Assembly: GCA_944388805.1 (NCBI GenBank)
Contig: CALXKE010000003.1
Coordinates: 7,885-71,884 of the forward strand
DNA: 64,000 nucleotides
Direction: 5' to 3'
Source: an uncultured Clostridia bacterium
Lineage (GTDB): Bacteria; Bacillota; Clostridia; TANB77; CAG-508
Made by a program: the position numbers and the translations under genes
Shown here: positions 1 through 64,000 of the stretch, piece by piece
Position numbering within the stretch: the first letter of the stretch is position 1
How the letters are laid out: each line of letters opens with the position of its first letter
The notes under the pieces: model-generated
Databases searched by the model: none
The model's input: only the letters and a program-made list of their open reading frames with translations
What the model was told of the DNA's origin: nothing

Positions 1-730
1 GACTTACAAATGTCAGTTCATATAAATTATTATTATCTATATCTGTATAATATCCTATAATACTTTCATCTTCTTTTTCTGAAGCATCAAATCTTGATAT
101 TATACCTTCATCTGGTTCTCTTCCTAATTTAAATGAAATTTTCTCTATTTGATTTTTGGTTTCTGCACTATTCATATATTTTCCTGTAGAATCTACACTT
201 GTTGCCATTCTTAATCTATTTGGTTCTGAAAATTTAAAATTTATATATGATGTTAATGTATTATTTTCTGGTATTATTCCATCCTTATATTTAAATGTTA
301 TTATGATCTCTCGGCTCTCCTGTGGCCCTATTACTTGTCCTACTGTAAATCCACTGATTTCAAATTCTATGTTTGGATTATCATAAAATTCTTCATCATA
401 TAACACTCCTACAAAAGGTACACTTTCTTGGGCATTATTATATACCGTAACTTTGTATTGTATTTGTGTATTTGGATTTGTACTAGATAATTCTATTGTG
501 CTATTCATGGTTGTTCCTATAAAATAATCTATTTGAGAAGTATTTATATTTGCATCTATATCACTTACATATTCAACATCTGTTATAAATACTCCACTTT
601 GTACTTCTGCTACAACTGTTCCTTTTATTTCTCCTGTAATTGAGTTTATTGATGCATATCCTATTCCTATAAACATTGTTGCTATTAATATCAAAAATAG
701 AAATAAAATTCTTTTTCGACTTTGTTTCAT
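1..730 (-). CDS. Secreted/surface protein, partial (runs off the window start); possibly BspA-like surface family
   Basis: Not in the ORF track because it has no stop within the window. ATG at 730 follows AGGAGAAGGAG and reads MKQSRKRILFLFLILIATMFIGIGYASINSITG..., a signal-peptide-like start. The frame is open to position 1. Confidence 0.7.
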   Translation of the reverse strand, partial: MKQSRKRILFLFLILIATMFIGIGYASINSITGEIKGTVVAEVQSGVFITDVEYVSDIDANINTSQIDYFIGTTMNSTIELSSTNPNTQIQYKVTVYNNAQESVPFVGVLYDEEFYDNPNIEFEISGFTVGQVIGPQESREIIITFKYKDGIIPENNTLTSYINFKFSEPNRLRMATSVDSTGKYMNSAETKNQIEKISFKLGREPDEGIISRFDASEKEDESIIGYYTDIDNNNLYELTFVS

Positions 731-917
731 TTACTATACTCCTTCTCCTTAGTATTTATCATGGTCTTAATTTTATTAAAAGTTGTTATTTTATAAAGTT
801 ATTGTATAACAATATGTTTTAAAAAACAATATGCTAATTGTTTTATTTTATAATTTTTTTAGTTTTCTTTTAGTTTATGTAATTTTAAATATTTTATAAG
901 GAAGGATCTAAAAAAAT

Positions 918-1172
918 ATGAAAACTCGTATAAAAAATCTTAGAGAAGATAATGATTTAACACAAAAACAATTAAGTGAATTTCTTAATATTTCACAAGT
1001 TGCATACTCTTATTATGAACTTAATAAGAGAAATATTCCTTTGGAATTGCTATGTAAGCCAGCAGATTTTTATAATACTAGTGTTGATTATTTATTGTAC
1101 AGAACCGATGAAATAAAACCTTATTTAAAAAATACCAAATATGTTGATAAAGAAATACTTACTTGTAAATAA
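918..1172 (+). CDS. XRE-family helix-turn-helix transcriptional regulator
   Basis: RIKNLREDNDLTQKQLSEFLNISQVAYSYYE and FYNTSVDYLL match the HTH_3 pattern; divergent from the surface protein gene. Confidence 0.9.
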   Translation: MKTRIKNLREDNDLTQKQLSEFLNISQVAYSYYELNKRNIPLELLCKPADFYNTSVDYLLYRTDEIKPYLKNTKYVDKEILTCK

Positions 1173-1173
1173 A

Positions 1174-1219
1174 AATAAGAACAAAAATGATTATTAAAAA
1201 CAATTTTTGTTCTTATTTT
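1174..1219 (+). terminator. Intrinsic terminator-like hairpin
   Basis: AAATAAGAACAAAAATG...CAATTTTTGTTCTTATTT inverted repeat right after the XRE stop. Confidence 0.6.
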
Positions 1220-1295
1220 AATTATATATTTTTAGCATAATATTTTTGCTATCACATATATTTTAATATAAATATTATCTAGAGGGGATATTTAT

Positions 1296-1844
1296 ATGTT
1301 TATATATAATTTTAAAGTAAATGGTAGTAAAATTTTTAAATATTTTTTTACAGGGATTGTAATATTAATTATTTGTATTTTAATTTTTGTTAGTATCAAA
1401 CTGTTTGTTGGTGCGAAAAATGATAGAACTATTTCTAGTTGTATGCCTCAAAGTGATGTTTCTGTTATTTCTGCGAAAAACTATACCAATGTTTTGAAAG
1501 CGGTTCATGAAAATATAGATGATTATGTTGGTGTAAAAATCCAATTTACAGGATATGTATATCGAGTATTAGATTTAACAGATACGCAATTTATATTAGC
1601 AAGAGATATGATTATTTCTTCTGATTTTCAATATGTGATTGTAGGATTTCTTTGTGAGTATGAACATGCTCAAGATTTTGCAAATGAAACATGGGTGGAA
1701 TTAACAGGTGAAATTACAAAAGGTAATTATCATGGTGATATGCCAATTGTAAAAGTAACAGAAATCAAAACAGTGGATAAACCAAATGAAGAATATGTGT
1801 ATCCTCCAGATGATACTTATATTCCTACAAGTGGTGTAATATAG
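1296..1844 (+). CDS. Membrane-anchored protein with DUF1980/TIGR03943-like C-terminal domain
   Basis: One N-terminal TM helix; motifs GVKIQFTGYVYR, FILARDMI and WVELTGEI...PNEEYVYP. Confidence 0.65.
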   Translation: MFIYNFKVNGSKIFKYFFTGIVILIICILIFVSIKLFVGAKNDRTISSCMPQSDVSVISAKNYTNVLKAVHENIDDYVGVKIQFTGYVYRVLDLTDTQFILARDMIISSDFQYVIVGFLCEYEHAQDFANETWVELTGEITKGNYHGDMPIVKVTEIKTVDKPNEEYVYPPDDTYIPTSGVI

Positions 1845-2032
1845 CTTTTATCAAAAGAACAGACCTATTCATATATATTATATTTTAAGCGGGTTTCGTG
1901 GGGACCGACACGCTACATACTGTTAATAAATCAACGACAGTCCCGTGGGAGTTGATTTATGTACAGTATGTAAAGTGTTGGGATAGCGAAAAATATAATA
2001 TATATGAATAGGTCTGCTCTTTTTGAATAAAG
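1845..2032 (+). repeat. About 190-bp rod-like fold-back element
   Basis: Outer arms AAAAGAACAGACCTATTCATATATATTATATTTT / AAAATATAATATATATGAATAGGTCTGCTCTTTT; inner arms CGACAC-TACATACTGT-ATAAATCAAC / GTTGATTTAT-ACAGTATGTA-GTGTTG. Confidence 0.85.
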
Positions 2033-2110
2033 GTAATTACACTGTTTTTATTTACTTTATCGACAAATTATGATATCATATAGATATGATTTTAATTTCG
2101 GAGGTAAATA

Positions 2111-3649
2111 ATGAAAGAAAATGAATTAATTTTAATCTTAGACTTTGGTGGACAATACAATCAATTAATTGCAAGAAGAGTTAGAGAATGCAATGTATAT
2201 TCTGAAGTTGTACCATACAACATTTCTATCGAAAAAATCAAAGAAAAAAGTCCAAAAGGAATTATCTTTACAGGTGGACCTGCTAGTGTTTATGGAAAAG
2301 ACTCTCCTAAATGCGCAGAAGGGATTTTTGATTTAGGTATTCCTGTTTTAGGAATTTGTTATGGTATGCAATTAATGACTTATACTTTAGGAGGAAACGT
2401 ATCAAGAGCAAATACAAGAGAATATGGAACAACAAAGGTAAATATTGATAACACCTCTTCCCTATTTCAAGGATTTGAAACAACAAATGATTTCTTAATG
2501 AGCCATACAGACTTTGTATCTGAAGTACCAAATGGTTTTAAAAATATTGGTTCAACAGACCATTGTCCAAATGCCGCAATGGAAAATGCAGAGAAAAAAT
2601 TATATGGTATTCAATTCCATCCAGAAGTAAATTTATCTGTAAATGGAACACAAGTAATTAAAAACTTCTTATTTAATATTTGTGGTTGTTCTGGAGATTG
2701 GCAAATTTCTTCTTTTGTAGAAGATAGCATTAAAACTTTAAAAGAAAAAATTGGAGATAAAAAAGCATTATGTGCTCTATCTGGTGGTGTTGATTCATCT
2801 GTTGCTGCTGTATTGTTACATAAAGCAATTGGCAAAAACTTAACATGTATCTTTGTTGACCATGGTCTACTTCGTAAAAATGAAGGTGACGAAGTTGAAG
2901 AAGTTTTCAGAAATCAATTTGATATTAATTTAATTAGAGTAAATGCAAAAGATAGATTTTTAGCAAAACTTGCTGGTGTTACAGACCCAGAAAGAAAAAG
3001 AAAAATCATTGGAGAAGAATTTATTAGAGTTTTTGAAGAAGAAGCAAAGAAAATTGGAACAGTAGACTTTTTAGTACAAGGTACTATCTACCCTGACGTT
3101 ATCGAAAGTGGTTTAGGAAAAAGTTCTGTTATTAAAAGTCATCACAATGTTGGAGGTCTTCCAGACTATGTAGATTTTAAAGAAATTGTAGAACCTTTAA
3201 GAAATCTATTTAAGGACGAAGTTAGAAAAACAGGACTAGAATTAGGGATACCAGAAAACTTAGTATTTAGACAACCATTCCCTGGACCTGGACTAGCTAT
3301 CAGAGTCATTGGAGATATCACTGATGACAAATTAGACATCTTAAAAGAAGCAGACAGTATTTTTAGAGAAGAAATTGCAAATGCTGGCCTTCATAAATCT
3401 ATCAATCAATATTTTGCTGTACTAACAAACCTAAAATCTGTTGGTGTTATGGGTGATGAAAGAACTTATGATTATACCATTGCCCTACGTGCAGTAGAAA
3501 CGACAGATTTTATGACAGGTGTTTGGAGTAAAATACCTTATGAAATATTAGAAAAGGTTTCTTCAAGAATTGTAAATGAAGTAAAGCATGTTAATAGAGT
3601 GGTTTATGATATTACTTCAAAACCACCTGCAACTATTGAATGGGAATAA
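2111..3649 (+). CDS. guaA: GMP synthase (glutamine-hydrolysing)
   Basis: [50 protein letters not shown] and C-terminal KPPATIEWE. Confidence 0.99.
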
Positions 3650-3761
3650 TTTGCGAGGACATTTTTTGACAATAAATATAAAATATGGTATAATATTATG
3701 TAGAGTGAATAAAACATTATAGTTCTTTTTAACTCAAGAAAAATAAAGGAGGGGTTGTATT

Positions 3762-5219
3762 ATGAAGAAAAGTTCGTTTATTTCTATGAAAAAAATATTA
3801 GCAATTTTTATTTTAGTAATTATGGTGATTACACCTATAACAAGCCAAGCAGCATTTAGTTTTTGGCCATTTGGAAACAGAGACAATGTAAACACTGCTG
3901 TAGATAATAAGTATAGCGATATTGATGATTATAAATCATTCTTAAATGATTCAAAAAATTACTTACAAGGCATTGACGAAAACACGAGTATTGAAGACAT
4001 GAAAATCAATATTATTGATAAGATTACAGAACTTCAAGAAAATTATAGTGATTCAAGTGCTATTCCATATATATCAAACAAAATTTTAAATGAAACAATT
4101 TCATCAGATGAAACAGATCCTAGTAGCTTCTTAGATTCTATTCAATCTGTAATTCAATCTGCACTAGGAGATACAAGTATAGCTTTAAACAGCTTAGAGC
4201 CAAATGTTGTTGTTGATGATATGGTTGCAACAACTGCTGGTAAATTATCAGGAGAAGCATATGCAGTTAATCTAAGTGGTAATATCTACTATGCTAACCC
4301 AGATGCAAATGGTAACCCAACTTCAAACAAATGGGTTGTATTAGTACATGGATTCATGATGAATGGTCAAGCTATGGCAGATGCAATTGGTAGTATGTAT
4401 ATTGATCAAGGATTTAACATCTTAGCACCTGACTTAAGAGGATTCGGAAATAGTGGCGGTAACAAAGGTAAAGGTGGTATGGGATATCTAGATAGTCTTG
4501 ATGTTTGGGATTGGTTAACATATCTAAATGAACACTATACATGTGATGAAGTTATTGTTCATGGTGTATCATTAGGTGGTGCTACAACATTATTCTTATC
4601 AGGACTAGAAGTAGATGGTAAAACACTTAAAGATCAAAACATTATCGGATTAGTAGATGATTGTGGTTACACTTCTATGACAGGAATTGTAGAAGACTTA
4701 TTAAATACTTTAGGAAGTAATGAATTAGTAGCAAAAATACTTGGTATATTTGATGTAACAGATTTATCACAAGTTATTAATAGAGATACCATTAAAGACA
4801 TGTTAATTAATCAAGTAGATGTTGGTTTAACAGAAGAAAACTTTGATGAACATGAAAATGCATTAACAAGCTTAGAAAAATGTCAAGTACCAATACTAAT
4901 TATACATGGTACAAGTGATACAACAGTACCTTTTGAAAATAGTACAAGAGTATATGAAACAGCAATGAATAATCCAAACATTCCTTATGTGCAAAGATTT
5001 GAAGCTGAAGGAGAACAACATGCATTCATCGTCTTAGGTAACAAAGAAAATGTATACGAAGGACATGTAGATAACTTTATTATGCAAGCTGAAAAGGTTG
5101 CTAATGGTGAGCAAATAGATAAAGTATCAGATTATCAAGAAGAAGAAGCTGGAGAAACATCTTTAATTAGCGGATTGATTAAAGCCCTAAAATTAATTAA
5201 AAATATGTTTGGCTTCTAA
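3762..5219 (+). CDS. Secreted alpha/beta-hydrolase
   Basis: Signal peptide ending SQA-A; VHGF oxyanion motif, GVSLG nucleophile elbow, HGTSDTTVP and a C-terminal His (EQHA). Confidence 0.85.
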   Translation: MKKSSFISMKKILAIFILVIMVITPITSQAAFSFWPFGNRDNVNTAVDNKYSDIDDYKSFLNDSKNYLQGIDENTSIEDMKINIIDKITELQENYSDSSAIPYISNKILNETISSDETDPSSFLDSIQSVIQSALGDTSIALNSLEPNVVVDDMVATTAGKLSGEAYAVNLSGNIYYANPDANGNPTSNKWVVLVHGFMMNGQAMADAIGSMYIDQGFNILAPDLRGFGNSGGNKGKGGMGYLDSLDVWDWLTYLNEHYTCDEVIVHGVSLGGATTLFLSGLEVDGKTLKDQNIIGLVDDCGYTSMTGIVEDLLNTLGSNELVAKILGIFDVTDLSQVINRDTIKDMLINQVDVGLTEENFDEHENALTSLEKCQVPILIIHGTSDTTVPFENSTRVYETAMNNPNIPYVQRFEAEGEQHAFIVLGNKENVYEGHVDNFIMQAEKVANGEQIDKVSDYQEEEAGETSLISGLIKALKLIKNMFGF

Positions 5220-5236
5220 AGTATAGAATATTTATA

Positions 5237-5270
5237 AAAGACGGTTTTCTATTTCAGGATTCCGTCTTTT
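5237..5270 (+). terminator. Intrinsic terminator
   Basis: AAAAGACGG...CCGTCTTTT followed by a T-rich tail. Confidence 0.65.
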
Positions 5271-5457
5271 CTTTCGATAAATATTGACATTTAATCTCTT
5301 TTTATAGTATACTTAATAGTAGTGAAATTAAAATTTATGCTTATCAAATATATGTATTTTGTAAATACTATTATATAGAAGAAATAGCTAATATTAAATA
5401 TTAATCTATGCTTTCTATATAATAAACTAAGGATAAATAAGAAAGGGTTCGTTTAAT

Positions 5458-6111
5458 ATGTATAAAATTTATAGAAAACTATTTATCATTATTTTTATAT
5501 TTATGTTTTTATTATTTAACTTGCTCTCTCCTGTACTTGCTGTAACAGCCAGTGAAAGACAAGAATTAATAGATTTATTAAATGAATATGAAAGTGACTT
5601 AGGAAATTTAATTGAATTTAAATTGATAGTAGATAAAACATATACAGATTTACATTCTGTATCCAGTGTAGATGATTCCTTAAAGGAAACTTTACGAGCA
5701 GACATCGATATGTTAGATACAGTTACAGATTTAAATCCTTTAATCTTAACAGTTTTAAAAGTTGAGTTAAATTCTCAAGTGGATAAGCTAACAAATAGTA
5801 ATTTACATGAAATGCAAGAAGAAATTGAAATTATAAAAGAATGGTCAGATCAAAAAGCAGCAGACCTTGGTTATACAGATACACCAAATAATAATGAAGA
5901 TATAAATCAAGATCAACCAACTGAAGAACCAAATGAAGAGGAAAATCAAAATGTACAAACAAATACTACCTTACCGCAAGAAATGCAACAAGTAATAACA
6001 TCTCTTCCCTATGCAGGTACAAGTAGTATTATAATTGGGTTTATTATTTTATTAATAATAAGTGCTATTATTTCAATTATTCGATATAAACAGTTAAAAG
6101 ATGCAAAATAA
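5458..6111 (+). CDS. Sortase-anchored surface protein (LPYAG motif)
   Basis: Signal peptide, helical domain, acidic linker, then LPYAG, a TM helix and a basic tail. Confidence 0.75.
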   Translation: MYKIYRKLFIIIFIFMFLLFNLLSPVLAVTASERQELIDLLNEYESDLGNLIEFKLIVDKTYTDLHSVSSVDDSLKETLRADIDMLDTVTDLNPLILTVLKVELNSQVDKLTNSNLHEMQEEIEIIKEWSDQKAADLGYTDTPNNNEDINQDQPTEEPNEEENQNVQTNTTLPQEMQQVITSLPYAGTSSIIIGFIILLIISAIISIIRYKQLKDAK

Positions 6112-6139
6112 AGAACCACAAAATTGGTTCTTTATTTTT

Positions 6140-8485
6140 TTACATATTTTTATTAACATTTTTTCTTAAAGCTATATAGCTAGCAAGCATCAAAACCAGT
6201 GTCATTAATAAAATAACTAAAATTACATGTATCATATGTTCTGATGTAAAAGTGAAATAGTCTTCTGGTTCTACTTCTGCCAACGGATTAATCGTTTGTA
6301 CAATATGTGTCAAATCATTCAAATTAGCACTTGTTCCTAATCCTTCTACAGACCACCTACATAGTATAAAATTAGAAATAAACTCTCCAATTCCTTCTAA
6401 TTTAAATAACATTCCAGAAAACAATAGTTGAGGAACTAGTATTAGAGGAATAATAGACATAGCAATATTAGAATTTTTTACAATTGCAGAAATACATAAT
6501 CCTAACGAAGCAGAGGACAATATTGATAAGAAACATATAAGTTGAATATCCCAATAAGAATCTATCAATATACTATTAGAAGAACTACCTACAATCTCTT
6601 GGAATATAAATACCATTAAAGTTGCCTGTATAAAAGCTAGTATTCCTTGCACAATAAATTTTGATAATAGGTATGTCGATAATTTCAGGTCAGACATATG
6701 TTCTTTTTGTAAAATAACTTTTTCTTTACAAATTTCTTGAACAGAATTCATTAACCCTAACCAAATAGACGCACATCCTAAAGAAAACAAAATCGCTTTT
6801 GTATCATCATAAGTTGAATATAAATCCTCTGTGGAAACAAATGTCAATAATATAGCAACAATTGGCGCTTGGGCAAACAATAAAATTAATTGTTGTACAT
6901 CATTTGCTATTAATTTGATATATCTCCTAATTAAAGTAATTAATTGTTTAAAAAATGACTTTTTCTTATGTGGTACTTTATTTCTTTTTTTCACTTCTAC
7001 ATGGCTAACAGTTTCTTTTCCATATATTGCTGTAAATTTTTCATACCATTCTTCCATATTTTCATTTAATAATGTATAAATATCAACAAAATCATCTACA
7101 CCAAAAAAATCTAATGCTTCTTGTGGTTTTCCATAAAAACATAAATGTCCACCTTTTCCAAAAAAGGCAACTTTATCACATAAATGTAAATTTAATGTAT
7201 TATGAGTAACAAGAATAATTGTTTTTCCCATTTTGGACATTTTTTGTAATGTTTTCATAACACTTCTTTCTGTATCAGGATCTAGTCCACTTGTTGGTTC
7301 ATCTAAAAAGAATAAACTTGGATCAGCAATTAATTCCGTAGCTATACTTGCTCTTTTCCTTTGTCCACCACTTAATTGTCGAATATAGGAATTCTCAAAT
7401 TCTGTTAATTGAACAATTTCTAAAACCTCTTTTATTCTCTGTGTTCTTTCTTTTTTGGTTGAGTTATCAGGCATTCTTAGTTTAGCTGTATAATTTAACA
7501 TATCATGCAATGTTAAATTAGAATAAACAATATCTTCTTGTGGTACATAGCCAATATTATATTTTAAACTTTCATAATTCTCATAAAGATTTTCTCCATT
7601 TAAAAGCACTAATCCAGAAGAAGGTGTATCTACTCCACTTATGCATTTCATGAAAGTAGATTTTCCAGCACCAGAACCTCCAACAAAAGCTACAAATTCA
7701 GAAGGCTTCACATGCATACTAACATGGGAAGAAATTTCTTTTGTCTTAAATCGAATGCGAACACGTTTTACAATATCAATTGCATCTAACTGTACTCCCC
7801 TTTTATATATTTGATAAATTAATTTCTGATTATATAAAATAAGTTTTGAATTTCCAATAACGATAACATCTAGATTATTCAAAGAAACGTCTTGAGATGA
7901 AAGGATTTGTGTTCCATTGACAAATGTTCCATTTAAACTGCTTTCATCTTTGATAGATATTTTATTTCCGATTTTTGTAACTGTAGCATGTTTTTTTGCC
8001 ACTCCACTAGGAGGTAATACAAGATCACAACCTCCCCCGCTTCCTAATGTATTACTACCTAATTGCAAAGGATAGCTTTTCCATTCATCTAAATTTTGAG
8101 CAATAGACATTATAAATAATATACTATGAGACATATCAGAAGAAGAAGGATTCACAATTTTTATAAATCCGCCTTCAGATAAGTATATATCGTTAAATGG
8201 TTTATTATTATTACTAACCATTGCATATTCTTTACTAGTATTAACAGCTAAGACCCCATATTCTGTTATTTCAAAATATCCTTGTTCAAAATCAATTTCA
8301 TCTGATTGAATCACAATATCATTGTCTTCATCTCTTCCAAATGTAAAGAAAGTTTTTTTATATTCAGAAAGATTAATCGTTGTTATATTATCTTCATAAA
8401 ATATCGTTAAATAATAATTATCTTCTGTTTGTGCTTTTCTCTTAAAGCTTTCAAAATCGCTGTATTCCTCATTTCTATTTTTCAT
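6140..8485 (-). CDS. FHA-domain-containing ABC transporter (two FHA domains, ATPase and ABC-2 permease; Rv1747-like architecture)
   Basis: FTFGRDEDNDIVI and SLNGTFVNG FHA motifs; Walker A GGSGAGKS; LSGGQRKR; LDEPTSGLD; C-terminal TM helices. Confidence 0.9.
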   Translation of the reverse strand: MKNRNEEYSDFESFKRKAQTEDNYYLTIFYEDNITTINLSEYKKTFFTFGRDEDNDIVIQSDEIDFEQGYFEITEYGVLAVNTSKEYAMVSNNNKPFNDIYLSEGGFIKIVNPSSSDMSHSILFIMSIAQNLDEWKSYPLQLGSNTLGSGGGCDLVLPPSGVAKKHATVTKIGNKISIKDESSLNGTFVNGTQILSSQDVSLNNLDVIVIGNSKLILYNQKLIYQIYKRGVQLDAIDIVKRVRIRFKTKEISSHVSMHVKPSEFVAFVGGSGAGKSTFMKCISGVDTPSSGLVLLNGENLYENYESLKYNIGYVPQEDIVYSNLTLHDMLNYTAKLRMPDNSTKKERTQRIKEVLEIVQLTEFENSYIRQLSGGQRKRASIATELIADPSLFFLDEPTSGLDPDTERSVMKTLQKMSKMGKTIILVTHNTLNLHLCDKVAFFGKGGHLCFYGKPQEALDFFGVDDFVDIYTLLNENMEEWYEKFTAIYGKETVSHVEVKKRNKVPHKKKSFFKQLITLIRRYIKLIANDVQQLILLFAQAPIVAILLTFVSTEDLYSTYDDTKAILFSLGCASIWLGLMNSVQEICKEKVILQKEHMSDLKLSTYLLSKFIVQGILAFIQATLMVFIFQEIVGSSSNSILIDSYWDIQLICFLSILSSASLGLCISAIVKNSNIAMSIIPLILVPQLLFSGMLFKLEGIGEFISNFILCRWSVEGLGTSANLNDLTHIVQTINPLAEVEPEDYFTFTSEHMIHVILVILLMTLVLMLASYIALRKNVNKNM

Positions 8486-8562
8486 ATGTGTAATTTACTC
8501 CCATATATTTTTCTATATTTTATCATTTCTACTAAATGATTTCAATATTAAAATGTGAACTT

Positions 8563-9660
8563 TTATTTTTTATCAAAAATTGTTTTAAATACACCTTGAT
8601 CAATTAAATTAGCAAATATATTTTTAATAACAATTAAAGCAATCGGTCCTAGTAATAATCCAATAACTCCTGTTATTTTAAAACCTGTATACATAGCAAT
8701 CAGCGTAAATATAGGATGAACACCAATATTTTTACTAACCAATTTGGGTTCTAAAAATTGTCTGACCACAGACATAATAATAAATAAAGTCACAATGGCG
8801 ATTCCTAGTGATAAGTCACCATTCAGCCCAGAGATAATCGCCCATGGTATCATAACTGTTCCAGAACCTAAAATAGGAAGAGCATCTACAAAACCAATAA
8901 ATAATGCCATTAATAAAGGATATTGTATATTAAATTTTAAAAAAGATAATATATATAATCCTATTAAAGAAATAACAAAAGATACTAAAATCAATGTTGC
9001 TTCTGCTTTTAAATACCCTCCTAAAGTTTGTATCAAATCTTTTAAATGTGTACTTAATTTTTTTACCCAAATTTTGGGTAAATGATATTCTATTTGATCT
9101 AAGATATAGATTTTATCAACACAAATAAAATATAAAGCTAATATTGTAATTCCCACACATATTGCTATCTCAGGTATTTTTGTGACTACATTAATCAAAC
9201 CATTTAATGCATTTCTTAGCCAATTCGATATGTTTTGTAAAAAATCACCACTTGATTCTTGAACAATGGTTAATATTTCATCTGATAATTTGATTTTATC
9301 AAAATGAAATTGTTCTATAAATCCTTGTATTTGAGTAGATGCTTTATCCACATAATCATTTAATCCTTGTAATAAACTAGAAGATTCTGAAAATAGTGTG
9401 ACAATAATCCATGCCAAAATCCCTAAAATAATAGCAGATACAAGGATAAAGATAATAATAGAGCTAGTCCTTCTGGTTAATTTTGTTTTTCGCATGATAA
9501 ATTTTATGAGAGGTTCTATGATTAATGAAATGATAAACGCAACTAAAAAGGGCATATAAAAAATGGATAATTTAAGCGCTATATATAAGCCTACGATTAA
9601 TAAAACTACATATCCTATATTTTTCAATACTCTTGTCCAGTATGGTATGTTTACAATCAT
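8563..9660 (-). CDS. ytvI: Sporulation integral membrane protein YtvI (AI-2E family)
   Basis: PFLVAFIISLIIEP, DALPILGSGTVMIPWA and RQFLEPKLVSKNIGVHP. Confidence 0.88.
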   Translation of the reverse strand: MIVNIPYWTRVLKNIGYVVLLIVGLYIALKLSIFYMPFLVAFIISLIIEPLIKFIMRKTKLTRRTSSIIIFILVSAIILGILAWIIVTLFSESSSLLQGLNDYVDKASTQIQGFIEQFHFDKIKLSDEILTIVQESSGDFLQNISNWLRNALNGLINVVTKIPEIAICVGITILALYFICVDKIYILDQIEYHLPKIWVKKLSTHLKDLIQTLGGYLKAEATLILVSFVISLIGLYILSFLKFNIQYPLLMALFIGFVDALPILGSGTVMIPWAIISGLNGDLSLGIAIVTLFIIMSVVRQFLEPKLVSKNIGVHPIFTLIAMYTGFKITGVIGLLLGPIALIVIKNIFANLIDQGVFKTIFDKK

Positions 9661-9909
9661 CTCTCCCCTCCTTTATCTTTCAGTAAAATATAAAATTTTT
9701 ATACTAGAAAGTATAAGTGATTTTACTGTAATTGCTTTCCTGCTCATTACTTTATTATTATATGTATCTTTTAAAATTAATATACTTAGATAAAAGTCAG
9801 GTTCTTATATATTATAAGAACCTGACTTAACAAGTATTAATTTTTTTATTTTATAGAAAACATCAACTTTCATCTTTACCACATATAAGATTTTTCTTAT
9901 AAATTTATT

Positions 9910-10356
9910 TTATTCTGCATTTTTATTTGTATCACAATCACAAACATCTTCAAATGTAATACAAATTTCTCTATCATCTAATTTTGCTCTATTTTGTGCA
10001 ATATCTCCTAATGTTAAAATACCAATTACTTTTTTATTATTATCACAAACAGGTAGTCTTCTTACTTTGTTTGTTCCCATTTTATTTTCAGCATTTGCCA
10101 TATCTTCATCTTCTTCACAAGTACATACATTTGTTGACATGATATCACTAACAGGTGTTGTTTTAACATCTTTATCACAAGCAATTGATCTTAAAATAAT
10201 ATCTCTATCTGTCACAATTCCACATAAGCAATTATTTGTATCACAAACTGGTATTGAACCAATATGATTTCGACTCATTAGTTTTGCAACATCACATATT
10301 GTTGTTTCTGGTTTCACACAGCAAACGTCTGTACACATACAATCTTTAACTTTCAT
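9910..10356 (-). CDS. CBS-domain pair protein
   Basis: MKVKDCM, GIVTDRDI, VRRLPV and GILTLGDIA; start moved to ATG 10356, which follows GAAAGGTGG. Confidence 0.9.
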   Translation of the reverse strand: MKVKDCMCTDVCCVKPETTICDVAKLMSRNHIGSIPVCDTNNCLCGIVTDRDIILRSIACDKDVKTTPVSDIMSTNVCTCEEDEDMANAENKMGTNKVRRLPVCDNNKKVIGILTLGDIAQNRAKLDDREICITFEDVCDCDTNKNAE

Positions 10357-10577
10357 TTTCTTTACCACCTTTCAAAATTTCTCATCTTTATTTTTTACAT
10401 TTTTAAAATTTTTATTCAGACGTTTGTGAAGTGTGAAAAAAATTTTCAAATTCATATATAATTTTTTTGTTTTGAAGTTTTATATTTTGAAAAAATGGTA
10501 AAATTTTCTTTTTTAATATATTAGAAAATCAGCCTTTTTCTATACATTTAAATTTTTTCTATATAGTAAACTTATTT

Positions 10578-11186
10578 TTAATATTCATAAATATCATATA
10601 AAGGTTGATAGTTTCTAGGCATAATTGGTGGTCTCATTGGTGGACGTGGATTATGTGGTGGTCTTGGTGGAAAATTGTTATGACGCCTTCTCAATAATTC
10701 CCTAATTAATAATATTTTGATTAAATCTCTTAAATTATTATTTCTAGGACTTATTCTACTTTCTTCTGTATTTCTATTTTCTACTTCTTGTTTTTCAGAA
10801 CTTTTCTTTTGAACTTCTTCCTTATGTTGCTCATTTCGTTTTTGAGTATTTGAATTTGTTGTAGAAACTGTATTTCCTAAATTGATATTGACATTTATCT
10901 GGTTGTTATCTTCTATTGCTGAATAAATTTCATCTGTCATTTGTTCAATCTCTTCCCTGCTATTTGCTCCCATATTTCCATCACAGGCTTTTTGAACCAT
11001 TGGATATATAATTTTATATATCTCAGGATAAAAGTTTTCTAAATCATTTCTCATGTTTATTTGAGATGGATTTGGATATTCATTTTGATACATCTGATTT
11101 TGATTCATATGGTTTTGGTTCATAGTTGCTGTACTTGGATATCCTAAAACACTTCTTATGTACTCTTCGTATTGGTTATCATACAT
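10578..11186 (-). CDS. Probable spore coat/sporulation protein (N/Q-rich, Pro/Arg-rich tail)
   Basis: ATG 11186 after AAGGAGG; motifs YPEIYKIIYPMV and LRDLIKILLIRELL; RPP repeats; sigma-K-like promoter upstream. Confidence 0.65.
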   Translation of the reverse strand: MYDNQYEEYIRSVLGYPSTATMNQNHMNQNQMYQNEYPNPSQINMRNDLENFYPEIYKIIYPMVQKACDGNMGANSREEIEQMTDEIYSAIEDNNQINVNINLGNTVSTTNSNTQKRNEQHKEEVQKKSSEKQEVENRNTEESRISPRNNNLRDLIKILLIRELLRRRHNNFPPRPPHNPRPPMRPPIMPRNYQPLYDIYEY

Positions 11187-11215
11187 TTCTAATTCCTCCT
11201 TATTTATTTTATACA

Positions 11216-11243
11216 AGATATGTTGATAACTTCTAAAAGGTGC
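11216..11243 (-). promoter_or_regulatory. Putative sigma-K/E-type promoter
   Basis: Minus strand GCACC-N16-CATATCT. Confidence 0.45.
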
Positions 11244-11327
11244 ATGAAATTTCACTTTTTCATGATTTTGTGGTATAATTATATTGATACACAAAAAAGG
11301 CTACTTTAACTAAAAAGGAGGTATACT

Positions 11328-11501
11328 ATGCCAACAGTTGAAAATATTTTTGAAAACTGGAAAGTACAAAAAATGTCAGACAAGACGAAGATACAACAGG
11401 CAGAATTAATTCTTAAACTTGCAGAGAGTTTGAAAAATGCAACTCCTGAAGAAGAGAGAATTATAAAAGAAGCAGAAGATTTTTTGCTTCAACGTGATTA
11501 A
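11328..11501 (+). CDS. Small 57-aa helical protein (not in ORF track)
   Basis: Extended -10 TGGTATAAT at 11271-11279, SD AAAGGAGG, ORF MPTVENIFENWKVQKMSDKTKIQQAELILKLAESLKNATPEEERIIKEAEDFLLQRD, and a terminator downstream. Confidence 0.8.
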   Translation: MPTVENIFENWKVQKMSDKTKIQQAELILKLAESLKNATPEEERIIKEAEDFLLQRD

Positions 11502-11516
11502 GTAGCCTGTAGAAAA

Positions 11517-11541
11517 AGGCGACCTAGTTCTTAGGTCGCCT
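11517..11541 (+). terminator. Intrinsic terminator (possibly bidirectional)
   Basis: AGGCGACCTA-GTTCT-TAGGTCGCCT perfect stem. Confidence 0.75.
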
Positions 11542-11582
11542 GATTTCTTCGCTATACATAAAAATCAACTTTTTATAATATT

Positions 11583-11677
11583 CTAATGTTCAAAATCTTT
11601 TTGATTGATTAGTTGTTTCTGAATATATTTATCAATAATGGTGTTAATGTTCCATCAAAATCATATATAATTATCAT
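11583..11677 (-). pseudogene. HAD-family hydrolase remnant
   Basis: ATG right after the murD stop, preceded by SD AGAGG; MIIIYDFDGTLTP is HAD motif I; stop after 22 aa. Confidence 0.6.
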
Positions 11678-11679
11678 GT

Positions 11680-13092
11680 TTAACCTCTCTCTTTTAAATT
11701 TCTTACTAAATTTTTAAATTGATTTCCTCTATCTGCAAAATTTTTAAACATGTCAAAACTTGCACTGGCAGGAGAAAATAAAACAATATCTCCACTTTTA
11801 GCATTCTTTTTTGCAAGTGGAATTGTTTCTTCTAATGTCTCACACATATAAATGTCTAGGGTTTTATTTTCTTTTTCCAATTCTTCTTTTACAGCATCAT
11901 AAATTTTTCCAGCTGTTTGACCAATTAAAATTAATGTTTTTACTTTATCAATAATTGGTTTTGCAAGAGGTGTATAGTCTAAATTTTTGTCATATCCGCC
12001 TGCAATTAAAACAATCTTTTCTTTAAAAGCATTTAATCCAGATAAAGTTCTAGAAGGTGAAGAGCTTGCAGAATCATTATACCATTTTACTCCATCGATT
12101 TCTTCTACAAATTCAATTCTATGTTCTACAGGTTTAAATTCTTTGATTGCTTTTACAGCAGTTTCGATATCTACTAAACTTGCTGTTGCTGCAATAGCTG
12201 TTGCAATATTTTGATAGTTATGATTTCCTCTTAAAATCACATCATCTGTATTTAAAATATGTTTTCTAACTTTGTCATCACATTCTTTTATCACATCTTC
12301 ATCAACAATATATCCATTATCTAATTTGGTTTGACTACTAAAGAAAATGACTTTTCCATTTGCCTCTTTTGCACATTCTCTTGTAATTTCATTATCATAA
12401 TTTAAAACCAAAATTCCATTCTCATCTTGATATTTGAAAATATTTTTCTTAGCGTCAATATATTCTTGATAATCTTTATGAATATTTAAATGATTTGGTG
12501 TTATATTAGTAATAATAGCGATTTGTGGACTTACTTCCATTCCCATTAATTGAAAACTACTTAATTCTAATACAACCATATCTTCAGGTGTGATTTCTGG
12601 TAGTTTTGTAAATAATGGTGTACCAATATTTCCTCCTAAAAATGTTTTATATCCTGCTTTTTGCAAAATGTGATTGATTAAACTTGTTGTTGTTGTTTTA
12701 CCATCACTTCCAGTTACACCAATCATTTTTGCTGGACACATTTGCATTAGTAATTCTACTTCTGTTGTTACTAATGCCCCTCTATTTGCTTCTTCTACTA
12801 ATTCTGGTTTGGTTGGTAAACAACTAGGCGAACGAAAGATGACATTAAAATTTTTTAAATATTGCATACAATCTTTTCCAAAATGCATCATAAATCCATA
12901 ATTGGTAATTTTTTCAATATTATTTCTAGGGATTTGATCATATTCTCTTTCATCAAATATGGTTACATTTGCTTTTTTCTCATACAAATAATCTAAAAGT
13001 GGTAAATTACTAACACCTAATCCTATAATGGCCACTTTTCTGTATCTTATGTAATCATTGAATTCATTTAATTTTTCATTGTTATAACTCAT
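11680..13092 (-). CDS. murD: UDP-N-acetylmuramoyl-L-alanine--D-glutamate ligase
   Basis: GLGVSN, GVTGSDGKTTTTS, GGNIG, LELSSFQL, HRIE, YNDS and SPASASFDMFKNFADRG. Confidence 0.97.
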   Translation of the reverse strand: MSYNNEKLNEFNDYIRYRKVAIIGLGVSNLPLLDYLYEKKANVTIFDEREYDQIPRNNIEKITNYGFMMHFGKDCMQYLKNFNVIFRSPSCLPTKPELVEEANRGALVTTEVELLMQMCPAKMIGVTGSDGKTTTTSLINHILQKAGYKTFLGGNIGTPLFTKLPEITPEDMVVLELSSFQLMGMEVSPQIAIITNITPNHLNIHKDYQEYIDAKKNIFKYQDENGILVLNYDNEITRECAKEANGKVIFFSSQTKLDNGYIVDEDVIKECDDKVRKHILNTDDVILRGNHNYQNIATAIAATASLVDIETAVKAIKEFKPVEHRIEFVEEIDGVKWYNDSASSSPSRTLSGLNAFKEKIVLIAGGYDKNLDYTPLAKPIIDKVKTLILIGQTAGKIYDAVKEELEKENKTLDIYMCETLEETIPLAKKNAKSGDIVLFSPASASFDMFKNFADRGNQFKNLVRNLKERG

Positions 13093-13267
13093 TTGTCAAT
13101 CCTCCATAATTTTCATATTATTGATTATGATATTAATTTCTTTTGATTGTATAGAAAAAATTGCCTTTTATTTCTTATCTATGTGAATTTTTCCTATACA
13201 ATCATATGAATCTATTTTATATATCTGCTATTATATATCAATTATATAAAAAAAACAAATTCTGGGT

Positions 13268-13297
13268 GAATATTTTTCTATAGATTCGTACAAAATA
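13268..13297 (+). promoter_or_regulatory. Putative sigma-G/F-type forespore promoter
   Basis: GAATA-N18-CAAAATA upstream of the Asn-rich micro-ORF. Confidence 0.45.
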
Positions 13298-13326
13298 GTA
13301 ATATACTTTGAGGAGGTGCTTTGTAT

Positions 13327-13419
13327 ATGAGTAAGAAAAATAAAGAAAACAAAAACAATAATAACAATTCAAATAATCAAAACAACAATAATGAAAGACA
13401 AAATAATAATAACAAATAA
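13327..13419 (+). CDS. 30-aa Asn-rich micro-protein, possible small spore protein (not in ORF track)
   Basis: SD GAGGAGGTG; MSKKNKENKNNNNNSNNQNNNNERQNNNNK; terminator at 13426-13462. Confidence 0.7.
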   Translation: MSKKNKENKNNNNNSNNQNNNNERQNNNNK

Positions 13420-13425
13420 CAAGTT

Positions 13426-13462
13426 AAAGAGACAATTTGAACATACTTCAGATTGTCTCTTT
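13426..13462 (+). terminator. Intrinsic terminator (bidirectional position)
   Basis: AAAGAGACAATTTGAA...TTCAGATTGTCTCTTT. Confidence 0.7.
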
Positions 13463-13563
13463 ATTTTCTTATAACAAGGTTGCTTCATAATATTCATGTA
13501 ATATACAAAATGATTTTACACATTTGTACATTGAAATATTCTATATCGTTGATACACCCTATG

Positions 13564-15597
13564 TTATTTTGTTCCAAATATTCTGTCTCCAGCATCACCT
13601 AATCCTGGAACAATATATCCTTTATCATTTAATTTTTCATCAATACATGCTGTATAAATTTTCACATCAGGATGTTCTTTTTTTAATCTTTCAATTCCTT
13701 CTGGTGCAGAAATGATACATAAGAATTTAATTTTCTTAACGCCGTCTTTTTTAAGCATTTGAATCGTATCTGCAGCTGAACCTCCTGTTGCAAGCATTGG
13801 GTCTAAGATAATGGCTTCTCTTTTAGCAATATCTTTTGGCATTTTATAATAATATTGTACTGGCTCTAAAGTTTCTTCATTTCTATATAATCCAATATGT
13901 CCAATTTTTGCATTTGGTACAATTTTTAATAATCCATCTAACATACCTGTTCCTGCTCTTAAAATTGGTACAAAAGCGTAATTATCTTCGTCTAATACTC
14001 TTGCTTTTGTTTTACAAATTGGTGTTTCGATTTCAATTTCTTTTAATTTTGCATCTTCTAATGCATGATAGCATAATAGTGTAGCTATCTCCCCTATAAT
14101 TTCTCTAAATTCTTTTGTACCTGTATTTTTGTTTCTTATAATAGATAATTTATGTTCCACTAAAGGATTACTTAATACAGTTACTTGATTTATTTCATCA
14201 TTTTTTATTTCTTCCACTACATTTGCCTCACTTTCATATTTGATTTCTTTTTTATCCTCATTTTTTTCTTCTGTCACTTCTGTTTTTTTATCTTCTGGTT
14301 CATTACTCTCTTCTTCTTTTTCATCTGGTAATAATAAATTTAATAAGATACCAATAATTGCTGCTAAACTCATTCCTGAAATGGTTACAGATAAATCTCC
14401 ATGAATAATAGAGATAGCTGCTCCTCCTAATCCTAGTACTAACATAGTAGATGCAACAACAATATTTTTAGATTTTCCAAAATCAATTTTATTTTCAATT
14501 AGTACTTTTAAACCATTTACTGAAATAAATCCATATAATAGTAAAGATACTCCACCTAAAACAGCATCAGGAATGGTTGATACCAATGCAGTAAATTTTC
14601 CCAAAAATCCTAAACAGATAGCAATAACTGCTGCTAATCCAATTACCCATACAGATGCTACTTTTGTCATTCCTACAACAGATGTGTTTTCACCATAAGT
14701 TGTATTGGCTGGTCCTCCTAAAAATCCTGCAACAAATGTTGCTAAACCATCACCTAATAAAGTTCTATCTAATCCTGGATCTTTTAATAAATTTTTTCCG
14801 ATAATGGTACTTAATGCTGTATGGTCACCAATATGTTCTGCAATGGTTACTAAAGAAATTGGTACAATCGTTAATAATGCTGAAAAATTAGGTGCATAAT
14901 TTAAGAATGGGACTACAAAGCTTGGCATACTAAAGAAGCTAGCTTCTAATACTGGTGCAAAATCAACCAATCCAAAACAGATTGCTGAAATATAACCAAC
15001 AACAATTCCAACTAGAAATGGAATAATTTTTAAAAATCCCTTTCCTCTAACCATTACAATTGCTGTTGTTAAAAAGGTAATTAAAGCAACTGCAATACAT
15101 CTCCAATCAATTTGTGTTCCAGTTCCTAATCCTACTTGAGAAATTGCACTTGGTGCTAAACTTAATCCGATGATCATAATCATTGGCCCAATAACAACTG
15201 GTGGTAATAATTTGTCTATCCATTTTTTACCTATAAAATGAATAATAGTTGCAAAAATGACATAAACAAGACCTACTGCCATAACACCAACCATGGCACC
15301 TGAAATACCACCTTTTACATAAGCTGCTGCTAGTGGTGCAATAAATGCAAAAGAGCTTCCTAAGTATACAGGTGATCTTCCTTTTGTACATAAGATGTAA
15401 ATTAATGTTCCAATTCCTGATGTTACTAATGCTACTGGAATGGTAAGAACTTCTTCGCCTGCTGCTGTATTTACCATGATAGGAACTAAAATGGTTGCTC
15501 CAAACATAGCAAAAACATGTTGTAGTGCAAGGATTATCCATTTTGCAACAGTTGGCTTTTCATTTACATCTAATAGTAATTTTTTTGTTTGTTCCAT
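13564..15597 (-). CDS. uraA-upp: Fusion of uracil permease (UraA/PyrP, NCS2) and uracil phosphoribosyltransferase (Upp)
   Basis: QHVFAMFGATILVP and NTTYGENTSV (NCS2); acidic linker; then PILRAG, LDPMLATGGS and YIVPGLGDAGDRIFGTK (Upp), all in one frame. Confidence 0.93.
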   Translation of the reverse strand: MEQTKKLLLDVNEKPTVAKWIILALQHVFAMFGATILVPIMVNTAAGEEVLTIPVALVTSGIGTLIYILCTKGRSPVYLGSSFAFIAPLAAAYVKGGISGAMVGVMAVGLVYVIFATIIHFIGKKWIDKLLPPVVIGPMIMIIGLSLAPSAISQVGLGTGTQIDWRCIAVALITFLTTAIVMVRGKGFLKIIPFLVGIVVGYISAICFGLVDFAPVLEASFFSMPSFVVPFLNYAPNFSALLTIVPISLVTIAEHIGDHTALSTIIGKNLLKDPGLDRTLLGDGLATFVAGFLGGPANTTYGENTSVVGMTKVASVWVIGLAAVIAICLGFLGKFTALVSTIPDAVLGGVSLLLYGFISVNGLKVLIENKIDFGKSKNIVVASTMLVLGLGGAAISIIHGDLSVTISGMSLAAIIGILLNLLLPDEKEEESNEPEDKKTEVTEEKNEDKKEIKYESEANVVEEIKNDEINQVTVLSNPLVEHKLSIIRNKNTGTKEFREIIGEIATLLCYHALEDAKLKEIEIETPICKTKARVLDEDNYAFVPILRAGTGMLDGLLKIVPNAKIGHIGLYRNEETLEPVQYYYKMPKDIAKREAIILDPMLATGGSAADTIQMLKKDGVKKIKFLCIISAPEGIERLKKEHPDVKIYTACIDEKLNDKGYIVPGLGDAGDRIFGTK

Positions 15598-15635
15598 TAG
15601 AACGCCTCCTTTTATTTTCTAAGTAAGCATTTAGT

Positions 15636-15807
15636 GGGACAAATCTCGCTTTGAGAGAACTTTTTTCTGTTTTTCTCATTTAACTATATAAATTAAGTTC
15701 TTGAAAAAGCGTAAAGATTTGTCGACGTGAAAAATTGCAAGCAATTTTTCTGTGCAATATTATTTTTTATTATATAGAACATAAAATGTTCTATATAATA
15801 AAAAATA
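15636..15807 (+). repeat. Structured intergenic repeat, family A copy 1
   Basis: GGGACAAATCTCGCTT.GAGAACT...AAGTTCT.GAA.AAGCGTAAAGATTTGTCGACG.GAAAAATTGC..GCAATTTTTCTGTGCAA is shared with 25793-25927; followed by a long AT-rich hairpin. Confidence 0.9.
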
Positions 15808-15835
15808 TCAATTCGAAAAGAATTGATATAAACAC

Positions 15836-15934
15836 TTACTTTATTAATTTAAAAATTGGGAACGCAAAATAAACAATATTTCTATTGATATTACTTACTT
15901 TTAATCTTGTAATATTTTCTACAAATTTTGTCAT
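15836..15934 (-). CDS. Putative 32-aa small ORF/leader upstream of uraA-upp
   Basis: TTGCAA-N17-TATAGT promoter, SD GAAAGGGTG, MTKFVENITRLKVSNINRNIVYFAFPIFKLIK, then a hairpin and U-tract. Confidence 0.4.
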   Translation of the reverse strand: MTKFVENITRLKVSNINRNIVYFAFPIFKLIK

Positions 15935-16054
15935 TCTTCTACACCCTTTCTTACTATATACCATTCATTCAAAAGTTGCAATAGAAAATGATTAAATTTA
16001 TACAAAAAATCCCTCTTTTTTCAGAGGAATCTTGTTATTATAAGGTCATTTTTC

Positions 16055-17812
16055 TTATATATTATATTTTTCTCTTTTGGTATAAGTCGTATGTAATAAT
16101 CTTTCAGCGATTTCACTACCTGGTTTTTCTAAGAAATCCTTATATAATTTTTTCATAAATGGATTTTCATGTGATTTTCTAACAATACTTCTTTCATCTA
16201 TGGTATATAAAGCATCTGCTCTTAGCTTTCTAACATCCACTTCTGCTCTTACCTTAGAACTCTTAATTGGTTGACCACCACCCATGATACAACCTCCTGG
16301 GCAAGCCATAATTTCAACAAATTGATAATTGGCTTTACCTGATTTGATTTCTTCTAATATAGTTCTTGCATTTGCTAATCCGCTTGCTGCAACAACATTA
16401 ATATCTTTCCCTGCAATATTAATTGTTGCTCTTTTGATACCTTCTCCTCCTCTTACTTGTTCAAAATCAATTTTAGGTAAATCTTTTCCTGTTAAGGTAT
16501 CTTGTGCTGTTCTTAAAGCTGCCTCCATAACACCACCAGTTGTTCCAAAGATAGCTCCTGCACCACTTGCTTCTCCAATAGGACTATCAAAATTGCTATC
16601 TTCCAATTTTTCGAATTCAATGTTAGCTTGTTTTATCATTCTTGCTAATTCTCTAGTAGTAATAACATTATCTACATCATATAAGTTATCTTCTTTCATT
16701 TCTGGTCTTTGTCTTTCAAATTTCTTTGCAATACATGGCATAACAGAAACTACATAGATTTTTTCTGGGTCTAGACCTTCTCTGTTGGCATAATATGTTT
16801 TCAGAATAGCGCCAAACATTTCATGAGGAGATTTGCAACTAGATAGATGTGGTAATAATTCTGGATAATTCATTTCTATATATTTTACCCATCCTGGGCT
16901 ACAAGATGTAATCATTGGTAAATTATCATTTTTTGTAAATCTTTCTATAAATTCATTTGCTTCTTCCATAATGGTAAGGTCTGCACCTGTATTGGTATCA
17001 AATACTTTGTCAAATCCTAAACGTTTTAATGCAGTTACCATTTTTCCGACTACATTTGTACCAATTGGCATACCAAATTCTTCTCCAAGAGCAACTCTAA
17101 CTGCTGGAGCAGTTTGCACAATAACAGTTGTGTCTGGGTCTTTTAATTTTACCCATACATCATTAATAGTTTCTTTTTCATGTAAAGCACCTGTTGGACA
17201 AGCTTCTATACATTGACCACAAAATGTACAGTTAACATCATTTAAACTATGGTCTCCAACAGTTGATATACATGATTCAAACCCTCTATTAATACAATCA
17301 ATGGCACCAATTTTTTGTACATTTTTACATGCTGCTACACATCTTCTACATAAAATACATTTATTAAAATCTCTTACAATTGATGGTGATAAATCATCAA
17401 TTTTGTGTTCTGTTCTTTCTCCTTCAAATTCAATATTTAGAACATTAAATTTTGTAGCTAATGTTTGTAATTCACAATTTCCTGAACGTGTACAAGTTAA
17501 ACAATCTTTCGCATGATTTGAAATTATTAAATCTAGAATCACATGACGTGCTTCTAATACATTTTGTGTATGTGTATGAACAACCATACCTTCTTCTACG
17601 GTTTGTATACATGAAGTAGCAAATCCTCTTCTGCCTTCTACTTCAACAATACACATTCTACAATCTCCCACTTCATTAATGTCTTTTAAAAAGCATAATG
17701 TTGGGATATCAATTCCTGCTGTTTTTGCAGCTTCTAGTATTGTTGTTCCTTTCGGTACTGTTACTTTTTGATTATCAATTGTTAAATTAACCATTTCTTT
17801 TTCCATATCCAC
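16055..17812 (-). CDS. hydA: [FeFe]-hydrogenase catalytic subunit (group A, HydA/HndD-type)
   Basis: H-cluster motifs TSCSPGW, MPCIAKKFE and EIMACPGGCIMGGGQP; N-terminal 2Fe-2S and 4Fe-4S Cys motifs. Confidence 0.96.
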   Translation of the reverse strand: MDMEKEMVNLTIDNQKVTVPKGTTILEAAKTAGIDIPTLCFLKDINEVGDCRMCIVEVEGRRGFATSCIQTVEEGMVVHTHTQNVLEARHVILDLIISNHAKDCLTCTRSGNCELQTLATKFNVLNIEFEGERTEHKIDDLSPSIVRDFNKCILCRRCVAACKNVQKIGAIDCINRGFESCISTVGDHSLNDVNCTFCGQCIEACPTGALHEKETINDVWVKLKDPDTTVIVQTAPAVRVALGEEFGMPIGTNVVGKMVTALKRLGFDKVFDTNTGADLTIMEEANEFIERFTKNDNLPMITSCSPGWVKYIEMNYPELLPHLSSCKSPHEMFGAILKTYYANREGLDPEKIYVVSVMPCIAKKFERQRPEMKEDNLYDVDNVITTRELARMIKQANIEFEKLEDSNFDSPIGEASGAGAIFGTTGGVMEAALRTAQDTLTGKDLPKIDFEQVRGGEGIKRATINIAGKDINVVAASGLANARTILEEIKSGKANYQFVEIMACPGGCIMGGGQPIKSSKVRAEVDVRKLRADALYTIDERSIVRKSHENPFMKKLYKDFLEKPGSEIAERLLHTTYTKREKYNI

Positions 17813-17835
17813 ATCTCTCTTTCTTTTAACTATTA

Positions 17836-19176
17836 TTAAACTTCGTCTTCCATATCCATGTCATACTCAATTGGTTCTTGGTTTAGCAATTCTCTTTGTT
17901 CTTCAGTCAAGTATCTTTTGTTTATAATGATATCTATTGTAAATTTGTTAAAATAATTATCATTCATTGTATAATATCCATTTGGTTTTTCATCTGGACC
18001 TGCACCATAACTATCTTCTACTTTCCATCGTTCGATATGATCATCTATTATGTTTACACCTGTAATTGCCATGGAATGTGATGAATGAAATTCTGAAAGG
18101 TCTAATCCTTCTCTTTTATCTAATGAATGCATATCTAAAGTTTTTTCATAATTATAAATTCTTGTATCTAAAATTCCTTGTTTTTCATACACATACTTAT
18201 TTGAAATATCAAGGCTAATATATACAGGCATTCCGTCTTTCAATTGTTCTATAGCACATCTCTTTAAGTCTTCTATTGGTAAATTTAAAAATTGTCTGTA
18301 GCTATTTTTATATATATTTCCAAAATGTTTTAATCGATATACTTTGTTATATTCTTTGTTGTACATTGGCGTATTGGCAATTGATACAAAATCATCTAAA
18401 TTTAATGTTAGATATTGATTTTTAAAATCAATTGGTGTTATTTGCTTTTGTGATATGTATGTTCCATTTTTATCTTTATATTCTAAATCAAATATCATTG
18501 GTGGTTCGCCCAAGATTTTTGATAAAAATATGTAATTTTGTTTTGCATATAATTTTGTTAGATTTCTTAGTTCTTCTTCATTTTTACCTTCCTTTTTCTC
18601 TTCTATTAAAGAAATTACATCTTTCTTTACTTTTTCTCTAAAGATACGAGAAATTTTTTCACCATCTTCTCCTTCTTTTGGGTTGGGCATATAAGAATAT
18701 GGCACAATTCCATATTTTTTTATAATACTTGCAAACCATTCATAAAATCCTGCTTCAGTAACACAATCTTTTAAAAGTCTTTCTTGCTTTATATATTTTA
18801 AACTTGTATTTTCAATAGATAAATTGATAATATTTTCATAAACATTATTTGCTTTTTCTAATTTATCGAAGAAAGCAATATAATTACTTGATAGTTCAAA
18901 ATTCATTAAGTCCATATTTAAATTTTCTGCCATATTATATTGAATCATATTAAATCCTGCATATATCCAACATTTCCAACTTTCCTTTTGGTCATATCGT
19001 TTGGTATCAGGAAGTTCGATATTAAAAACGGGTTGATTTTCTCTAACAATATCTCTGTCTAAGCAGGCATTTTCTAATCCATTTGTTGTAATGGCATTTT
19101 CAATAATTTTATTGTTGGGATTATCATTGTATTCTTTTGAAAATGCTTTTATATCTGCTAATGTTAGTTCTAACAT
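17836..19176 (-). CDS. pepC: Aminopeptidase C / bleomycin-hydrolase-like C1B cysteine peptidase, divergent
   Basis: DQKESWKCWIYA, FFDKLEKAN, KYGIVP, HSMAITG and WKVEDSYG. Confidence 0.8.
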   Translation of the reverse strand: MLELTLADIKAFSKEYNDNPNNKIIENAITTNGLENACLDRDIVRENQPVFNIELPDTKRYDQKESWKCWIYAGFNMIQYNMAENLNMDLMNFELSSNYIAFFDKLEKANNVYENIINLSIENTSLKYIKQERLLKDCVTEAGFYEWFASIIKKYGIVPYSYMPNPKEGEDGEKISRIFREKVKKDVISLIEEKKEGKNEEELRNLTKLYAKQNYIFLSKILGEPPMIFDLEYKDKNGTYISQKQITPIDFKNQYLTLNLDDFVSIANTPMYNKEYNKVYRLKHFGNIYKNSYRQFLNLPIEDLKRCAIEQLKDGMPVYISLDISNKYVYEKQGILDTRIYNYEKTLDMHSLDKREGLDLSEFHSSHSMAITGVNIIDDHIERWKVEDSYGAGPDEKPNGYYTMNDNYFNKFTIDIIINKRYLTEEQRELLNQEPIEYDMDMEDEV

Positions 19177-19264
19177 AATTCCTCCTTAATTTATTATCCA
19201 TTCAATTAATATTTCGCGCTATTAATATTGATTAAAAACAATTTTCTCGCATATATATTTTCAT

Positions 19265-19318
19265 AGGTCTGTCCCTTTCGTTCCATTTTGAAACGATTTG
19301 GAACGTCCCTAACGTTCC
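19265..19318. repeat. GTCCC-core short palindromic (REP-like) doublet
   Basis: AGGTCTGTCCCTTT (exact reverse complement at 21365-21378) and hairpin GGAACGT-CCCTA-ACGTTCC. Confidence 0.65.
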
Positions 19319-21177
19319 TAATTGCCGATTGCATGAAATGGGCAACTTGTAATACATGTACCACATTTGATACATTTTTCTTGATTAATAACTCTTTTAT
19401 CTCTTCCTGAACCATCGATTGCATTGACTGGACAGTGTTTTTGACATAAGCCACAACCTTTACATTTTTCTTCATTGACTGTGATTTTTGCCATTGCTTT
19501 ACATTCTAATGTTCTACATTCTTTTTGAATCGCATGTTGTCTAAATTCTTCTCTAAAGTATTTTAATGTACTAATAACTGGATTTGGCGCACTTTGCCCA
19601 AGTCCACATATACTTGATTTTTGTATATTTGCTGCTAATTTTTCTAGTTTATATATGTCAAGTTCTTCTCCTTCTCCATTGCATAATCTTTCTAATATCT
19701 CTAACATTCTTTTTGTACCAATTCTACATGGTGTACATTTACCACAACTTTCACTAACTGTAAATTCAAGGTAAAATTTTGCTAAACAAACCATACATTT
19801 TGTATCGTCCATAACAATTAATCCCCCAGATCCCATCATAGAACCAATTTCTTTTAAAGATTCATAATCGATTGGGGTATCTAAGTGTTCTTTTGGAATA
19901 CAACCTCCTGAAGGTCCTCCTGTTTGTGCAGCTTTAAATTCTCTACCATTTGGAATTCCGCCACCAATATCATAAATAATTTCTCTTAAAGTCGTTCCCA
20001 TAGGTACTTCTACTAATCCAATGTTATTGACATTTCCACCTAAAGCAAATACTTTTGTTCCTTTTGAGGTTTCTGTTCCAATAGAAGAATACCATTTTGC
20101 TCCTTTTAATATGATTTGTGCAATATTTGCATAAGTTTCTACATTGTTAATTAAAGTTGGTTTTCCCCATAATCCTGATTGTGCTGGATATGGTGGTTTT
20201 ACTCTTGGTTGCCCTCTTTTTCCCTCAATAGATTCTAATAATGCTGTTTCTTCACCACAAACAAAAGCACCTGCTCCTAATCGAATTTCAATATCAAAAC
20301 TAAAGTCTGTTCCAAAAATGTTTTCTCCTAATAATCCATAATCTCTTGCTTGGTCAATGGCAATCTTTAATCTTTGAACTGCAATTGGATATTCTGCTCT
20401 AACATAAATATATCCTTTATTAGCTCCAATGCTATATCCTGCAATTTCCATAGCTTCTAATACAGAATGTGGATCACCTTCTAGAATACTTCTATCCATA
20501 AATGCACCTGGGTCACCTTCATCTGCATTACAAACAACATATTTTTGGTTTCCTTCTGATGCCTTTGTAAGTTCCCATTTCTTACCTGTAGGGAAACCAG
20601 CGCCTCCTCTACCTCTTAAGCCTGATTCTTTTATGACATCAATAACCTCATCTGGTGTCATTTCTTTTAATACTTTTTCCAATGCTTTATATCCATCAAA
20701 TGCTATGTATTCATCAATTTCCTCAGGATTTACAACACCACAATTTTTAAGAGCAATTCTCTTTTGCTTTTTATAAAAGTTTAATTCATCTAAACTATTA
20801 ACAACCGTTCCATCAATATCTTTGCAAAGTAGTCTTTCTACTCTTTCACCTTTTACAATATGTGTATCAATAATTTCTTCACAATCATCTGGTGTTACCA
20901 TTGCATAGAAAGTATCTTCAGGTCTAATGATAACGATAGGTCCTTTAGCGCAAAGACCAAAACAACCTGTTTTAATAACTCTTACATTATCTATATGTTT
21001 TTCTTTCAAAATTCTTCTAAAATTTTCTAGAATCTCAGGTGATTTTGAAGAAGTACAACCTGTACCATGACAAACTAAAATATGTTTTTCTCTGGTATCT
21101 GCTTTAGTATTAACTCTTAAATCTAATTCTTTTCTTTTTTCTTCTCTTATTTTGTGAATTTCTTCTAGACTTTTCAT
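19318..21177 (-). CDS. hydB: NADH-binding hydrogenase subunit (HydB/NuoF-like)
   Basis: GLRGRGGAGFPTG, CNADEGDPGAFMDR, GAGAFVCGEETAL and SCGKCTPCRIG; C-terminal 2x[4Fe-4S]; start ATG 21177 after GGAGG. Confidence 0.95.
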   Translation of the reverse strand: MKSLEEIHKIREEKRKELDLRVNTKADTREKHILVCHGTGCTSSKSPEILENFRRILKEKHIDNVRVIKTGCFGLCAKGPIVIIRPEDTFYAMVTPDDCEEIIDTHIVKGERVERLLCKDIDGTVVNSLDELNFYKKQKRIALKNCGVVNPEEIDEYIAFDGYKALEKVLKEMTPDEVIDVIKESGLRGRGGAGFPTGKKWELTKASEGNQKYVVCNADEGDPGAFMDRSILEGDPHSVLEAMEIAGYSIGANKGYIYVRAEYPIAVQRLKIAIDQARDYGLLGENIFGTDFSFDIEIRLGAGAFVCGEETALLESIEGKRGQPRVKPPYPAQSGLWGKPTLINNVETYANIAQIILKGAKWYSSIGTETSKGTKVFALGGNVNNIGLVEVPMGTTLREIIYDIGGGIPNGREFKAAQTGGPSGGCIPKEHLDTPIDYESLKEIGSMMGSGGLIVMDDTKCMVCLAKFYLEFTVSESCGKCTPCRIGTKRMLEILERLCNGEGEELDIYKLEKLAANIQKSSICGLGQSAPNPVISTLKYFREEFRQHAIQKECRTLECKAMAKITVNEEKCKGCGLCQKHCPVNAIDGSGRDKRVINQEKCIKCGTCITSCPFHAIGN

Positions 21178-21190
21178 ATTTTCCTCCTTT

Positions 21191-21378
21191 GGGGACATGT
21201 CAAATTGGACATTTAACAAGAACAATAGCGGGCTTTTTTAACATTTCTCTGTTTATAACATTTTTTGAAGCCCGTGTCATTGTTCGGCGCCAATTTTACG
21301 TAAGTAAAATTGTGTGCAATGTTTGCAGTTTTAGAAAAATCTTTGATTTTTCTAAAATTGTCCAAAAGGGACAGACCT
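21191..21378 (+). repeat. Structured intergenic repeat, family B copy 1, bracketed by GGGAC motifs
   Basis: AACAATAGCGGGCTTTTTTAACATT...AAGCCC.GTCATTGTTCGGCGCCAATTTTACGT.AGTAAAATTGTGTG is shared with 58725-58826; plus a GAAAAATC..GATTTTTC hairpin. Confidence 0.9.
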
Positions 21379-21428
21379 CTATTTTTCTTTTATCATTTCT
21401 GACAATTTTGCTAGATTTTTAGATACCC

Positions 21429-21944
21429 CTATGAATTTTCATTTACTTTTTCTTTGTTGTTTATAATTTCATCTAAAACTTCATCCAACTTTTTAACAGT
21501 TGCTTTTCCATATACTTCACCATTTACAGTAAATACTGGTGCTAAACCACATGCTCCAACACATCTTGTTTCTTCAATAGAAAACAATCCATCTTTTGTT
21601 GTTTCACCTGATTCAATTTGTAATCTTTCTTTTAATCTATCCATAATTTTTTGAGAACCTTTTACATAACATGCCGTTCCCAAGCATACTGCAACATTAT
21701 ATTTTCCTTTTGGTTTTAGGGTAAATCTCGAATAAAAAGTTATGACTCCATAAATCTCTGCCATTGGAATATTTAAAAATTCCGAAAGTTCTATTTGTGC
21801 ATTTTGTGGAATATATCCATAATGCTCTTGTACCTCATTTAACATTTGAATTAAATTATCTTTAATAGGTAAATACTCATCAAACAATTTTTGCATAAAT
21901 TCGTCCCTTTTAGGACTACCACATTGACATTTGTTTTCGCTCAT
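21429..21944 (-). CDS. hydC: Hydrogenase 2Fe-2S subunit (HydC/NuoE-like)
   Basis: YGVITFYSRF, VCLGTACYVKG and CVGACGLAPV. Confidence 0.95.
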   Translation of the reverse strand: MSENKCQCGSPKRDEFMQKLFDEYLPIKDNLIQMLNEVQEHYGYIPQNAQIELSEFLNIPMAEIYGVITFYSRFTLKPKGKYNVAVCLGTACYVKGSQKIMDRLKERLQIESGETTKDGLFSIEETRCVGACGLAPVFTVNGEVYGKATVKKLDEVLDEIINNKEKVNENS

Positions 21945-22093
21945 TTCAATACCTCCTCGTATATATTATTGCGTAACTACATAGATTATATCAGACTAAC
22001 ATTTTTTATACAAGTTTTTTTTGTTTTTATATTGACATTTTTGTCGAAAAATGTGAAAATTTAATTATGAAAACATGAAAGGGGGATTAATTT

Positions 22094-22669
22094 ATGGGGT
22101 ATTATGATTATTACTCTTCTTATCCAAGTTATTATGATTATTATGATTATGGATATGCAACAGATACAGCTGCTGCTACAGGATTAGGAGCAATTTTAGG
22201 AGCTTTTTTAGGTATTATCCTTGTTATTGGATTAGTTGTTGCTATCATACAATTAGCTGGAATGTGGAAAGTTTTTACAAAGGCTGGTGAAAAAGGATGG
22301 AAATGTATTATACCAATTTATAACTTGGTTATATTATTCAGAATTTCTGGACTTTCACCATGGATTATATTTGGATATTTAGCAAGTATTATTCCATTCG
22401 TTGGATGGATTGTATGTTTAGGTATTACTATCTACCAATGTAATTCTTTAGCAAAAGCTTTTGGAAAAGATGTTGGTTATACAATTGGACTATTATTCTT
22501 ACCAACTATTTTCTATATGATTTTAGGATTTGGTAAAGCAGAGTATGTTGGAAAAGGAAATGTTTCAACTGCAAGTAGTACATATCAAGGTGATGGTGTT
22601 GTCAATATTTCTGAAAAACCACAAGATGAGCCACCAACAAATAATGATGAAGATAATGCGAATTTATAA
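22094..22669 (+). CDS. DUF5684-like membrane protein with Tyr-rich N-terminus
   Basis: WKVFTKAGEKGWKCIIPIYN, LAKAFGK and LGFGKAEYVG. Confidence 0.75.
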   Translation: MGYYDYYSSYPSYYDYYDYGYATDTAAATGLGAILGAFLGIILVIGLVVAIIQLAGMWKVFTKAGEKGWKCIIPIYNLVILFRISGLSPWIIFGYLASIIPFVGWIVCLGITIYQCNSLAKAFGKDVGYTIGLLFLPTIFYMILGFGKAEYVGKGNVSTASSTYQGDGVVNISEKPQDEPPTNNDEDNANL

Positions 22670-22725
22670 TGAGAAACATGCATAATTTTATGCATGTTTC
22701 AACAAGTATTAAATCAAATACATTA

Positions 22726-22764
22726 GCCAAAAAAATAGCAAGGAAACTTGCTATTTTTTGGCTT
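22726..22764. terminator. Bidirectional terminator between convergent genes
   Basis: AGCCAAAAAAATAGCAAG-GAAA-CTTGCTATTTTTTGGCT; a second hairpin lies at 22673-22700. Confidence 0.7.
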
Positions 22765-22809
22765 TAGACTCTTTATATCTTAAGATACTTTATAAAATAT
22801 CAAAAGTTT

Positions 22810-24771
22810 TTATTCTGTAATCAACTTTTCTAATTCTTTTATCTTATCACGTAATTCTGCTGCTTTTTCAAATTCCATCTCAGCTGCATATTTTAACATT
22901 TCATCAGTTAATTTTGTGATAGTCTCTTTGATATCCTCTTCTTTTTCTAATTTATATTCTACTCCTATATCATCTGTAATGGTTACTTTAATAGAATCAC
23001 GTACAGATTTTCTAATGGTTTTTGGTGTTATATGATGTTCTTTGTTATATGCTTCTTGAATTCTTCTTCTTCTGTTTGTTTCTGAAATGGCTTTTTCCAT
23101 GCTTTCTGTTAATTCATCTGCATACATAATAACGGTACCATCTGTATTTCTTGCTGCCCTTCCGATGGTTTGTATTAAAGACCTCTCTGAACGTAAGAAG
23201 CCTTCTTTATCTGCATCTAATATTGCAACTAAAGATACTTCTGGAATATCTAATCCTTCCCTTAATAAGTTAATACCAACTAAAACATCAAATTCACCCA
23301 ATCTTAAATTTCGAATAATTTCCATTCTTTCTAGTGTTTTTGTATCAGAATGCATATAGGTAACTTTAATATCTAATCCTTTTAAATAATCTGTTAAATC
23401 TTCTGCCATTTTTTTCGTTAAAGTCGTTACTAAAACTCTTTCATTTTTTTCTATTCTGATACGAATTTGTTCTAATAAATCATCTATTTGATTGGTTACT
23501 GGTTTTACTTCTATTTTAGGATCTAATAATCCAGTTGGCCTGATAATTTGTTCAACAACATTTTCTTTACTATGTTCTTTTTCATAATCACCTGGCGTAG
23601 CACTAACAAACACTACTTGATTTAATTTTTTCTCAAATTCTTCAAATGTTAAAGGTCTATTATCAAATGCAGAAGGTAATCTAAATCCATAGTTTACTAA
23701 AGATTCTTTTCTTGAATGATCTCCATTATACATAGCTCTTACTTGTGGAATAGTTGCATGAGATTCATCTATTAATAACAAGAAATCTTTAGGAAAATAA
23801 TCAAATAAGGTATATGGTGGGCTTCCTGGTTTTCTTCCACTAATATGTCTAGAATAGTTTTCAATCCCTGAGCAAAATCCTGTTTCTTTCATCATTTCAA
23901 TATCAAAATTTGTTCTCTCTTCTATTCTTTGTGCCTCAATCAATTTGTTATGATCTTTGAAATATTTAATTCTTTCTTCTAATTCCTCTTCTATGGTAAC
24001 AATTGCTCTTTCCATTTTACTTTTGGTTGTTACATAGTGAGATGCTGGAGAAATTAAAACATGTCTTCTCGTTCCAATCGTTTTTCCTGTTAATGGATTA
24101 ATTTCTACTAATTTTTCAATTTCATCTCCCCAAAATTCTACTCTAATAGCAGATTCCGATTGGTCAGATGGATAAATCTCAACAATATCTCCTTTAGCTC
24201 TAAAAGTTCCTCTTTGAAAATCAATTTCATTTCTAGTATATTGCATGGTAATTAATTTTCTTAAAACTTCATCTCTTCCCTTTTGCATACCTGGTCTTAA
24301 AGATAACATCATTTCTTGATAATCTTCTGGATCTCCTAAGCCATAAATACAAGAAACAGAAGCCACAATAATGACATCTCTGGTTTCAAATAAAGATAAT
24401 GTGGCTGAATGTCTAAGTTTATCAATTTCATCATTGACAGAAGAATCTTTTTCTATATAGGTATCTGATTGAGGAATATAGCTTTCTGGTTGATAATAAT
24501 CATAATAAGATACAAAATATTCCACATTGTTTTCTGGAAAAAACTCTTTAAATTCGGAATAAAGTTGTCCTGCTAACGTTTTATTGTGCGCCAAAACAAG
24601 TGTCGGCTTTTGTACTTTTTGAATGATATTTGCCATAGTAAATGTTTTTCCAGAACCTGTAACCCCTAGTAATGTTTGAAACTTCTTTCCCTCTTCTATT
24701 CCTTTTGATAAATATTCAATTGCTTTTGGTTGATCTCCTGTTGGTTTATATTCTGAATGTAATTTGAACAT
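22810..24771 (-). CDS. uvrB: Excinuclease ABC subunit B
   Basis: [36 protein letters not shown] and [10 protein letters not shown]; start ATG 24771 after GGAGG. Confidence 0.99.
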
Positions 24772-24986
24772 ATATCCTCCTCCTTCTAGCTTCTTCCACA
24801 TCATTTTAATACATTATTTAAAAAACACTTTATTTTTTAATTTTGTTTTATTTCTTTTTACTAATAAGTTTAACATATTATTTATATCATATTTTATGTC
24901 AAAATACAATAAATAAAAAAATCCAAATTATTAATCTCAATAATAATTTGAATTTTCTATTTTTGTTAATATATGATTTTCTCATT

Positions 24987-25676
24987 TTATAAAGAAATTC
25001 CTAAGAAACTAAATGCAAATGCAACAATATAATAGATAACTTCAACTTTTACAAATAATTTTAAAGCTTTTTCATTTTCTTGTTCTTTAAACATTTCTTT
25101 TACAACAAAGAACATTAATACTATTGATATCACACTTAGTAATGAAGATATTGGGTTTGTAATATATCTTACATTAGAGCTAATATATGTTAAATACCCT
25201 AAAATTGTAGAAAATACTAAAGGTATTTTGGCAATAGACACTGTAGTAATTGATTTTGTTAATGGTTGTTTATTGTCCTTATTTAATACATGTATAATAA
25301 TTGCCATTACTAATATTTCTAATACTGGTGATAATATTGCTTTAATTGTTGCTAGTACATTAAATTTATAATAGTCATAGACAATAAAATCTATAATCCT
25401 ATTAATTAGAATAAGTACTGCCCATGCAATAATAATGATTAATGCCGTTTTATAAAATTGATTTTTGTTGTCTTCTACAATTTCCTTAATTGTTTCTACT
25501 GGTTTTCCCAATAATTTACTTAATAACCCTTTTCCTTTTTCAGCCTCTTCTTTGAAGTTTATGTTTTTCATTTGCTCTTTTGTCTCTTTTAGCGTTTCAG
25601 CAGCTTGTTTTTTTAATTCTCCATCATTGTTTACTTGTTTCTCATTTTGTTCATTTACTTTTTCATTTTCATCCAT
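24987..25676 (-). CDS. Hypothetical multi-pass membrane protein (Yip1-like topology)
   Basis: Charged N-terminus followed by about 5 TM helices; SD GGGGAGG. Confidence 0.7.
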   Translation of the reverse strand: MDENEKVNEQNEKQVNNDGELKKQAAETLKETKEQMKNINFKEEAEKGKGLLSKLLGKPVETIKEIVEDNKNQFYKTALIIIIAWAVLILINRIIDFIVYDYYKFNVLATIKAILSPVLEILVMAIIIHVLNKDNKQPLTKSITTVSIAKIPLVFSTILGYLTYISSNVRYITNPISSLLSVISIVLMFFVVKEMFKEQENEKALKLFVKVEVIYYIVAFAFSFLGISL

Positions 25677-25792
25677 TATTTTTTCCTCCCCTTATCATAT
25701 ATATTTTACTACATTTGAATTATATCAAAAAAGATGGATTTTGTGAATATTTTATAAAAATCTTTTATGATAGCTTTTATATATTGCCTAAT

Positions 25793-25979
25793 GGGACAAA
25801 TCTCGCTTCGCGAGAACTTTTCTCTACTTTTCTAATTTAACTACATTTTAACTACATGTATTTAAGTTCTCGAAGAAGCGTAAAGATTTGTCGACGCGAA
25901 AAATTGCGTAGCAATTTTTCTGTGCAACGTTGTTTTTTTATTGAATAGGAAAAATCGATTTTTCCTATTCAATAAAAAA
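25793..25979 (+). repeat. Structured intergenic repeat, family A copy 2
   Basis: Matches 15636-15757; followed by the perfect palindrome TTTTTTATTGAATAGGAAAAATCGATTTTTCCTATTCAATAAAAAA. Confidence 0.9.
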
Positions 25980-26029
25980 GCATGCATGATTTCTATGCAT
26001 ACTTAAACAATTCTTATTTTTCTTTTATT

Positions 26030-26221
26030 TTATCCAATTTTGTACTCTACCTTTTCTACCTTAAACAAATCTGCTCCTGTTAATTCTTGTATATACTCTG
26101 CAATAACCTCTGTATTTCCTTTTTCAATATTTCCAACTGCATAATTCTCATCTGCTCTTGAAAAATAAATCACTAAACTTTTCTTTCCTTTTACAGTTTC
26201 TTTATTTCCAAACAAAGACAT
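26030..26221 (-). pseudogene. Flavodoxin, C-terminally truncated
   Basis: KSLVIYFSRADENYAVG...GNTEVIAEYIQELTGADLFKVE is a flavodoxin N-terminus; only 63 aa. Confidence 0.75.
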
Positions 26222-26289
26222 GTTTTTCCCTCCTTATTTCTTATCTTTAATTCCATTTTTAGAAATGTGTTTCATCTATATACAAAATT

Positions 26290-26890
26290 TTAGTTGTTTT
26301 CTGTTTTTAATGGTCCATAGAAATATGATGCTGTTGCTCCACCATCAATCAAGAAGTCAGCTCCTGTGATAAAAGCTCCTTTGTCTGTCATTAGCAATTC
26401 TGCTACATTTGCCACTTCATCTGCTGTTCCTGGTCTACCTGCTGGACATTTGGCAAACATATTCTTATAAAAGTCTCCACGAATTCCATTAAACTCATCA
26501 ATAGCAAGAGGTGTTACGATAATTCCTGGTGATATAGAGTTTATTCTTGCTCCTCTTTCACCCCATTTTACAGATTCTGCCATAACTCTTTTTTCATTAC
26601 ATCTTTTTGCTAATTGATAAGCATGTAATGTATCTTTTATATTTTCTGGTTGTAATACATCTAACTTTAATAATTCTTCTGTTGGTGTAGTTGCTAATTG
26701 TTCATCAATAAATGCTCCTAATTGCTCCATTCTATGTCCTGATTGAGATGAAATGGTTACACCTGTTCCACCTTTTTTAATTACCCTTCCTACTTCTTCT
26801 AATAATACAGCTGTTCCGTATAAGTCAACATGCAAAATTCTTTCTATTGGTGCTAATGGAAATAAAATATTGCATTTGTTTGAAAATCAT
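26290..26890 (-). pseudogene. SDR oxidoreductase lacking its N-terminal Rossmann fold, joined to a LysR-like 5' stub
   Basis: YQLAKR, RINSISPG and FITGADFLIDGG are present but the TGxxxIG motif is not. An upstream ATG at 26890 reads MIFKQMQYFIS (LysR-like start) in another frame. Confidence 0.7.
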
Positions 26891-26917
26891 ATTCTTTTTC
26901 TCCAATTCTAAAAATTC

Positions 26918-28279
26918 TTACTTTATTCCATAAAAATTAGCTATGCTATTGGTAATCGCTTGTGCATATAGGTTACCATTTTCTAAAATATTATCTAAAT
27001 CTTCATCCACATTGATATATCCAAGTTCTACTAAATAGCCTTCTATACCTACATTTGAATTTCGATATTCATTAACACCATAGGCTTTATTGGTTCCATC
27101 CACATAGGCTCCTGTTGCAATTCCTCCAATCTCTCTTATGATATACAAGTATGGAATAGAATCAAATATTCCTTTATAATTTTCTCTTGAAAAAGAAGCT
27201 TCATTTTTTTGATCTTCAACTTCTATAGTTCTAACATAAACTCCGTCTTCTATTTTATCTGTTTGATTAGTAGAATATTCTGTTTTTGCTGTTTCAACAA
27301 TATCATCTGCCAACTTTTTTGCTAATGTTAAATCACTATTAGGAGAGGCATAAATTTCAACACCACCATCTACATTATCTGAAAGATTACTATTTAAATG
27401 TAAAGATATAAGAATTTTTGCATGAGATTCATTTGCCATGGTTACTCTTCCATCTTTATCATAAATATTGTACATAGTATATTCTTCTTCTGATTCTGTA
27501 CCATCTCTTGTTAGTAACACCTTTAATCCAATATCTTCTAACTGTTTTTTTAATTCAAGAGCACAATCTAAAGCTATTTCTGATTCCATATATCTACCAT
27601 TGACAGCTCCTACATCACTTCCTCCATGTCCTGGATCAATTACTACATCATACACATCATCTGGCAATTCCTTTACAGTTGTTATATGAAATCCTAAAAT
27701 AGGCATATTATCAATTGTAGTAAAATCAATATTTATTCTATTGTTGGAATGGTTTCTTGTTAAGGTATAATATTCTATATTTCCATATTCTGTATCATTC
27801 GTTAAAGAATAGTATTTTGTTTCATTGTTTGAAAATTCAACTTTTAACAAAATATAATAATCCTCAACTTTTAAACTTTCTAAATCTAATCCTGTATTAA
27901 TTTCTTTTAGAGTAGAAAAAGAAATCTGATTATTTTCATATGTATATTCTGTATCTATACCAATTTCTTCCCCTGATGCTGTTTTCGCTACTACTTTTGC
28001 AGACTCTATTGAATTGTTTCCAGAAATGTCCATATCTCCTTCTATATTGAAATGGGTTCCATATACAATATAGCGATTTATGTTTGCATATGTACCAGTT
28101 TCGATTTCATCAACAATTTCATTAATAGAAGAAAAAGCATTAACAGAGGCATTTTCCTTGTTTTTATTTGCACTAGTAAAATAGATAAGTGCTATAATAG
28201 CTATGATAACTATAAACATAATCATTCTTTTTGAAATCAATTCATTTTTCTTATATCTTCTTTTCTTTTTTCTTTTCAT
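26918..28279 (-). CDS. N-acetylmuramoyl-L-alanine amidase (Amidase_3), membrane anchored
   Basis: VVIDPGHGGSDVGA, VLLTRD, ISLHLNS and LVELGYI. Confidence 0.9.
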   Translation of the reverse strand: MKRKKKRRYKKNELISKRMIMFIVIIAIIALIYFTSANKNKENASVNAFSSINEIVDEIETGTYANINRYIVYGTHFNIEGDMDISGNNSIESAKVVAKTASGEEIGIDTEYTYENNQISFSTLKEINTGLDLESLKVEDYYILLKVEFSNNETKYYSLTNDTEYGNIEYYTLTRNHSNNRINIDFTTIDNMPILGFHITTVKELPDDVYDVVIDPGHGGSDVGAVNGRYMESEIALDCALELKKQLEDIGLKVLLTRDGTESEEEYTMYNIYDKDGRVTMANESHAKILISLHLNSNLSDNVDGGVEIYASPNSDLTLAKKLADDIVETAKTEYSTNQTDKIEDGVYVRTIEVEDQKNEASFSRENYKGIFDSIPYLYIIREIGGIATGAYVDGTNKAYGVNEYRNSNVGIEGYLVELGYINVDEDLDNILENGNLYAQAITNSIANFYGIK

Positions 28280-28368
28280 AGGTTTCTCCTTAAATTCTTC
28301 CTGTTTTTTCTTACTAATTATATATCATTTTCCTAATATTGTTTTCATTCGAACTTTTTCTCTTTATT

Positions 28369-31300
28369 TTATATCTTATATTTTCTATATTTTATATATG
28401 TAAATATAGAAACACCACCTGCAATAATTATGCCAATCATTAATATATTTCTAAGTCCTGCATAAGGTAATTTTGAATTACTCGTAGAAATGTTATTTTT
28501 TTCTGAATTGTTAATTATATTTTGTTGATTATTATTAGAATTATCACTTATATTGTTGTTATTTGCACTTCCATTATTGTTTGTATTATCTATGGTGTTA
28601 TTGTCATTATCATTATTATCTGTATTGGTAGCATTGTCATCTGTGCTTGTATTGTTATTTGTGTTGGTGTTCGTATTTGTATTAGTGTTTGTATTCGTGT
28701 TTGTATTGGTATTATCATTATCATCATTGTTATTGTCATCATCGTTGTCTTCTTTAATATCTATCACAAATTCTACAACTGTTCGATTTCCTGCCTCATC
28801 TGTTGCTGTCAAGACATATGTACCATTTTCAGATATAGTATCTCCGCTTTGATAGTTTCCAACAATATTACCATCTTTTGTTAATGTCACACTTTCTAAA
28901 TTTTCATCCTCTATTCTAGGTGTTACCTCAGTTCCATATGTCATACCATCTTCTACACCCGAAATTGTAGGTGGTGTAGTATCATCTGGTTCAGGTTCAG
29001 GTTCAGGTTCTGGTTCTGGATCTGGTGTTGGTTCTGGTGTTACAATTTCTGTAATCGTAATCACTTTTACTGTACTGTTTCCTTGTTCATCTTCTGCATA
29101 AATGGTATATGTTCCATTTTTTGTAAACATAACTGCTGCCTCTGCTGATTTATCATCAGTTATCATTTGAAGTGAATTTCCTTCATTTTCAAAATAATCT
29201 GTATTTTGTTCTCCGTTCGCTATTTTTATTGTCTTAATTTGAGACTCTGTATCTGTTACATGAATCGTTAATTTTATAGATTCATTTTCATTAATACTTT
29301 CCTCCGTTGTTTGTATTTCTGGAGGTGTTATATCATCAATTTCTGGTTCTTCTGTAATGGTTGTTACTTCAAATACTTCTATTTTAGCATTTCCTGCTTC
29401 ATCTTCAACATATACCGTGTAGGTTCCATTCTCTATAACATTAATAGCTGCTAATGCAGAATTTCCTTCTTTTTGAAGATTTAATTCTTGTCCTTCGTTT
29501 TCAAAATATTCTATTGTTTGTTCTCCTTTTGCTACCTTTACTAAGTTAATGTTTGTAAGGTTATCTAAAAGATTGATAGACACTTTCACATTTTTATTAT
29601 CTGTATTTTCTTGATTGATTGTAATTACAGGTGCTGTTTTATCGATCACAAATTTTACGACTACTTCATTTCCTGTTTCATCCACTGCATTTAAAACATA
29701 TGCACCTTCATCTTCAATTACATCACCATTTTGGTAATCTTCTACGTCGATACCATCTTTTGTTAAATATATTTCTGCCAAGTGTTCATCTGTAATGATT
29801 GGTGTAACAGATTGATTATAGATACCATTATCTTGAACATTATTCACTTCTGGTGGAGTTTTATCTTCTTCTGTTGGTGGAGTATCATCTATATTCGTAA
29901 TTTCTATTGTTTTAACCGTTTCATTACCATTTTCATCTTTTGCATATACGGTATATGTTCCAATAGAATCAATTGTAAATTCTGTGCGAATAGATACACC
30001 TACTTTGCCTTGTCCAATACGCGTTCCATTTGTTGCAAAATATGCTATGTCTTCTTCCCCTTTTGCCCATTTCACTTCATCAACATTAGAATTATGTGCT
30101 TGAACATCTACATCAATTTGTTTTGGATTTTCTGTATTTTGTGTAAGGGTAATCGTTGGTGCCTCACTTGGTTCTGGTTCTGGTTCTGGAGTATTGATTC
30201 CTATAAGTGTTTTTGTATAGATGTGTGAATATCCTTGTTCATCTTTAACATATACATGAATTGTACAATTTTCTTGAACTGTATATTTTCCAACAACTTC
30301 TTTTCCTGGTGTAATTGAAATAGACTCTCCATTATTTTCAAAATAGTCATCAGCAATGTCATCACCTATCGCTACTTTCATTTCAACAATATTACATATT
30401 GTATTTGCAGCAGTAATTGTTAAATTACCTGGAGCATTTTCGTCTTGTTCAATTGATATATTCATGACATTTTTCTGCGCAGTGATTCTACTTTGTGTAA
30501 ATAATCTATATCCTGCTTCGTCTTCTATACAAAACATATATGTATCATCTGCTGGTGCTGTATAACTTAAATTAACTGTTTGCCCTTCTGTAATTGGTAG
30601 TCCTTCAATTGTGTCAAATTTATCATAATCTTCTCCTATTTCAGAAAGTTTTGCTACCTTCACAGAAACAATATTGCAAATCGCATCTGTTATATGTAAA
30701 TTCACTTCTCTTGTATTTGTTCCATTTGTGATTTCAACTGATATTGGCGTATTTTGTTTTGCTACATACATTTGACGAGTTGCTTTATTTCCTTCACTAT
30801 CTTCTGCATAAATGACATATAAGCCTTCCTCTGTAATTTCTGTATATCTTACAGATACATGATTATTTTCTATGAATTTTATATCTGTTCCTTCAGTACT
30901 AAAATCAATATTATCATTTATATTATCTTTTTTGGCAATTTTTAATTTTGTTATTGTATTCTTATTACTTGTTACCTCAATATTTAAATTTAATGAATCT
31001 TTTTCTTTTGTTAATGAAATTTGTGGCATATCATTTGGGTCATTTACGGTTAATCTTGCTAAAAATGCATTTTTATTTTCATCTTTCGCAAATACTGTGT
31101 AACTTCCATAACCATCTAATTTGAATGTTTCTTCAACTGTTGGTGCTGGTGTTATATCAAATGTATAGATATCCTCATGGTCTTCTTCGAAATAAGAAGC
31201 ATTATTTGTATCTATATATTGTTTTACATATTTCAACTCTATAATATTCCCCTCTGTACTTGTTGCCATTATATGAATTATATCAGGATTAGTTTCATCT

Positions 31301-31455
31301 CTTTTTAATTCTACATTAACTGGATAATCTTGTTTTGAAGTTGATGATGTTCCACTATCTACCGCTTTTGATACAATTGGCAAACTAATTGATAATATCA
31401 TTATCATAATAATTAAAATAGATATGATTTTTTCAACTACATTTTTCATTTTCAT
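28369..31455 (-). CDS. Large sortase-anchored surface protein with repeated Ig-like modules
   Basis: Signal peptide; repeated GxYTVYAxDExGN modules; PEPEP and NTNT linkers; LPYAG, TM helix and KYRKYK tail. Confidence 0.85.
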   Translation of the reverse strand: MKMKNVVEKIISILIIMIMILSISLPIVSKAVDSGTSSTSKQDYPVNVELKRDETNPDIIHIMATSTEGNIIELKYVKQYIDTNNASYFEEDHEDIYTFDITPAPTVEETFKLDGYGSYTVFAKDENKNAFLARLTVNDPNDMPQISLTKEKDSLNLNIEVTSNKNTITKLKIAKKDNINDNIDFSTEGTDIKFIENNHVSVRYTEITEEGLYVIYAEDSEGNKATRQMYVAKQNTPISVEITNGTNTREVNLHITDAICNIVSVKVAKLSEIGEDYDKFDTIEGLPITEGQTVNLSYTAPADDTYMFCIEDEAGYRLFTQSRITAQKNVMNISIEQDENAPGNLTITAANTICNIVEMKVAIGDDIADDYFENNGESISITPGKEVVGKYTVQENCTIHVYVKDEQGYSHIYTKTLIGINTPEPEPEPSEAPTITLTQNTENPKQIDVDVQAHNSNVDEVKWAKGEEDIAYFATNGTRIGQGKVGVSIRTEFTIDSIGTYTVYAKDENGNETVKTIEITNIDDTPPTEEDKTPPEVNNVQDNGIYNQSVTPIITDEHLAEIYLTKDGIDVEDYQNGDVIEDEGAYVLNAVDETGNEVVVKFVIDKTAPVITINQENTDNKNVKVSINLLDNLTNINLVKVAKGEQTIEYFENEGQELNLQKEGNSALAAINVIENGTYTVYVEDEAGNAKIEVFEVTTITEEPEIDDITPPEIQTTEESINENESIKLTIHVTDTESQIKTIKIANGEQNTDYFENEGNSLQMITDDKSAEAAVMFTKNGTYTIYAEDEQGNSTVKVITITEIVTPEPTPDPEPEPEPEPEPDDTTPPTISGVEDGMTYGTEVTPRIEDENLESVTLTKDGNIVGNYQSGDTISENGTYVLTATDEAGNRTVVEFVIDIKEDNDDDNNNDDNDNTNTNTNTNTNTNTNTNTNNNTSTDDNATNTDNNDNDNNTIDNTNNNGSANNNNISDNSNNNQQNIINNSEKNNISTSNSKLPYAGLRNILMIGIIIAGGVSIFTYIKYRKYKI

Positions 31456-31573
31456 TCACGTTCCTTTCATAAGTATATAAAGTATTATACCATTGCCAAA
31501 ATATTTTAGCAATGGTAATTTTTATTTCTTTTTATAACTTCCAATAAACTAAGAATATTAGTTGATGTATTCT

Positions 31574-31757
31574 GAAAAGAGCTAATATATAAATATTTTT
31601 TAATTCTCGGTTATCCTACATTACGTTTAACAAATTCTAAAAATAAAACTGTAACAATACCCGGAAACAGGACCCTTTACAGTTTTATTTTAAGAATTTA
31701 TAAAACTATTTCGGTCACATTCGAATTTTAAAAAATATTTATGTATTAGCTCTTTTC
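31574..31757 (+). repeat. About 185-bp rod-like fold-back element
   Basis: Outer GAAAAGAGCTAATATATAAATATTTTTTAA / TTAAAAAATATTTATGTATTAGCTCTTTTC; inner AAATTCTAAAAATAAAACTGTAA / TTACAGTTTTATTTTAAGAATTT; GC-rich apical loop. Confidence 0.85.
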
Positions 31758-31780
31758 GATGGATAATTCATTCGGATTAT

Positions 31781-32731
31781 CTATTCTCCTCTAATATCTG
31801 CTTCTACTTCTTCATTATTTTTATTATTTTTATCATGCACTTTCAAATAATATGGCTGTATATCAAGTAGACTATCCATGTAGACAATATTTCCATTTTT
31901 ATCATTTATTTTTAAGTTTGGAAATGTTCTTATCATCTTTTTATCTCCCCAAAATCGATAAATAAATTTTGATAATTTTTCATTTTCATAAATTTTATCA
32001 TATTGTTCTATTACTAATTCTTTATTATCAATATCAATATCATTTTGAACAATCATTCTTACTAAAAAGAATTCAATTGCAAAACCTGTAGATACACAAT
32101 CTATCATAAGTAAAATAAATACTGTCATAACAAATGTCTTTAAACCTTTATAGGTTTTAAATTTGCTTTTTATCCAATCAATGATTTTATCTACTTTAGG
32201 ATTTAAAGAAGCTATTAAATAAATTCCTAAAAATCCCCAGAAAACAGAGAAATACACGCAAATTCTTCCATTAAGATTTAATGGCATGCTAGAATAATCC
32301 CACCATTTTACACCTAATAACATTTCTCCAACAAGACTTACTACATATTCAACAATTGAACCTACAATAAATCCGCCTATAAATAACGTATTAAATTTTC
32401 TAGGAAACTTGTGTAAGCAAATAATCATAACAACAGCACCTAAACCATAAATACCACAAAATGGTCCATATAAAAAGCTTTGTCTACTTTCCCATACCCC
32501 TTTTGTTATCATACCATATATAGTTTCTATAATATATCCTAATACACTATAAATAATAAAATATGCCAAAATTCTCCATATACTAATTCCATTAATTGTT
32601 CTTTTTTTCTTTACTTTTGGTTGGTTTTGTGTTTCATTATTTTCTTCACATTGATTTTTTTCTACTGGCACATTGATTTCTTCATCTTTTATTTCTTCTT
32701 TTTTCATTTTTTTATTTTCCATATATTGCAA
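31781..32731 (-). CDS. Putative ABC transporter permease (DUF1113/CmpB-TMEM229-like)
   Basis: FIIYSVLGYIIET, FLYGPFCGIYGLG and WWDYSSMPLNLNGRIC. Confidence 0.8.
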   Translation of the reverse strand: MQYMENKKMKKEEIKDEEINVPVEKNQCEENNETQNQPKVKKKRTINGISIWRILAYFIIYSVLGYIIETIYGMITKGVWESRQSFLYGPFCGIYGLGAVVMIICLHKFPRKFNTLFIGGFIVGSIVEYVVSLVGEMLLGVKWWDYSSMPLNLNGRICVYFSVFWGFLGIYLIASLNPKVDKIIDWIKSKFKTYKGLKTFVMTVFILLMIDCVSTGFAIEFFLVRMIVQNDIDIDNKELVIEQYDKIYENEKLSKFIYRFWGDKKMIRTFPNLKINDKNGNIVYMDSLLDIQPYYLKVHDKNNKNNEEVEADIRGE

Positions 32732-32740
32732 AAATCCTTT

Positions 32741-34516
32741 CTATAGCAAACTTTTTAACTCTTCAATTTTATTTTTATAAAATTGAACAATCACTTCATA
32801 AGTGTGTATATCTTCTAAATCAACATCTACCATTTTCAAAAGATCTATTGATTTTTTAGTACAACCTTGACTTAACATATGAATATATTTTTCTACATAT
32901 CCTTCTTCTTTATTCAAGATTTTTGTTGCAATACAAACAGCTGCTGATATTCCCGTTGCATATTTATATACATAAAAATCTCTATAAAAATGAGGAATTC
33001 TAGCCCATTCATATTGTATTTGACTATCAATAATAATATCTTTTCCAAAATATTTTTGATTTAATGCATAATACATTTTATTTAAGTCTTCTGCTGATAA
33101 CATTTCTCCATTTTCAATCTTTTCATGAACTTCCTTTTCAAACTCTGCAAACATTGCTTGTCTATAAAAAGTTGCTCTTACCATCTCCAAAAGTTCATAA
33201 ATATATTCTGCCTTTTTCTTTTTATCTTTCTCATGTTGTATTTGATATTCATTAAGTAAAATTTCGTTCACTGTTGAGGCTACTTCTGCTACCATAATTG
33301 TATAATTCGCATTAATTATATTTTGATTTTTATTAGAATAGTATGAATGGATACTGTGTCCTAATTCATGAGCAATAGTTCCAACATCTCTCTTATTTTC
33401 TGTAAAACTCATCAACACAAATGGATGAACTCCATATACTCCAGAACTATATGCTCCACCTCTTTTATTGGGTTTTTCATATACATCTATCCAACGGTTT
33501 TCAAAAGCCTTATTTAATATATCACCATATTCTTTACCTAATACAGCTAATGCATCTTTTACTTCTTTTTTTGCCTCTTCAAAAGAAATTTGGTCTTTTT
33601 CTACTTGAAATGGATTAACATAGATATCATATATATGCATTTCATCCATATGTAACAATTTTCTTTTTAAAGATATAAATTCATGATTAATTTCTAGTCC
33701 ATCATTAACACCTTTCATCAATGCTTCATATACCTTAATTGTTGCATCATCATGAATAGTTGCTTGTTCTAAAGAAGAGGTGTATTTTCTTAATCTTGAA
33801 GTAATAACCGTTTGCTTTACATTTGATAAATACATTTCTGTTATGGTATTAATATATTCACTATATTTCTTATACATTAAATAAAAAGCTTGTTTTCTCA
33901 CTTCTATATTTGAACTTTTTAAATATGTTGTATATGTTGCATCTGTTAATTCTACTTCTTTTCCCTCTTCATTTGTTAGTTTTCCAAATTTAAATTCTGC
34001 ATTTGTTAAAATATCATATATATTTTCTGGTCCAGAAAACACTTCTGAATAATTAGCAAGTAAACTTTCTTCTTCTTTACTCAAAACATGTTTTTTCTTT
34101 TCTAAAATATCTTCTATATCTCTTTCATATGGTTTTAATCTTTTATCTTCAGATAAATATGTACGAATTGTTTTTTCATCTGTAAATGTAATTTCAGGTG
34201 TGATAAAAGAAGTGATTGTACTGAATTCTGATGATAGATTTTCCACCTCTTTAAATAACTTGATTCCTTCTTGATCTGCCATATTTAAATGATAAGAAAA
34301 CATTCCATAAGAATAAATTTTGTCAAAACTCATTAATAGCTTTTCATATAAAGCATAACATTGATATAAATTTTCTGAACTATTACATAATATTCCTTTA
34401 TAGTTTTCTATTTGTTTTAATTTATCCTTTACATTTTTTATTTCTTCATAAAATTCTTCTTTATTTTTAAATAAATCTGTTAAATCCCAACTATATTTGT
34501 CTTGTACTTTTTCCAT
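32741..34516 (-). CDS. pepF: Oligoendopeptidase F (M3B)
   Basis: WDLTDLF, RWIDVY, KRGGAYS, HELGHSIH, AEVASTVNE and WARIPHFY; start ATG 34516 after AAGGAGG. Confidence 0.95.
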   Translation of the reverse strand: MEKVQDKYSWDLTDLFKNKEEFYEEIKNVKDKLKQIENYKGILCNSSENLYQCYALYEKLLMSFDKIYSYGMFSYHLNMADQEGIKLFKEVENLSSEFSTITSFITPEITFTDEKTIRTYLSEDKRLKPYERDIEDILEKKKHVLSKEEESLLANYSEVFSGPENIYDILTNAEFKFGKLTNEEGKEVELTDATYTTYLKSSNIEVRKQAFYLMYKKYSEYINTITEMYLSNVKQTVITSRLRKYTSSLEQATIHDDATIKVYEALMKGVNDGLEINHEFISLKRKLLHMDEMHIYDIYVNPFQVEKDQISFEEAKKEVKDALAVLGKEYGDILNKAFENRWIDVYEKPNKRGGAYSSGVYGVHPFVLMSFTENKRDVGTIAHELGHSIHSYYSNKNQNIINANYTIMVAEVASTVNEILLNEYQIQHEKDKKKKAEYIYELLEMVRATFYRQAMFAEFEKEVHEKIENGEMLSAEDLNKMYYALNQKYFGKDIIIDSQIQYEWARIPHFYRDFYVYKYATGISAAVCIATKILNKEEGYVEKYIHMLSQGCTKKSIDLLKMVDVDLEDIHTYEVIVQFYKNKIEELKSLL

Positions 34517-34669
34517 TTTTTCTTCCTCCTTGTCCCCTATTCTACCATACCTGAATTTTATATACAAGGAATTCATCACTCTTTTTTCTAAATAAAAAAA
34601 CACCTTTATTCATGTATAATTTCTATTACCAGATTATACAAATAAAAGTGTTTCTATATTACATATTCA

Positions 34670-34975
34670 TTAATAGACAGGAATTTTTATTTCCATCCCT
34701 TCCGATAAATTACTAGTTGTCATATGGTTAACTTTTTTTAATTCTAATATAACATTTTGAATATCTGCATTTTCAAAATATGCATTTTCTTGTATTTCCT
34801 TTTCTGCAATTTCCCATAATGTTTCTCCTTTTACAACATATTCTGTTTTATATTTTGTTTCACTATTAGAATATGTTTTATGGCTTGCAATACATATGAT
34901 AGCAATTACTATACATGTTAGAATTGTCATTGTTCTTATAAATTTATATTTATTAATAATTTTTATATGTTTCAT
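34670..34975 (-). CDS. yneA: LysM-domain membrane protein, YneA-like SOS cell-division inhibitor
   Basis: TM helix plus LysM (YVVKGETLWEIA...GMEIKIP); LexA boxes in the promoter. Confidence 0.75.
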   Translation of the reverse strand: MKHIKIINKYKFIRTMTILTCIVIAIICIASHKTYSNSETKYKTEYVVKGETLWEIAEKEIQENAYFENADIQNVILELKKVNHMTTSNLSEGMEIKIPVY

Positions 34976-34991
34976 AACAGTCCTCCTTTAA

Positions 34992-35043
34992 GAATATATG
35001 TTCGGTATGTTTGTATTATATACGAACATTTATTCTTTGTCAA
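34992..35043 (-). promoter_or_regulatory. Sigma-A promoter with two LexA (Cheo-box-like) operators
   Basis: TTGACA (35043-35038)-N17-TATAAT (35020-35015); GAATATATGTTC at 34992-35003 and GAACATTTATTC at 35024-35035, each one mismatch from GAAC-N4-GTTC. Confidence 0.8.
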
Positions 35044-35073
35044 TACTTGTTGCAAAAAAATGTTTGTTTTTTC

Positions 35074-35652
35074 TTAAATCAATATTGGACTGATTTGTTC
35101 TCCCTCTAGGGCATATTCTATTGTTTTTATGATGTATTCTGCATCAAATACAATTGATCTTGGTTTTGTTATGGGATTATCTTGTCTAAATGGTACAAAA
35201 TAATAATTTTTTCTATTCAATAATTTTCCTATGTTTTCAGCATTACCACTTAATCCATTATTCGTAGATGGTGCAATCACTAATGGTCTATTATTTCTTA
35301 AATGCGATTTTGCTGCCATAGTGGCTGGCGTATCTATAATATCACAGGCTAACTTTGACATTGTATTTCCAGAACAAGGTGCAATAATCATCACATCTGT
35401 CATTTTTTTAGGACCAATTGGTTCTGCATCTACAATAGTATGAATAATTTTCCTTCCTGTCATTTCTTCTATTTCATCAATAAAATCTTCTGCTTTTCCA
35501 AATTTTGTGTCTAATTGATAGCTATTAAAAGACATGATGGGTACAATTTCTGCTTCTCTTTTTATTAATTCTTTCATTTTTGGTAACACTTTTCGAAATG
35601 TACAAAATGAACCTGTTAATACAAATCCTATCTTTTTTCCCTTTACTTCCAA
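35074..35652 (-). CDS. spoVFB: Dipicolinate synthase subunit B
   Basis: GFVLTGSFCTF, DTKFG, AEPIGPK, APCSGNT, AAKSHLRN and VPFRQDNPITKP; TTG start after AGGAGG. Confidence 0.93.
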   Translation of the reverse strand: MEVKGKKIGFVLTGSFCTFRKVLPKMKELIKREAEIVPIMSFNSYQLDTKFGKAEDFIDEIEEMTGRKIIHTIVDAEPIGPKKMTDVMIIAPCSGNTMSKLACDIIDTPATMAAKSHLRNNRPLVIAPSTNNGLSGNAENIGKLLNRKNYYFVPFRQDNPITKPRSIVFDAEYIIKTIEYALEGEQISPILI

Positions 35653-35788
35653 AAAAATTCCTCCTTTCTTTTTATCTTTTATATAATATGATTTTATGTA
35701 AATATTGCTTGCTATTTTTTATAATATCTAACATAAAAATAGAACAGTATATAAATACTGTTCTATTTTGGTTAATTTTATTTTTTCT

Positions 35789-36433
35789 CTATCTCTTTAC
35801 TTCTATTTTGTTTTCGTAAATCACATCCATCACTTCATCAGAATAATATTTGTCAAAAAACATATCTATATTGCTTGTTGCTGCTATTTCACGATTTCTT
35901 TCATCTTGTCTAATGGCTGCCATTGAAGATACAGATATATTAAATAACATAAATATAGCAAATAAAGCAGTTATCGTTCTAAAATATTGATTTTTTATTA
36001 TATTGTCAATATGATTAATTAATGGCATAACATATTTCATAAATAATACTCCTCCTATTCCCCAATATGTGCAATGTAACAAACTTGTCCTTCCATTTAT
36101 ATTAAACCATAGATTTGAATAATCCCATGATATGGTGCCAAATAAAAGCTCTTGAAAATAAGAACATAAATATTCTACAATTCCTCCTAATACCATTGTT
36201 ACAAAAAATATTTTTAGATATCCTCCTTTTATTTTAGGAACAACAAAATAGTAAGCTAATATTCCTAATCCATAGACCTGTGCAAATGGCCCAAATAGTA
36301 ATCCCTGTCTTGATACAAAATGTCCATTTTGAACCAATCCTACAATCATTTCTACTACATATCCAATAAGACTTCCTATAATAAACACCCAAAATATTTT
36401 TATGAATTGATTAACTAATTTTTCTTTCTTCAT
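35789..36433 (-). CDS. Putative ABC transporter permease (DUF1113-like), paralog 2
   Basis: GSLIGYVVE, RQGLLFGPFAQVYG and SWDYSNLWFNINGRT. Confidence 0.8.
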   Translation of the reverse strand: MKKEKLVNQFIKIFWVFIIGSLIGYVVEMIVGLVQNGHFVSRQGLLFGPFAQVYGLGILAYYFVVPKIKGGYLKIFFVTMVLGGIVEYLCSYFQELLFGTISWDYSNLWFNINGRTSLLHCTYWGIGGVLFMKYVMPLINHIDNIIKNQYFRTITALFAIFMLFNISVSSMAAIRQDERNREIAATSNIDMFFDKYYSDEVMDVIYENKIEVKR

Positions 36434-36558
36434 TTGCTTCACCCCTTATATTATTTTTGTAATTTTACTATATCATGTAAATCTTAATAATATTTTTAGG
36501 GATTCTTAAATTTACTTGAATAATTTCTTAAGAAAAATTAATGTCCAATTGAAGGCAT

Positions 36559-36871
36559 TTTGAGGGAAATTGGGGACGGACTCATTTTTCCCTTTTTCAA
36601 GTTTGATTAAAACGAAAAATATAGAATATAAAAAAATGAAACGATTTTGCGTATCTAAATTTGAAATTAGAAATTCTAAAGAAAAGCATGAGGACTGCTC
36701 ATTTTGCTTAAGATTTATAGCAACAATGAGAGAGGCGCATGTTTTTCTTGTAGAAATTTCTATGAAAATTTAGCTTATACAAAATTGTGTAATGGCTTTA
36801 TATTCTATATTTTTTTATAGTTTCTCAATTTAAAAAAGGGAAAAATGAGTCCGTCCCCAATTTCCCTCAAA
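36559..36871 (+). mobile_element. 313-bp fold-back/MITE-like element with 39-bp perfect terminal inverted repeats
   Basis: TTTGAGGGAAATTGGGGACGGACTCATTTTTCCCTTTTT (36559-36597) is the exact reverse complement of 36833-36871. The interior also pairs segment by segment, and no credible protein is encoded. Mobility is inferred. Confidence 0.75.
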
Positions 36872-37423
36872 TTAATGTAAATATTTTAATACTGAAAAAA
36901 CTGTGTCTGCTATTAATATGCCTATAAATACAAAGCAAACAATTTTCTGAATATTATTGGTATTTCCTTTTGTTATCTTTTGGATTTTATCTTGTATGTA
37001 TGGGTGTAACTTTTCTAATAATATCAATCCTATAACACCCCAAAATATAGAATATAATAAACTAACTCTTCCTTGAATATTTAAGAAATCATTAGAATAA
37101 TCCCACCATCTTAATCCAAATAACATTTCTAATATAAAAGAAACCATATATTCAAATAATGTAAATGCAATTGTAGCAATTAGAAATTTTAGAAGAGGCT
37201 TTTTATATAGTTTTTTTGTTGCCATTAATAATAAGACTGCTCCAAAACCATATATCGGACAAATTGGTCCAAATAAAAATCCTCTTTTTACAAAATAACC
37301 ATGTACAAACATAGCATAAATGGTTTCAATTAACCAGCCTAAAAAAGAATATATGAAAAAGTAGGTTATATATTCGATTATTTTATCTTTTGTTGTTTTG
37401 GCTAAGACTATTTTCTTTTCCAT
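36872..37423 (-). CDS. Putative ABC transporter permease (DUF1113-like), paralog 3
   Basis: FFIYSFLGWLIET, RGFLFGPICPIYGFG and WWDYSNDFLNIQGRV. Confidence 0.82.
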   Translation of the reverse strand: MEKKIVLAKTTKDKIIEYITYFFIYSFLGWLIETIYAMFVHGYFVKRGFLFGPICPIYGFGAVLLLMATKKLYKKPLLKFLIATIAFTLFEYMVSFILEMLFGLRWWDYSNDFLNIQGRVSLLYSIFWGVIGLILLEKLHPYIQDKIQKITKGNTNNIQKIVCFVFIGILIADTVFSVLKYLH

Positions 37424-37445
37424 AAACTTCCCTCTTATTTCCTTT

Positions 37446-38177
37446 CTATTTTATATCTTCTTGTATTGATTTTAAAGCTTCTTCTGTGGTTTTACTTTTA
37501 TCAAACTTATTGATGATAAACACAACTACACCAACTAATAAAAATGTAATTGCATATATGACTAAGCTTGATTTCCAATCACCTTTCATCAATGTATTTC
37601 CTGCAAATGTTGATGAAACTACTGATGGTAATCTAGCAAATGTAGATATTAATATCAAATGCAATGGTTTGATTGGTAACAATCCTGAAATATATACCAA
37701 CAAATCTTTTGGTGTTCCTGGTATCATAAATAATATAATTAATATCCACTCAACTTTCTTTGGATTTTTAAATATTTTACTATTTTCAATTTTCTTTACT
37801 TTTTCTTCATCACAAAAGTCATATACAAATTTTCTCCCTAATTTTCTTACTAAGAAAAAGATTATTGTTGTAATAATACATACAGATATGGTAATAAATA
37901 ATAATCCACCCCAGCCACCATAGCACATACCTGCTAATATTTCTATTGGCTCTCCGGGTAATATAAATAAAAATATTTGCGCCACCTGAAGGCCAAATAA
38001 CATTAATAACCCAATAAATCCTGAGTCGTTCACTTTATTTTTAAAAGCTTCTTGCCCTTCTACTGTACTTAGATTTTTCATCACTGGTATTAAATAAACT
38101 AACATTCCTATAATAATTGCTACTGCAATGATTGTTAATATAATTCTAAATATTTTTACCTTTGCTTTTCTACTCAT
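37446..38177 (-). CDS. VTT-domain (TVP38/TMEM64, DedA superfamily) membrane protein
   Basis: LQVAQIFLFILPGEPIEILAGMCYG, FMIPGTPKDLLVY and ARLPSVV. Confidence 0.85.
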   Translation of the reverse strand: MSRKAKVKIFRIILTIIAVAIIIGMLVYLIPVMKNLSTVEGQEAFKNKVNDSGFIGLLMLFGLQVAQIFLFILPGEPIEILAGMCYGGWGGLLFITISVCIITTIIFFLVRKLGRKFVYDFCDEEKVKKIENSKIFKNPKKVEWILIILFMIPGTPKDLLVYISGLLPIKPLHLILISTFARLPSVVSSTFAGNTLMKGDWKSSLVIYAITFLLVGVVVFIINKFDKSKTTEEALKSIQEDIK

Positions 38178-38268
38178 TTTTATCCTTTCTGTTTATGTTA
38201 AAATAAACCATGACATATATATTATACCACATTTTTCCTAAAATGTATGCATTTTGCTATATTTTTGT

Positions 38269-38284
38269 CTTACATTTTTGTCAC
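38269..38284 (-). promoter_or_regulatory. Putative BceR/GraR-type response-regulator box
   Basis: CTTACA-TTTT-TGTCAC at almost the same distance from its -10 (TATAAT, 38226-38221) as the box upstream of the ABC ATPase. Confidence 0.55.
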
Positions 38285-38440
38285 TTTTAGTATATCAGCT
38301 ATTTATTAAGTATTTTTTTACGAAATATTAAAATTTTCTTAAGATAGTTAACACTCATATTTTTAATTTATAAGAGTATTTTTTTCTATAGGATGAAAAA
38401 GGATAAAGTACCTGCATACTCTATCCTTTTTATAGATTTG

Positions 38441-38878
38441 TTATTCTTTTTTCCAAGTCATAACATATTCTTTCTCATTAAATTGTTCATTTAGCTGAAT
38501 CTTGGTATTTCTAAATTGTAGATTTGAGAAAAATAGAATACCATTCATATTTTTTTCAAACACCTTCACAAAAAGTTCTGCATTTTCTTCTAAATTATTT
38601 CTGTAATAATTTAGCAATTTTGTTCCAATTTCATGTCCTCTGTTTTCTTCTTTTACAAATATAGCCTTGATTTCATTCTCATTAACAGAAATAAATCCTA
38701 AGACTTCATCATTTTCTACATAGACATAAGTTTTAAAATTTTCCAAGAAATCCACTTTTACTTGATTATAAATTTCTAACCAATAATCTTTCTCAATAAA
38801 GCTATTAGCTTTGAAATTTCCTTTTACCCATATGGTCATGACTTTTGTTAAGTCTTCTTCTTTTATTTTTCTTATCAT
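38441..38878 (-). CDS. GNAT-family acetyltransferase (YjaB/YiaC-like)
   Basis: ANSFIEKDYW, IKAIFVKEENRGHEIGTKLL and VFEKN; start ATG 38878 after AAAGGTG. Confidence 0.85.
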   Translation of the reverse strand: MIRKIKEEDLTKVMTIWVKGNFKANSFIEKDYWLEIYNQVKVDFLENFKTYVYVENDEVLGFISVNENEIKAIFVKEENRGHEIGTKLLNYYRNNLEENAELFVKVFEKNMNGILFFSNLQFRNTKIQLNEQFNEKEYVMTWKKE

Positions 38879-38945
38879 ATCATCACCTTTTTCCTTTGTT
38901 TTCCTTAATGTAACAGAAAAATGTGTATTTTTCAATATATTTTTG

Positions 38946-39767
38946 TTAAAATTTGGTGATTTCTATATTATGTTTTTTTATATTTGGTATATCCATAAAC
39001 CTTCCAATCCCATATCCTAAAATACTTTCTCCAGCTACTAATACTATTGAAATGATTACATTGAATTCCATTATAGCTCCCCATGAAATCATATATATAC
39101 TATATACTGCTAAAAGGACAATATAATTTACGAGTAAGAATTTTAAAAAATCAGAAGAGGATTTTTGTATTGTTTTTTCTTTTTCGATATAATAGCTAAT
39201 TAATCCCACTAATCCTGTTCCTCCAAATACAACTAATATCATTACAGGAATCATTAGAAAAGGAGTTGTTAAAGTAAATACAATATTGCAAATAATCATA
39301 AAAGTAAAAATAATCTTGTTCATAATAGAAATATTTGTATTTTTCCTATCTTTTTTAAAGTCTTTCCTTATTTTAATTGTATTTAGAATAAAAATGATAA
39401 TAAGAACAAATGTAATCCCTAAGTTTCTTATAGGAATATAAATGCCCTCTTCTTTTATTAAATTATCCTGCCAAGGAATACCTTCCAAATATAAGACTTC
39501 TTTTTCTCCATCTTCATAATAAACTTCATAATGATTATTATCCCAGACTTCTTCATATATAATTTTCTTTACTTCACTATCTGTTTTAAAATTTTCCTCT
39601 CCTATATATGTATAAATCCTATCTTTATTACTCTTGTTTATATACAATTCATATTCTCCTGAATATCTTAATGTATAAGTTGAAAATACAAGTATAAAAA
39701 TGGCTAAAATCGAATTTAGTATTCCATATATGCTTCTCAAAGATTTCTCTTTTTTATTTTCTTCCAT
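38946..39767 (-). CDS. Hypothetical membrane protein
   Basis: SD AAAGGAGG; about 6 hydrophobic segments and one extracellular loop. Confidence 0.7.
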   Translation of the reverse strand: MEENKKEKSLRSIYGILNSILAIFILVFSTYTLRYSGEYELYINKSNKDRIYTYIGEENFKTDSEVKKIIYEEVWDNNHYEVYYEDGEKEVLYLEGIPWQDNLIKEEGIYIPIRNLGITFVLIIIFILNTIKIRKDFKKDRKNTNISIMNKIIFTFMIICNIVFTLTTPFLMIPVMILVVFGGTGLVGLISYYIEKEKTIQKSSSDFLKFLLVNYIVLLAVYSIYMISWGAIMEFNVIISIVLVAGESILGYGIGRFMDIPNIKKHNIEITKF

Positions 39768-39942
39768 AAACTCCTCCTTTATCCGTTATATATTATTATT
39801 TTATGTTTGTCAATATTTTTTTGTTGTTTTTCAATAATTGTAATTTTACAAAGTAATTAAGAAGTCCTAAACATATATTTAGGAATAATTATAATTAGTT
39901 ATAAAAAAAAGAAGATATGCAAAAATATATCTTCTTAAAATT

Positions 39943-40638
39943 CTATTTTTCTTCATATATTGTATCTGCTTCTTCTTGTGTTAAATATTTATATTTCACC
40001 ATTTTATTTAATACTTGTTTTTGTCTTTGTTTTGCAAGCTTTGGATTAACAGTTGGTGCATATACACTTGGTGCATTTGGTATTCCTGCAAGCATAACAC
40101 ATTCTCCATCTGTCATTTCATTTGGCTCTTTTCCAAAATATCCTCTTGAAGCCTCTTTTACCGTATCATATCCATCACCAAAATAGCTAGTATTTAAGTA
40201 CAATTCTAAAATTTCTTCCTTACTTAAATTTCTTTCTAAATTAAATGCCATAAACATTTCTGCAATTTTTCTAGTCATCTTTTTTTCTTGTGTAAAATAT
40301 ATATTTTTTGCCAATTGTTGTGTAATGGTACTTCCACCTTCTACATAACTCATTGCTTTGATATCATTGATAAATGCTCTTCCAATGGCAATGACATCAA
40401 TTCCTGGATGTTGATAAAATCTATGATCTTCTACACTAATAACAGCATCTAAATAAATTTGTGGTAGTTCTGAAAGTTCTGTATAATTTTCTTTTTCTTG
40501 TATTTGTTCTATTTTTTCTTCAAGTGGTGTATTTTCTATTGCTTCCTTATACATGCTATATCCATTTCCTACAAACAATAAGGCAATACTTAATAAGATT
40601 AATACTATCAAAAATACAACTTTAAAAAATACTTTCAT
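39943..40638 (-). CDS. Monofunctional peptidoglycan transglycosylase (GT51)
   Basis: EDHRFYQHPGID, GGSTITQQLAKN, RKIAE, KEEILELYLN and LAGIPNAPS; no transpeptidase domain. Confidence 0.92.
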   Translation of the reverse strand: MKVFFKVVFLIVLILLSIALLFVGNGYSMYKEAIENTPLEEKIEQIQEKENYTELSELPQIYLDAVISVEDHRFYQHPGIDVIAIGRAFINDIKAMSYVEGGSTITQQLAKNIYFTQEKKMTRKIAEMFMAFNLERNLSKEEILELYLNTSYFGDGYDTVKEASRGYFGKEPNEMTDGECVMLAGIPNAPSVYAPTVNPKLAKQRQKQVLNKMVKYKYLTQEEADTIYEEK

Positions 40639-40677
40639 TTTACCACCCCATTTCTTTTTACATTTATTTTTTCATAT

Positions 40678-41031
40678 TTATTCTACATTCATTGCTGTTT
40701 TAACTTCATCTGGTAAATCATCTGTTTGAACTTCTCTCCAGTTTACTACTCCTCTCATTTGCATTACATCTAATTCTAAATATGCTCCTTCTCTTAATTC
40801 TCTACTAGTTTTAAATTGTACTTCTTTTTCTTTTCCATTTTTATTATAAGCTGTTAATGTATATTGGTATTTCATATCATCTGTTCCAGAAACTTCTTCC
40901 ATTTTCGTATTATCTATTTGCGTATAATATTGGTCTTTATGTACTACTAAGAAGTAATATGTTCCAATCATCAAAGCAATTATAATAATGACTGCAATAA
41001 TAATCGGTAATTTTTCTTTAAAATCTTCCAT
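40678..41031 (-). CDS. YxeA-family (DUF1093) protein
   Basis: TM helix, YQYTLTAYNKNGKEKEVQF, LREGAYL and WREV; last gene of the Bce-type operon. Confidence 0.85.
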   Translation of the reverse strand: MEDFKEKLPIIIAVIIIIALMIGTYYFLVVHKDQYYTQIDNTKMEEVSGTDDMKYQYTLTAYNKNGKEKEVQFKTSRELREGAYLELDVMQMRGVVNWREVQTDDLPDEVKTAMNVE

Positions 41032-41034
41032 CTT

Positions 41035-43131
41035 TTATTCCTCCTCTTTAATAATGTTCTTGCTACCAATATATGTTGCTAAGAAATATAAACCATAGAT
41101 AACACCAATAATAACTGCTGTTGCTATTACAGAAGGTAATAAATCACTTGGAGAGGCTAATGCAGCAAGCATTGATAATATAAATTTAATTCCAAATATA
41201 GAATGTATAATCGCAAGAGCTAATGGTAACATGAAAAATATAAATATTTGTCTAAATAATGCTTGATTGATCATCTTTTCATCACAACCAATTTTTCTTA
41301 AAATTGTATATCTTTGTTTGTTATCAGAACTTTCTGTCAATTGTTTTAATGCTAAAATGGCAGAACTTGCAATTAAGAAGATAACTCCTAGATAAATGGC
41401 AATAAATATAATAATCGTTGCTAATCCTTTACTTGCTTCTATTAAACTAATTTTTGTCATGCCCTCTAGTTCTATACCTTTTTGTTCTAAGTTTTCCAAA
41501 AAGGTATTGTTATTTGTTTCTGATAATGTTTTTTCTATTTCTTCTTTTTCTTCATCAGTTTTAGCATTATAATTTGCTGCTAAAAATTCTTCTTCTTTCC
41601 ATTCTTCTTTTAATTCAAAATTATCTGGAACTAATATAATTCCTGTATTTACATGACTTGCAGACATTTCAATAAATCCACTCTTACATTCATTATATTT
41701 AGCATGTAAAGTTTTTCCTTCAATTTGTACTGTTGAATTTTGTTTTAATGCTTGATTTCTTAATTCTGTCATATTATCAAAATCGCAAAGGACAATATAT
41801 TCATCTTCGTTTAAGCTATATTGTTCTTGTCCATAAAGTTCTGCAATTTTATTATAATCAGATACTTTGATAATTTCTTCTGGTAAATCATACATAAGCA
41901 TTGAAAATTGTGCTTTTGCTTGTTCATAATAAGTTCCTAAACTATATTTTAAAGTCCATTCTGGAATTGTATAAACTGAAATTTCTACTATATCTTTTAA
42001 ATTATTCATATCATAACCATTGGTTTCTAATGTGTAACTAACTGGTTGTTTTGAATCTTCAATTTGCTCTTCTGTAGGATATATCATCTGACCTGTATAA
42101 GAATCTTCATAACTTTGTGGTAAATTTGCTGTTTTATATAAATTGACATCTACTGGTGTCATTTCTTGCAATTCTGAATCCATTGTTGTTTGGATAGATA
42201 AACTACTAGATAAGACACTTATGGTCATAAATAGCATTAAGCAAATTACAGACATACTAATAACGGTTGTATTAATCTTATTATTCAATTGTCTTAATAC
42301 AAACATATTGGTTCCTTTAAGATATATTTTTTTACTTGTTTGTATCATTCTTAGTATAAATCCTGATAAAGACCAAAATACGCCTATTGTTCCTACAATT
42401 CCCATTAAAATTGGTACTAACATTTTTTCTTCTGTATTTAATTCATAGATGCCACCTGTAACTATATAATATGCATATCCTAATAATCCTGCTGAAATTA
42501 AGAATACAATAATAGAAATGATTGGATTTTTTATTTTTACCTTTTCATTTTTTCTAACAGCTGTTAATAAATTAATTAATTTGTATCTTGAAATAGTAAG
42601 TGTATTAAATATCATAACTGCTAAATACATAACGGCAAAATAAATACATGTTTTAATACAAGCATCTTTTGAAAATACAAAGGTAAATTCACTCATATCT
42701 GCTTGAAAAAGTTTGGCTACTAGTATAGACATAAATTGTGAGCCAAATACACCTATAAAAATACCAACAATTAATGAAATGATTCCTACTAATATGGTTT
42801 CTATCAATATAATTTTGGATATTTGTCTTCTTCCCATTCCTAATGTCATATAAACACCAAATTCTCTTTTTCTTCTATTTACTAAGAAATTATTGGCATA
42901 TACAATTAAAAATCCAAGTACAATGGCAATAAATACAGATACCATTCCTAACATACTAATCATGAGTTTTATCATATCTCTTGTAGATTCAGATACTTCT
43001 AACATAGCTTGTTGACTATCTAAAGAGTTAAACATATAAAAGATTGCTACACCTAATACTAATGTTAAAAAATAAATGGCATAATCTTTAAAACTCTTTT
43101 TCATGTTTTTAACAGATAATTTAAATAACAT
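41035..43131 (-). CDS. BceB/YxdM-type ABC permease (FtsX family)
   Basis: KNMKKSFKDYAIYF, RRKREFGVYMTLGM, a large extracellular loop and YTILRKIG. Confidence 0.92.
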   Translation of the reverse strand: MLFKLSVKNMKKSFKDYAIYFLTLVLGVAIFYMFNSLDSQQAMLEVSESTRDMIKLMISMLGMVSVFIAIVLGFLIVYANNFLVNRRKREFGVYMTLGMGRRQISKIILIETILVGIISLIVGIFIGVFGSQFMSILVAKLFQADMSEFTFVFSKDACIKTCIYFAVMYLAVMIFNTLTISRYKLINLLTAVRKNEKVKIKNPIISIIVFLISAGLLGYAYYIVTGGIYELNTEEKMLVPILMGIVGTIGVFWSLSGFILRMIQTSKKIYLKGTNMFVLRQLNNKINTTVISMSVICLMLFMTISVLSSSLSIQTTMDSELQEMTPVDVNLYKTANLPQSYEDSYTGQMIYPTEEQIEDSKQPVSYTLETNGYDMNNLKDIVEISVYTIPEWTLKYSLGTYYEQAKAQFSMLMYDLPEEIIKVSDYNKIAELYGQEQYSLNEDEYIVLCDFDNMTELRNQALKQNSTVQIEGKTLHAKYNECKSGFIEMSASHVNTGIILVPDNFELKEEWKEEEFLAANYNAKTDEEKEEIEKTLSETNNNTFLENLEQKGIELEGMTKISLIEASKGLATIIIFIAIYLGVIFLIASSAILALKQLTESSDNKQRYTILRKIGCDEKMINQALFRQIFIFFMLPLALAIIHSIFGIKFILSMLAALASPSDLLPSVIATAVIIGVIYGLYFLATYIGSKNIIKEEE

Positions 43132-43888
43132 CGTTCAAATCACCTCCAAGAAGTGTTTGTACTTCAATTATCTTTTCAAAGAATTGTTTTCTAGTATCTT
43201 CTCCTTTTACTAGTTCATTAAAGATTTTTCCATCTTTAATGAAAATAATTCTATCTGCATAACTTGCTGTAAAGGCATCATGTGTAACCATTAAAATGGT
43301 TGCTCCTAGATTTTGATTTAAATGTTCAAATGTTTCCAATAATTGTCTTGCGGATTTACTATCTAATGCACCTGTTGGTTCATCTGCCAAGACCATTTTA
43401 GGATTTGTAATAATGGCCCTTGCTGATGCTACTCTTTGTTTTTGTCCTCCTGATATTTGATATGGATATTTATTTAAAATATTTGAAATTTCTAATTTTT
43501 CCGCTACTTCTTTTACTTTTTTATCAATTTCATGTGCATTTACTTTTTGAATAGTTAATGCCAAAGCTATATTTTCATAAGCAGTTAATGTATCTAATAA
43601 GTTAAAATCTTGAAATATAAATCCTAATTCCTCTCTTCTAAATTTGTTTAACTTATTTCCTTTTAGTTTGGTAATATCTTGATGATTGATGATAATGTTT
43701 CCTGCTGTTACTCTATCAATTGTTGAAATACAATTTAAAAGTGTTGTTTTTCCTGATCCTGATGCGCCCATGATTCCAACAAATTCTCCTTCTTCTACAT
43801 TAAAGCTAATTCCTGCAATGGCTTTTGTTAAATTTGATTTGTTTCCATAGTATTTTTCTATGTTTTTGACTTCTAATACATGACTCAT
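43121..43888 (-). CDS. BceA/YxdL-type ABC ATPase
   Basis: GASGSGKTT, FIFQDFNLLDTLT, ISGGQKQR, ADEPTGALDS and VTHDAFTAS. Confidence 0.95.
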   Translation of the reverse strand: MSHVLEVKNIEKYYGNKSNLTKAIAGISFNVEEGEFVGIMGASGSGKTTLLNCISTIDRVTAGNIIINHQDITKLKGNKLNKFRREELGFIFQDFNLLDTLTAYENIALALTIQKVNAHEIDKKVKEVAEKLEISNILNKYPYQISGGQKQRVASARAIITNPKMVLADEPTGALDSKSARQLLETFEHLNQNLGATILMVTHDAFTASYADRIIFIKDGKIFNELVKGEDTRKQFFEKIIEVQTLLGGDLNDVI

Positions 43889-43908
43889 TTAATTTCATTC
43901 CTTTCTTT

Positions 43909-44052
43909 AGGCACAAATTACTTGGAAAAGAATTGTGCTTTTGGCTAGGCAGACAAGTCCAAAATCAATGAGGCGTGCTTTTGCACGTTGATTTGATTTT
44001 GGATGAAGTCTAACAACGCCAAAACGCAATTATTTTTCAAGCTTGTAAACCT
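43909..44052 (+). ncRNA. Structured intergenic element, family C copy 1 (candidate ncRNA or ssDNA motif)
   Basis: Multi-stem hairpin whose internal loops are nearly identical to 55352-55476 while the stems covary. Confidence 0.65.
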
Positions 44053-44114
44053 CCATTTATCTTTTATTCTATATTTATTATACGGCTTATTCTTTTTTCT
44101 TTCCATTGTTTAAT

Positions 44115-44141
44115 CTTACATTTATCTTACATTTTTGTAAG
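44115..44141 (-). promoter_or_regulatory. BceR/GraR-type response-regulator binding site
   Basis: Palindrome CTTACA-TTTT-TGTAAG (44126-44141) plus a direct-repeat half site CTTACA (44115-44120); -10 TATAAT at 44082-44077 with no good -35. Confidence 0.7.
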
Positions 44142-44147
44142 GTAATT

Positions 44148-44281
44148 GTGCGTTAACGAAATCAAAGATTTCGACGCACACATGTGAAGACTGCTTCGCA
44201 GTACTTCACAAATATAGGAAGCCTACCTTGTTGTATACGAAAAAATCCACATAGGGTCAAGATAAAAGTCGATTTCCTATA
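44148..44281 (+). repeat. Cluster of GC-rich hairpins (mosaic element)
   Basis: GTGCGT..CGAAATC-AAA-GATTTCG-ACGCAC; TGTGAAG-ACTGC-TTC-GCAGT-A-CTTCACA; TATAGGAA...TTCCTATA. Confidence 0.7.
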
Positions 44282-44290
44282 CAATAAAGA

Positions 44291-44324
44291 AAAGGTAAGA
44301 TATTTTTTGTATCTTACCTTTAAA
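44291..44324. repeat. Terminator-like hairpin, left copy of a direct repeat flanking the TA cassette
   Basis: AAAGGTAAGATATTTTTTGTATCTTACCTTTAAA versus 45856-45890. Confidence 0.75.
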
Positions 44325-44347
44325 CAATCTATCTCTTTTTTATTAAT

Positions 44348-45439
44348 TTATTCTTTCCATTTATATCTTGTTTTTAAATTACTATATTTATCATATGGTA
44401 AAAGATTATCATTTTGTAATCTTCCTATTAACACAAATTCTTTTATCTTATTTTGTTGACTAAATTCTTTTATACTTTCTATTGAAAAGTCTTTTTTCTG
44501 TATATATTCCTCATATTTATCACTACTTATTAAAAAATCTTTGGCAAAATTATCTGCTATATCTTCTGCCTTCGTATTTTCAATATAATAATCCAATTTA
44601 TTTTCTTTGATATCATCATTTAATATATGTCCTATTTCATGAAATAATGTAAACCAAAAAATATCAGCATATGATTGTCTTATTGTCATACATAATATAA
44701 TTCTGTCATTTTTATTCTCTATAAATCCCTGTATAGGCGCTCCTTGAAAATTCTTTACTAACTCAAATATAATTCCACACTTCTTAAATATTTCCTTTAA
44801 TTTTTGTATCATCATATTAGGATTTTCTTCAAACATTAATTGTTTAATATCTTGTAAATAATTCTTTAATTTTTTACTATCATATGCATCTTCAACACTT
44901 TCTTTTTCAGCTATTAATTCACATACTCTTTGCCATGCATATAATACATATTCATCGACTTGTATATTTTTTGCAGCTCGATAAGCCACTTTTGTTATTA
45001 ATAGTTTTTCTATATTTAACAAATTATTTGTTTTACAAAGATTTCTAGCTATAATGACTTCTTCAGTAGTATTATTATATTTATTTATTAAATTTAATAA
45101 GATAGCATATTCTAAAATAGGTTCTATTCTTTTTGTAATCTCTATTTCTCTTTTATCAATATTATTTTTTTCTTGATATTCAATAATTTCTTTGTCATAT
45201 ATTGCTTGTAAATTTAACCAAAATGTAAATTTTACTCCAAAGACATATTCCAATGCCTTAGCAAATTTGGGTGAAATTCCTTTTTTCCCGTTTATCACTT
45301 CACTAATATGTTTGGCAGAAAAACCTGTTCTTTCTGCCAACTCTTCTTGATTCATATTATTTTCTTCTAATTTTTCTTTTATACTTATTCCTGGATGTAT
45401 AATAAAATCAAGGGATAAGCCAGTTATACTTGTCTCCAT
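44348..45439 (-). CDS. higA: HigA-family antitoxin (XRE HTH plus ImmA/IrrE-like HExxH domain)
   Basis: IHPGISIKE, QEELAERTG, FWLNLQAIYD and DIFWFTLFHEIGH. Confidence 0.88.
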   Translation of the reverse strand: METSITGLSLDFIIHPGISIKEKLEENNMNQEELAERTGFSAKHISEVINGKKGISPKFAKALEYVFGVKFTFWLNLQAIYDKEIIEYQEKNNIDKREIEITKRIEPILEYAILLNLINKYNNTTEEVIIARNLCKTNNLLNIEKLLITKVAYRAAKNIQVDEYVLYAWQRVCELIAEKESVEDAYDSKKLKNYLQDIKQLMFEENPNMMIQKLKEIFKKCGIIFELVKNFQGAPIQGFIENKNDRIILCMTIRQSYADIFWFTLFHEIGHILNDDIKENKLDYYIENTKAEDIADNFAKDFLISSDKYEEYIQKKDFSIESIKEFSQQNKIKEFVLIGRLQNDNLLPYDKYSNLKTRYKWKE

Positions 45440-45725
45440 GATAATCTATCACTCCTCTCACAATTATTTTTTGGTTACCCTTAGGCATTACTACCAATCT
45501 ATAATTTCCTGTAATCCCAACACCAAAATATCTTTTCAGGTTGCCTTTTAAAGGATGTGGTTTTCCAAAACCATATTTCATAAATTCTTGGAAATTTTCT
45601 GTTGCTTCTATTTGATTAAATCTTAATTTAACCATCTTAGCTAATTCTATGCCTATTATTTTTCTTAATTCTTCCATATTTGACATTTTCTTTTGTATCT
45701 CATGATTATGCCATTCTATTTCCAA
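45408..45725 (-). CDS. higB: HigB/RelE-family toxin
   Basis: GKPHPLKGNLKRYFGVGITGNYRLVV and IDYHG; TTG start after AGGAGG; lies upstream of the antitoxin. Confidence 0.8.
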   Translation of the reverse strand: MEIEWHNHEIQKKMSNMEELRKIIGIELAKMVKLRFNQIEATENFQEFMKYGFGKPHPLKGNLKRYFGVGITGNYRLVVMPKGNQKIIVRGVIDYHGDKYNWLIP

Positions 45726-45752
45726 GTTCTTTCCTCCTTTTGTATCTTGTTG

Positions 45753-45800
45753 TTACCTATTAGGTAATTAAATTCTATCATATACTTATATATATGTCAA
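45753..45800 (-). promoter_or_regulatory. TA promoter with palindromic operator
   Basis: TTGACA-N17-TAGAAT; palindrome TTACCTA-T-TAGGTAA at 45753-45767. Confidence 0.7.
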
Positions 45801-45855
45801 TGCTATAGAATTTTTTCTTTAAAAAATAAAACTATTTATGTTGTCCTTGACAAAA

Positions 45856-45890
45856 AAAGATAAGACATTCTTTATATCTTACCTTTTAAA
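45856..45890. repeat. Right copy of the direct repeat flanking the TA cassette
   Basis: AAAGATAAGACATTCTTTATATCTTACCTTTTAAA; 4 mismatches to 44291-44321. Confidence 0.75.
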
Positions 45891-45919
45891 TATATACAAT
45901 TTAAAAATCTATTTTTCAA

Positions 45920-46936
45920 CTACTTCAAATTTGTATAACTATTTTTAGGAAATATAATCCTTACTTCTGTTCCTTTATCTTTTTCTGAATTCAATTCTAT
46001 TCCAAGACTTAATTTATCACATAATTTTTTGCACAAGTATAAACCAATTCCAGTAGATTTTTGTCCTATTAATCTTCCATTTTCTCCTGTAAAACCTCTT
46101 TCAAATACTCTTGTGATTTCTCCTTTTTTTATTCCAATTCCATTATCTTGTATGTATAAAATGACTTTATCGTTTTTGGATTTTGCAAATATCTCTATTT
46201 TCTTATTTTCATCTTTAGAATACTTGATTGCATTTTGTATAATTTGGTTAATAATAAAAGTTGCCCATTTACTATCTGTATAAACTTCATGTTCTAAATC
46301 TTTTAATTCCAAAGCTACTTTTTCATTTAGTAATGTAGTTTTATTTTTTAATATAGCATTATTTACAATTTCTTTTAGATTGTTTTTGGTAATAATATAG
46401 TCTTTTTCAACGGCATTGCTTCTTGCATAAAATAAGGCTTGTTCTGTATAATTTTCTACCTTATCTAGTTCTTCATCTATACTTTTGGTTACTTCATTTT
46501 TATGGTTTTCAATAATCATTTTACTTGCCGCAATTGGTATTTTTACTTCATGGATCCATAATTCTATATATTCTTTATAATCTTCCTGAATACGTTTATA
46601 GTAATTTACATTTTCAAGCATAGACTTTCCTGCATCTAGCATGACTTCTTTTAAAATTTTGCCTTCTGTAAAATTAGCGTTTTTTATAATTTCAGAAATC
46701 AAATACTTTTCATGTAATTCTTCCATATTATTTTTTAATTGATTATAAAAATGTTGTTTTCTTTTATATTCAACAAATATGGAAATGGATACAACGATAA
46801 TGATAATAGCAGCTATGTAAATTTGTGCAATAATTCCGATTTGATAAGCCAATAATAATATTTCTATACTAATTAAGGCTAATAGAACACTTACAATTAA
46901 CAATACTTTATCTTTTATAAAATCACTAAATTTCAT
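45920..46936 (-). CDS. BceS/GraS-type intramembrane-sensing histidine kinase
   Basis: Two adjacent TM helices; WIHEVKIPI, QALFYAR, NAIKYS, DNGIGI, FERGFTG and STGIGLYL. Confidence 0.93.
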   Translation of the reverse strand: MKFSDFIKDKVLLIVSVLLALISIEILLLAYQIGIIAQIYIAAIIIIVVSISIFVEYKRKQHFYNQLKNNMEELHEKYLISEIIKNANFTEGKILKEVMLDAGKSMLENVNYYKRIQEDYKEYIELWIHEVKIPIAASKMIIENHKNEVTKSIDEELDKVENYTEQALFYARSNAVEKDYIITKNNLKEIVNNAILKNKTTLLNEKVALELKDLEHEVYTDSKWATFIINQIIQNAIKYSKDENKKIEIFAKSKNDKVILYIQDNGIGIKKGEITRVFERGFTGENGRLIGQKSTGIGLYLCKKLCDKLSLGIELNSEKDKGTEVRIIFPKNSYTNLK

Positions 46937-47604
46937 TTTAATATATACCCCTGTCCTCTTTTGGTTTCTATTCTATCATGTAATCCTAATTCTTCTAGTT
47001 TTGTTCTTAGTCTTTTTATATTGACATTTAATGTATTATCATCAATAAATTCTTCACTTTCCCATAAATAATCCATGATTTCATCTCTTGATACCACTTC
47101 ATTTTTATGAGTACTTAAATAGTATAAAATAGTATATTCATTTTTTGTTAAGCCCATTTTCTGATTATCTTTTTCTATAGTTCTTTCTGCTATATTTAAT
47201 ACAAAATCATGACAGTCAATTTTTTCTGGATTTCTTCCTGCATTTTGATTTCTTTTTAATAAACCATTTATTTTTGCAAGTAATATTTGTATATTATATG
47301 GTTTTGTAACATATTGGTCTGCTCCATAATTTAGACTCATTAATTCATCAATTTCATTATCTCTACTTGTTACCATAATAATTGGCACATTAGATACTTT
47401 TCTTACTTCTTTGCAGACAAATTCTCCATCTGTATATGGTAAATTAATATCTAGTAATACCAAATCTGCATTTTCATCTAATATATCTTGTATTGTATTA
47501 TCAAAATTTTCTAATCCTTTTGCTTCAAATCCATTTTTATTTAAAAATGTTTCTAATTCTTGTCTTAGTTTTTTATCATCTTCAACAATTAATATTTTAC
47601 TCAC
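46933..47604 (-). CDS. BceR/GraR-type OmpR-family response regulator
   Basis: ILIVEDD, LLDINLPYTDG, GADQYVTKP, DDNTLNVNIKRLR and TKRGQGY; GTG start. Confidence 0.95.
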   Translation of the reverse strand: MSKILIVEDDKKLRQELETFLNKNGFEAKGLENFDNTIQDILDENADLVLLDINLPYTDGEFVCKEVRKVSNVPIIMVTSRDNEIDELMSLNYGADQYVTKPYNIQILLAKINGLLKRNQNAGRNPEKIDCHDFVLNIAERTIEKDNQKMGLTKNEYTILYYLSTHKNEVVSRDEIMDYLWESEEFIDDNTLNVNIKRLRTKLEELGLHDRIETKRGQGYILK

Positions 47605-47731
47605 TTTTTAATGATTCCTTTCTCAATATTATATTTACTAAATAGAAAATCAATTTTTCTATTTAGCAGAATACATTAAACTTTTCAATCTTTTTCTTTT
47701 TTCATTTCATTGTTATTATACGAATTTTTAT

Positions 47732-49318
47732 TTATTTCGTCAAATGTTTTAATTTTATGAGTTCATTAAATTCTTCCTCAAGCTCTTTTTTTCTTTTCTC
47801 ATCTTTTGTCATTGCTAATTCTGAAGTAATTTGTGATATCTTAAAATCTAATAATAGTTTATCATTTTCATTTTTACTTTGTTGTTTTTTACTTCTTTCT
47901 TTTTCATATTGTAGATAAGAAGAATAATTTCCTTCATATTCTATAATTTTATGGTTTTTTATAACTAAAATATCTGTTGCAATATGATCAATAAATGTTT
48001 TATCATGTGTAACAAATAAAATCGTTCCATTATATTCTTTTAACAATTCTTCTAAACTTTCAATGGATTCTATATCCAAGAAATTAGTAGGCTCATCTAA
48101 TATCAGTAAATTATTGTCTGATACCAATATCTTAGCAATCGATACTTTTACTCTTTCTCCACCACTTAAATCTTTTATGTTTTTTTCTAAGTCTTTATCT
48201 TTGAATAACAAATTTGCTAATATATTTTTTACAATCATTTCTGATTGATTCGTATCTTGCATGACATTTTGTAATACATTTTTACTAAAATCTAAGTTTG
48301 AAAAATCCTGCGAAAAATATCCTATTTTTATATTCGGATTTACTCTTATATGACAATTTCCATTTATGATTTGATTGATCAGTGTTGTCTTTCCTGCTCC
48401 ATTTTCTCCTATTAAAGCTGTTTTTCGATTGGTTTTGATAACACAACTTGCATGTTCAAATAATTGTTTTTCTCCTAATTGGATATTTAAATTTTCAATA
48501 CGGATTGCTATTTTATTTTTTGTATTTTCTTTTGTTTGATATTTCATATATATTTTTTGATTGTTTTGTGGTTTTTCTTTTACTTCTAGTTTTTCTAATC
48601 TAGTTTGCAAGGCATTTGTGTGTCCTTCCAATTTTTCTCTTATGTTTTCAACACCTCTTTTATGCAATCTTGCTTCAGAATTTCCCATTCTTTTGGGCGT
48701 TTTTCGAATTTCTTTTGCTGTATTTTTTGAAACATGAATCGCTTTTTCTAATCTTTGTTTTTCATTTATATATTGTATATATTCCAATTCTTTTCTTTTC
48801 GTTTCAGCCTCTTTTTGTAACTTATATTTTGAATAATTTCCTTCATATCTTTTTACTTTTCCATCTTTTATTTCTATAATGGCTGAACAAATTTCATCTA
48901 ATAGACTTCTATCATGAGATATGATTAATATTGTTCCTTGATATTTTTTTAATTCTTTTTCAATATGACTAATCCCATTCCTATCTAAATTGCTTGACGG
49001 TTCATCTAGTAATAGGATGCCATTTTGATGTAATACTTTTTGATGAAATGCTTCTTTCTTCTTCTCTCCGCCGCTTAAACTCTTATTTTCATAATTAATT
49101 TCTTCAAATTGCTCCATATATATGATATTTTGCTTACGAATAATTTCTCCTGTATCTGGCTCTATTCTTCCAGCTATGATGTTCAATAAAGTAGTTTTTC
49201 CTGATCCGTTTTGTCCTACTATTCCTATTTTTTCATTTTCATATACTTTTAAATCTTCAATTTCTAATATCTTTCTATCACCATAATATTTTGATATATT
49301 TTTTAATTCTAATACCAT
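47732..49318 (-). CDS. ABC-F ribosomal protection-like protein (Msr/Vga/CplR-like)
   Basis: Two ATPase domains with no TM segment (GQNGSGKTT, LSGGE; GENGAGKTT, LSGGERVK); linker PKRMGNSEARLH; start ATG 49318. Confidence 0.85.
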   Translation of the reverse strand: MVLELKNISKYYGDRKILEIEDLKVYENEKIGIVGQNGSGKTTLLNIIAGRIEPDTGEIIRKQNIIYMEQFEEINYENKSLSGGEKKKEAFHQKVLHQNGILLLDEPSSNLDRNGISHIEKELKKYQGTILIISHDRSLLDEICSAIIEIKDGKVKRYEGNYSKYKLQKEAETKRKELEYIQYINEKQRLEKAIHVSKNTAKEIRKTPKRMGNSEARLHKRGVENIREKLEGHTNALQTRLEKLEVKEKPQNNQKIYMKYQTKENTKNKIAIRIENLNIQLGEKQLFEHASCVIKTNRKTALIGENGAGKTTLINQIINGNCHIRVNPNIKIGYFSQDFSNLDFSKNVLQNVMQDTNQSEMIVKNILANLLFKDKDLEKNIKDLSGGERVKVSIAKILVSDNNLLILDEPTNFLDIESIESLEELLKEYNGTILFVTHDKTFIDHIATDILVIKNHKIIEYEGNYSSYLQYEKERSKKQQSKNENDKLLLDFKISQITSELAMTKDEKRKKELEEEFNELIKLKHLTK

Positions 49319-49320
49319 AA

Positions 49321-49379
49321 AAACTCCTCCTTTAATCATATTAAAGAAGGAGTTTATTATCTATTATTTTAAATCTCAT
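49321..49379 (-). promoter_or_regulatory. Translational attenuator: SD-sequestering hairpin plus leader ORF MRFKIIDNKLLL
   Basis: Minus strand AAACTCCTTCTTTAA-TATGA-TTAAAGGAGGAGTTT buries the SD; uORF 49379-49341 covers the 5' arm. Confidence 0.6.
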
Positions 49380-49673
49380 CTCATTTTCGCATTTATATTC
49401 TTATATATGTTCACTTATTTAATAGTTTTGTACATAAATTTTAAAATTTGCATTATTAATAAACCATTCTAAAATATGATTACCTCTTATTTTATTTGTT
49501 GTAGTTTATTAATAATAATCATTTTCCCACCATTTTAACCTTTCTTTTTAATTCCTTTTTATTTTACCATATGTTTATTTATTTTTCAATAAAAACTTTC
49601 CTTATATTTAAGTAATAAAATAGCGTACCATATGATACACTATTTTGTTATTAAATTTATTATTGAATAACTA

Positions 49674-50330
49674 CTAATCTGTTGAATCTCCCAAATAATA
49701 TATTTTTTTCTTGAAAATAAACTTGTTTGTTTTTTTCCAATAGAATAATAAACAACCAATAACAAAAGCAATTGCTAATACGGTTAATGTAATATGAGAA
49801 TATTGATCAAAAATTGCAAGCATATTTGCCCAATTTTCTCCTACGATATTTCCAATTGTTAATAGAACTGTATTCCAAACAGCAGATCCTGATATAGTAT
49901 ACATTAAAAATTTCCCCATAGACATTTCACTCATTCCTGCTGGTATAGAAATTAAACTTCTAACAATAGGAATAAATCTGCAGAAAAACACCGTTTTGTT
50001 TCCTTTTTCATCAAACCACTTATCTGCTTTATCAATGTCTTCTGTTTTTAATCTAAGTATTTTTCCCACTTTTCCTGAAACTAATTTTTTTAGTCTTTCT
50101 TTATTTAATATTCTTCCTACATAATATAGCACAATGGCACCAACTAATGATCCCAAAGTTGCTGATATAATCATGATAACAATATTTAATCCTGTATAAG
50201 TAGTCATAAATCCACCAAATAATAAAACTGCTTCTGACGGAATTGGTGGAAAAATATTTTCTACCGCTATTAATAAAAATACACCTAGATATCCAAATTG
50301 TTCCATTATAGATAACATGATTTCTTGCAT
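49674..50330 (-). CDS. DedA-family protein
   Basis: ENIFPPIPSE and FFCRFIPIVRSLISIPAG. Confidence 0.92.
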   Translation of the reverse strand: MQEIMLSIMEQFGYLGVFLLIAVENIFPPIPSEAVLLFGGFMTTYTGLNIVIMIISATLGSLVGAIVLYYVGRILNKERLKKLVSGKVGKILRLKTEDIDKADKWFDEKGNKTVFFCRFIPIVRSLISIPAGMSEMSMGKFLMYTISGSAVWNTVLLTIGNIVGENWANMLAIFDQYSHITLTVLAIAFVIGCLLFYWKKTNKFIFKKKIYYLGDSTD

Positions 50331-50392
50331 ATGTTTTCTCCTTTTTATTCATAACATGAATATACTATGATTATATTCCATTCGTTAAATTT

Positions 50393-51697
50393 TTAACTAT
50401 TTTTTTGTTTTTCTGGTCTATTAATACTATATCGTATATCTTCATCATTATATTCTTCTGGCTTCAAACCTACTTTATCTCTCATATAGTCTAACAATAA
50501 TATGATTCCAATTGTTGTAACACATCCTATGATAATAAATGTATTTGCAGTTGTGGTTATCGCTAATAATCCAGAGGAGATTAATGATAAAATAGCTGTT
50601 GCTAAATTGGCTGTTAAATATCTTAAAGCAGATATTTTAGGTCGTATGCTTCTATTGGTAAAATTATTTAAATATCTTGTAATTAGTCCTACATATGGTC
50701 CTTTAATAGCATATTGAATTGCAAATAAGACTACAATTAGGATTAAAGATGACCTTGATAATTGGTCTTGTCCTATAAATCCTATAACAATACATGACAT
50801 TACCATAGGAATTCCTAACCATGCTAATGTTTTATTTCCAAAATTTTCTTGTATTTTTTCTGTATTTCTAGTAGAAATTGCCGCAATAATTTGTAATATA
50901 GCAAATATAACGCCAAAATACTGTTCAGGAACATGTATTTCTTCTAATATACTACTTCTTAAATTAACAATTGCCGTTATAGTTCCCATTAACAATGCAT
51001 TAAACATAATTAATGAACGAATCCTTTTTGACTTTAAGAAATACCTAAAAGACGTTTTTAATTGTACCATATATTCTGTAAACTTAATTGGTTTTACCTT
51101 GTTTTGTGCAATTGCTGTATGCCTGAATTTAAAAGATAAAATCGTTGCAAGTGTACAACATATAAAACATAAAACCATAGGAATATATCCATTGATAACA
51201 AATGTAAAACCTGCTGTTGTAGAAGCAATGGCTTCCAATATATAGAAATAAGATGTAGATTTCCCATCTATTTTTGAGAATATCTTTCCTCTTCTATATC
51301 CTTTTGGTAAAGAATCATATAATATATTTGCTTCACATATTCCTTTTATAGAATATCCTAGTGCATATATAAATTGAATAATTAGTAATTCATAATATTC
51401 CTGCATAAATATCATAGATAATATGCTTAATGTATATAATACATTTCCAACAATTAATGCATTTTTCTTTCCCACTCTATCTACTAATCTTGTTACTGGT
51501 ATCTGCCATAAAGTATTGGATAATGTATAAAAGGCGTCAGAAAATAATACTTGTGCTGCTGAAAATCCCTTTACTTGTGTCAGAAATAAAAATATAATTG
51601 GGTAATAAAATAATAGGTCCCATGATACCATTTTGTATAATGGGAATAACCTAACATTTTTCTTTTTATGTCTGATTAATTTTTCCTTTGTACTCAA
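50393..51697 (-). CDS. MFS transporter
   Basis: About 12 TM helices; motif A-like RLVDRVGKKNAL; ILYDSL. Confidence 0.85.
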   Translation of the reverse strand: MSTKEKLIRHKKKNVRLFPLYKMVSWDLLFYYPIIFLFLTQVKGFSAAQVLFSDAFYTLSNTLWQIPVTRLVDRVGKKNALIVGNVLYTLSILSMIFMQEYYELLIIQFIYALGYSIKGICEANILYDSLPKGYRRGKIFSKIDGKSTSYFYILEAIASTTAGFTFVINGYIPMVLCFICCTLATILSFKFRHTAIAQNKVKPIKFTEYMVQLKTSFRYFLKSKRIRSLIMFNALLMGTITAIVNLRSSILEEIHVPEQYFGVIFAILQIIAAISTRNTEKIQENFGNKTLAWLGIPMVMSCIVIGFIGQDQLSRSSLILIVVLFAIQYAIKGPYVGLITRYLNNFTNRSIRPKISALRYLTANLATAILSLISSGLLAITTTANTFIIIGCVTTIGIILLLDYMRDKVGLKPEEYNDEDIRYSINRPEKQKNS

Positions 51698-51712
51698 CTG
51701 TTTCTCCTCTTT

Positions 51713-52657
51713 TTAATCATTCATTTCTTTTTCTCCATTATACTCATTTACCAAATATAATGGTCTATCTTTACTTTCATTAAATATTCTTCCTAAATAT
51801 TCTCCTATAATTCCAAATAATAATATTTGTACGCCAGAGAAAAATAGAATCAATAATATAATTGCTTGATATGCTTGGATCATTGTACTTGTTATAATAC
51901 ATTTTGCAATTACATATACAAAATATACAAATAAAATAATAAATGTTGGTATACTAATATATGTTGATATTCTAAGTGGTGATGTCGTAAATGATGTAAT
52001 TCCATCTATTGCTAAATCTATTAGCTTTTTATAATTCCATTTTGTTTGCCCTGCAATTCTTGGGTCTCTATCATATAGTACTTCTTTTTTCTTGTATCCT
52101 ATCCAACTAAACATACTTTTTGAATTTCTTTGAGATTCTCTCATTTTTCTCAAGGCATTCACACATCTTCTGTCTAATAATCTAAAATCTCCTGTGTCTT
52201 GTTGAATTGGTACATTTGTTAAATGTTGCAAAACTCTATAATACATTTTTGATGTAAATTTCTTTAGCCAAGTTTCTCCTTTTCTTGAACTTCTTTTGGC
52301 ATAAACGTCATCATATCCTTCTTCCCAGTATTTTACCAATTCAGGAATCAATTCTGGTGGATCTTGTAAATCGGCATCCATAAAAATAACACAATCTCCT
52401 GTTGCATAATCTAATCCTGCAATCATAGCAATTTCTTTTCCAAAGTTTCTAGAAAAATCAACATAGCATATTCTATTATCTTTTTCTCTATATTCTTTTA
52501 TTAAATTAATGGTATTATCTTTACTTCCATCATTTACAAATAAAATTTCAAATTCATAATGCTCCATAGAACTCATTAATTTTTCTAATCTTTCATATAA
52601 ATGTGGTAATGATTCTTCTTCATTATATGCTGGTATAATTATGGTTATTTTTTTCAT
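51713..52657 (-). CDS. GT2 polyprenol-phosphate glycosyltransferase (GtrB/CsbB-like)
   Basis: IIPAYNEEE, VNDGSKD, FSRNFGKE, DADLQDPPE and TGDFRLLDR; two C-terminal TM helices. Confidence 0.93.
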   Translation of the reverse strand: MKKITIIIPAYNEEESLPHLYERLEKLMSSMEHYEFEILFVNDGSKDNTINLIKEYREKDNRICYVDFSRNFGKEIAMIAGLDYATGDCVIFMDADLQDPPELIPELVKYWEEGYDDVYAKRSSRKGETWLKKFTSKMYYRVLQHLTNVPIQQDTGDFRLLDRRCVNALRKMRESQRNSKSMFSWIGYKKKEVLYDRDPRIAGQTKWNYKKLIDLAIDGITSFTTSPLRISTYISIPTFIILFVYFVYVIAKCIITSTMIQAYQAIILLILFFSGVQILLFGIIGEYLGRIFNESKDRPLYLVNEYNGEKEMND

Positions 52658-52689
52658 TTTATTCTCATTCCTTTCTTAAGGTCAAAATT

Positions 52690-52715
52690 GGTTAAAAAAG
52701 AATTATTTCTCAACC
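52690..52715 (+). repeat. Minimal or empty version of the family C element
   Basis: GGTTAAAAAAGAATTATTTCTCAACC resembles the outer arms of 55352-55476 joined at a single AATT, in the same SD context. Confidence 0.55.
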
Positions 52716-52726
52716 CTTTCACTTTT

Positions 52727-53152
52727 CTACCCATTTACTTCTTTCTTTGTTTTAAATGCAAAAAATTTACTTATAAAAAAGTTTAGAATGACAACAATCA
52801 CTGTAATGGTTACTTTTGTGATGACATATTCTACATGTAAGACTGTATAAAGTAAAAATACACCTGCCATTTCTAATACCATCGTAAACAATCTACCTAA
52901 TATAAATTTAAAAAATTCTGTCCATTTTTCTTTTGCAGTTTCCGCTGTAGAATTAAATACCATTTTACGATTGGTAAAATAAGCAAACAAAATAGAAATA
53001 ATAATTCCTATTGTACTTGCTATATTTCCTTCAACCTGAAATGCTTTTACTAATATTGTTGAAACTCCTATATTAATGAGTGTTGTTAATACACCAAATA
53101 TTAAATATGATATGGTTTCTCTTGTACATAATTTTTTTATAATTTTTTCCAT
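52727..53152 (-). CDS. GtrA-family flippase-like protein
   Basis: YLIFGVLTTLIN, FAYFTNRKMVF and VVILNFFISKFFAF. Confidence 0.92.
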   Translation of the reverse strand: MEKIIKKLCTRETISYLIFGVLTTLINIGVSTILVKAFQVEGNIASTIGIIISILFAYFTNRKMVFNSTAETAKEKWTEFFKFILGRLFTMVLEMAGVFLLYTVLHVEYVITKVTITVIVVILNFFISKFFAFKTKKEVNG

Positions 53153-53297
53153 TTTTCTTCACTTTCTTATTATTTTCTTTATTAAATTTAAAGTTCATTC
53201 CATATTTTTTTATTTGTATCTTCTTTATATTTTTCATTATCATTCGTTAAAATCGTTACTATTATATCAATAAATATATTTCTTGTAAAGCATATGA

Positions 53298-54207
53298 TTA
53301 TTGCTTATTCTTAAAATAATAACTTTTTATCATTCCTGGAATGAATAATAATATATATAATATTTTGTTTTCTATTCCTTTTATGTTTCCTATGTTATAT
53401 TGTTTTGTTAAATAACCAAATAAAATATAATGTTTCATAACATATAACCTCTTTTTTAGAGAAATTCCTCGCATATCCTGTTGTTCTAAAATCTCTTTGA
53501 AATATGCAAAATGTCCATATGGATTTTCTTTAAAAACTTTTCTAATATTTTTGGTATATCCATCTTCTTTGTAATCGCATATCATAAGTGGTTTATTGAT
53601 ACATTTCATTTTATATTTCAAATCCATTTCATGATACATCCTGGCTTCTGTTGAAAACTTTTCATGATTTTCAATTTTATACTGATACTGTTTTCGGATA
53701 TCTGCAAAAAATACAATTGCTTTTTCTCCAGTTTCTCCGCTCTTTAAAATATAAATCAAACATGGTGGTCTCTTCTTTTCGAAATAAGTTTCCAATATTA
53801 TTTCCGTTTAAATCATATTTTAAAAAGCACAAACCATATAAATCATTTCTCTCTCTTGTTTCATAATAAGCTTGTAAAATATCATAAAATGCATTATCTG
53901 AAAATATATCATCAGAGTCACACTCTACAATTAAATCTCCATTAGCATATTGAACAACATTGTTAATAGCTGACATTTTTCCTTGATTTTTTTGTTTATG
54001 ATATTGTATTTCTATCTTTTTTTCATTTATGTACTGATGGATTACTTCTTCTGTATTATCTGTTGAACCATCATCTATAACAAGCCATTGTACTTGTACA
54101 CTTTGCCTTACTTCATCATTTAGTTCTAAGTTTTTCACAATGCTGTTGTATAAATTACCAAGCATATTGGCCCTATTATATGTTGGTGTAATAATAGATA
54201 ATTTCAT
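53298..54207 (-). pseudogene. GT2 glycosyltransferase split by a +1 frameshift (pseudogene, sequencing error or programmed frameshift)
   Basis: N-half has ITPTYNRA, DDGSTD and CDSDD. Skipping base 53739 in TTT AAA GAG C GGA GAA joins FDLYFKE to GETGEKAIVF, giving a 302-aa protein. Confidence 0.8.
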
Positions 54208-54209
54208 AA

Positions 54210-55316
54210 TTATTCTTCCTTTAATAATTTTTCTAATTTTTTGATGATATGCTGATTATCATAAGTTTGTTTCTTCTCATCAAAAGTTTTTATATTATTT
54301 TCAATGATATATTTTAATTTATTATAAATTTCATGTTCATCGTTTTCTACAATCACTGTATTTCTATAATTTTCAACAGCTTCTCTTGCTGCTGTATTGG
54401 TAATAATAATTGGCTTATTCAAAATTTTTGCTTCTTCTAGCACCATACCATATCCTTCAAATTTAGAAAGTAAGCAAAAAATATCTGCTTGTTTCATATA
54501 TGGATATGGATTTTCTTTGGCACCTAATAAGAAAAATGTTTCTTGTAAATGTTCGTCTTTTATTAATTTTTCCAATTTTTCTTTTTCTGGTCCATCACCA
54601 ATAATATAAAATTTATTCATATAATGATTTGCAATTAATTCTCTATGAATACGAATTAATCTATCAATTCCTTTTTGTTCTACTAATCTTGCTACTGTCA
54701 AGAAATTGATTTGGTGATTATCAAAAGAAAAGTCTATTTTTTCTTCTGCTTTTTCTATTACTTTCTGTGCATTTATATAATTATAGATAACCTCTTCTGT
54801 TGGTTTCATATTCGGATATCGTATGTCAAACACTTCTTGATTATCTTTACTAACAAATATCAGTTTTTGATATTTGTTATAAATCCTTCTATCTATGAGT
54901 AATTTTAGTTTTGCTTTTAATCCATTTCCATATACTTTTGAAATATCATTATGAATCCAAGCTATTTTCTTTGTATTTTTATTTTTTGTGCTAAATAGCC
55001 TTGTAATTGGTCCTTCTAAGAAAGCGATTTCTATATCATAATTACCTTGAATATATTTTTTATAATATTGTTTTTGGAAGCATAAAATCTTTAATGGTAT
55101 TTTTATTTTTTCAAACTGACTAAATCTCTTGTATGGTTTGTCAAATATTCTTTTTACTTTTATCTTATCATTTAAACTTTTTTCTAACTCACCTTTTCCA
55201 TAAATCGTAAATATCGTAATGTCAAATGTATCACATAAACGATTTGCCATATCAACCAATACTCTCTCTGCTCCGCCTAACGTTAAACTCGTTATTCCCA
55301 ATATTATCTTTTTCAT
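54210..55316 (-). CDS. GT4-family glycosyltransferase
   Basis: GGAERVL, AWIHND, VARLVEQKG, NPYPYM and SKFEGYGMVLEEA. Confidence 0.92.
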   Translation of the reverse strand: MKKIILGITSLTLGGAERVLVDMANRLCDTFDITIFTIYGKGELEKSLNDKIKVKRIFDKPYKRFSQFEKIKIPLKILCFQKQYYKKYIQGNYDIEIAFLEGPITRLFSTKNKNTKKIAWIHNDISKVYGNGLKAKLKLLIDRRIYNKYQKLIFVSKDNQEVFDIRYPNMKPTEEVIYNYINAQKVIEKAEEKIDFSFDNHQINFLTVARLVEQKGIDRLIRIHRELIANHYMNKFYIIGDGPEKEKLEKLIKDEHLQETFFLLGAKENPYPYMKQADIFCLLSKFEGYGMVLEEAKILNKPIIITNTAAREAVENYRNTVIVENDEHEIYNKLKYIIENNIKTFDEKKQTYDNQHIIKKLEKLLKEE

Positions 55317-55351
55317 ATTTTCATGTATTCCTTTCTTAATGCTTCAAACAT

Positions 55352-55476
55352 GGTTAGGAAAGAATTAAATTTTGGCTAGGAAAACAAGTTTGAAATTTAT
55401 GAGACGTACTTATTTGTACGTTGATTAAATTTCAAATGAAGTTTGACAACGCCAAAATTCTAATTATTTTCTAACC
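55352..55476 (+). ncRNA. Structured intergenic element, family C copy 2
   Basis: Same loops as 43921-44041 (TAGG/ACAAC, AAG/TGAA, TGAG/TGAT) with compensatory stem changes. Confidence 0.65.
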
Positions 55477-56462
55477 TAAACAAATTTTTCTTGTAACTTA
55501 TCTCTTATAAATTTAATTCTCGCTAAACTTGTATAAATTTTTAATGTAATTGTATTTACAGATCTCATATATAAATTCTTTAACCCTTTTTCCTTTAAAT
55601 AGGTATTTTCCTTCCAATTTGTAAATTGTGTATTCAACGATTTCCATGCCATATGAATCATTTCTTTTCTTTCTTTTTTATTTTCAATCATTACCATTCT
55701 AAGCATAGAACTACATAAAATATATCTTGCATAAGTGTATTCTATTTCTTCTTTGTATTCTTCAAACAAATTATTTGCTTTGTAATATTCAATAACATGT
55801 CCTAAAACATCAATAATTTCTTTTGTTCTTGTATTTTGTACATTTGAGATAGAGTCTTCTCTTTGTACATAATGAATGAATGGTTTTTGAACAATTCCAT
55901 AATCATGTATCAATGGCAATAGTTTATAGAAAAACTCTACATCTTCATATCGATATCCTTTGGGAAATTCTAAATGGTTATCTTGTACAATTTCTCTTTT
56001 AATTAGTTTATTCCATGCAACAACTCTTGTATGGATAAACATTTCTTTTTTATTACTATATTGTTTTCCTTTGCTTTCTAATGTCTTATCTGGATATTCC
56101 CATAGAAAATTACATTCTACATAATCCAAATCTTCTTTTTTTGCTTTATTATACATTTCTTCATACATATTGGTTTCAACATAATCATCAGAATCTAAAA
56201 AAGCAATATATTCTCCCTTGGCATGTGGAATTGCATAATTTCTAGCATCTGATAACCCACCATTTTCTTTTTCCAAATAGATAATTTTATTTGGATATTT
56301 TTCTACAAATTGTTTGGCAATCTCCTCCGTCCCATCTTGACTTCCATCATTCACAAGCAAGATTTCAATATCTTCTAATGTTTGATTTACTAAAGATTGC
56401 AAACATTTTTCTATGTAATTTTCTACATTATAAAATGGAACAATGATACTAACCTTTATCAT
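55476..56462 (-). CDS. GT2-family glycosyltransferase
   Basis: SIIVPFYNVE, NDGSQD, NGGLSDARN, FLDSDD, WNKL and YED. Confidence 0.93.
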   Translation of the reverse strand: MIKVSIIVPFYNVENYIEKCLQSLVNQTLEDIEILLVNDGSQDGTEEIAKQFVEKYPNKIIYLEKENGGLSDARNYAIPHAKGEYIAFLDSDDYVETNMYEEMYNKAKKEDLDYVECNFLWEYPDKTLESKGKQYSNKKEMFIHTRVVAWNKLIKREIVQDNHLEFPKGYRYEDVEFFYKLLPLIHDYGIVQKPFIHYVQREDSISNVQNTRTKEIIDVLGHVIEYYKANNLFEEYKEEIEYTYARYILCSSMLRMVMIENKKERKEMIHMAWKSLNTQFTNWKENTYLKEKGLKNLYMRSVNTITLKIYTSLARIKFIRDKLQEKFV

Positions 56463-56483
56463 GATTTAACGCATTCCTTTCTA

Positions 56484-56534
56484 AGGCACAAGTACTGAAA
56501 TCTGACGACGCCAAAATTGTATTTATTTTCCAAG
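56484..56534 (+). repeat. Internally deleted family C element
   Basis: Left arm AGGCACAAGTACTGAAA and right arm TCTGACGACGCCAAAATTGTATTTATTTTCCAAG resemble the ends of 43909-44041. Confidence 0.65.
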
Positions 56535-57497
56535 TTTTTTTCTTAAACTTAAATACCATCTTATATTTAAGCTTAAAATTATTTTTCTAAATAATTGTCT
56601 TGTATCTTTCGCCTTAATATTTTTTGTCATGTTTCTTTTTCTAATTTCTTTTATATATTGCTTTTGATCCTTTTTTTCTAACGTTTCTATTTTTAATAAA
56701 ATTGCATTTGTATAATAAATTTTTAATGTTTCTGCTATTTTTTTGTTTAATTTATATCTCTCAATTTTTAATAAAGCTTCATCATATTGTTTTAGTGCAT
56801 CATTTGCTTTTTTCTTTGTTTTTTCATAACTGTCATTTCTTGTAATGCTTCCTTTTACTTGTACATAATGATATCCATAAAAATTAATAGAAATCATTGT
56901 TTTGGCAAGTACAATCACAAATGGCATTAATCCAAAATCTTCATGTTCTGTTCCAACCTTAAACTCTAATTTGTTCTTTGTAAATATCTCTTTTTTTATC
57001 ACATACACACAAGGAGAGTCTAATAAAACATCTGTTGAATATAGTTCTTCAAATCCTTCTTCTCCTGTTTTATTTTCAAATACAGGTCCACTGACTGTTT
57101 CTATGACATTTCCTTTTTCATCTTCTCTTTGCAATTTAAATTTAATTAACTCTATATCTTTTTCCATATATTGTTTTACTAAACCATATAAATGAATATC
57201 TAAGTAATCATCTGCATCTAAAAACAAGATATATGTTCCTTTTGCTTTTTTAATTCCATAATTTCTTGTATCAGCAACTCCTGTATTTTTCTTTTTGTAA
57301 TAAGAAATGATTTTAGGATTTTTTTCTTTATATTCTTGTATAATTTTATCAGATGCATCTGTACTTCCATCATTAATTAATACAATTTCCAAATCTTCAT
57401 CTTTTTGTTTTAAAACAGATTCCATACATCTTTTTAATGTTTTTTCCGCATTATATACGGGAATAATGACACTTAATTTTTTCAATATTCTCTCCAT
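56523..57497 (-). CDS. GT2-family glycosyltransferase
   Basis: SVIIPVYNAE, NDGSTD, GVADTRN, FLDADD and HED. Confidence 0.92.
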   Translation of the reverse strand: MERILKKLSVIIPVYNAEKTLKRCMESVLKQKDEDLEIVLINDGSTDASDKIIQEYKEKNPKIISYYKKKNTGVADTRNYGIKKAKGTYILFLDADDYLDIHLYGLVKQYMEKDIELIKFKLQREDEKGNVIETVSGPVFENKTGEEGFEELYSTDVLLDSPCVYVIKKEIFTKNKLEFKVGTEHEDFGLMPFVIVLAKTMISINFYGYHYVQVKGSITRNDSYEKTKKKANDALKQYDEALLKIERYKLNKKIAETLKIYYTNAILLKIETLEKKDQKQYIKEIRKRNMTKNIKAKDTRQLFRKIILSLNIRWYLSLRKKLGK

Positions 57498-57530
57498 CTT
57501 TCTTTTTAAAATATTGTTTCTAATTGAAGA

Positions 57531-57560
57531 TGTCCAAACAGAAACGTCCCCAATTGTCCG
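57531..57560. repeat. GTCC(C)-core REP-like remnant
   Basis: TGTCCAAACAGAAACGTCCCCAATTGTCCG, similar to 19300-19318 and 21191-21211. Confidence 0.45.
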
Positions 57561-57564
57561 AATT

Positions 57565-58659
57565 TTAAAATATTGTTTCTAATGTTTTTACAATGTTTTC
57601 ATTATATGTTTCATAATCAAATGAATTGTTTATTTCATATCCATTTTGTATAAATTCTTTCATTGCATTATATATAGATTGTGTATCTTTTTCTACAACC
57701 ATTCCTCTTCCGTCTTCTACTTGTTCATAATCAGATACTTTTGTCGTGATGATTGGTTTATGCAATACAAAACTTTCTAAATATACAACTGGATATCCCT
57801 CATATTCAGAAGATAGAATCACACAATCACTAATTGTAAAATAAGGATACGGATTCTTTTTTCTCCCCAAAAAGAGAATTGTATCTTCCAAGCCATATTC
57901 TATAACAAGATCTTTATATAATTTCGTATCTGGTCCATCACCAACCAATAAAATTTTAAATAGAAAACCATCTTCTTTTAATTTTTTGGCAGCTTCTATA
58001 ATTCTTGTTAACTTTTTCTGTAATTCATCATGTCTTCCTACATTTAGAAAAACTGGAATTTCTTTTTTGGCTAATTCTAATACCACTTCTTCTGTAATAG
58101 CTTCTTTTGATTTTTCTTCAAGTCTTTTTCCGTTTATCATATTGTTACATACAATAACCTTTTCTTTCATATCTGGAAAACTTTCTATAAAGTGAGTTTT
58201 TCCTTCATTTGAAACAAATATGATATGTTTAAATTCTCTGCAATGTATATTTTCAAAAAATGCAATCATCTTTTTTCTATCTCCATGATATAAACTAAGA
58301 TAATCTGCATGACACCATAATGCTGAATTTTTTGATGCTATTCTTGCCATAAAACTACTTGCTAAAGAATATGTAGCAAAGCTTGCTGAAAAGTCAAATT
58401 TGTTTTTATATTTTATGATAAATTTTATTCTATTCAATAAATTACATATCTTTCGCAAAATAACATTTTTATTGTTATTGGTGTTGTATTCTACAACTTT
58501 TATTTTGTTACTTAATCTGTCTAAAAACACACCTTCTCTTTTTTCTAATGCAATCGTTATATCATAACCTCTTTCTGATAAATCATTTACTAATGTAACA
58601 AGTGCGGTTTCTATTCCGCCTAAGTCTAAGTTATGTGTTGCAAAAAAAAGTTTTTTCAT
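57565..58659 (-). CDS. GT4-family glycosyltransferase
   Basis: GGIETAL, WCHADY, VGRHDELQK, NPYPYF and SEYEGYPVVYLES. Confidence 0.92.
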   Translation of the reverse strand: MKKLFFATHNLDLGGIETALVTLVNDLSERGYDITIALEKREGVFLDRLSNKIKVVEYNTNNNKNVILRKICNLLNRIKFIIKYKNKFDFSASFATYSLASSFMARIASKNSALWCHADYLSLYHGDRKKMIAFFENIHCREFKHIIFVSNEGKTHFIESFPDMKEKVIVCNNMINGKRLEEKSKEAITEEVVLELAKKEIPVFLNVGRHDELQKKLTRIIEAAKKLKEDGFLFKILLVGDGPDTKLYKDLVIEYGLEDTILFLGRKKNPYPYFTISDCVILSSEYEGYPVVYLESFVLHKPIITTKVSDYEQVEDGRGMVVEKDTQSIYNAMKEFIQNGYEINNSFDYETYNENIVKTLETIF

Positions 58660-58724
58660 TCATTTTCTCCTCTATTTAGACATTATTTTTTCTTTATTAT
58701 CTTATCATTATATTGTTTTTTTTT

Positions 58725-58858
58725 CAAGAAACAATAGCGGGCTTTTTTAACATTTTTCTGTTCATAACATTTCAAAGCCCACGTCATTGTTCGGCGCCAA
58801 ATTTTACGTTAGTAAAATTTGTGTGTGAAGGAAAATTACTTCCTATACAATAAAAAAG
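58725..58858 (+). repeat. Structured intergenic repeat, family B copy 2
   Basis: Matches 21217-21317; the tail TGTGAAG...TTCCTATACAATAAA matches 44183-44189 and 44274-44288. Confidence 0.9.
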
Positions 58859-58862
58859 CTAA

Positions 58863-58889
58863 AGCGGAAAACTTTCATAGTTTTCCGCT
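58863..58889 (-). terminator. Intrinsic terminator
   Basis: AGCGGAAAACT-TTCAT-AGTTTTCCGCT after the DUF2142-like gene. Confidence 0.7.
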
Positions 58890-58895
58890 CTTCTA

Positions 58896-60872
58896 TTACA
58901 AATGTTCTACTAAAATCTGAGAAATTGTAAATATTTGTAATACCAAAATAGATATTGCAACAAACTTCGTAACTTTTTCCTCGTTATATAAAGATTTTAC
59001 TTTTACAACACTTCCCAATAATAACATTACCAATGGTAATATTGGTAAGAAATATCTACCTTGTATACCTGCTATACTTGTTTGTCCCACTGTTGTCCAT
59101 TGTACATATAAACTTGTAAATATTAGTCCTACAATTGCTAATATGACTAATGATATCCAAACAATTTGATATTTTTTTAATTTGTCTTTCAATTCATTAT
59201 CTGTAATTGCTGTAAATAGATAAATTCCTAAAAATGCATATGGCACAATAGAATATAGTTTAATTAACTCACCCCATCCTAAATCAGCTCCAAATAAGGA
59301 TAGTAGATAATTACTACCATTAAGGTTGAATGTATATAACACATTTTGTATGTATAAAATCGGATTTTGTAATGCTAGCAGTACTTGAATTTTTGAATCT
59401 CCTTCTCTAAATGTAGATAAATATCTACTAGATATTGCTAACCAAATTAGATTTATCATTACCGCAATTCCTGCTATCACACAGAAGTTTAATATTTTGT
59501 TTTTATTTCCTGCATTTTTGAATTTCTCTTTTGGAATAATCAAAATTAATCCAACTAATGGTATATATACAATCTTACATAATGCAATAACAATAGATGA
59601 AATGAGTAGAATTCCTTTTTCTTTAATCCCTAGTTGTTCTTTTTTTCCAAAGGCTAAATGTAATATATAAGCAATATAGAAAAATGCTACAGAAATTGTC
59701 ATAGCATCAGGAGATAAAGATGTAAATCCTTCTATCGCAATTGGTATCATAGCTGGTATTAATAACAATTTTTTTCCAAACGGCATAAGTTTTATTGCAA
59801 AATACAATACCAATAATGCAAATATCATATTAACGATTCTTCCGCCATATGTTATCAAATATACATTATCTGTCACTAATCTTGCTAAAGCTATACCTGT
59901 TGCTTGTGGTATATATTGTACAAAAGAATATACAGCTGCTGTTTCTGGATTTAAGATTCCCTTATTATCTTCATTTAGTTTTACACTTAAAAGTTGTTTC
60001 ATTGTTTGATAATCTATTGCTGTCCAATTAGTTGGAAATACCTTTGATACACCTTCTGGCATCATCGAACCTTGCACACCATCTTCTTGTGGTGTCATTA
60101 ATGTACCTTGTGATACCTCATATGCTTTTAACCAATGATAATATTCATCATGATTTTTAAATGTTGGCATTGTTACTAAAAAGAATACACATGCAAGCGG
60201 TGCTATCATTAAAAAGATATTTTCAATCCTCATTCCTTTTTTATAATAAATAATACTTGATACAATATAAACTTCTAATATAAACACACTTAGAACAACG
60301 GAATATATAACTGTTCTAATATCACTTTTATATAAATCTTGAAAAATGATTGAAGCCCCTTGCATTTCTTCGCCATTTACAGTTAAATGATTTTTTTGAA
60401 ATTCATTTTTATCTGTATATTTTACACTATAAAATCTATTGGCTCCTTCAAGATCATTAAATCTTATAAAGATTTGATATTCTTTATCTTTTGAATCCTT
60501 TTGTTTTTCAAATTCCAAAGTATATTGTGATGTTTCTCTTACATAATTACGTAAAATCTCTTTTTCTTCTATCACATTTCCATCAGCATCTTTTATTCCT
60601 ACTGTTACTTTTCCACCACAATTAACATCCTCTTTATATGGTTCAAAATCTATTTTTACTTTTTCTAAGTTATTAGCAACTGCAACAAAAGTTTGTACAA
60701 TTTCAGTTCCTGTTGTCACCTCTTCCAATGTTCCCGTTTCCAGTTGTATGTCTCCTGATGTATAAAGTTTTTCTTCTATTTTTAGTGAATAATTCGCTAT
60801 TAAAATAATTATCAAAATGGCTATTGTTAAAATACCATAAAATTTCCAATCTTTTTTTAAATCTATTTTCAT
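58896..60872 (-). CDS. DUF2142-like integral membrane (GT-C-type) glycosyltransferase
   Basis: PTFKNHDEYYHWLKAYEVS, YIPQATG, SLSPD, LCKIVY and GIQGRYFLP; many TM helices. Confidence 0.8.
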   Translation of the reverse strand: MKIDLKKDWKFYGILTIAILIIILIANYSLKIEEKLYTSGDIQLETGTLEEVTTGTEIVQTFVAVANNLEKVKIDFEPYKEDVNCGGKVTVGIKDADGNVIEEKEILRNYVRETSQYTLEFEKQKDSKDKEYQIFIRFNDLEGANRFYSVKYTDKNEFQKNHLTVNGEEMQGASIIFQDLYKSDIRTVIYSVVLSVFILEVYIVSSIIYYKKGMRIENIFLMIAPLACVFFLVTMPTFKNHDEYYHWLKAYEVSQGTLMTPQEDGVQGSMMPEGVSKVFPTNWTAIDYQTMKQLLSVKLNEDNKGILNPETAAVYSFVQYIPQATGIALARLVTDNVYLITYGGRIVNMIFALLVLYFAIKLMPFGKKLLLIPAMIPIAIEGFTSLSPDAMTISVAFFYIAYILHLAFGKKEQLGIKEKGILLISSIVIALCKIVYIPLVGLILIIPKEKFKNAGNKNKILNFCVIAGIAVMINLIWLAISSRYLSTFREGDSKIQVLLALQNPILYIQNVLYTFNLNGSNYLLSLFGADLGWGELIKLYSIVPYAFLGIYLFTAITDNELKDKLKKYQIVWISLVILAIVGLIFTSLYVQWTTVGQTSIAGIQGRYFLPILPLVMLLLGSVVKVKSLYNEEKVTKFVAISILVLQIFTISQILVEHL

Positions 60873-60915
60873 CTTTTTATCTTCCTTTTACCTTCGTTTA
60901 TATTTTCTTACGTAT

Positions 60916-61269
60916 TTACTTTATATTTAGTAAGATAACTCCAATAATAATTAATACAATTCCACCAATTGCATAAGCATTTAGATGTTCCTTAAAAATA
61001 AATACACCAGCTAATATAATTAAAATTTGTGTAATGGCTGTAATAATTGGATATATATAACTTAAGTCAAAATTTTTAATAATATAAAAAGTATATATTA
61101 AAAAGCTACCAATATATGCAATAAAGCCTAGCATTGCTTTTAAGCCCATAGAAAAATTAAATGTCCCATCCTGTATAGCAATTTGAATATTACTTGATCC
61201 TGCTTTTACTAAAATAAGTCCTCCTACTGTTAAAACCAAATATACGATAATACTAAGAATTTTCATCAT
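60916..61269 (-). CDS. Small DMT/EamA-like (ArnE/F-like) membrane protein
   Basis: 4 TM helices; LSYIYP and GVFIFKE...GIVLIIIGV. Confidence 0.75.
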   Translation of the reverse strand: MMKILSIIVYLVLTVGGLILVKAGSSNIQIAIQDGTFNFSMGLKAMLGFIAYIGSFLIYTFYIIKNFDLSYIYPIITAITQILIILAGVFIFKEHLNAYAIGGIVLIIIGVILLNIK

Positions 61270-61633
61270 TTGTTTCCTCCTTTATCTTTTTTTCTAACTT
61301 TTCTACCTTGGCTGACAATATCGCATTTTCCTGTATTAGGGTCGTAACTTTTTCAAATAATTTTGAAAATGCCAAACTAATATAAAATATAATAACAATT
61401 ATCAAAAATAGATAAATTAGAAACAAAGCATTTGTTGGTTCTGCTATATGTAACACTTTAGAAATCCAAATAACAATATTCGGAAAAATAGCACAAAGCA
61501 ATGTTATGAATCCAAAACATAGCCATAAAAGTGTATATCGATAAGATAATTTTTTCTTTTGTGTAACAGTTAAAATAAATATACAAAAGAAAAATGTTGC
61601 TACAATTAAGATTATCTGTAATCCACGATTCAT
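61253..61633 (-). CDS. DUF2304-family membrane protein
   Basis: YTLLWL, IFPNIVIWISKVLHIAEPTNALF and LIQENAIL; follows a DPM1-like GT2. Confidence 0.85.
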   Translation of the reverse strand: MNRGLQIILIVATFFFCIFILTVTQKKKLSYRYTLLWLCFGFITLLCAIFPNIVIWISKVLHIAEPTNALFLIYLFLIIVIIFYISLAFSKLFEKVTTLIQENAILSAKVEKLEKKIKEETNDENS

Positions 61634-61692
61634 TTTTTTTCCTCCTCTAATGATTAATAATCTAATTTCTGATTATCCGTAACATATAAGCA

Positions 61693-62391
61693 TTATATTT
61701 CTCGATTCTTAAAAATACATGCCAATACAACTGCTAGTCCTACTTTTACAGCATAATATATAGATTTTATTGGTGTAATTGAAGATGATCCGCTATCTCT
61801 TTCTTTCATCTTCATTGGAATTTCTATGATTTTAAAATCATTTTTTGCTATAAAAGCATTTGTTTCTGGCTCTGGATAGTCAACTGGATAATTTTTTGCA
61901 AATATACTTATTACTTTTTTACTTGCTGCTCGATAACCTGATGTTGTATCTTTTATTTCTTTTTTTGTAAATATTTTAATAATTTTAGAATAAAGCACAA
62001 TTCCCATTCTTCTAATAAATGTAGATTGAAACCCTTCTTTTTCTAAAAATCTAGAGCCTATGACCAAGTCATTTCCTTCTTCAACCTTTTTAATAAGTTC
62101 TGGTATATACTTAGGATCATGTTGTCCATCTGCATCCATTTGAATTGCCACATCATAATCATTTTCATATGCATATTTATAACCTGTTTGAACTGCTCCT
62201 CCTATTCCCAAATTAATCGGTAAATGTATAACATGAAAATTGTTTTGTCTTGCTATTTCTAAAGTCTTATCTTTTGAACAATCATCTATGATGACATAAT
62301 CAACATCATGGCAAATTGATTTTAAATTGTTTATAGTATTTACGATTGCTCCTTCTTCGTTATATGCTGGTATGATTACTAGTGCTTTCAT
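61693..62391 (-). CDS. DPM1-like GT2 glycosyltransferase
   Basis: IIPAYNEE, NLGIGGAVQTG, DADGQHDP, GSRF, DTTSGYRA and DYPEPE. Confidence 0.93.
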   Translation of the reverse strand: MKALVIIPAYNEEGAIVNTINNLKSICHDVDYVIIDDCSKDKTLEIARQNNFHVIHLPINLGIGGAVQTGYKYAYENDYDVAIQMDADGQHDPKYIPELIKKVEEGNDLVIGSRFLEKEGFQSTFIRRMGIVLYSKIIKIFTKKEIKDTTSGYRAASKKVISIFAKNYPVDYPEPETNAFIAKNDFKIIEIPMKMKERDSGSSSITPIKSIYYAVKVGLAVVLACIFKNREI

Positions 62392-62490
62392 TTTTTCCTC
62401 CTATATTCCCATAAATTCTATATAAATTAACAAAAGTCTCTCTTTGTTTTTTCAATGTTGCTTTTAAAGTTAAAAATGTAATTTCTAAAT

Positions 62491-63972
62491 TTAAAAAACA
62501 CATAAATGCATAACATTATTTTCAAAAATAATTTGTTCTTCAGAAAAATGATCCCATGATTTCTGTTCAAATTGTTCCTTTATTTCTTGATTACCTTCTA
62601 TAATATTAAATTCTCTACCTGTATACAATTTTAATATTCTACTCACACACCAATCAGCAGAATATGCCTTAATATTGATATCTCCTGATGCTCTTAATTC
62701 TGGATATACATATTGTGGTGTTTTATCTCTGTAAATTGCAATTGTATCTACTGTATTTCCGGTTTTTTCTTCATAGTTCAATATTTTTTGATTAATTTCT
62801 AAGGTGATTTGTTTATCCATATAATTTCCAATATAATTGTCTCTTGTATAATCCATAAAATATACATATTGTACTAATAAAAATACAATAAGTATGCAAA
62901 TCACTATATCTTTTACTACCTCTTTTATATCAAATTTTGAAAATAAATACAACCCTAAAATTCCAATAATAGCTGCCATTGGATATGAGCTTCTAGCAAC
63001 AAACCATATTGAATTTGTATCTTGTAACATTTGTGGTGCTACTGTTGCAAATAATGTACCTGCAATTAAGTAAAACGCCCCTAATATTTTTAATGTTTTT
63101 TCTTTTATGCTAATGTTTTCTCTTATGGCTTTATAAATGATAATTCCTAGTAATATAATACCTATTGCTAAAAATAAATATTTAGGTAATAAATCATAGC
63201 TATCTACCAGCATTCTTCTGGTTCCATCCATGACCTTTGCAAATGATTCTGAAAAAATCATCTCTCCATTTACTCTCGTATTTGTAAAGCAAAATCGTAC
63301 TAATAAGAAATTCAATAGAGCTGGGATTCCATATGTTAATGCAACAATGACATTATTTACAATGAATTCTATTATATTTTTTGAATATTTTATGATATAG
63401 ATTAATGATATAGCAACAAACAATCCAACAGTTCCTTGATAGCAACAATTTGCAATTATCATTAAAATTCCTGCCCATATAATGGATTTCTTTTTTCCTT
63501 GGAAAAATTTATCCATTTGTTCTACGGCTAATACACATAATAGAACTGATAAAACCATGATTCCTTTTTCTATGTACAAAAATAATTCCAAAGAAAATGG
63601 ATTGATTAACATTAAAGTAGCAATGATAGCACTTACTATATGATTTTTTATATCTTTTTGTATTAATTTGTTTAATCTATACAATGCAGTTATCATGCAA
63701 ATCATGGCAAATACATATGACAAGATATATGTCCATTCATTACTTAATTTTAATATTCCCATGACTATATATGTCGCAATAGCTGTTACAACTCTTCCGC
63801 AAGATAAAAAGTGTTTTACACTATGCATTAAGTCATTTGTAAAAACACTGTATGTATCTGGAGCATATTGTAATTTACAAAGTGCTCCAAAAAATACAAT
63901 GGTTATTATTGTAAACATATATAAATTTTTATCTGTTATGATTTCTTTTGTTTTTTCTTTAAACTTTTCCAT
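62491..63972 (-). CDS. Multi-TM glucosyltransferase (GtrII/GT-C-like)
   Basis: APDTY, GRVV, NPFSLE, CYQG and RSSYP; about 11 TM helices; located in the glycosylation cluster. Confidence 0.65.
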   Translation of the reverse strand: MEKFKEKTKEIITDKNLYMFTIITIVFFGALCKLQYAPDTYSVFTNDLMHSVKHFLSCGRVVTAIATYIVMGILKLSNEWTYILSYVFAMICMITALYRLNKLIQKDIKNHIVSAIIATLMLINPFSLELFLYIEKGIMVLSVLLCVLAVEQMDKFFQGKKKSIIWAGILMIIANCCYQGTVGLFVAISLIYIIKYSKNIIEFIVNNVIVALTYGIPALLNFLLVRFCFTNTRVNGEMIFSESFAKVMDGTRRMLVDSYDLLPKYLFLAIGIILLGIIIYKAIRENISIKEKTLKILGAFYLIAGTLFATVAPQMLQDTNSIWFVARSSYPMAAIIGILGLYLFSKFDIKEVVKDIVICILIVFLLVQYVYFMDYTRDNYIGNYMDKQITLEINQKILNYEEKTGNTVDTIAIYRDKTPQYVYPELRASGDINIKAYSADWCVSRILKLYTGREFNIIEGNQEIKEQFEQKSWDHFSEEQIIFENNVMHLCVF

Positions 63973-64000
63973 CTCTATTTTTTTCCTTTCTTAAATAAAC

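What the first reader, a model, noticed from the sequence alone, without database searches (positions are those of the whole stretch)
1845..58858. Window-wide system of modular, strand-polarised fold-back elements in intergenic DNA
Seen: about ten 100-310 bp self-complementary elements. Three families have two copies each: A (15636, 25793), B (21220, 58725) and C (43909, 55352, with reduced copies at 52690 and 56484). There are also unique rods at 1845, 31574 and 36559, and a mosaic at 44148. Modules are shuffled between elements. A and B share the layout long hairpin - TCG(A/G)CG - short hairpin - TGTG. A GAAAA(A)TC..ATTTTTC hairpin follows A2 and B1 and recurs near 47645. The tail TTCCTATACAATAAA occurs at 44274 and 58840. 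GGGAC/GTCCC marks many ends. The stem mismatches I inspected are mostly G.T on the + strand (A.C on the - strand), so the + strand folds better, even though it is antisense to most flanking genes. Established: REP/BIME/REPIN elements mobilised by RAYT (HUH) transposases, integron attC sites and repeated Clostridial RNA motifs have some of these traits. Inference: this is an uncharacterised family of non-autonomous ssDNA- or RNA-structured elements with a trans-acting enzyme encoded elsewhere. No such enzyme is in this window.
Basis: partly seen in the sequence, partly recalled or inferred. Interest (0 to 1): 0.85.

Follow-up and report, generated by a model that had tools for sequence, protein, structure and literature searches.

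The report
Hairpin repeat families colonising intergenic DNA
The intergenic DNA of this small AT-rich gut Clostridia genome carries several families of small hairpin-forming repeats; some belong to a known transposase-linked kind, and others, including one that sits just behind transcription terminators, are undescribed.

Summary
Every listed element is at its coordinates, folds far better than shuffles, and is multi-copy in the 2.02 Mb genome: A 23, B 8, C 8, U1 13, U2 8, M 10. Rfam gives no match even at E<=1.

It is not one system.

(1) The rod at 36558-36871 and three solo units are terminal-inverted-repeat (TIR) copies of RAYT/TIRYT-type Y1 transposases. The cognate gene lies on contig C33, flanked by inverted copies of the repeat. 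Its flanking 16-mer is the commonest in the genome, at 128 copies. The repeat is abundant only in the 2 of 61 congeners that hold this gene. This explains the GGGAC ends.

(2) A and B share a three-hairpin module. It shows strong covariation (20 of 53 pairs compensated; 0 of 500 shuffles reach this) and invariant linkers. Its A-run abuts a terminator hairpin plus T-run on the other strand. That adjacency accounts for the strand polarity.

(3) C sits against start codons and supplies the ribosome-binding site. M supplies stop codons. U1 and U2 sit inside variable self-complementary arms.

No enzyme was found for groups 2 and 3. The G.T bias holds between lineages but not in private mutations.

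The parts
1845..2030 (+). U1 element: conserved 135-nt core (1871-2005, 16-nt AT-rich inverted ends, two inverted GGGAC motifs) inside locus-specific self-complementary arms with an A-run and a T-run
   Evidence: 13 copies at 90-98% identity. Arms are 0.52 identical between copies against 0.93 for cores, and in 10 of 13 copies 22-25 of 25 arm positions pair (the window's own copy 20; the other two 16 and 17). G010 has a plain small terminator at this site.
9842..9896 (.). hairpin unit of the 'T-hairpin' family
   Evidence: segment with 4 other intergenic hits; sequence; de novo family 1
15636..15806 (+). A1: long hairpin, GACG(T/C)G linker, short hairpin, CTGTGCAA linker, T-run, third hairpin, A-run
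   Evidence: Full in G000 and G072, 3' half only in G010 and G053, remnant in G060 and G062. The 3' A-run abuts a hairpin plus T-run on the - strand.
19254..19317 (-). solo TIR unit, class 4 (GGGACG..AAAGGGACAGACC)
   Evidence: 12 other intergenic hits; sequence. The same repeat flanks Y1 genes in G072, G110 and G151.
21190..21215 (+). small GGGGAC-core hairpin unit resembling TIR class 3
   Evidence: sequence. Relatives carry full class-3 units at the same site. Resemblance by eye only.
21215..21360 (+). B1: same layout as A (long hairpin, TCGGCGCC, short hairpin, GTGTGCAA, third hairpin)
   Evidence: matched by model R1. Absent from G010 and G053 at this site. DNA contigs of run X9 join 21214 to 21360/21361 (weak).
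21355..21380 (+). partial class-4-like unit (AAAGGGACAGACC)
25793..25983 (+). A2, with an 11-nt duplication in the loop of the long hairpin
   Evidence: It lies between the terminator-like hairpin at 26004-25978 (-) and the promoter-like site at 25747-25719 (-).
31574..31757 (.). U2 rod: AT-rich inverted ends like those of U1, inside locus-specific complementary arms
   Evidence: 8 copies. The - strand is the better folder in 8/8 copies. Flank-to-flank length is about 0 in G062 and G072, though the left flank aligns poorly. Arms shown.
36558..36871 (.). 314-nt REPIN-type rod ended by inverted class-1 TIR units (GGGAAATTGGGGACGGACTCATTTTTCCC)
   Evidence: The same repeat flanks the Y1 transposase gene at G000:C33. 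Four relatives carry other fill at this site.
43889..44040 (+). C1: hairpin element that fills the space up to the start codon of the ABC-ATPase gene 43121-43888 (-). Its - strand ends in AAGAAAGGAAT, a ribosome-binding site.
44138..44293 (+). M element: three hairpins, the last being the T-hairpin, with tail TTCCTATACAATAAA
   Evidence: 10 copies. 9 of 10 begin with a TAAG[AG]AA[AG]G motif (8 TAAGAAARGC, 1 TAAGGAAAG), and 5 of 10 lie exactly 7 nt behind an ORF end. This window copy is the one that lies against the local gene direction.
47641..47665 (.). solo T-hairpin-like unit (AAATAGAAAATCAATTTTTCTATTT)
52658..52726 (+). reduced C unit upstream of the GT2 gene 51713-52657 (-)
55317..55475 (+). 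C2: fills the whole spacer between the GT2 and GT1 genes and abuts the start codon of 54210-55316 (-)
56463..56522 (+). reduced C unit upstream of the GT2 gene 55476-56462 (-)
57528..57562 (-). solo TIR unit, class 3 (TGTCC..GGGGACGTTTCT..GGACA)
   Evidence: The same repeat flanks Y1 genes in G060, G010, G053, G062, G110, G183 and G151.
58722..58858 (+). B2 with a truncated third hairpin and the tail TTCCTATACAATAAA

Best explanation
The window shows a genome-wide colonisation of intergenic DNA by at least seven families of small, non-coding repeats that fold back on themselves. They are of at least three kinds.

(1) REPIN-like doublets and solo units. These are terminal inverted repeats with a GGGGACG core, belonging to RAYT/TIRYT-type Y1 (HUH) transposases. 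The class-1 gene sits on contig C33. By analogy with REP/RAYT systems it spreads its flanking repeat as single-stranded DNA. The association is shown here; the chemistry is inferred.

(2) A and B. These are composite elements: a variable long hairpin followed by a conserved module of short hairpin, invariant linkers (GACGCG and CTGTGCAA) and a T-run/hairpin/A-run. Their structure is kept by compensatory change across species. They lie in a fixed orientation directly behind intrinsic terminators, with the A-run of the element being the T-tract of the terminator on the other strand. This adjacency, not a window-wide property, gives the apparent polarity against flanking genes. I infer that a structure-specific, strand-specific enzyme inserts them at 'hairpin plus T-run' sites that mimic the element's own end. 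That enzyme was not identified.

(3) C, M, U1 and U2. These are further non-autonomous elements with their own niches. C lies against start codons and brings a ribosome-binding site. M lies at ORF ends and brings the stop codon. U1 and U2 sit in the centre of locus-specific complementary arms.

Copies decay neutrally after insertion. Only the propagating lineages keep the fold of the + strand.
For: Copy numbers and repeat load. 67.7 kb of the 291 kb of intergenic DNA is repeated elsewhere, and 12 of the window's 40 spacers carry a segment with 3 or more other copies.

Kind 1:
- There is a Y1_Tnp gene (E 1.4e-12). Its best NCBIfam model is 'REP-associated tyrosine transposase' (67.7 bits, E 1e-18, below the cut-off of 80). 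It has the motifs HLH and YIHFNP, which align to E. coli TnpA_REP 4ER8.
- Inverted copies of the repeat flank the gene in G000, in three named uncultured Clostridia/Eubacteriales assemblies (L003-L005) and in the G062 ortholog (L061).
- The flanking 16-mer is the commonest in the genome, at 128 copies. Among neighbouring GGGGACG sites there are 65 head-to-head pairs and 0 tail-to-tail pairs, with spacing modes of about 80, 155 and 276 nt.
- The 12-mer occurs 144 times in G000 and 46 times in G062, the only 2 of 61 genomes that hold the ortholog. Elsewhere it occurs 8, 4, 2 and 1 times, and 0 times in 55 genomes.
- 23 of 34 paralogous Y1 loci in the genus have TIRs of 25 nt or more. 21 of those 23 contain GGGAC, and four classes match repeat families of G000.

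Kind 2:
- 98.6% of cells are paired against 90.2% in shuffles. 20 pairs carry compensatory change, against 9.9 in shuffles and at most 4 in the slid controls; 0 of 500 shuffles reach the observed value.
- Model R1 finds 44 matches in G000. It also matches 11 of 24 congeners, 8 of 28 genomes of other genera of the family, and 2 of 98 genomes in the rest of the order.
- The 3' flank folds with a median of -10.4 kcal/mol against -3.3 for random intergenic 50-mers (p 6e-4). The 5' flank does not differ from random.
- In G181 and G151, 16 of 20 copies show the same adjacency, including 2 of the 4 copies that lie with the local gene direction.
- Orientation of the module in G000: 20 against, 1 with, 5 ambiguous.
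- G.T against A.C: 18 against 2 cells.

Occupancy differences between relatives.

Kind 3.
Against: - No enzyme is tied to A, B, C, M, U1 or U2. None of the 40 Y1-gene loci compared carries them as flanks. B and the A tail do occur once, about 700 nt upstream of a Y1 gene (L125), but they do not flank it.
- G009 has full-length A copies, yet no RAYT-like gene was found with this query (93% complete).
- No TnpB over its cut-off and no reverse transcriptase were found. There is one IS110 gene and one classical IS200 whose end is single-copy. The assembly is only 83.5% complete.
- The 'empty' A1 sites in G060 and G062 keep remnants of the third hairpin. That polymorphism is loss, not proof of insertion. 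Clean empty sites rest on poorly aligned flanks (U2) or on short metagenome contigs laid at 90% likeness (B1).
- The strand that keeps G.T pairs is the complement of the strand carrying the terminator T-tract. By GC skew it is also the leading-strand template. This is the opposite of what the IS608 model (recalled) would predict.
- With DNA energy parameters the two strands fold equally well.
- Covariation fits a functional RNA as well as it fits single-stranded DNA.
- Gene calls are my own crude ORF map.
- G000 and G062 are close kin, so the co-occurrence of repeat and gene is one observation, not two.
Confidence: 0.6

Rival explanations
1. A, B and U1, and perhaps C and M, are functional structured RNAs rather than mobile DNA. 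They would be multi-copy small RNAs or cis-acting RNA modules, such as antisense RNAs reading into gene 3' ends, insulators behind terminators, or UTR modules. Their copies would be kept by selection on RNA structure.
For: - Covariation is strong and the single-stranded linkers are invariant.
- G.U-type pairs appear on one strand only: 18 against 2 cells. The strand difference shows only with RNA energy parameters.
- Positions relative to terminators, start codons and stop codons are fixed.
- The U1 core is conserved at 0.93 while its closing stem varies and stays paired.
Against: - There is no conserved promoter. The sequence 5' of A is unrelated between copies, and at A1 the element starts 39 nt from the start codon of a divergently read gene.
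- A2 lies between a terminator and the next promoter.
- Flanking genes are functionally unrelated.
- Occupancy differs between close relatives, and internal-deletion derivatives exist.
- Private substitutions show no protection of pairing: 53 against 48.
- Distribution between congeners is patchy, from 0 to 28 or more copies.
- No Rfam family matches.
- Transcription could not be assessed, because the RNA runs were held as contigs only.
Confidence: 0.2
2. All families, A, B, C, M and U included, are substrates of the RAYT/TIRYT enzymes. This would make one enzyme family with many repeat classes, that is.
For: - A starts with (G)GGACAAATCT, which resembles the TIR starts GGGACAGGTCT and GGGACAGACCT.
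- The U1 core holds two inverted GGGAC motifs, and GGGACCGAC recurs in the TIR array of a G203 Y1 locus.
- TCGACG and CGACGC are among the 6-mers most enriched in intergenic DNA, and both they and the TIR cores contain GACG.
- The genus carries up to 6 paralogous Y1 genes per genome.
Against: - None of the 40 Y1 loci compared is flanked by A, B, C, M, U1 or U2 sequence.
- Searches of all loci fetched up to that point for GGGGACCGAC and GGGACAAATC found them only in U1 and A copies.
- G009 has A copies but no RAYT-like match.
- The motif resemblances are only 5-9 nt long.
Confidence: 0.15
3. The elements are not mobile. They are hairpin-rich spacers (terminators, attenuators) that look repeated because of convergence on AT-rich palindromes, or because of assembly artefacts in a metagenome-assembled genome.
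For: - The genome has 28% G+C, and many spacers hold terminator hairpins.
- The assembly has 71 contigs and 4.8% contamination.
Against: - Copies share 80-98% identity over 110-190 nt, loops and linkers included.
- The same families occur in many independently assembled genomes and in public runs.
- Shuffle controls and slid controls fail to reproduce the pairing.
Confidence: 0.02

Closest known systems
REP/REPIN with RAYT (E. coli TnpA_REP, PDB 4ER8; Pseudomonas REPINs)
   Same: - A single-copy Y1 HUH gene is flanked by inverted copies of a short repeat.
- That repeat is the commonest 16-mer of the genome (128 copies).
- The repeats are organised as head-to-head doublets that form hairpins.
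- Repeat and gene co-occur across genomes.
- The Y motif is Y---NP, which the passages of PMC6006769 seen give as the class-2 signature.
   Different: - There is no GTAG tag. The unit is a roughly 35-nt TIR with a GGGGACG core in a weak 6-bp hairpin.
- The host is a Clostridia lineage.
- Passages of the bioRxiv version of Bertels et al. 2017 state that only RAYT groups 2 and 3 carry such abundant flanking 16-mers (57 and 140), and that group 1, the group found in Clostridia, has about 12.
- The protein scores below the NCBIfam cut-off (67.7 against 80).
TIRYT / TIRtron (Di Nocera et al. 2013, PMC3733652); subclass 2.1 of Quentin et al. 2018 (PMC6006769)
   Same: - RAYT-like Y1 genes are flanked by long TIRs that share a GGGG-W-S-A-S type motif.
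- TIR copies form dimers and moderately abundant families.
- The proteins are long, with a C-terminal extension (passages seen).
- Here 21 of 23 TIRs contain GGGAC.
   Different: - The class-1 core is GGGGACGG, which matches 7 of the 8 motif positions.
- The copy number is at REPIN level.
- A genome can hold up to 6 paralogues, and G000 holds at least 5 TIR classes while only one cognate gene was found in its assembly.
- The C-terminal HTH domain was not confirmed.
- Subclass membership was not tested against reference sequences.
BIMEs of enterobacteria and BOX elements of pneumococci (BOX recalled, not from a call)
   Same: Mosaic, modular intergenic repeats built from a few hairpin modules in varying combinations. 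Here the T-hairpin is shared by A, B and M and also occurs as solo units; there are B-A tandems on C14 and C1; and half-elements exist.
   Different: No sequence relation was tested or is expected. The A/B module has invariant linkers, covariation across species and a fixed position behind terminators.
IS200/IS605 and their non-autonomous derivatives (PATEs)
   Same: No terminal inverted repeats, no visible target duplication, subterminal hairpins, strand-specific placement.
   Different: - There is no conserved tetra- or pentanucleotide at the left end of A.
- There is no similarity to the end of the genome's one IS200.
- No TnpB was found.
- The better-folding strand is not the one that carries the presumed target.
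Group IIC introns (recalled: they insert just behind intrinsic terminator hairpins)
   Same: Placement directly behind a terminator hairpin and T-tract, in one orientation.
   Different: There is no intron RNA structure and no reverse transcriptase in the assembly. The elements are only 110-190 nt long.
MITEs (RUP, Correia/NEMIS, ERIC, Bcr1, as listed in the background of PMC3733652)
   Same: U1 and U2 have 16-19-nt AT-rich inverted ends, sizes of 135-185 nt and copy numbers of about ten. C and M alter gene ends by supplying a ribosome-binding site and a stop codon.
   Different: No parent insertion sequence was found, and no clear target duplication. The flanking arms are inverted rather than direct repeats, and they differ between copies.

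Membership tests
REP/REPIN-RAYT system | Y1 transposase with HUH and catalytic Tyr (Y---NP), one copy per repeat class | tested here: met
   PF01797 with E 1.4e-12. HLH and YIHFNP align to the HMH and YIYINP of 4ER8. One such gene in G000. The NCBIfam REP_Tyr_transpos model is the best hit but falls below its cut-off (67.7 against 80).
REP/REPIN-RAYT system | gene flanked by inverted copies of the dispersed repeat | tested here: met
   (35-nt inverted repeat, 94% identity). The same holds in L003-L005 and in the G062 ortholog.
REP/REPIN-RAYT system | flanking 16-mer highly over-represented genome-wide | tested here: met
   128 occurrences, the top 16-mer of the genome
REP/REPIN-RAYT system | repeats occur as inverted doublets (REPINs) | tested here: met
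   65 +/- neighbour pairs and 0 -/+ pairs, with 32 tandem pairs at 20-70 nt
REP/REPIN-RAYT system | REP unit is a short imperfect palindrome tagged by GTAG | tested here: not met
   The unit has no GTAG. Its core is GGGGACGGACTC in the loop of a 6-bp stem.
REP/REPIN-RAYT system | the enzyme cleaves and rejoins the repeat as single-stranded DNA | not testable with these tools
   needs biochemistry
TIRYT/TIRtron | RAYT-like gene flanked by long TIRs rather than classical REPs | tested here: met
   35-nt TIRs in G000. 23 of 34 paralogous loci in the genus have TIRs of 25-84 nt.
TIRYT/TIRtron | TIR motif GGGGWSAS | tested here: inconclusive
   Class 1 reads GGGGACGG, 7 of 8 positions. Other classes read GGGGACAT, GGGGACGT and GGGACAGG.
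TIRYT/TIRtron | C-terminal HTH (DnaA_C / HTH_23 / HTH_28-like) extension | tested here: inconclusive
   A C-terminal extension of about 110 residues is present. Only weak HTH_37 and HTH_17 hits were found (E 0.08 and 0.11).
IS200/IS605-derived elements (considered for A/B) | ends related to a resident IS200/IS605, with a conserved short target 5' of the left end | tested here: not met
   The IS200 end is single-copy and unrelated. The left flanks of A are variable.
Rfam RNA families (Clostridiales-1, RAGATH and others) | match to a curated covariance model | tested here: not met
   0 matches at gathering scores and 0 at E<=1, over the whole window on both strands
MITE (considered for U1/U2) | terminal inverted repeats, direct target duplication and a parent IS | tested here: inconclusive
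   16-nt AT-rich inverted ends are present. The flanks are inverted, not direct, repeats. No parent IS was sought beyond Y1, IS110, TnpB and RT.
cis-regulatory leader or riboswitch (considered for C) | association with one functional class of downstream genes | tested here: not met
   The 10 downstream genes are an ABC ATPase, a GT1, two GT2, RecD2, RsmD-like, a pseudouridine synthase, DUF362, FtsX and a SAM methyltransferase.

The most novel reading that the evidence does not exclude
The A/B three-hairpin module is an undescribed class of structured element specific to one family of uncultured gut Clostridia. It homes strand-specifically to the T-tract of intrinsic terminators by hairpin mimicry, because its own end is a T-run/hairpin/A-run. 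It is kept foldable on one strand in the lineages that still propagate, and it is moved by an enzyme that is not a RAYT/TIRYT. U1 and U2 would be a second undescribed class whose flanking arms evolve in concert: about half of arm positions differ between copies, yet the arms stay almost fully complementary within most copies. This points to fold-back copying or hairpin-templated repair during transposition.
Probability: 0.3. Interest if true: 0.8.

Novelty: new variant of a known kind. Interest (0 to 1): 0.6.

Why it matters
REPIN-RAYT systems are studied almost wholly in Proteobacteria. The RAYT group reported from Clostridia is described as lacking abundant flanking repeats (passages seen). 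Only two works in the searched library use the term TIRYT.

This genus of small-genome gut Clostridia carries up to six paralogous Y1 genes per genome. Each has its own GGGAC-core repeat class, and at least one class reaches REPIN-like abundance. That makes it a natural system for asking how HUH enzymes and their repeat populations diversify together.

The A/B module is a testable case of an element that targets terminators. Its structure is held by covariation, yet no enzyme or RNA role is known.

Elements that bring ribosome-binding sites (C) or stop codons (M) reshape gene ends. They also break assemblies of these uncultured genomes at predictable places.

Tried and rejected
- **Rfam.** Searched at gathering scores and at E<=1. 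No match.
- **C as a riboswitch or regulon leader.** Rejected, because the downstream genes are unrelated in function.
- **A promoter inside A.** The consensus scan found nothing beyond shuffle expectation.
- **IS200 as the parent of the elements.** Its left end is single-copy.
- **TnpB, reverse transcriptase, IS110.** One sub-threshold TnpB-like match, no reverse transcriptase, one IS110 gene. None is tied to the repeats.
- **Family sequences against Y1-gene loci.** Nothing in 26 loci. In 14 further loci the only hit is a B plus A-tail copy about 700 nt upstream of one Y1 gene.
- **An autonomous A.** I looked for A arms far apart around a gene. Only an internal-deletion derivative turned up, on C17.
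- **U1 arms as an independent hairpin family.** Rejected: good matches to the arm consensus occur only beside U1, with one exception at 2 mismatches.
- **attC-likeness of the third hairpin.** GTTGAAT..ATTCAAC resembles the integron core sites as I recall them. But the order is reversed and the sequence is not conserved in other subfamilies. Rejected.
- **Replichore against transcription as the cause of orientation.** I could not separate them on contigs of a metagenome-assembled genome. Only the terminator adjacency could be shown.
- **Transcription.** The two RNA runs laid (X15, X16) are held as contigs, cover the stretch patchily and cannot show strand or ends. No conclusion was drawn.
- **Literature on elements that target terminators.** One search gave only plant MITE papers.
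- **Supplementary files.** Those of the cited papers (lists of TIRYT and RAYT sequences) were not opened. They may hold Clostridia examples that bear on the novelty claim.

Full report
**Setting.** The window is G000:C3:7885-71884 of a 2,022,615-bp assembly with 71 contigs and 28.2% G+C. The assembly is 83.5% complete with 4.8% contamination. Most genes lie on the - strand, and GC skew of the + strand is about -0.2. The Y1 gene's closest relatives lie in records titled uncultured Clostridia or Eubacteriales bacterium. Public runs labelled chicken gut metagenome hold up to 0.70 of the sampled words of a 10-kb stretch.

**Observation.**
- The pairs A, B and C appear as direct-repeat families in the window.
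- Against the whole genome each is multi-copy. Counting copies that cover at least 60% of the query: A 23, B 8, C 8, U1 13, U2 8, M 10.
- On a crude ORF map (1824 ORFs, 1276 spacers, 291,099 nt), 67,669 nt of spacer DNA recurs in another spacer, and 44,742 nt recurs at least three times. 12 of the window's 40 spacers carry such a segment.
- De novo clustering gives well over ten families.
- Folded as single-stranded DNA, C1, C2, A2 and U1 have z-scores of -5.3 to -7.7 against shuffles.
- Rfam gives nothing at gathering scores or at E<=1.

**Kind 1: TIR/REPIN repeats of Y1 transposases.**
- A search of the genome for PF01797 found one full gene at C33:15306-15641 (open frame 270 aa) and a fragment at the end of contig C23.
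- The C33 gene is flanked by inverted copies of a roughly 35-nt unit, GGGATTTTGGGGACGGACTCAAATTTCCC. This is the unit that forms both ends of the 314-nt rod at 36558-36871.
- The protein has HLH and YIHFNP motifs that align with E. coli TnpA_REP (4ER8, E 0.007). Its best NCBIfam model is REP-associated tyrosine transposase (E 1e-18; 67.7 bits, below the cut-off of 80), far ahead of IS200.
- The 16-mer GGGGACGGACTCATTT from its flank is the commonest 16-mer in the genome, at 128 copies.
- There are 196 GGGGACGG sites. They form 65 head-to-head neighbour pairs and no tail-to-tail pair, with spacings clustered near 80, 155 and 276 nt.
- The six 6-mers most enriched in spacers all come from this unit.
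- Across 61 genomes of the genus, the 12-mer occurs 144 times in G000 and 46 times in G062, the only two genomes with this gene (91% identity). It occurs 8, 4, 2 and 1 times in four other genomes and is absent from 55. G000 and G062 are close kin, so this is one association, not two.
- 46 of 60 congeners carry RAYT-like genes, up to six each, at 30-45% identity to the C33 protein.
- Of 34 such paralogous loci examined, 23 have TIRs of 25 nt or more, and 21 of those 23 contain GGGAC.
- Four of these TIR classes match repeat families of G000. Solo units of two of them lie in the window at 19254-19317 and 57528-57562; 21190-21215 and 21355-21380 resemble classes 3 and 4 by eye.
- It matches the TIRYT/TIRtron kind, with motif GGGGWSAS, in the passages I read of PMC3733652 and PMC6006769.
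- The passages of Bertels et al. 2017 that I read say that only RAYT groups 2 and 3 have highly abundant flanking 16-mers, and that group 1, the one found in Clostridia, has about 12. Quentin et al. map group 1 to subclass 2.1 and found no REP-like sequences beside those genes. I did not test subclass membership.
- The second Y1 fragment, on C23, is a classical IS200 TnpA with a single-copy left end.

**Kind 2: the A/B module.**
- An alignment of 22 G000 copies defines A as follows: (G)GACAAATCT.. long hairpin, GACGCG, a 9-10-bp short hairpin, CTGTGCAA, T-run, a third hairpin and an A-run, about 185 nt in all. The 5' flanks are unrelated and there is no target duplication.
- B has the same layout with a different long hairpin.
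- The pattern TCGRCG-hairpin-TGTG occurs 26 times in the genome.
- I aligned 14 copies from G000 and six congeners. 53 pairs are predicted and 20 of them carry compensatory changes.
  - 98.6% of cells are paired, against 90.2% in shuffles.
  - All five measures exceed every one of 500 shuffles.
  - Slid controls give at most 4 compensated pairs.
  - The linkers stay invariant.
- A covariance model of the 3' module (R1) finds 44 matches in G000. It also matches 11 of 24 congeners, 8 of 28 genomes of other genera of the family, and 2 of 98 in the rest of the order, with 0 to 28 or more copies per genome.
- Orientation in G000 is 20 against the local gene direction, 1 with it and 5 ambiguous.
- The reason is positional. 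The 50 nt at the element's 3' end, read on the other strand, is in 15-16 of 21 copies a hairpin followed by TTTTTT, and that T-run is the complement of the element's A-run.
  - The median fold energy is -10.4 kcal/mol, against -3.3 for random spacer 50-mers (p 6e-4).
  - The 5' flank does not differ from random (p 0.42).
- In G181 and G151, 16 of 20 copies show the same adjacency. These include two of the four copies that lie with the local gene direction.
- A2 sits between such a terminator (26004-25978, - strand) and the promoter-like site of the next gene.

**Strand polarity.**
- With RNA parameters the + strand is the better folder in most families.
- In G000 the excess of G.T is due to 1-2 fixed positions per family. 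Private substitutions are unbiased, at 53 against 48.
- Between lineages the bias returns. In the 14-sequence alignment, 8 pair positions have a G.U state against 1 with C.A.
- In 35 rows aligned to R1 there are 18 G.T cells against 2 A.C cells, at 10 against 2 pair positions. This alignment is fitted to the model, and the rows are related to each other.
- With DNA parameters the two strands are about equal.
- My reading is that copies decay neutrally, and only propagating lineages are held to a fold of the + strand. This is inference.

**Occupancy in relatives.** Five congeners share 95-97% identity in a flanking protein.
- At the A1 site, G000 and G072 have the full element, G010 and G053 have only the 3' module, and G060 and G062 have remnants of the third hairpin. 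This shows modular loss.
- B1 is absent in G010 and G053 (14-18 nt between the flanks) and is replaced by other DNA in G060, G062 and G072.
- Short DNA contigs of run X9 join 21214 to 21360/21361 with 3-4 letters between. They were laid at 90% likeness, so this is weak evidence.
- The U2 flanks are adjacent in G062 and G072, but the left flank aligns poorly.
- The site of the 314-nt rod holds other fill in four relatives, including a class-3 doublet in G010.

**Kind 3.**
Their - strand therefore ends in ..TTAAGAAAGGAAT.. just before the ATG.
- The ten genes behind full or reduced C copies have unrelated functions.
- G053 has a C copy in front of the ortholog of window gene 2111-3649, where G000 has none.
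- M begins with TAAGAAARGC in 8 of 10 copies and TAAGGAAAG in a ninth. It lies exactly 7 nt behind an ORF end in 5 of 10, and 8 of 9 assignable copies run with the local genes. The window copy is the exception.
- The U1 core of 135 nt is 0.93 identical between copies. The 25 nt on either side are only 0.52 identical between copies, yet 22-25 of 25 positions are complementary in 10 of 13 copies (20, 17 and 16 in the other three, the window's copy among them).
- The U1 arm consensus is found almost only beside U1. Copies in relatives show the same pattern by eye; the printed counts there were off register. U2 behaves alike.
- I have no tested explanation for this. Candidates are insertion at the centre of hairpins, fold-back copying of one arm, or hairpin-templated repair.

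**What was not found.**
- No TnpB over its cut-off and no reverse transcriptase; one IS110 gene.
- No Y1 locus is flanked by A, B, C, M or U sequences.
- G009 has full A copies, but no RAYT-like gene was found with this query.
- The enzyme for kinds 2 and 3 is therefore unknown, and the assembly is incomplete.

**Verdict.** The remaining families are undescribed variants of small bacterial hairpin repeats. The A/B module stands out for its covariation and its terminator adjacency.

Noticed in passing
window 51713-58659: A run of glycosyltransferase genes (GT2 at 51713-52657 and 55476-56462, GT1 at 54210-55316). C-type units fill the short spacers in front of three of them. The locus looks like a polysaccharide synthesis cluster.
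   Followed up: partly
window 28369-31455 (-): An ORF of 1028 aa with internal repeats of about 59 nt at spacings of 306-840 nt (families D2, D3 and D5). It is probably a repetitive surface protein.
   Followed up: no
G000:C33:15228-16031 (L001 1423-2226): The open frame of the RAYT-like gene begins inside the left TIR. A strong AAGGAGG site lies just before the conserved N-terminal residues, with no ATG, GTG or TTG behind it, so the true start codon is unclear.
   Followed up: partly
G000:C23:1-360 (L002): A classical IS200 TnpA lies at a contig end. Upstream it has a G+C-rich hairpin and a second hairpin that covers the ribosome-binding site. The end is single-copy in the assembly.
   Followed up: yes
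window 1845-2110 and its orthologous sites (L050, L054): The terminator behind gene 1296-1844 has a different stem sequence in each of G000, G010 and G053. This suggests fast turnover of terminator hairpins at a fixed site.
   Followed up: partly
G203:C12 (L129 1341-1470 and 2315-2411): A Y1 gene is flanked by arrays of four or more tandem units of about 20-23 nt (TGGGGTCGGTCCC...). They share GGGACCGAC with the U1 core.
   Followed up: no
G029 (another family of the order): This genome has 40 matches to the third-hairpin part of A, while model R1 finds only one weak match there. The T-hairpin module may therefore have a wider and separate distribution.
   Followed up: no
window 16000-25999: Runs labelled chicken gut metagenome, from several studies, hold 0.27-0.70 of the sampled words. 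The best holder may be the source sample.
   Followed up: partly
G000:C14:2650-2980 and C1:22150-22485: B and A occur head to tail in the same orientation as a composite. The tail hairpin of B directly precedes the first base of A.
   Followed up: partly

Follow-up and report, generated by a model that had tools for sequence, protein, structure and literature searches.

Family C is a dispersed repeat and not a dedicated regulatory RNA; it is probably a non-autonomous mobile DNA element of an uncultured gut Clostridia lineage, with a fold that is kept for recognition or copying as a single strand. The source genome (G000, 2 Mb) contains at least 21 full copies, comprising 12 intact copies, three with a nested insert, and six of a sister family, together with decayed remnants. 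The copies are dispersed over at least 15 contigs, and the identity between non-orthologous copies in one genome reaches 98%. CM matches (E ≤ 0.001) were found in 23 of the 36 sampled genomes of the genus, with 1 to 26 in each, and in 4 of 24 genomes from other families of the order; 13 of the 36 had none. The genes beside the copies, including rpoD, grpE, nusA, ABC transporters, and glycosyltransferases, are unrelated and have no common function, which bears out an earlier view that a shared ligand is unlikely. Several copies reside within operons (between dnaG and rpoD, between hrcA and grpE, upstream of nusA, and after rpoB), and one is sense-oriented in a 16S rRNA leader and is kept in five other genomes. 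With unrelated neighbours and a fold strand mostly antisense to them, the copies do not conform to riboswitches or cis-regulatory leaders. The sequence-only reading had described two copies of a structured motif; presence and absence at the same site, rapid decay by internal deletion, and the Shine-Dalgarno tail mark it as a multi-copy, probably mobile repeat rather than a cis-regulatory motif with two copies. No family C copy carrying a gene was found, and full-text literature searches returned no account of the family.

Two full copies lie in the window, the whole 64-kb stretch of DNA that was analysed. Copy 1 is a 121-nt rod hairpin at 43921–44041 (CM score 116.9 bits) with its fold strand (+) antisense to an ABC ATPase operon, and copy 2 is a 125-nt rod hairpin at 55352–55476, likewise on the + strand (118.7 bits). 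The sequences originally quoted for these intervals are correct, with all five stem pairs and three loop pairs present, and the gene contexts are as first described, 5′ of a Bce-like ATPase gene and between two glycosyltransferase genes. Specifically, copy 1 is located 32 nt upstream of an ABC_tran ATPase gene (43121–43888, − strand), which is followed by an FtsX permease gene and has an OmpR-type regulator and a kinase upstream; the module is called Bce-like because these four occur together. The 32 nt from the ATPase start codon to the hairpin (43889–43920, +) constitute the tail, which on the gene strand provides the Shine-Dalgarno sequence now used. The native Shine-Dalgarno sequence, GGAGG on the gene strand, has been displaced to 44050–44054 (−), upstream of the hairpin. 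Copy 2 is flanked by GT2 (55476–56462) and GT1 (54210–55316) glycosyltransferase genes, and its last base is part of the GT2 gene's stop codon. Its putative tail (55317–55351, +) contains the Shine-Dalgarno sequence of the GT1 gene on the − strand and resembles the tails of copy 1 and others. Two decayed copies are also present. One, at 52658–52715 (+), upstream of a gene at 51713–52657, comprises a tail and a 26-nt mini hairpin of the outer stem only, a form equal to that of the remnants at orthologous sites of full copies. The other, at 56463–56534 (+), upstream of the GT2 gene, retains the tail and the 3′ arm only and was detected as an nhmmer match to model positions 89–129.

The + strand of copy 1 folds with an energy of −56.6 kcal/mol (z = −7.8) and that of copy 2 with −48.8 kcal/mol (z = −9.7), as compared with −45.4 and −38.2 kcal/mol for the respective − strands. 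None of 200 shuffles folded as well as the real sequence in any of the four cases (two copies, two strands). The + strand is still better with DNA parameters (−31.5 for copy 1 and −28.1 for copy 2, versus −26.4 and −25.1 on the − strand). The motif also retains its standing as unmatched in Rfam 15: no matches were obtained at gathering scores across the whole 64-kb window, or at the gathering threshold for three further loci with family C copies, and a permissive search with both copies yielded chance-level hits only (E 2–7), the best scoring 22.3 bits against a cut-off of 55.

The structure statistics were derived from 80 distinct, related copies in about 30 genomes. Standard pairs account for 93.8% of the 3423 pair cells, a count somewhat inflated by the fitting of the CM alignment to the fold and strand, versus 74.0% in shuffles (0 of 500 reach the observed value) and 35–44% with slid partners. 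Double changes occur at 39 of the 43 pairs, and the proposal that the fold is under selection, with real covariation, is supported. On the fold strand, G-U/U-G wobbles at paired columns outnumber A-C/C-A mismatches by 193 to 33, in agreement with the earlier claim that the + strand, antisense to the operons, keeps its pairing. The fold strand folds better in 39 of 42 copies in one comparison and in 21 of 21 in the source genome, by a mean of 12 kcal/mol, and this preference runs counter to a local enrichment in G and T on the opposite strand. Covariation above the controls combined with one-strand wobble, measured in a structure-fitted alignment of related copies, characterizes a structured single-strand element, either RNA or ssDNA.

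The loops had been described as near-invariant from two copies, and their core bases are indeed kept across the 80: A36 (80/80), G38 (77/80), A178 (80/80), G62 (74/80), A63 (68/80), G154 (67/79), and A155 (79/79). The description does not extend to the AAG side of the second loop, where the first base is A in 36 of 80 copies and G in 28. The fixed tandem G-A loops look like a recognition surface. A K-turn in the first loop was rejected, as the order of the bulge and the G-A pairs is unsuitable. Pairs of the outer stem diverge about 3.7-fold faster than the interior, with both arms in concert (0.20 versus 0.054 differences per site across 78 pairs of nearly identical copies), and orthologous copies also show paired changes there. 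The compensatory changes, reported earlier simply as many, accordingly comprise two kinds: slow covariation between subfamilies, and fast, copy-specific complementary termini that had been counted in with it. These fast-changing termini point to a mechanism rather than selection alone. Two regulatory features considered for the 3′ arm were discarded: an outward sigma-70-like promoter has a poor −10 element and would fire antisense into the upstream gene, and sequestration of the Shine-Dalgarno sequence is not conserved between copies.

Close relatives provide empty sites at four positions, namely those of copy 1, C12b, dnaG–rpoD, and ABC–FtsX. At flank identities of 84–95%, these relatives lack the tail and the hairpin and have a native Shine-Dalgarno sequence beside the ATG, which in the filled sites is displaced upstream of the hairpin. 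The four comparisons define the inserted unit as the hairpin plus an 18–32-nt tail with a new Shine-Dalgarno sequence, and the insertion point as lying between the native Shine-Dalgarno sequence and the ATG. No clear target-site duplication was seen in these comparisons; the junctions are ambiguous, with at most a 2–4 nt repeat or microhomology. Since the strict tail motif is found in only 9 of 81 copies, the Shine-Dalgarno tail is established at the four sites and in one subfamily rather than across the family. At the site orthologous to copy 1, G070 has neither tail nor hairpin and carries GGAGG at 9 nt from the ATG, without an insert in between; G080 has kept the tail with a collapsed hairpin. 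At the copy 2 site, G070 and G080 bear symmetric internal-deletion remnants, G068 retains 12 nt, and G031 has a 25-nt spacer. At the seven sites examined, the remnants derive from internal deletion between short direct repeats. Five orthologous copy pairs show 92–100% conservation as compared with 89–99% in their mostly coding flanks, and since the copies are about as conserved as these flanks, a benefit to the host is possible.

The copies have a marked orientation. In 69 of 75 copies the fold strand runs antisense to the gene on the stop side, and in 69 of 80 to the gene on the start side. Of 69 copies, 50 have the hairpin base directly adjoining the stop codon, and 44 have a start codon no more than 50 nt away. 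As inserted, 20 of the 21 copies of the source genome have their folding strand on the leading-strand template. Because 80–100% of the genes around the copies are on the leading strand, replication and transcription are inseparable as causes of the orientation bias. The five orthologous full pairs, found among 15 × 17 copies of two sister genomes, carry 0–5 substitutions each, too few for a strand test on in-place evolution. The leading-strand template is the strand least exposed as ssDNA, an observation that counts against an ssDNA reading of family C. As for expression, two chicken-gut metatranscriptome runs contain 0.16 and 0.07 of the sampled words, and their contigs over the region are fragmented and lack strand and end information. 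The one recurrent RNA joint, from 55443 to 56508, was set aside, as its 12 extra letters also occur in a look-alike copy elsewhere.

Tracking Y1_Tnp and a small GIY-YIG gene over the 36 genomes of the genus revealed neither a transposase nor a nuclease partner. Y1_Tnp (PF01797) was detected in 18 of the 23 genomes with the element and in 10 of the 13 without it, which does not follow the co-occurrence of REP/REPIN with RAYT. The small GIY-YIG gene occurs in 13 of 23 positive and 9 of 13 negative genomes, and only 1 of 12 of its loci has a CM match nearby, namely the rRNA-leader copy; neither co-occurrence nor the flanking arrangement of the Ssn-related motif (SRM) was thus observed. No arm pair brackets a gene in the source genome or in nine pattern-positive loci without a CM match, so no autonomous form was identified there, nor any related insertion sequence that shares the ends of family C in the manner of a classical MITE. 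The only inserts seen within copies are 45–60-nt non-coding hairpins.

Considering these findings, we propose that the mobile unit consists of a rod hairpin of about 125 nt and, 5′ of it on the folding strand, an 18–32-nt tail. Insertion would take place in the few bases separating a gene's Shine-Dalgarno sequence from its start codon, or where the preceding gene ends, and the tail would supply a replacement Shine-Dalgarno sequence on the gene strand, so that insertions are tolerated even in essential operons. The need to present this sequence to the downstream gene may fix the orientation. The fold would persist because a folded single strand of this polarity is the form in which the element is recognised or copied; this strand may act either as RNA or as ssDNA, the more likely intermediate being ssDNA on which a structure-specific enzyme acts. 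The one-strand fold hints at an unknown single-strand copying mechanism. A bolder and tentative extension, to which we give a rather low probability, is that an undescribed single-strand mobility system of Firmicutes uses family C as its substrate. By analogy with attC sites, such a system would recognise shape and a few fixed purines, would insert the element as a ready-made translation-initiation cassette between the Shine-Dalgarno sequence and the ATG, and would re-make the last 2–3 stem base pairs at each copying event. Its agent might be a new structure-specific enzyme, or the spread might be enzyme-free, through replication template switching between translation-initiation regions, all of which share microhomology in the Shine-Dalgarno sequence and the ATG.

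The position of the copies raises the alternative that the gene-strand hairpin and its Shine-Dalgarno sequence form an intercistronic mRNA module that was recruited or spread because it is useful, and that could serve in processing, by RNase III or otherwise, in stabilising the mRNA, or in bringing a stop codon close to the following start. The abutting stop codons and nearby start codons, the location in operons needing differential expression (those of rpoD, grpE, nusA, and rpoB), the conservation of orthologous copies at the level of coding flanks, and the residual folding of the gene-strand RNA (z about −8) all fit this idea. However, it is the opposite strand that retains the pairing; on the gene strand, the 193 wobble cells turn into A-C mismatches and the conserved loops appear as pyrimidine-rich mismatches. 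Furthermore, close relatives manage with a normal Shine-Dalgarno sequence and no element at the same sites, more than a third of the genus genomes (13/36) lack any match, and copies are quickly lost. We therefore regard a host-used module as unlikely. The strand that does fold could instead be transcribed as an antisense or small RNA, with tandem G-A loops and an anti-Shine-Dalgarno 5′ tail, acting on overlapping or other mRNAs or binding a protein. The wobble bias and purine-rich loops suit an RNA folded from that strand, the tail has complementarity to Shine-Dalgarno regions, and the fold strand is certainly transcribed in the conserved 16S rRNA leader copy. Nevertheless, the unit has no promoter, any promoter would have to sit inside each unrelated downstream gene, copies 1 and 2 have no terminator-like U run 3′ of the hairpin, and close relatives have anywhere from 0 to 26 copies, which together leave this alternative rather improbable.

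The rapid, concerted change of the outer stem, also visible as paired differences between orthologous copies, bears on a further possibility: a neutral palindrome with an unselected fold, in which complementary changes reflect DNA mechanics, with template switching or repair in an extruded hairpin using one arm as the template for the other. That the hairpin does form in DNA is evident from the symmetric deletions, and a mechanism of arm-to-arm copying has been proposed in a preprint (10.1101/2021.04.15.439925). Such copying, however, would erase rather than preserve asymmetric internal loops such as those fixed across the 80 copies and, having no strand preference, cannot yield 193 G-U against 33 A-C; the probability of this alternative is accordingly low. 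A mobile repeat with a fold maintained for single-strand recognition or copying thus remains our preferred interpretation. Small hairpin repeats are common, and family C offers unusually clean handles on how such repeats move: close relatives provide filled, empty, and decayed alleles of individual sites, the one-strand fold is kept against mutational bias, and the termini change in concert in each copy. As its tail replaces the host gene's ribosome-binding site, the element can reside in the operons of rpoD, grpE, nusA, and rpoB. Should the mechanism prove to be new, programmable insertion of translation-initiation cassettes could follow. For annotation, the copies should not be taken for riboswitches or small RNA genes, and they alter the 5′ UTRs and last codons of neighbouring genes.

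Among known systems, REP/REPIN sequences (RAYT, Y1 HUH) and IS200/IS605-derived palindrome-associated elements are likewise gene-less intergenic hairpin repeats of variable copy number, without cut-and-paste-type terminal inverted repeats or a clear target duplication, and they are recognised strand-specifically as folded single strands, as we infer for family C. In contrast, family C forms one rod of 125 nt that has three conserved internal loops rather than a 20–40-nt palindrome or doublet, has a Shine-Dalgarno tail, and is not tracked by Y1_Tnp. Its fold strand is on the leading-strand template, unlike the orientation rule of IS608, which follows the lagging-strand template. In the Ssn system (Chenal et al. 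2025, PMC11893778), hundreds of strand-specific hairpin repeats (NTS/SRM) around genes are recognised solely as ssDNA by a GIY-YIG nuclease of about 94 aa, but an SRM hairpin measures only about 30 nt and follows a consensus of its own. In the genus studied here, the small GIY-YIG gene neither co-occurs with family C nor is flanked by it. Family C shares transcribed intergenic insertion and a patchy distribution with the bacterial MITEs Correia/CREE (Neisseria), ERIC (enterobacteria), and RUP and BOX (pneumococcus), which are also long imperfect palindromes of 100–150 bp. It differs from them in that no clear duplication, of TA or otherwise, was seen and a related insertion sequence was not found, and in its strong orientation bias, its one-strand wobble bias, its own ribosome-binding site, and its insertion between the Shine-Dalgarno sequence and the ATG. 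Mycobacterial interspersed repetitive units (MIRUs) similarly occupy operons in one orientation to transcription and preserve translation of the flanking genes, but they are tandem 40–100-bp units with overlapping small reading frames rather than hairpins with a portable Shine-Dalgarno sequence. Integron attC sites, of a comparable 57–141 nt, stand in arrays, whereas family C is dispersed and its inserted unit is gene-less; attC core sites were rejected for it, as a core-like heptamer occurs in one arm only and R″/R′ sites are not in place. As in attC sites, nonetheless, structure is conserved over sequence, the unpaired bases are fixed, the elements lie at gene ends, and only the strand antisense to the genes folds properly.

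Copy 1 (window positions 43921–44041) and copy 2 (55352–55476) of family C, a rod-hairpin repeat, carry the sequences quoted for them in the sequence-only reading, as confirmed on reading both stretches, and they agree in 84% of columns in a pairwise alignment, with most of the differences held in the stems. Both strands of both copies fold into a single unbranched rod (z of −7.7 to −9.7), and none of 200 shuffles was equally stable. With RNA parameters, the folding energies of the + and − strands are −56.6 and −45.4 kcal/mol for copy 1 and −48.8 and −38.2 kcal/mol for copy 2, an advantage of approximately 11 kcal/mol for the + strand; with DNA parameters, the advantage is 3–5 kcal/mol. The gene contexts were likewise confirmed. 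Copy 1 adjoins genes for an ABC ATPase and an FtsX permease, with an OmpR-type regulator and a kinase upstream, and copy 2 has a GT2 and a GT1 glycosyltransferase on either side. On the − strand at 44042–44070, the displaced native Shine–Dalgarno of the ATPase gene can be read, followed by an ATG and an 8-codon frame entering the hairpin, possibly an accidental upstream mini-frame. Another, distinct repeat of approximately 145 nt (44148–44293) shares this intergenic region with copy 1; copies of 90–95% identity lie on four more contigs of the same genome (C7, C15, C10, and C2) and in the related genomes G070, G061, G080, G068, and G010.

The genome that contains the window (G000; 2.02 Mb, 71 contigs, 28% G+C) was searched using BLAST, nhmmer, and a covariance model based on 12 copies. 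It carries 12 intact copies of family C and three that contain a non-coding insert, nested and about 50 nt long, along with half copies and mini-hairpin remnants, two of which lie inside the window (52658–52715 and 56463–56534). Six further copies belong to a sister family, which has the apical hairpin and the tandem G–A loop in common with family C (contig positions C10:15938–16070, C1:52524–52648, C57:2134–2265, C55:2557–2687, C13:45622–45755, and C52:5407–5524), one sister-family copy being in tandem with a family C copy. The initial description as a two-copy motif is thus contradicted: family C is a repeat family, with at least 21 copies in G000 including the sister family, plus relatives. 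Three family C copies harbor a nested mini hairpin of approximately 45 nt, which occupies one of two positions (loci L007:3030–3078, L009 at the same position, and L008:3080–3125). It shows compensatory changes of its own between versions, its better-folding strand is that of the host copy, and in G000 it was seen only within family C copies. The model matched 23 of 36 genomes of the genus (E ≤ 0.001), with 1 to 26 matches per matching genome, and 1 of 7, 0 of 7, 0 of 4, and 3 of 6 genomes in other families of the order. A pattern scan across species-representative genomes gave 120 stretches, 80 of which were tested as loci with the model, confirming 31 copies at 28 loci. The titles of all 28 name MAGs of uncultured Clostridia, Clostridium, or Eubacteriales, from the guts of animals and humans, and among the 80 the model confirmed no locus from other taxa.

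The fold and loops of family C are conserved on one strand only. When 81 copies (80 distinct) were aligned to the covariance model, standard pairs filled 93.8% of 3423 pair cells and double-sided changes appeared in 39 of 43 pairs (621 cells), both values being upper bounds given the relatedness of the copies and an alignment fitted to the structure. Shuffled partners gave 74.0% and slid partners 35–44%, and none of 500 shuffles reached the observed pairing. Core loop bases are kept at alignment columns A36 (80/80), G38 (77/80), A178 (80/80), G62 (74/80), A63 (68/80), G154 (67/79), and A155 (79/79). The tandem G–A pairs beside the apical hairpin, first noted in copies 1 and 2, therefore extend family-wide across the 80 distinct copies and recur in the sister family. 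On the fold strand, the paired columns contain 193 G–U or U–G cells versus 33 A–C or C–A cells. Six paired columns switch among A–U, G–U, and G–C, which is the expectation for compensatory change through wobble intermediates. The proposal of the + strand as the pairing strand is borne out by these wobble counts and by the folding energies: the modelled strand is the better folder in all 21 G000 copies and in 39 of 42 copies from approximately 25 genomes, with a mean difference of 12 kcal/mol. In the sister family, which was left out of model building, the strand asymmetry is far stronger, at 20–35 kcal/mol (e.g., −62 versus −29 kcal/mol). Since the fold strand is the C-rich strand in 20 of 21 G000 copies (G–C skew about −0.2), the wobble pattern opposes the local G + T enrichment of the other strand. 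We take the one-strand wobble pattern as evidence of selection rather than of mutation bias.

The stem termini bear on a rival explanation, purely mechanical complementarity of the two arms. In 78 copy pairs whose interiors share at least 92% identity, the five outermost base pairs show 0.20 differences per site versus 0.054 inside, and the changes are concerted in both arms with pairing preserved; orthologous copies also display paired changes at the outer stem. Slow compensatory evolution cannot be the source of these changes: either the stem end is re-made at each copying event, or one arm serves as the template for repair of the other. The many compensatory changes noted from copies 1 and 2 thus combine slow covariation among subfamilies with the fast, concerted change of the termini, and the latter points to a mechanism and not just to selection. 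Arm-to-arm copying is real in family C, and to that extent the concerted termini favor the mechanical explanation, yet it accounts for neither the wobble bias nor the fixed asymmetric loops, and as a full account we consider it quite improbable. A module of the mRNA used by the host is an unlikely explanation, and an antisense RNA is highly doubtful. The fold strand is antisense to the stop-side gene in 69 of 75 cases and to the tail-side (start) gene in 69 of 80 among the 81 copies examined, and to both neighbors in 61 of 81. The neighboring genes include rpoD after dnaG, grpE after hrcA, nusA, rpoB, RecD2, and RsmD- and RluA-type enzymes, as well as DUF362, ABC transporters, glycosyltransferases, sigma factors, and serine recombinases. 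They have no common theme, so a shared ligand or regulon is unlikely, in agreement with the doubt about a ligand raised from copies 1 and 2. The reading we prefer is that the fold would serve the copying of the element itself in single-stranded form, probably as ssDNA, with its orientation presumably set by the tail, an 18–32-nt stretch on the 5′ side of the fold strand.

Comparison of filled and empty sites shows that family C is a mobile, fast-decaying repeat whose unit consists of the hairpin and the tail, inserted next to start codons. At the copy 1 site, G070 (flanks 93% identical) retains a native GGAGG 9 nt from the ATG, with neither tail nor hairpin; in G000, the tail and hairpin lie between the two, and in G080, the tail is kept and the hairpin has collapsed. 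The dnaG–rpoD site is empty in G070, G080, and G068 and a remnant in G061. The ABC–FtsX site is empty in G070 and the more diverged G063, with remnants in G068 and G061. The copy site C12b is full in G068, empty in G070 and G061, and in G080 a remnant adjoining the still-present ancestral spacer. At all four sites, insertion has moved the native Shine–Dalgarno to the upstream side of the hairpin, and the gene is served by a new one within the tail; no clear target duplication was found in these comparisons. At another copy site, C12a, the inserted unit took the place of the final codon and the stop codon of the gene upstream. The strict tail motif occurs in 9 of 81 copies versus 7 of 1383 ordinary gene starts, and its rarity means that the tail is demonstrated for four sites and one subfamily rather than for all copies. 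Orthologous sites are often remnants with the interior deleted between short direct repeats facing across the stem (copy 1, copy 2, C12a, C12b, C2b, and two sites between the sister genomes G006 and G030). Loss of this kind is a known signature of slippage across a DNA hairpin. Non-orthologous copies in the same genome are up to 98% identical, and a derived variant with the nested insert occupies two loci; copies are therefore still being made. The hairpin base lies −27 to +9 nt from the stop codon in 50 of 69 copies, with a start codon within 50 nt downstream in 44 of 69. A diverged copy (L011:2979–3108; G000 C19:35697–35826) lies in the sense direction approximately 10 nt upstream of the 16S rRNA 5′ region. 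G000 and five other genus genomes have it, and at least four lack it. As an exception, it shows that the orientation rule belongs to protein-coding contexts, which fits a need to present a Shine–Dalgarno.

Candidate mobilizing genes were compared with the distribution of the element. Y1_Tnp genes do not track it (18 of 23 element-positive versus 10 of 13 element-negative genomes) and were rejected. A small GIY-YIG gene of about 100 aa (L279:3–314 on contig C59), downstream of a Sir2-type deacetylase, was examined in light of the Ssn nuclease paper (PMC11893778). It was also rejected: it occurs in 13 of 23 element-positive versus 9 of 13 element-negative genomes, is absent from the element-richest genomes (G006, G030, G009, and G010), and has a family C copy near 1 of its 12 loci. 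In G000, other places in the genome match its last 25 or so codons; the 3′ end of the gene thus seems to come from a repeat. No gene enclosed by family C arms was found in G000 or in nine pattern-positive loci without a model match. At 5 of 81 loci, a copy has a large serine recombinase gene as its immediate neighbor (L158:8105–9873, L155:5512–7259, L154:5055–6863, L156:5484–6619, and L157:7216–8346); two of the five represent the same prophage-like island. In G000 and G019, the gene closes a row of phage-like genes, and in G040, from another family, it stands beside the single copy of that genome. This adjacency may mark a transfer vehicle rather than the enzyme.

The absence of an Rfam match was upheld: Rfam 15 at gathering scores gave none in the window or in three other loci with copies, and permissive searches of copies 1 and 2 returned chance-level matches only. 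A full-text literature search found no description of family C. As a mobile hairpin repeat, family C is of a known kind, and its mechanism is possibly new.
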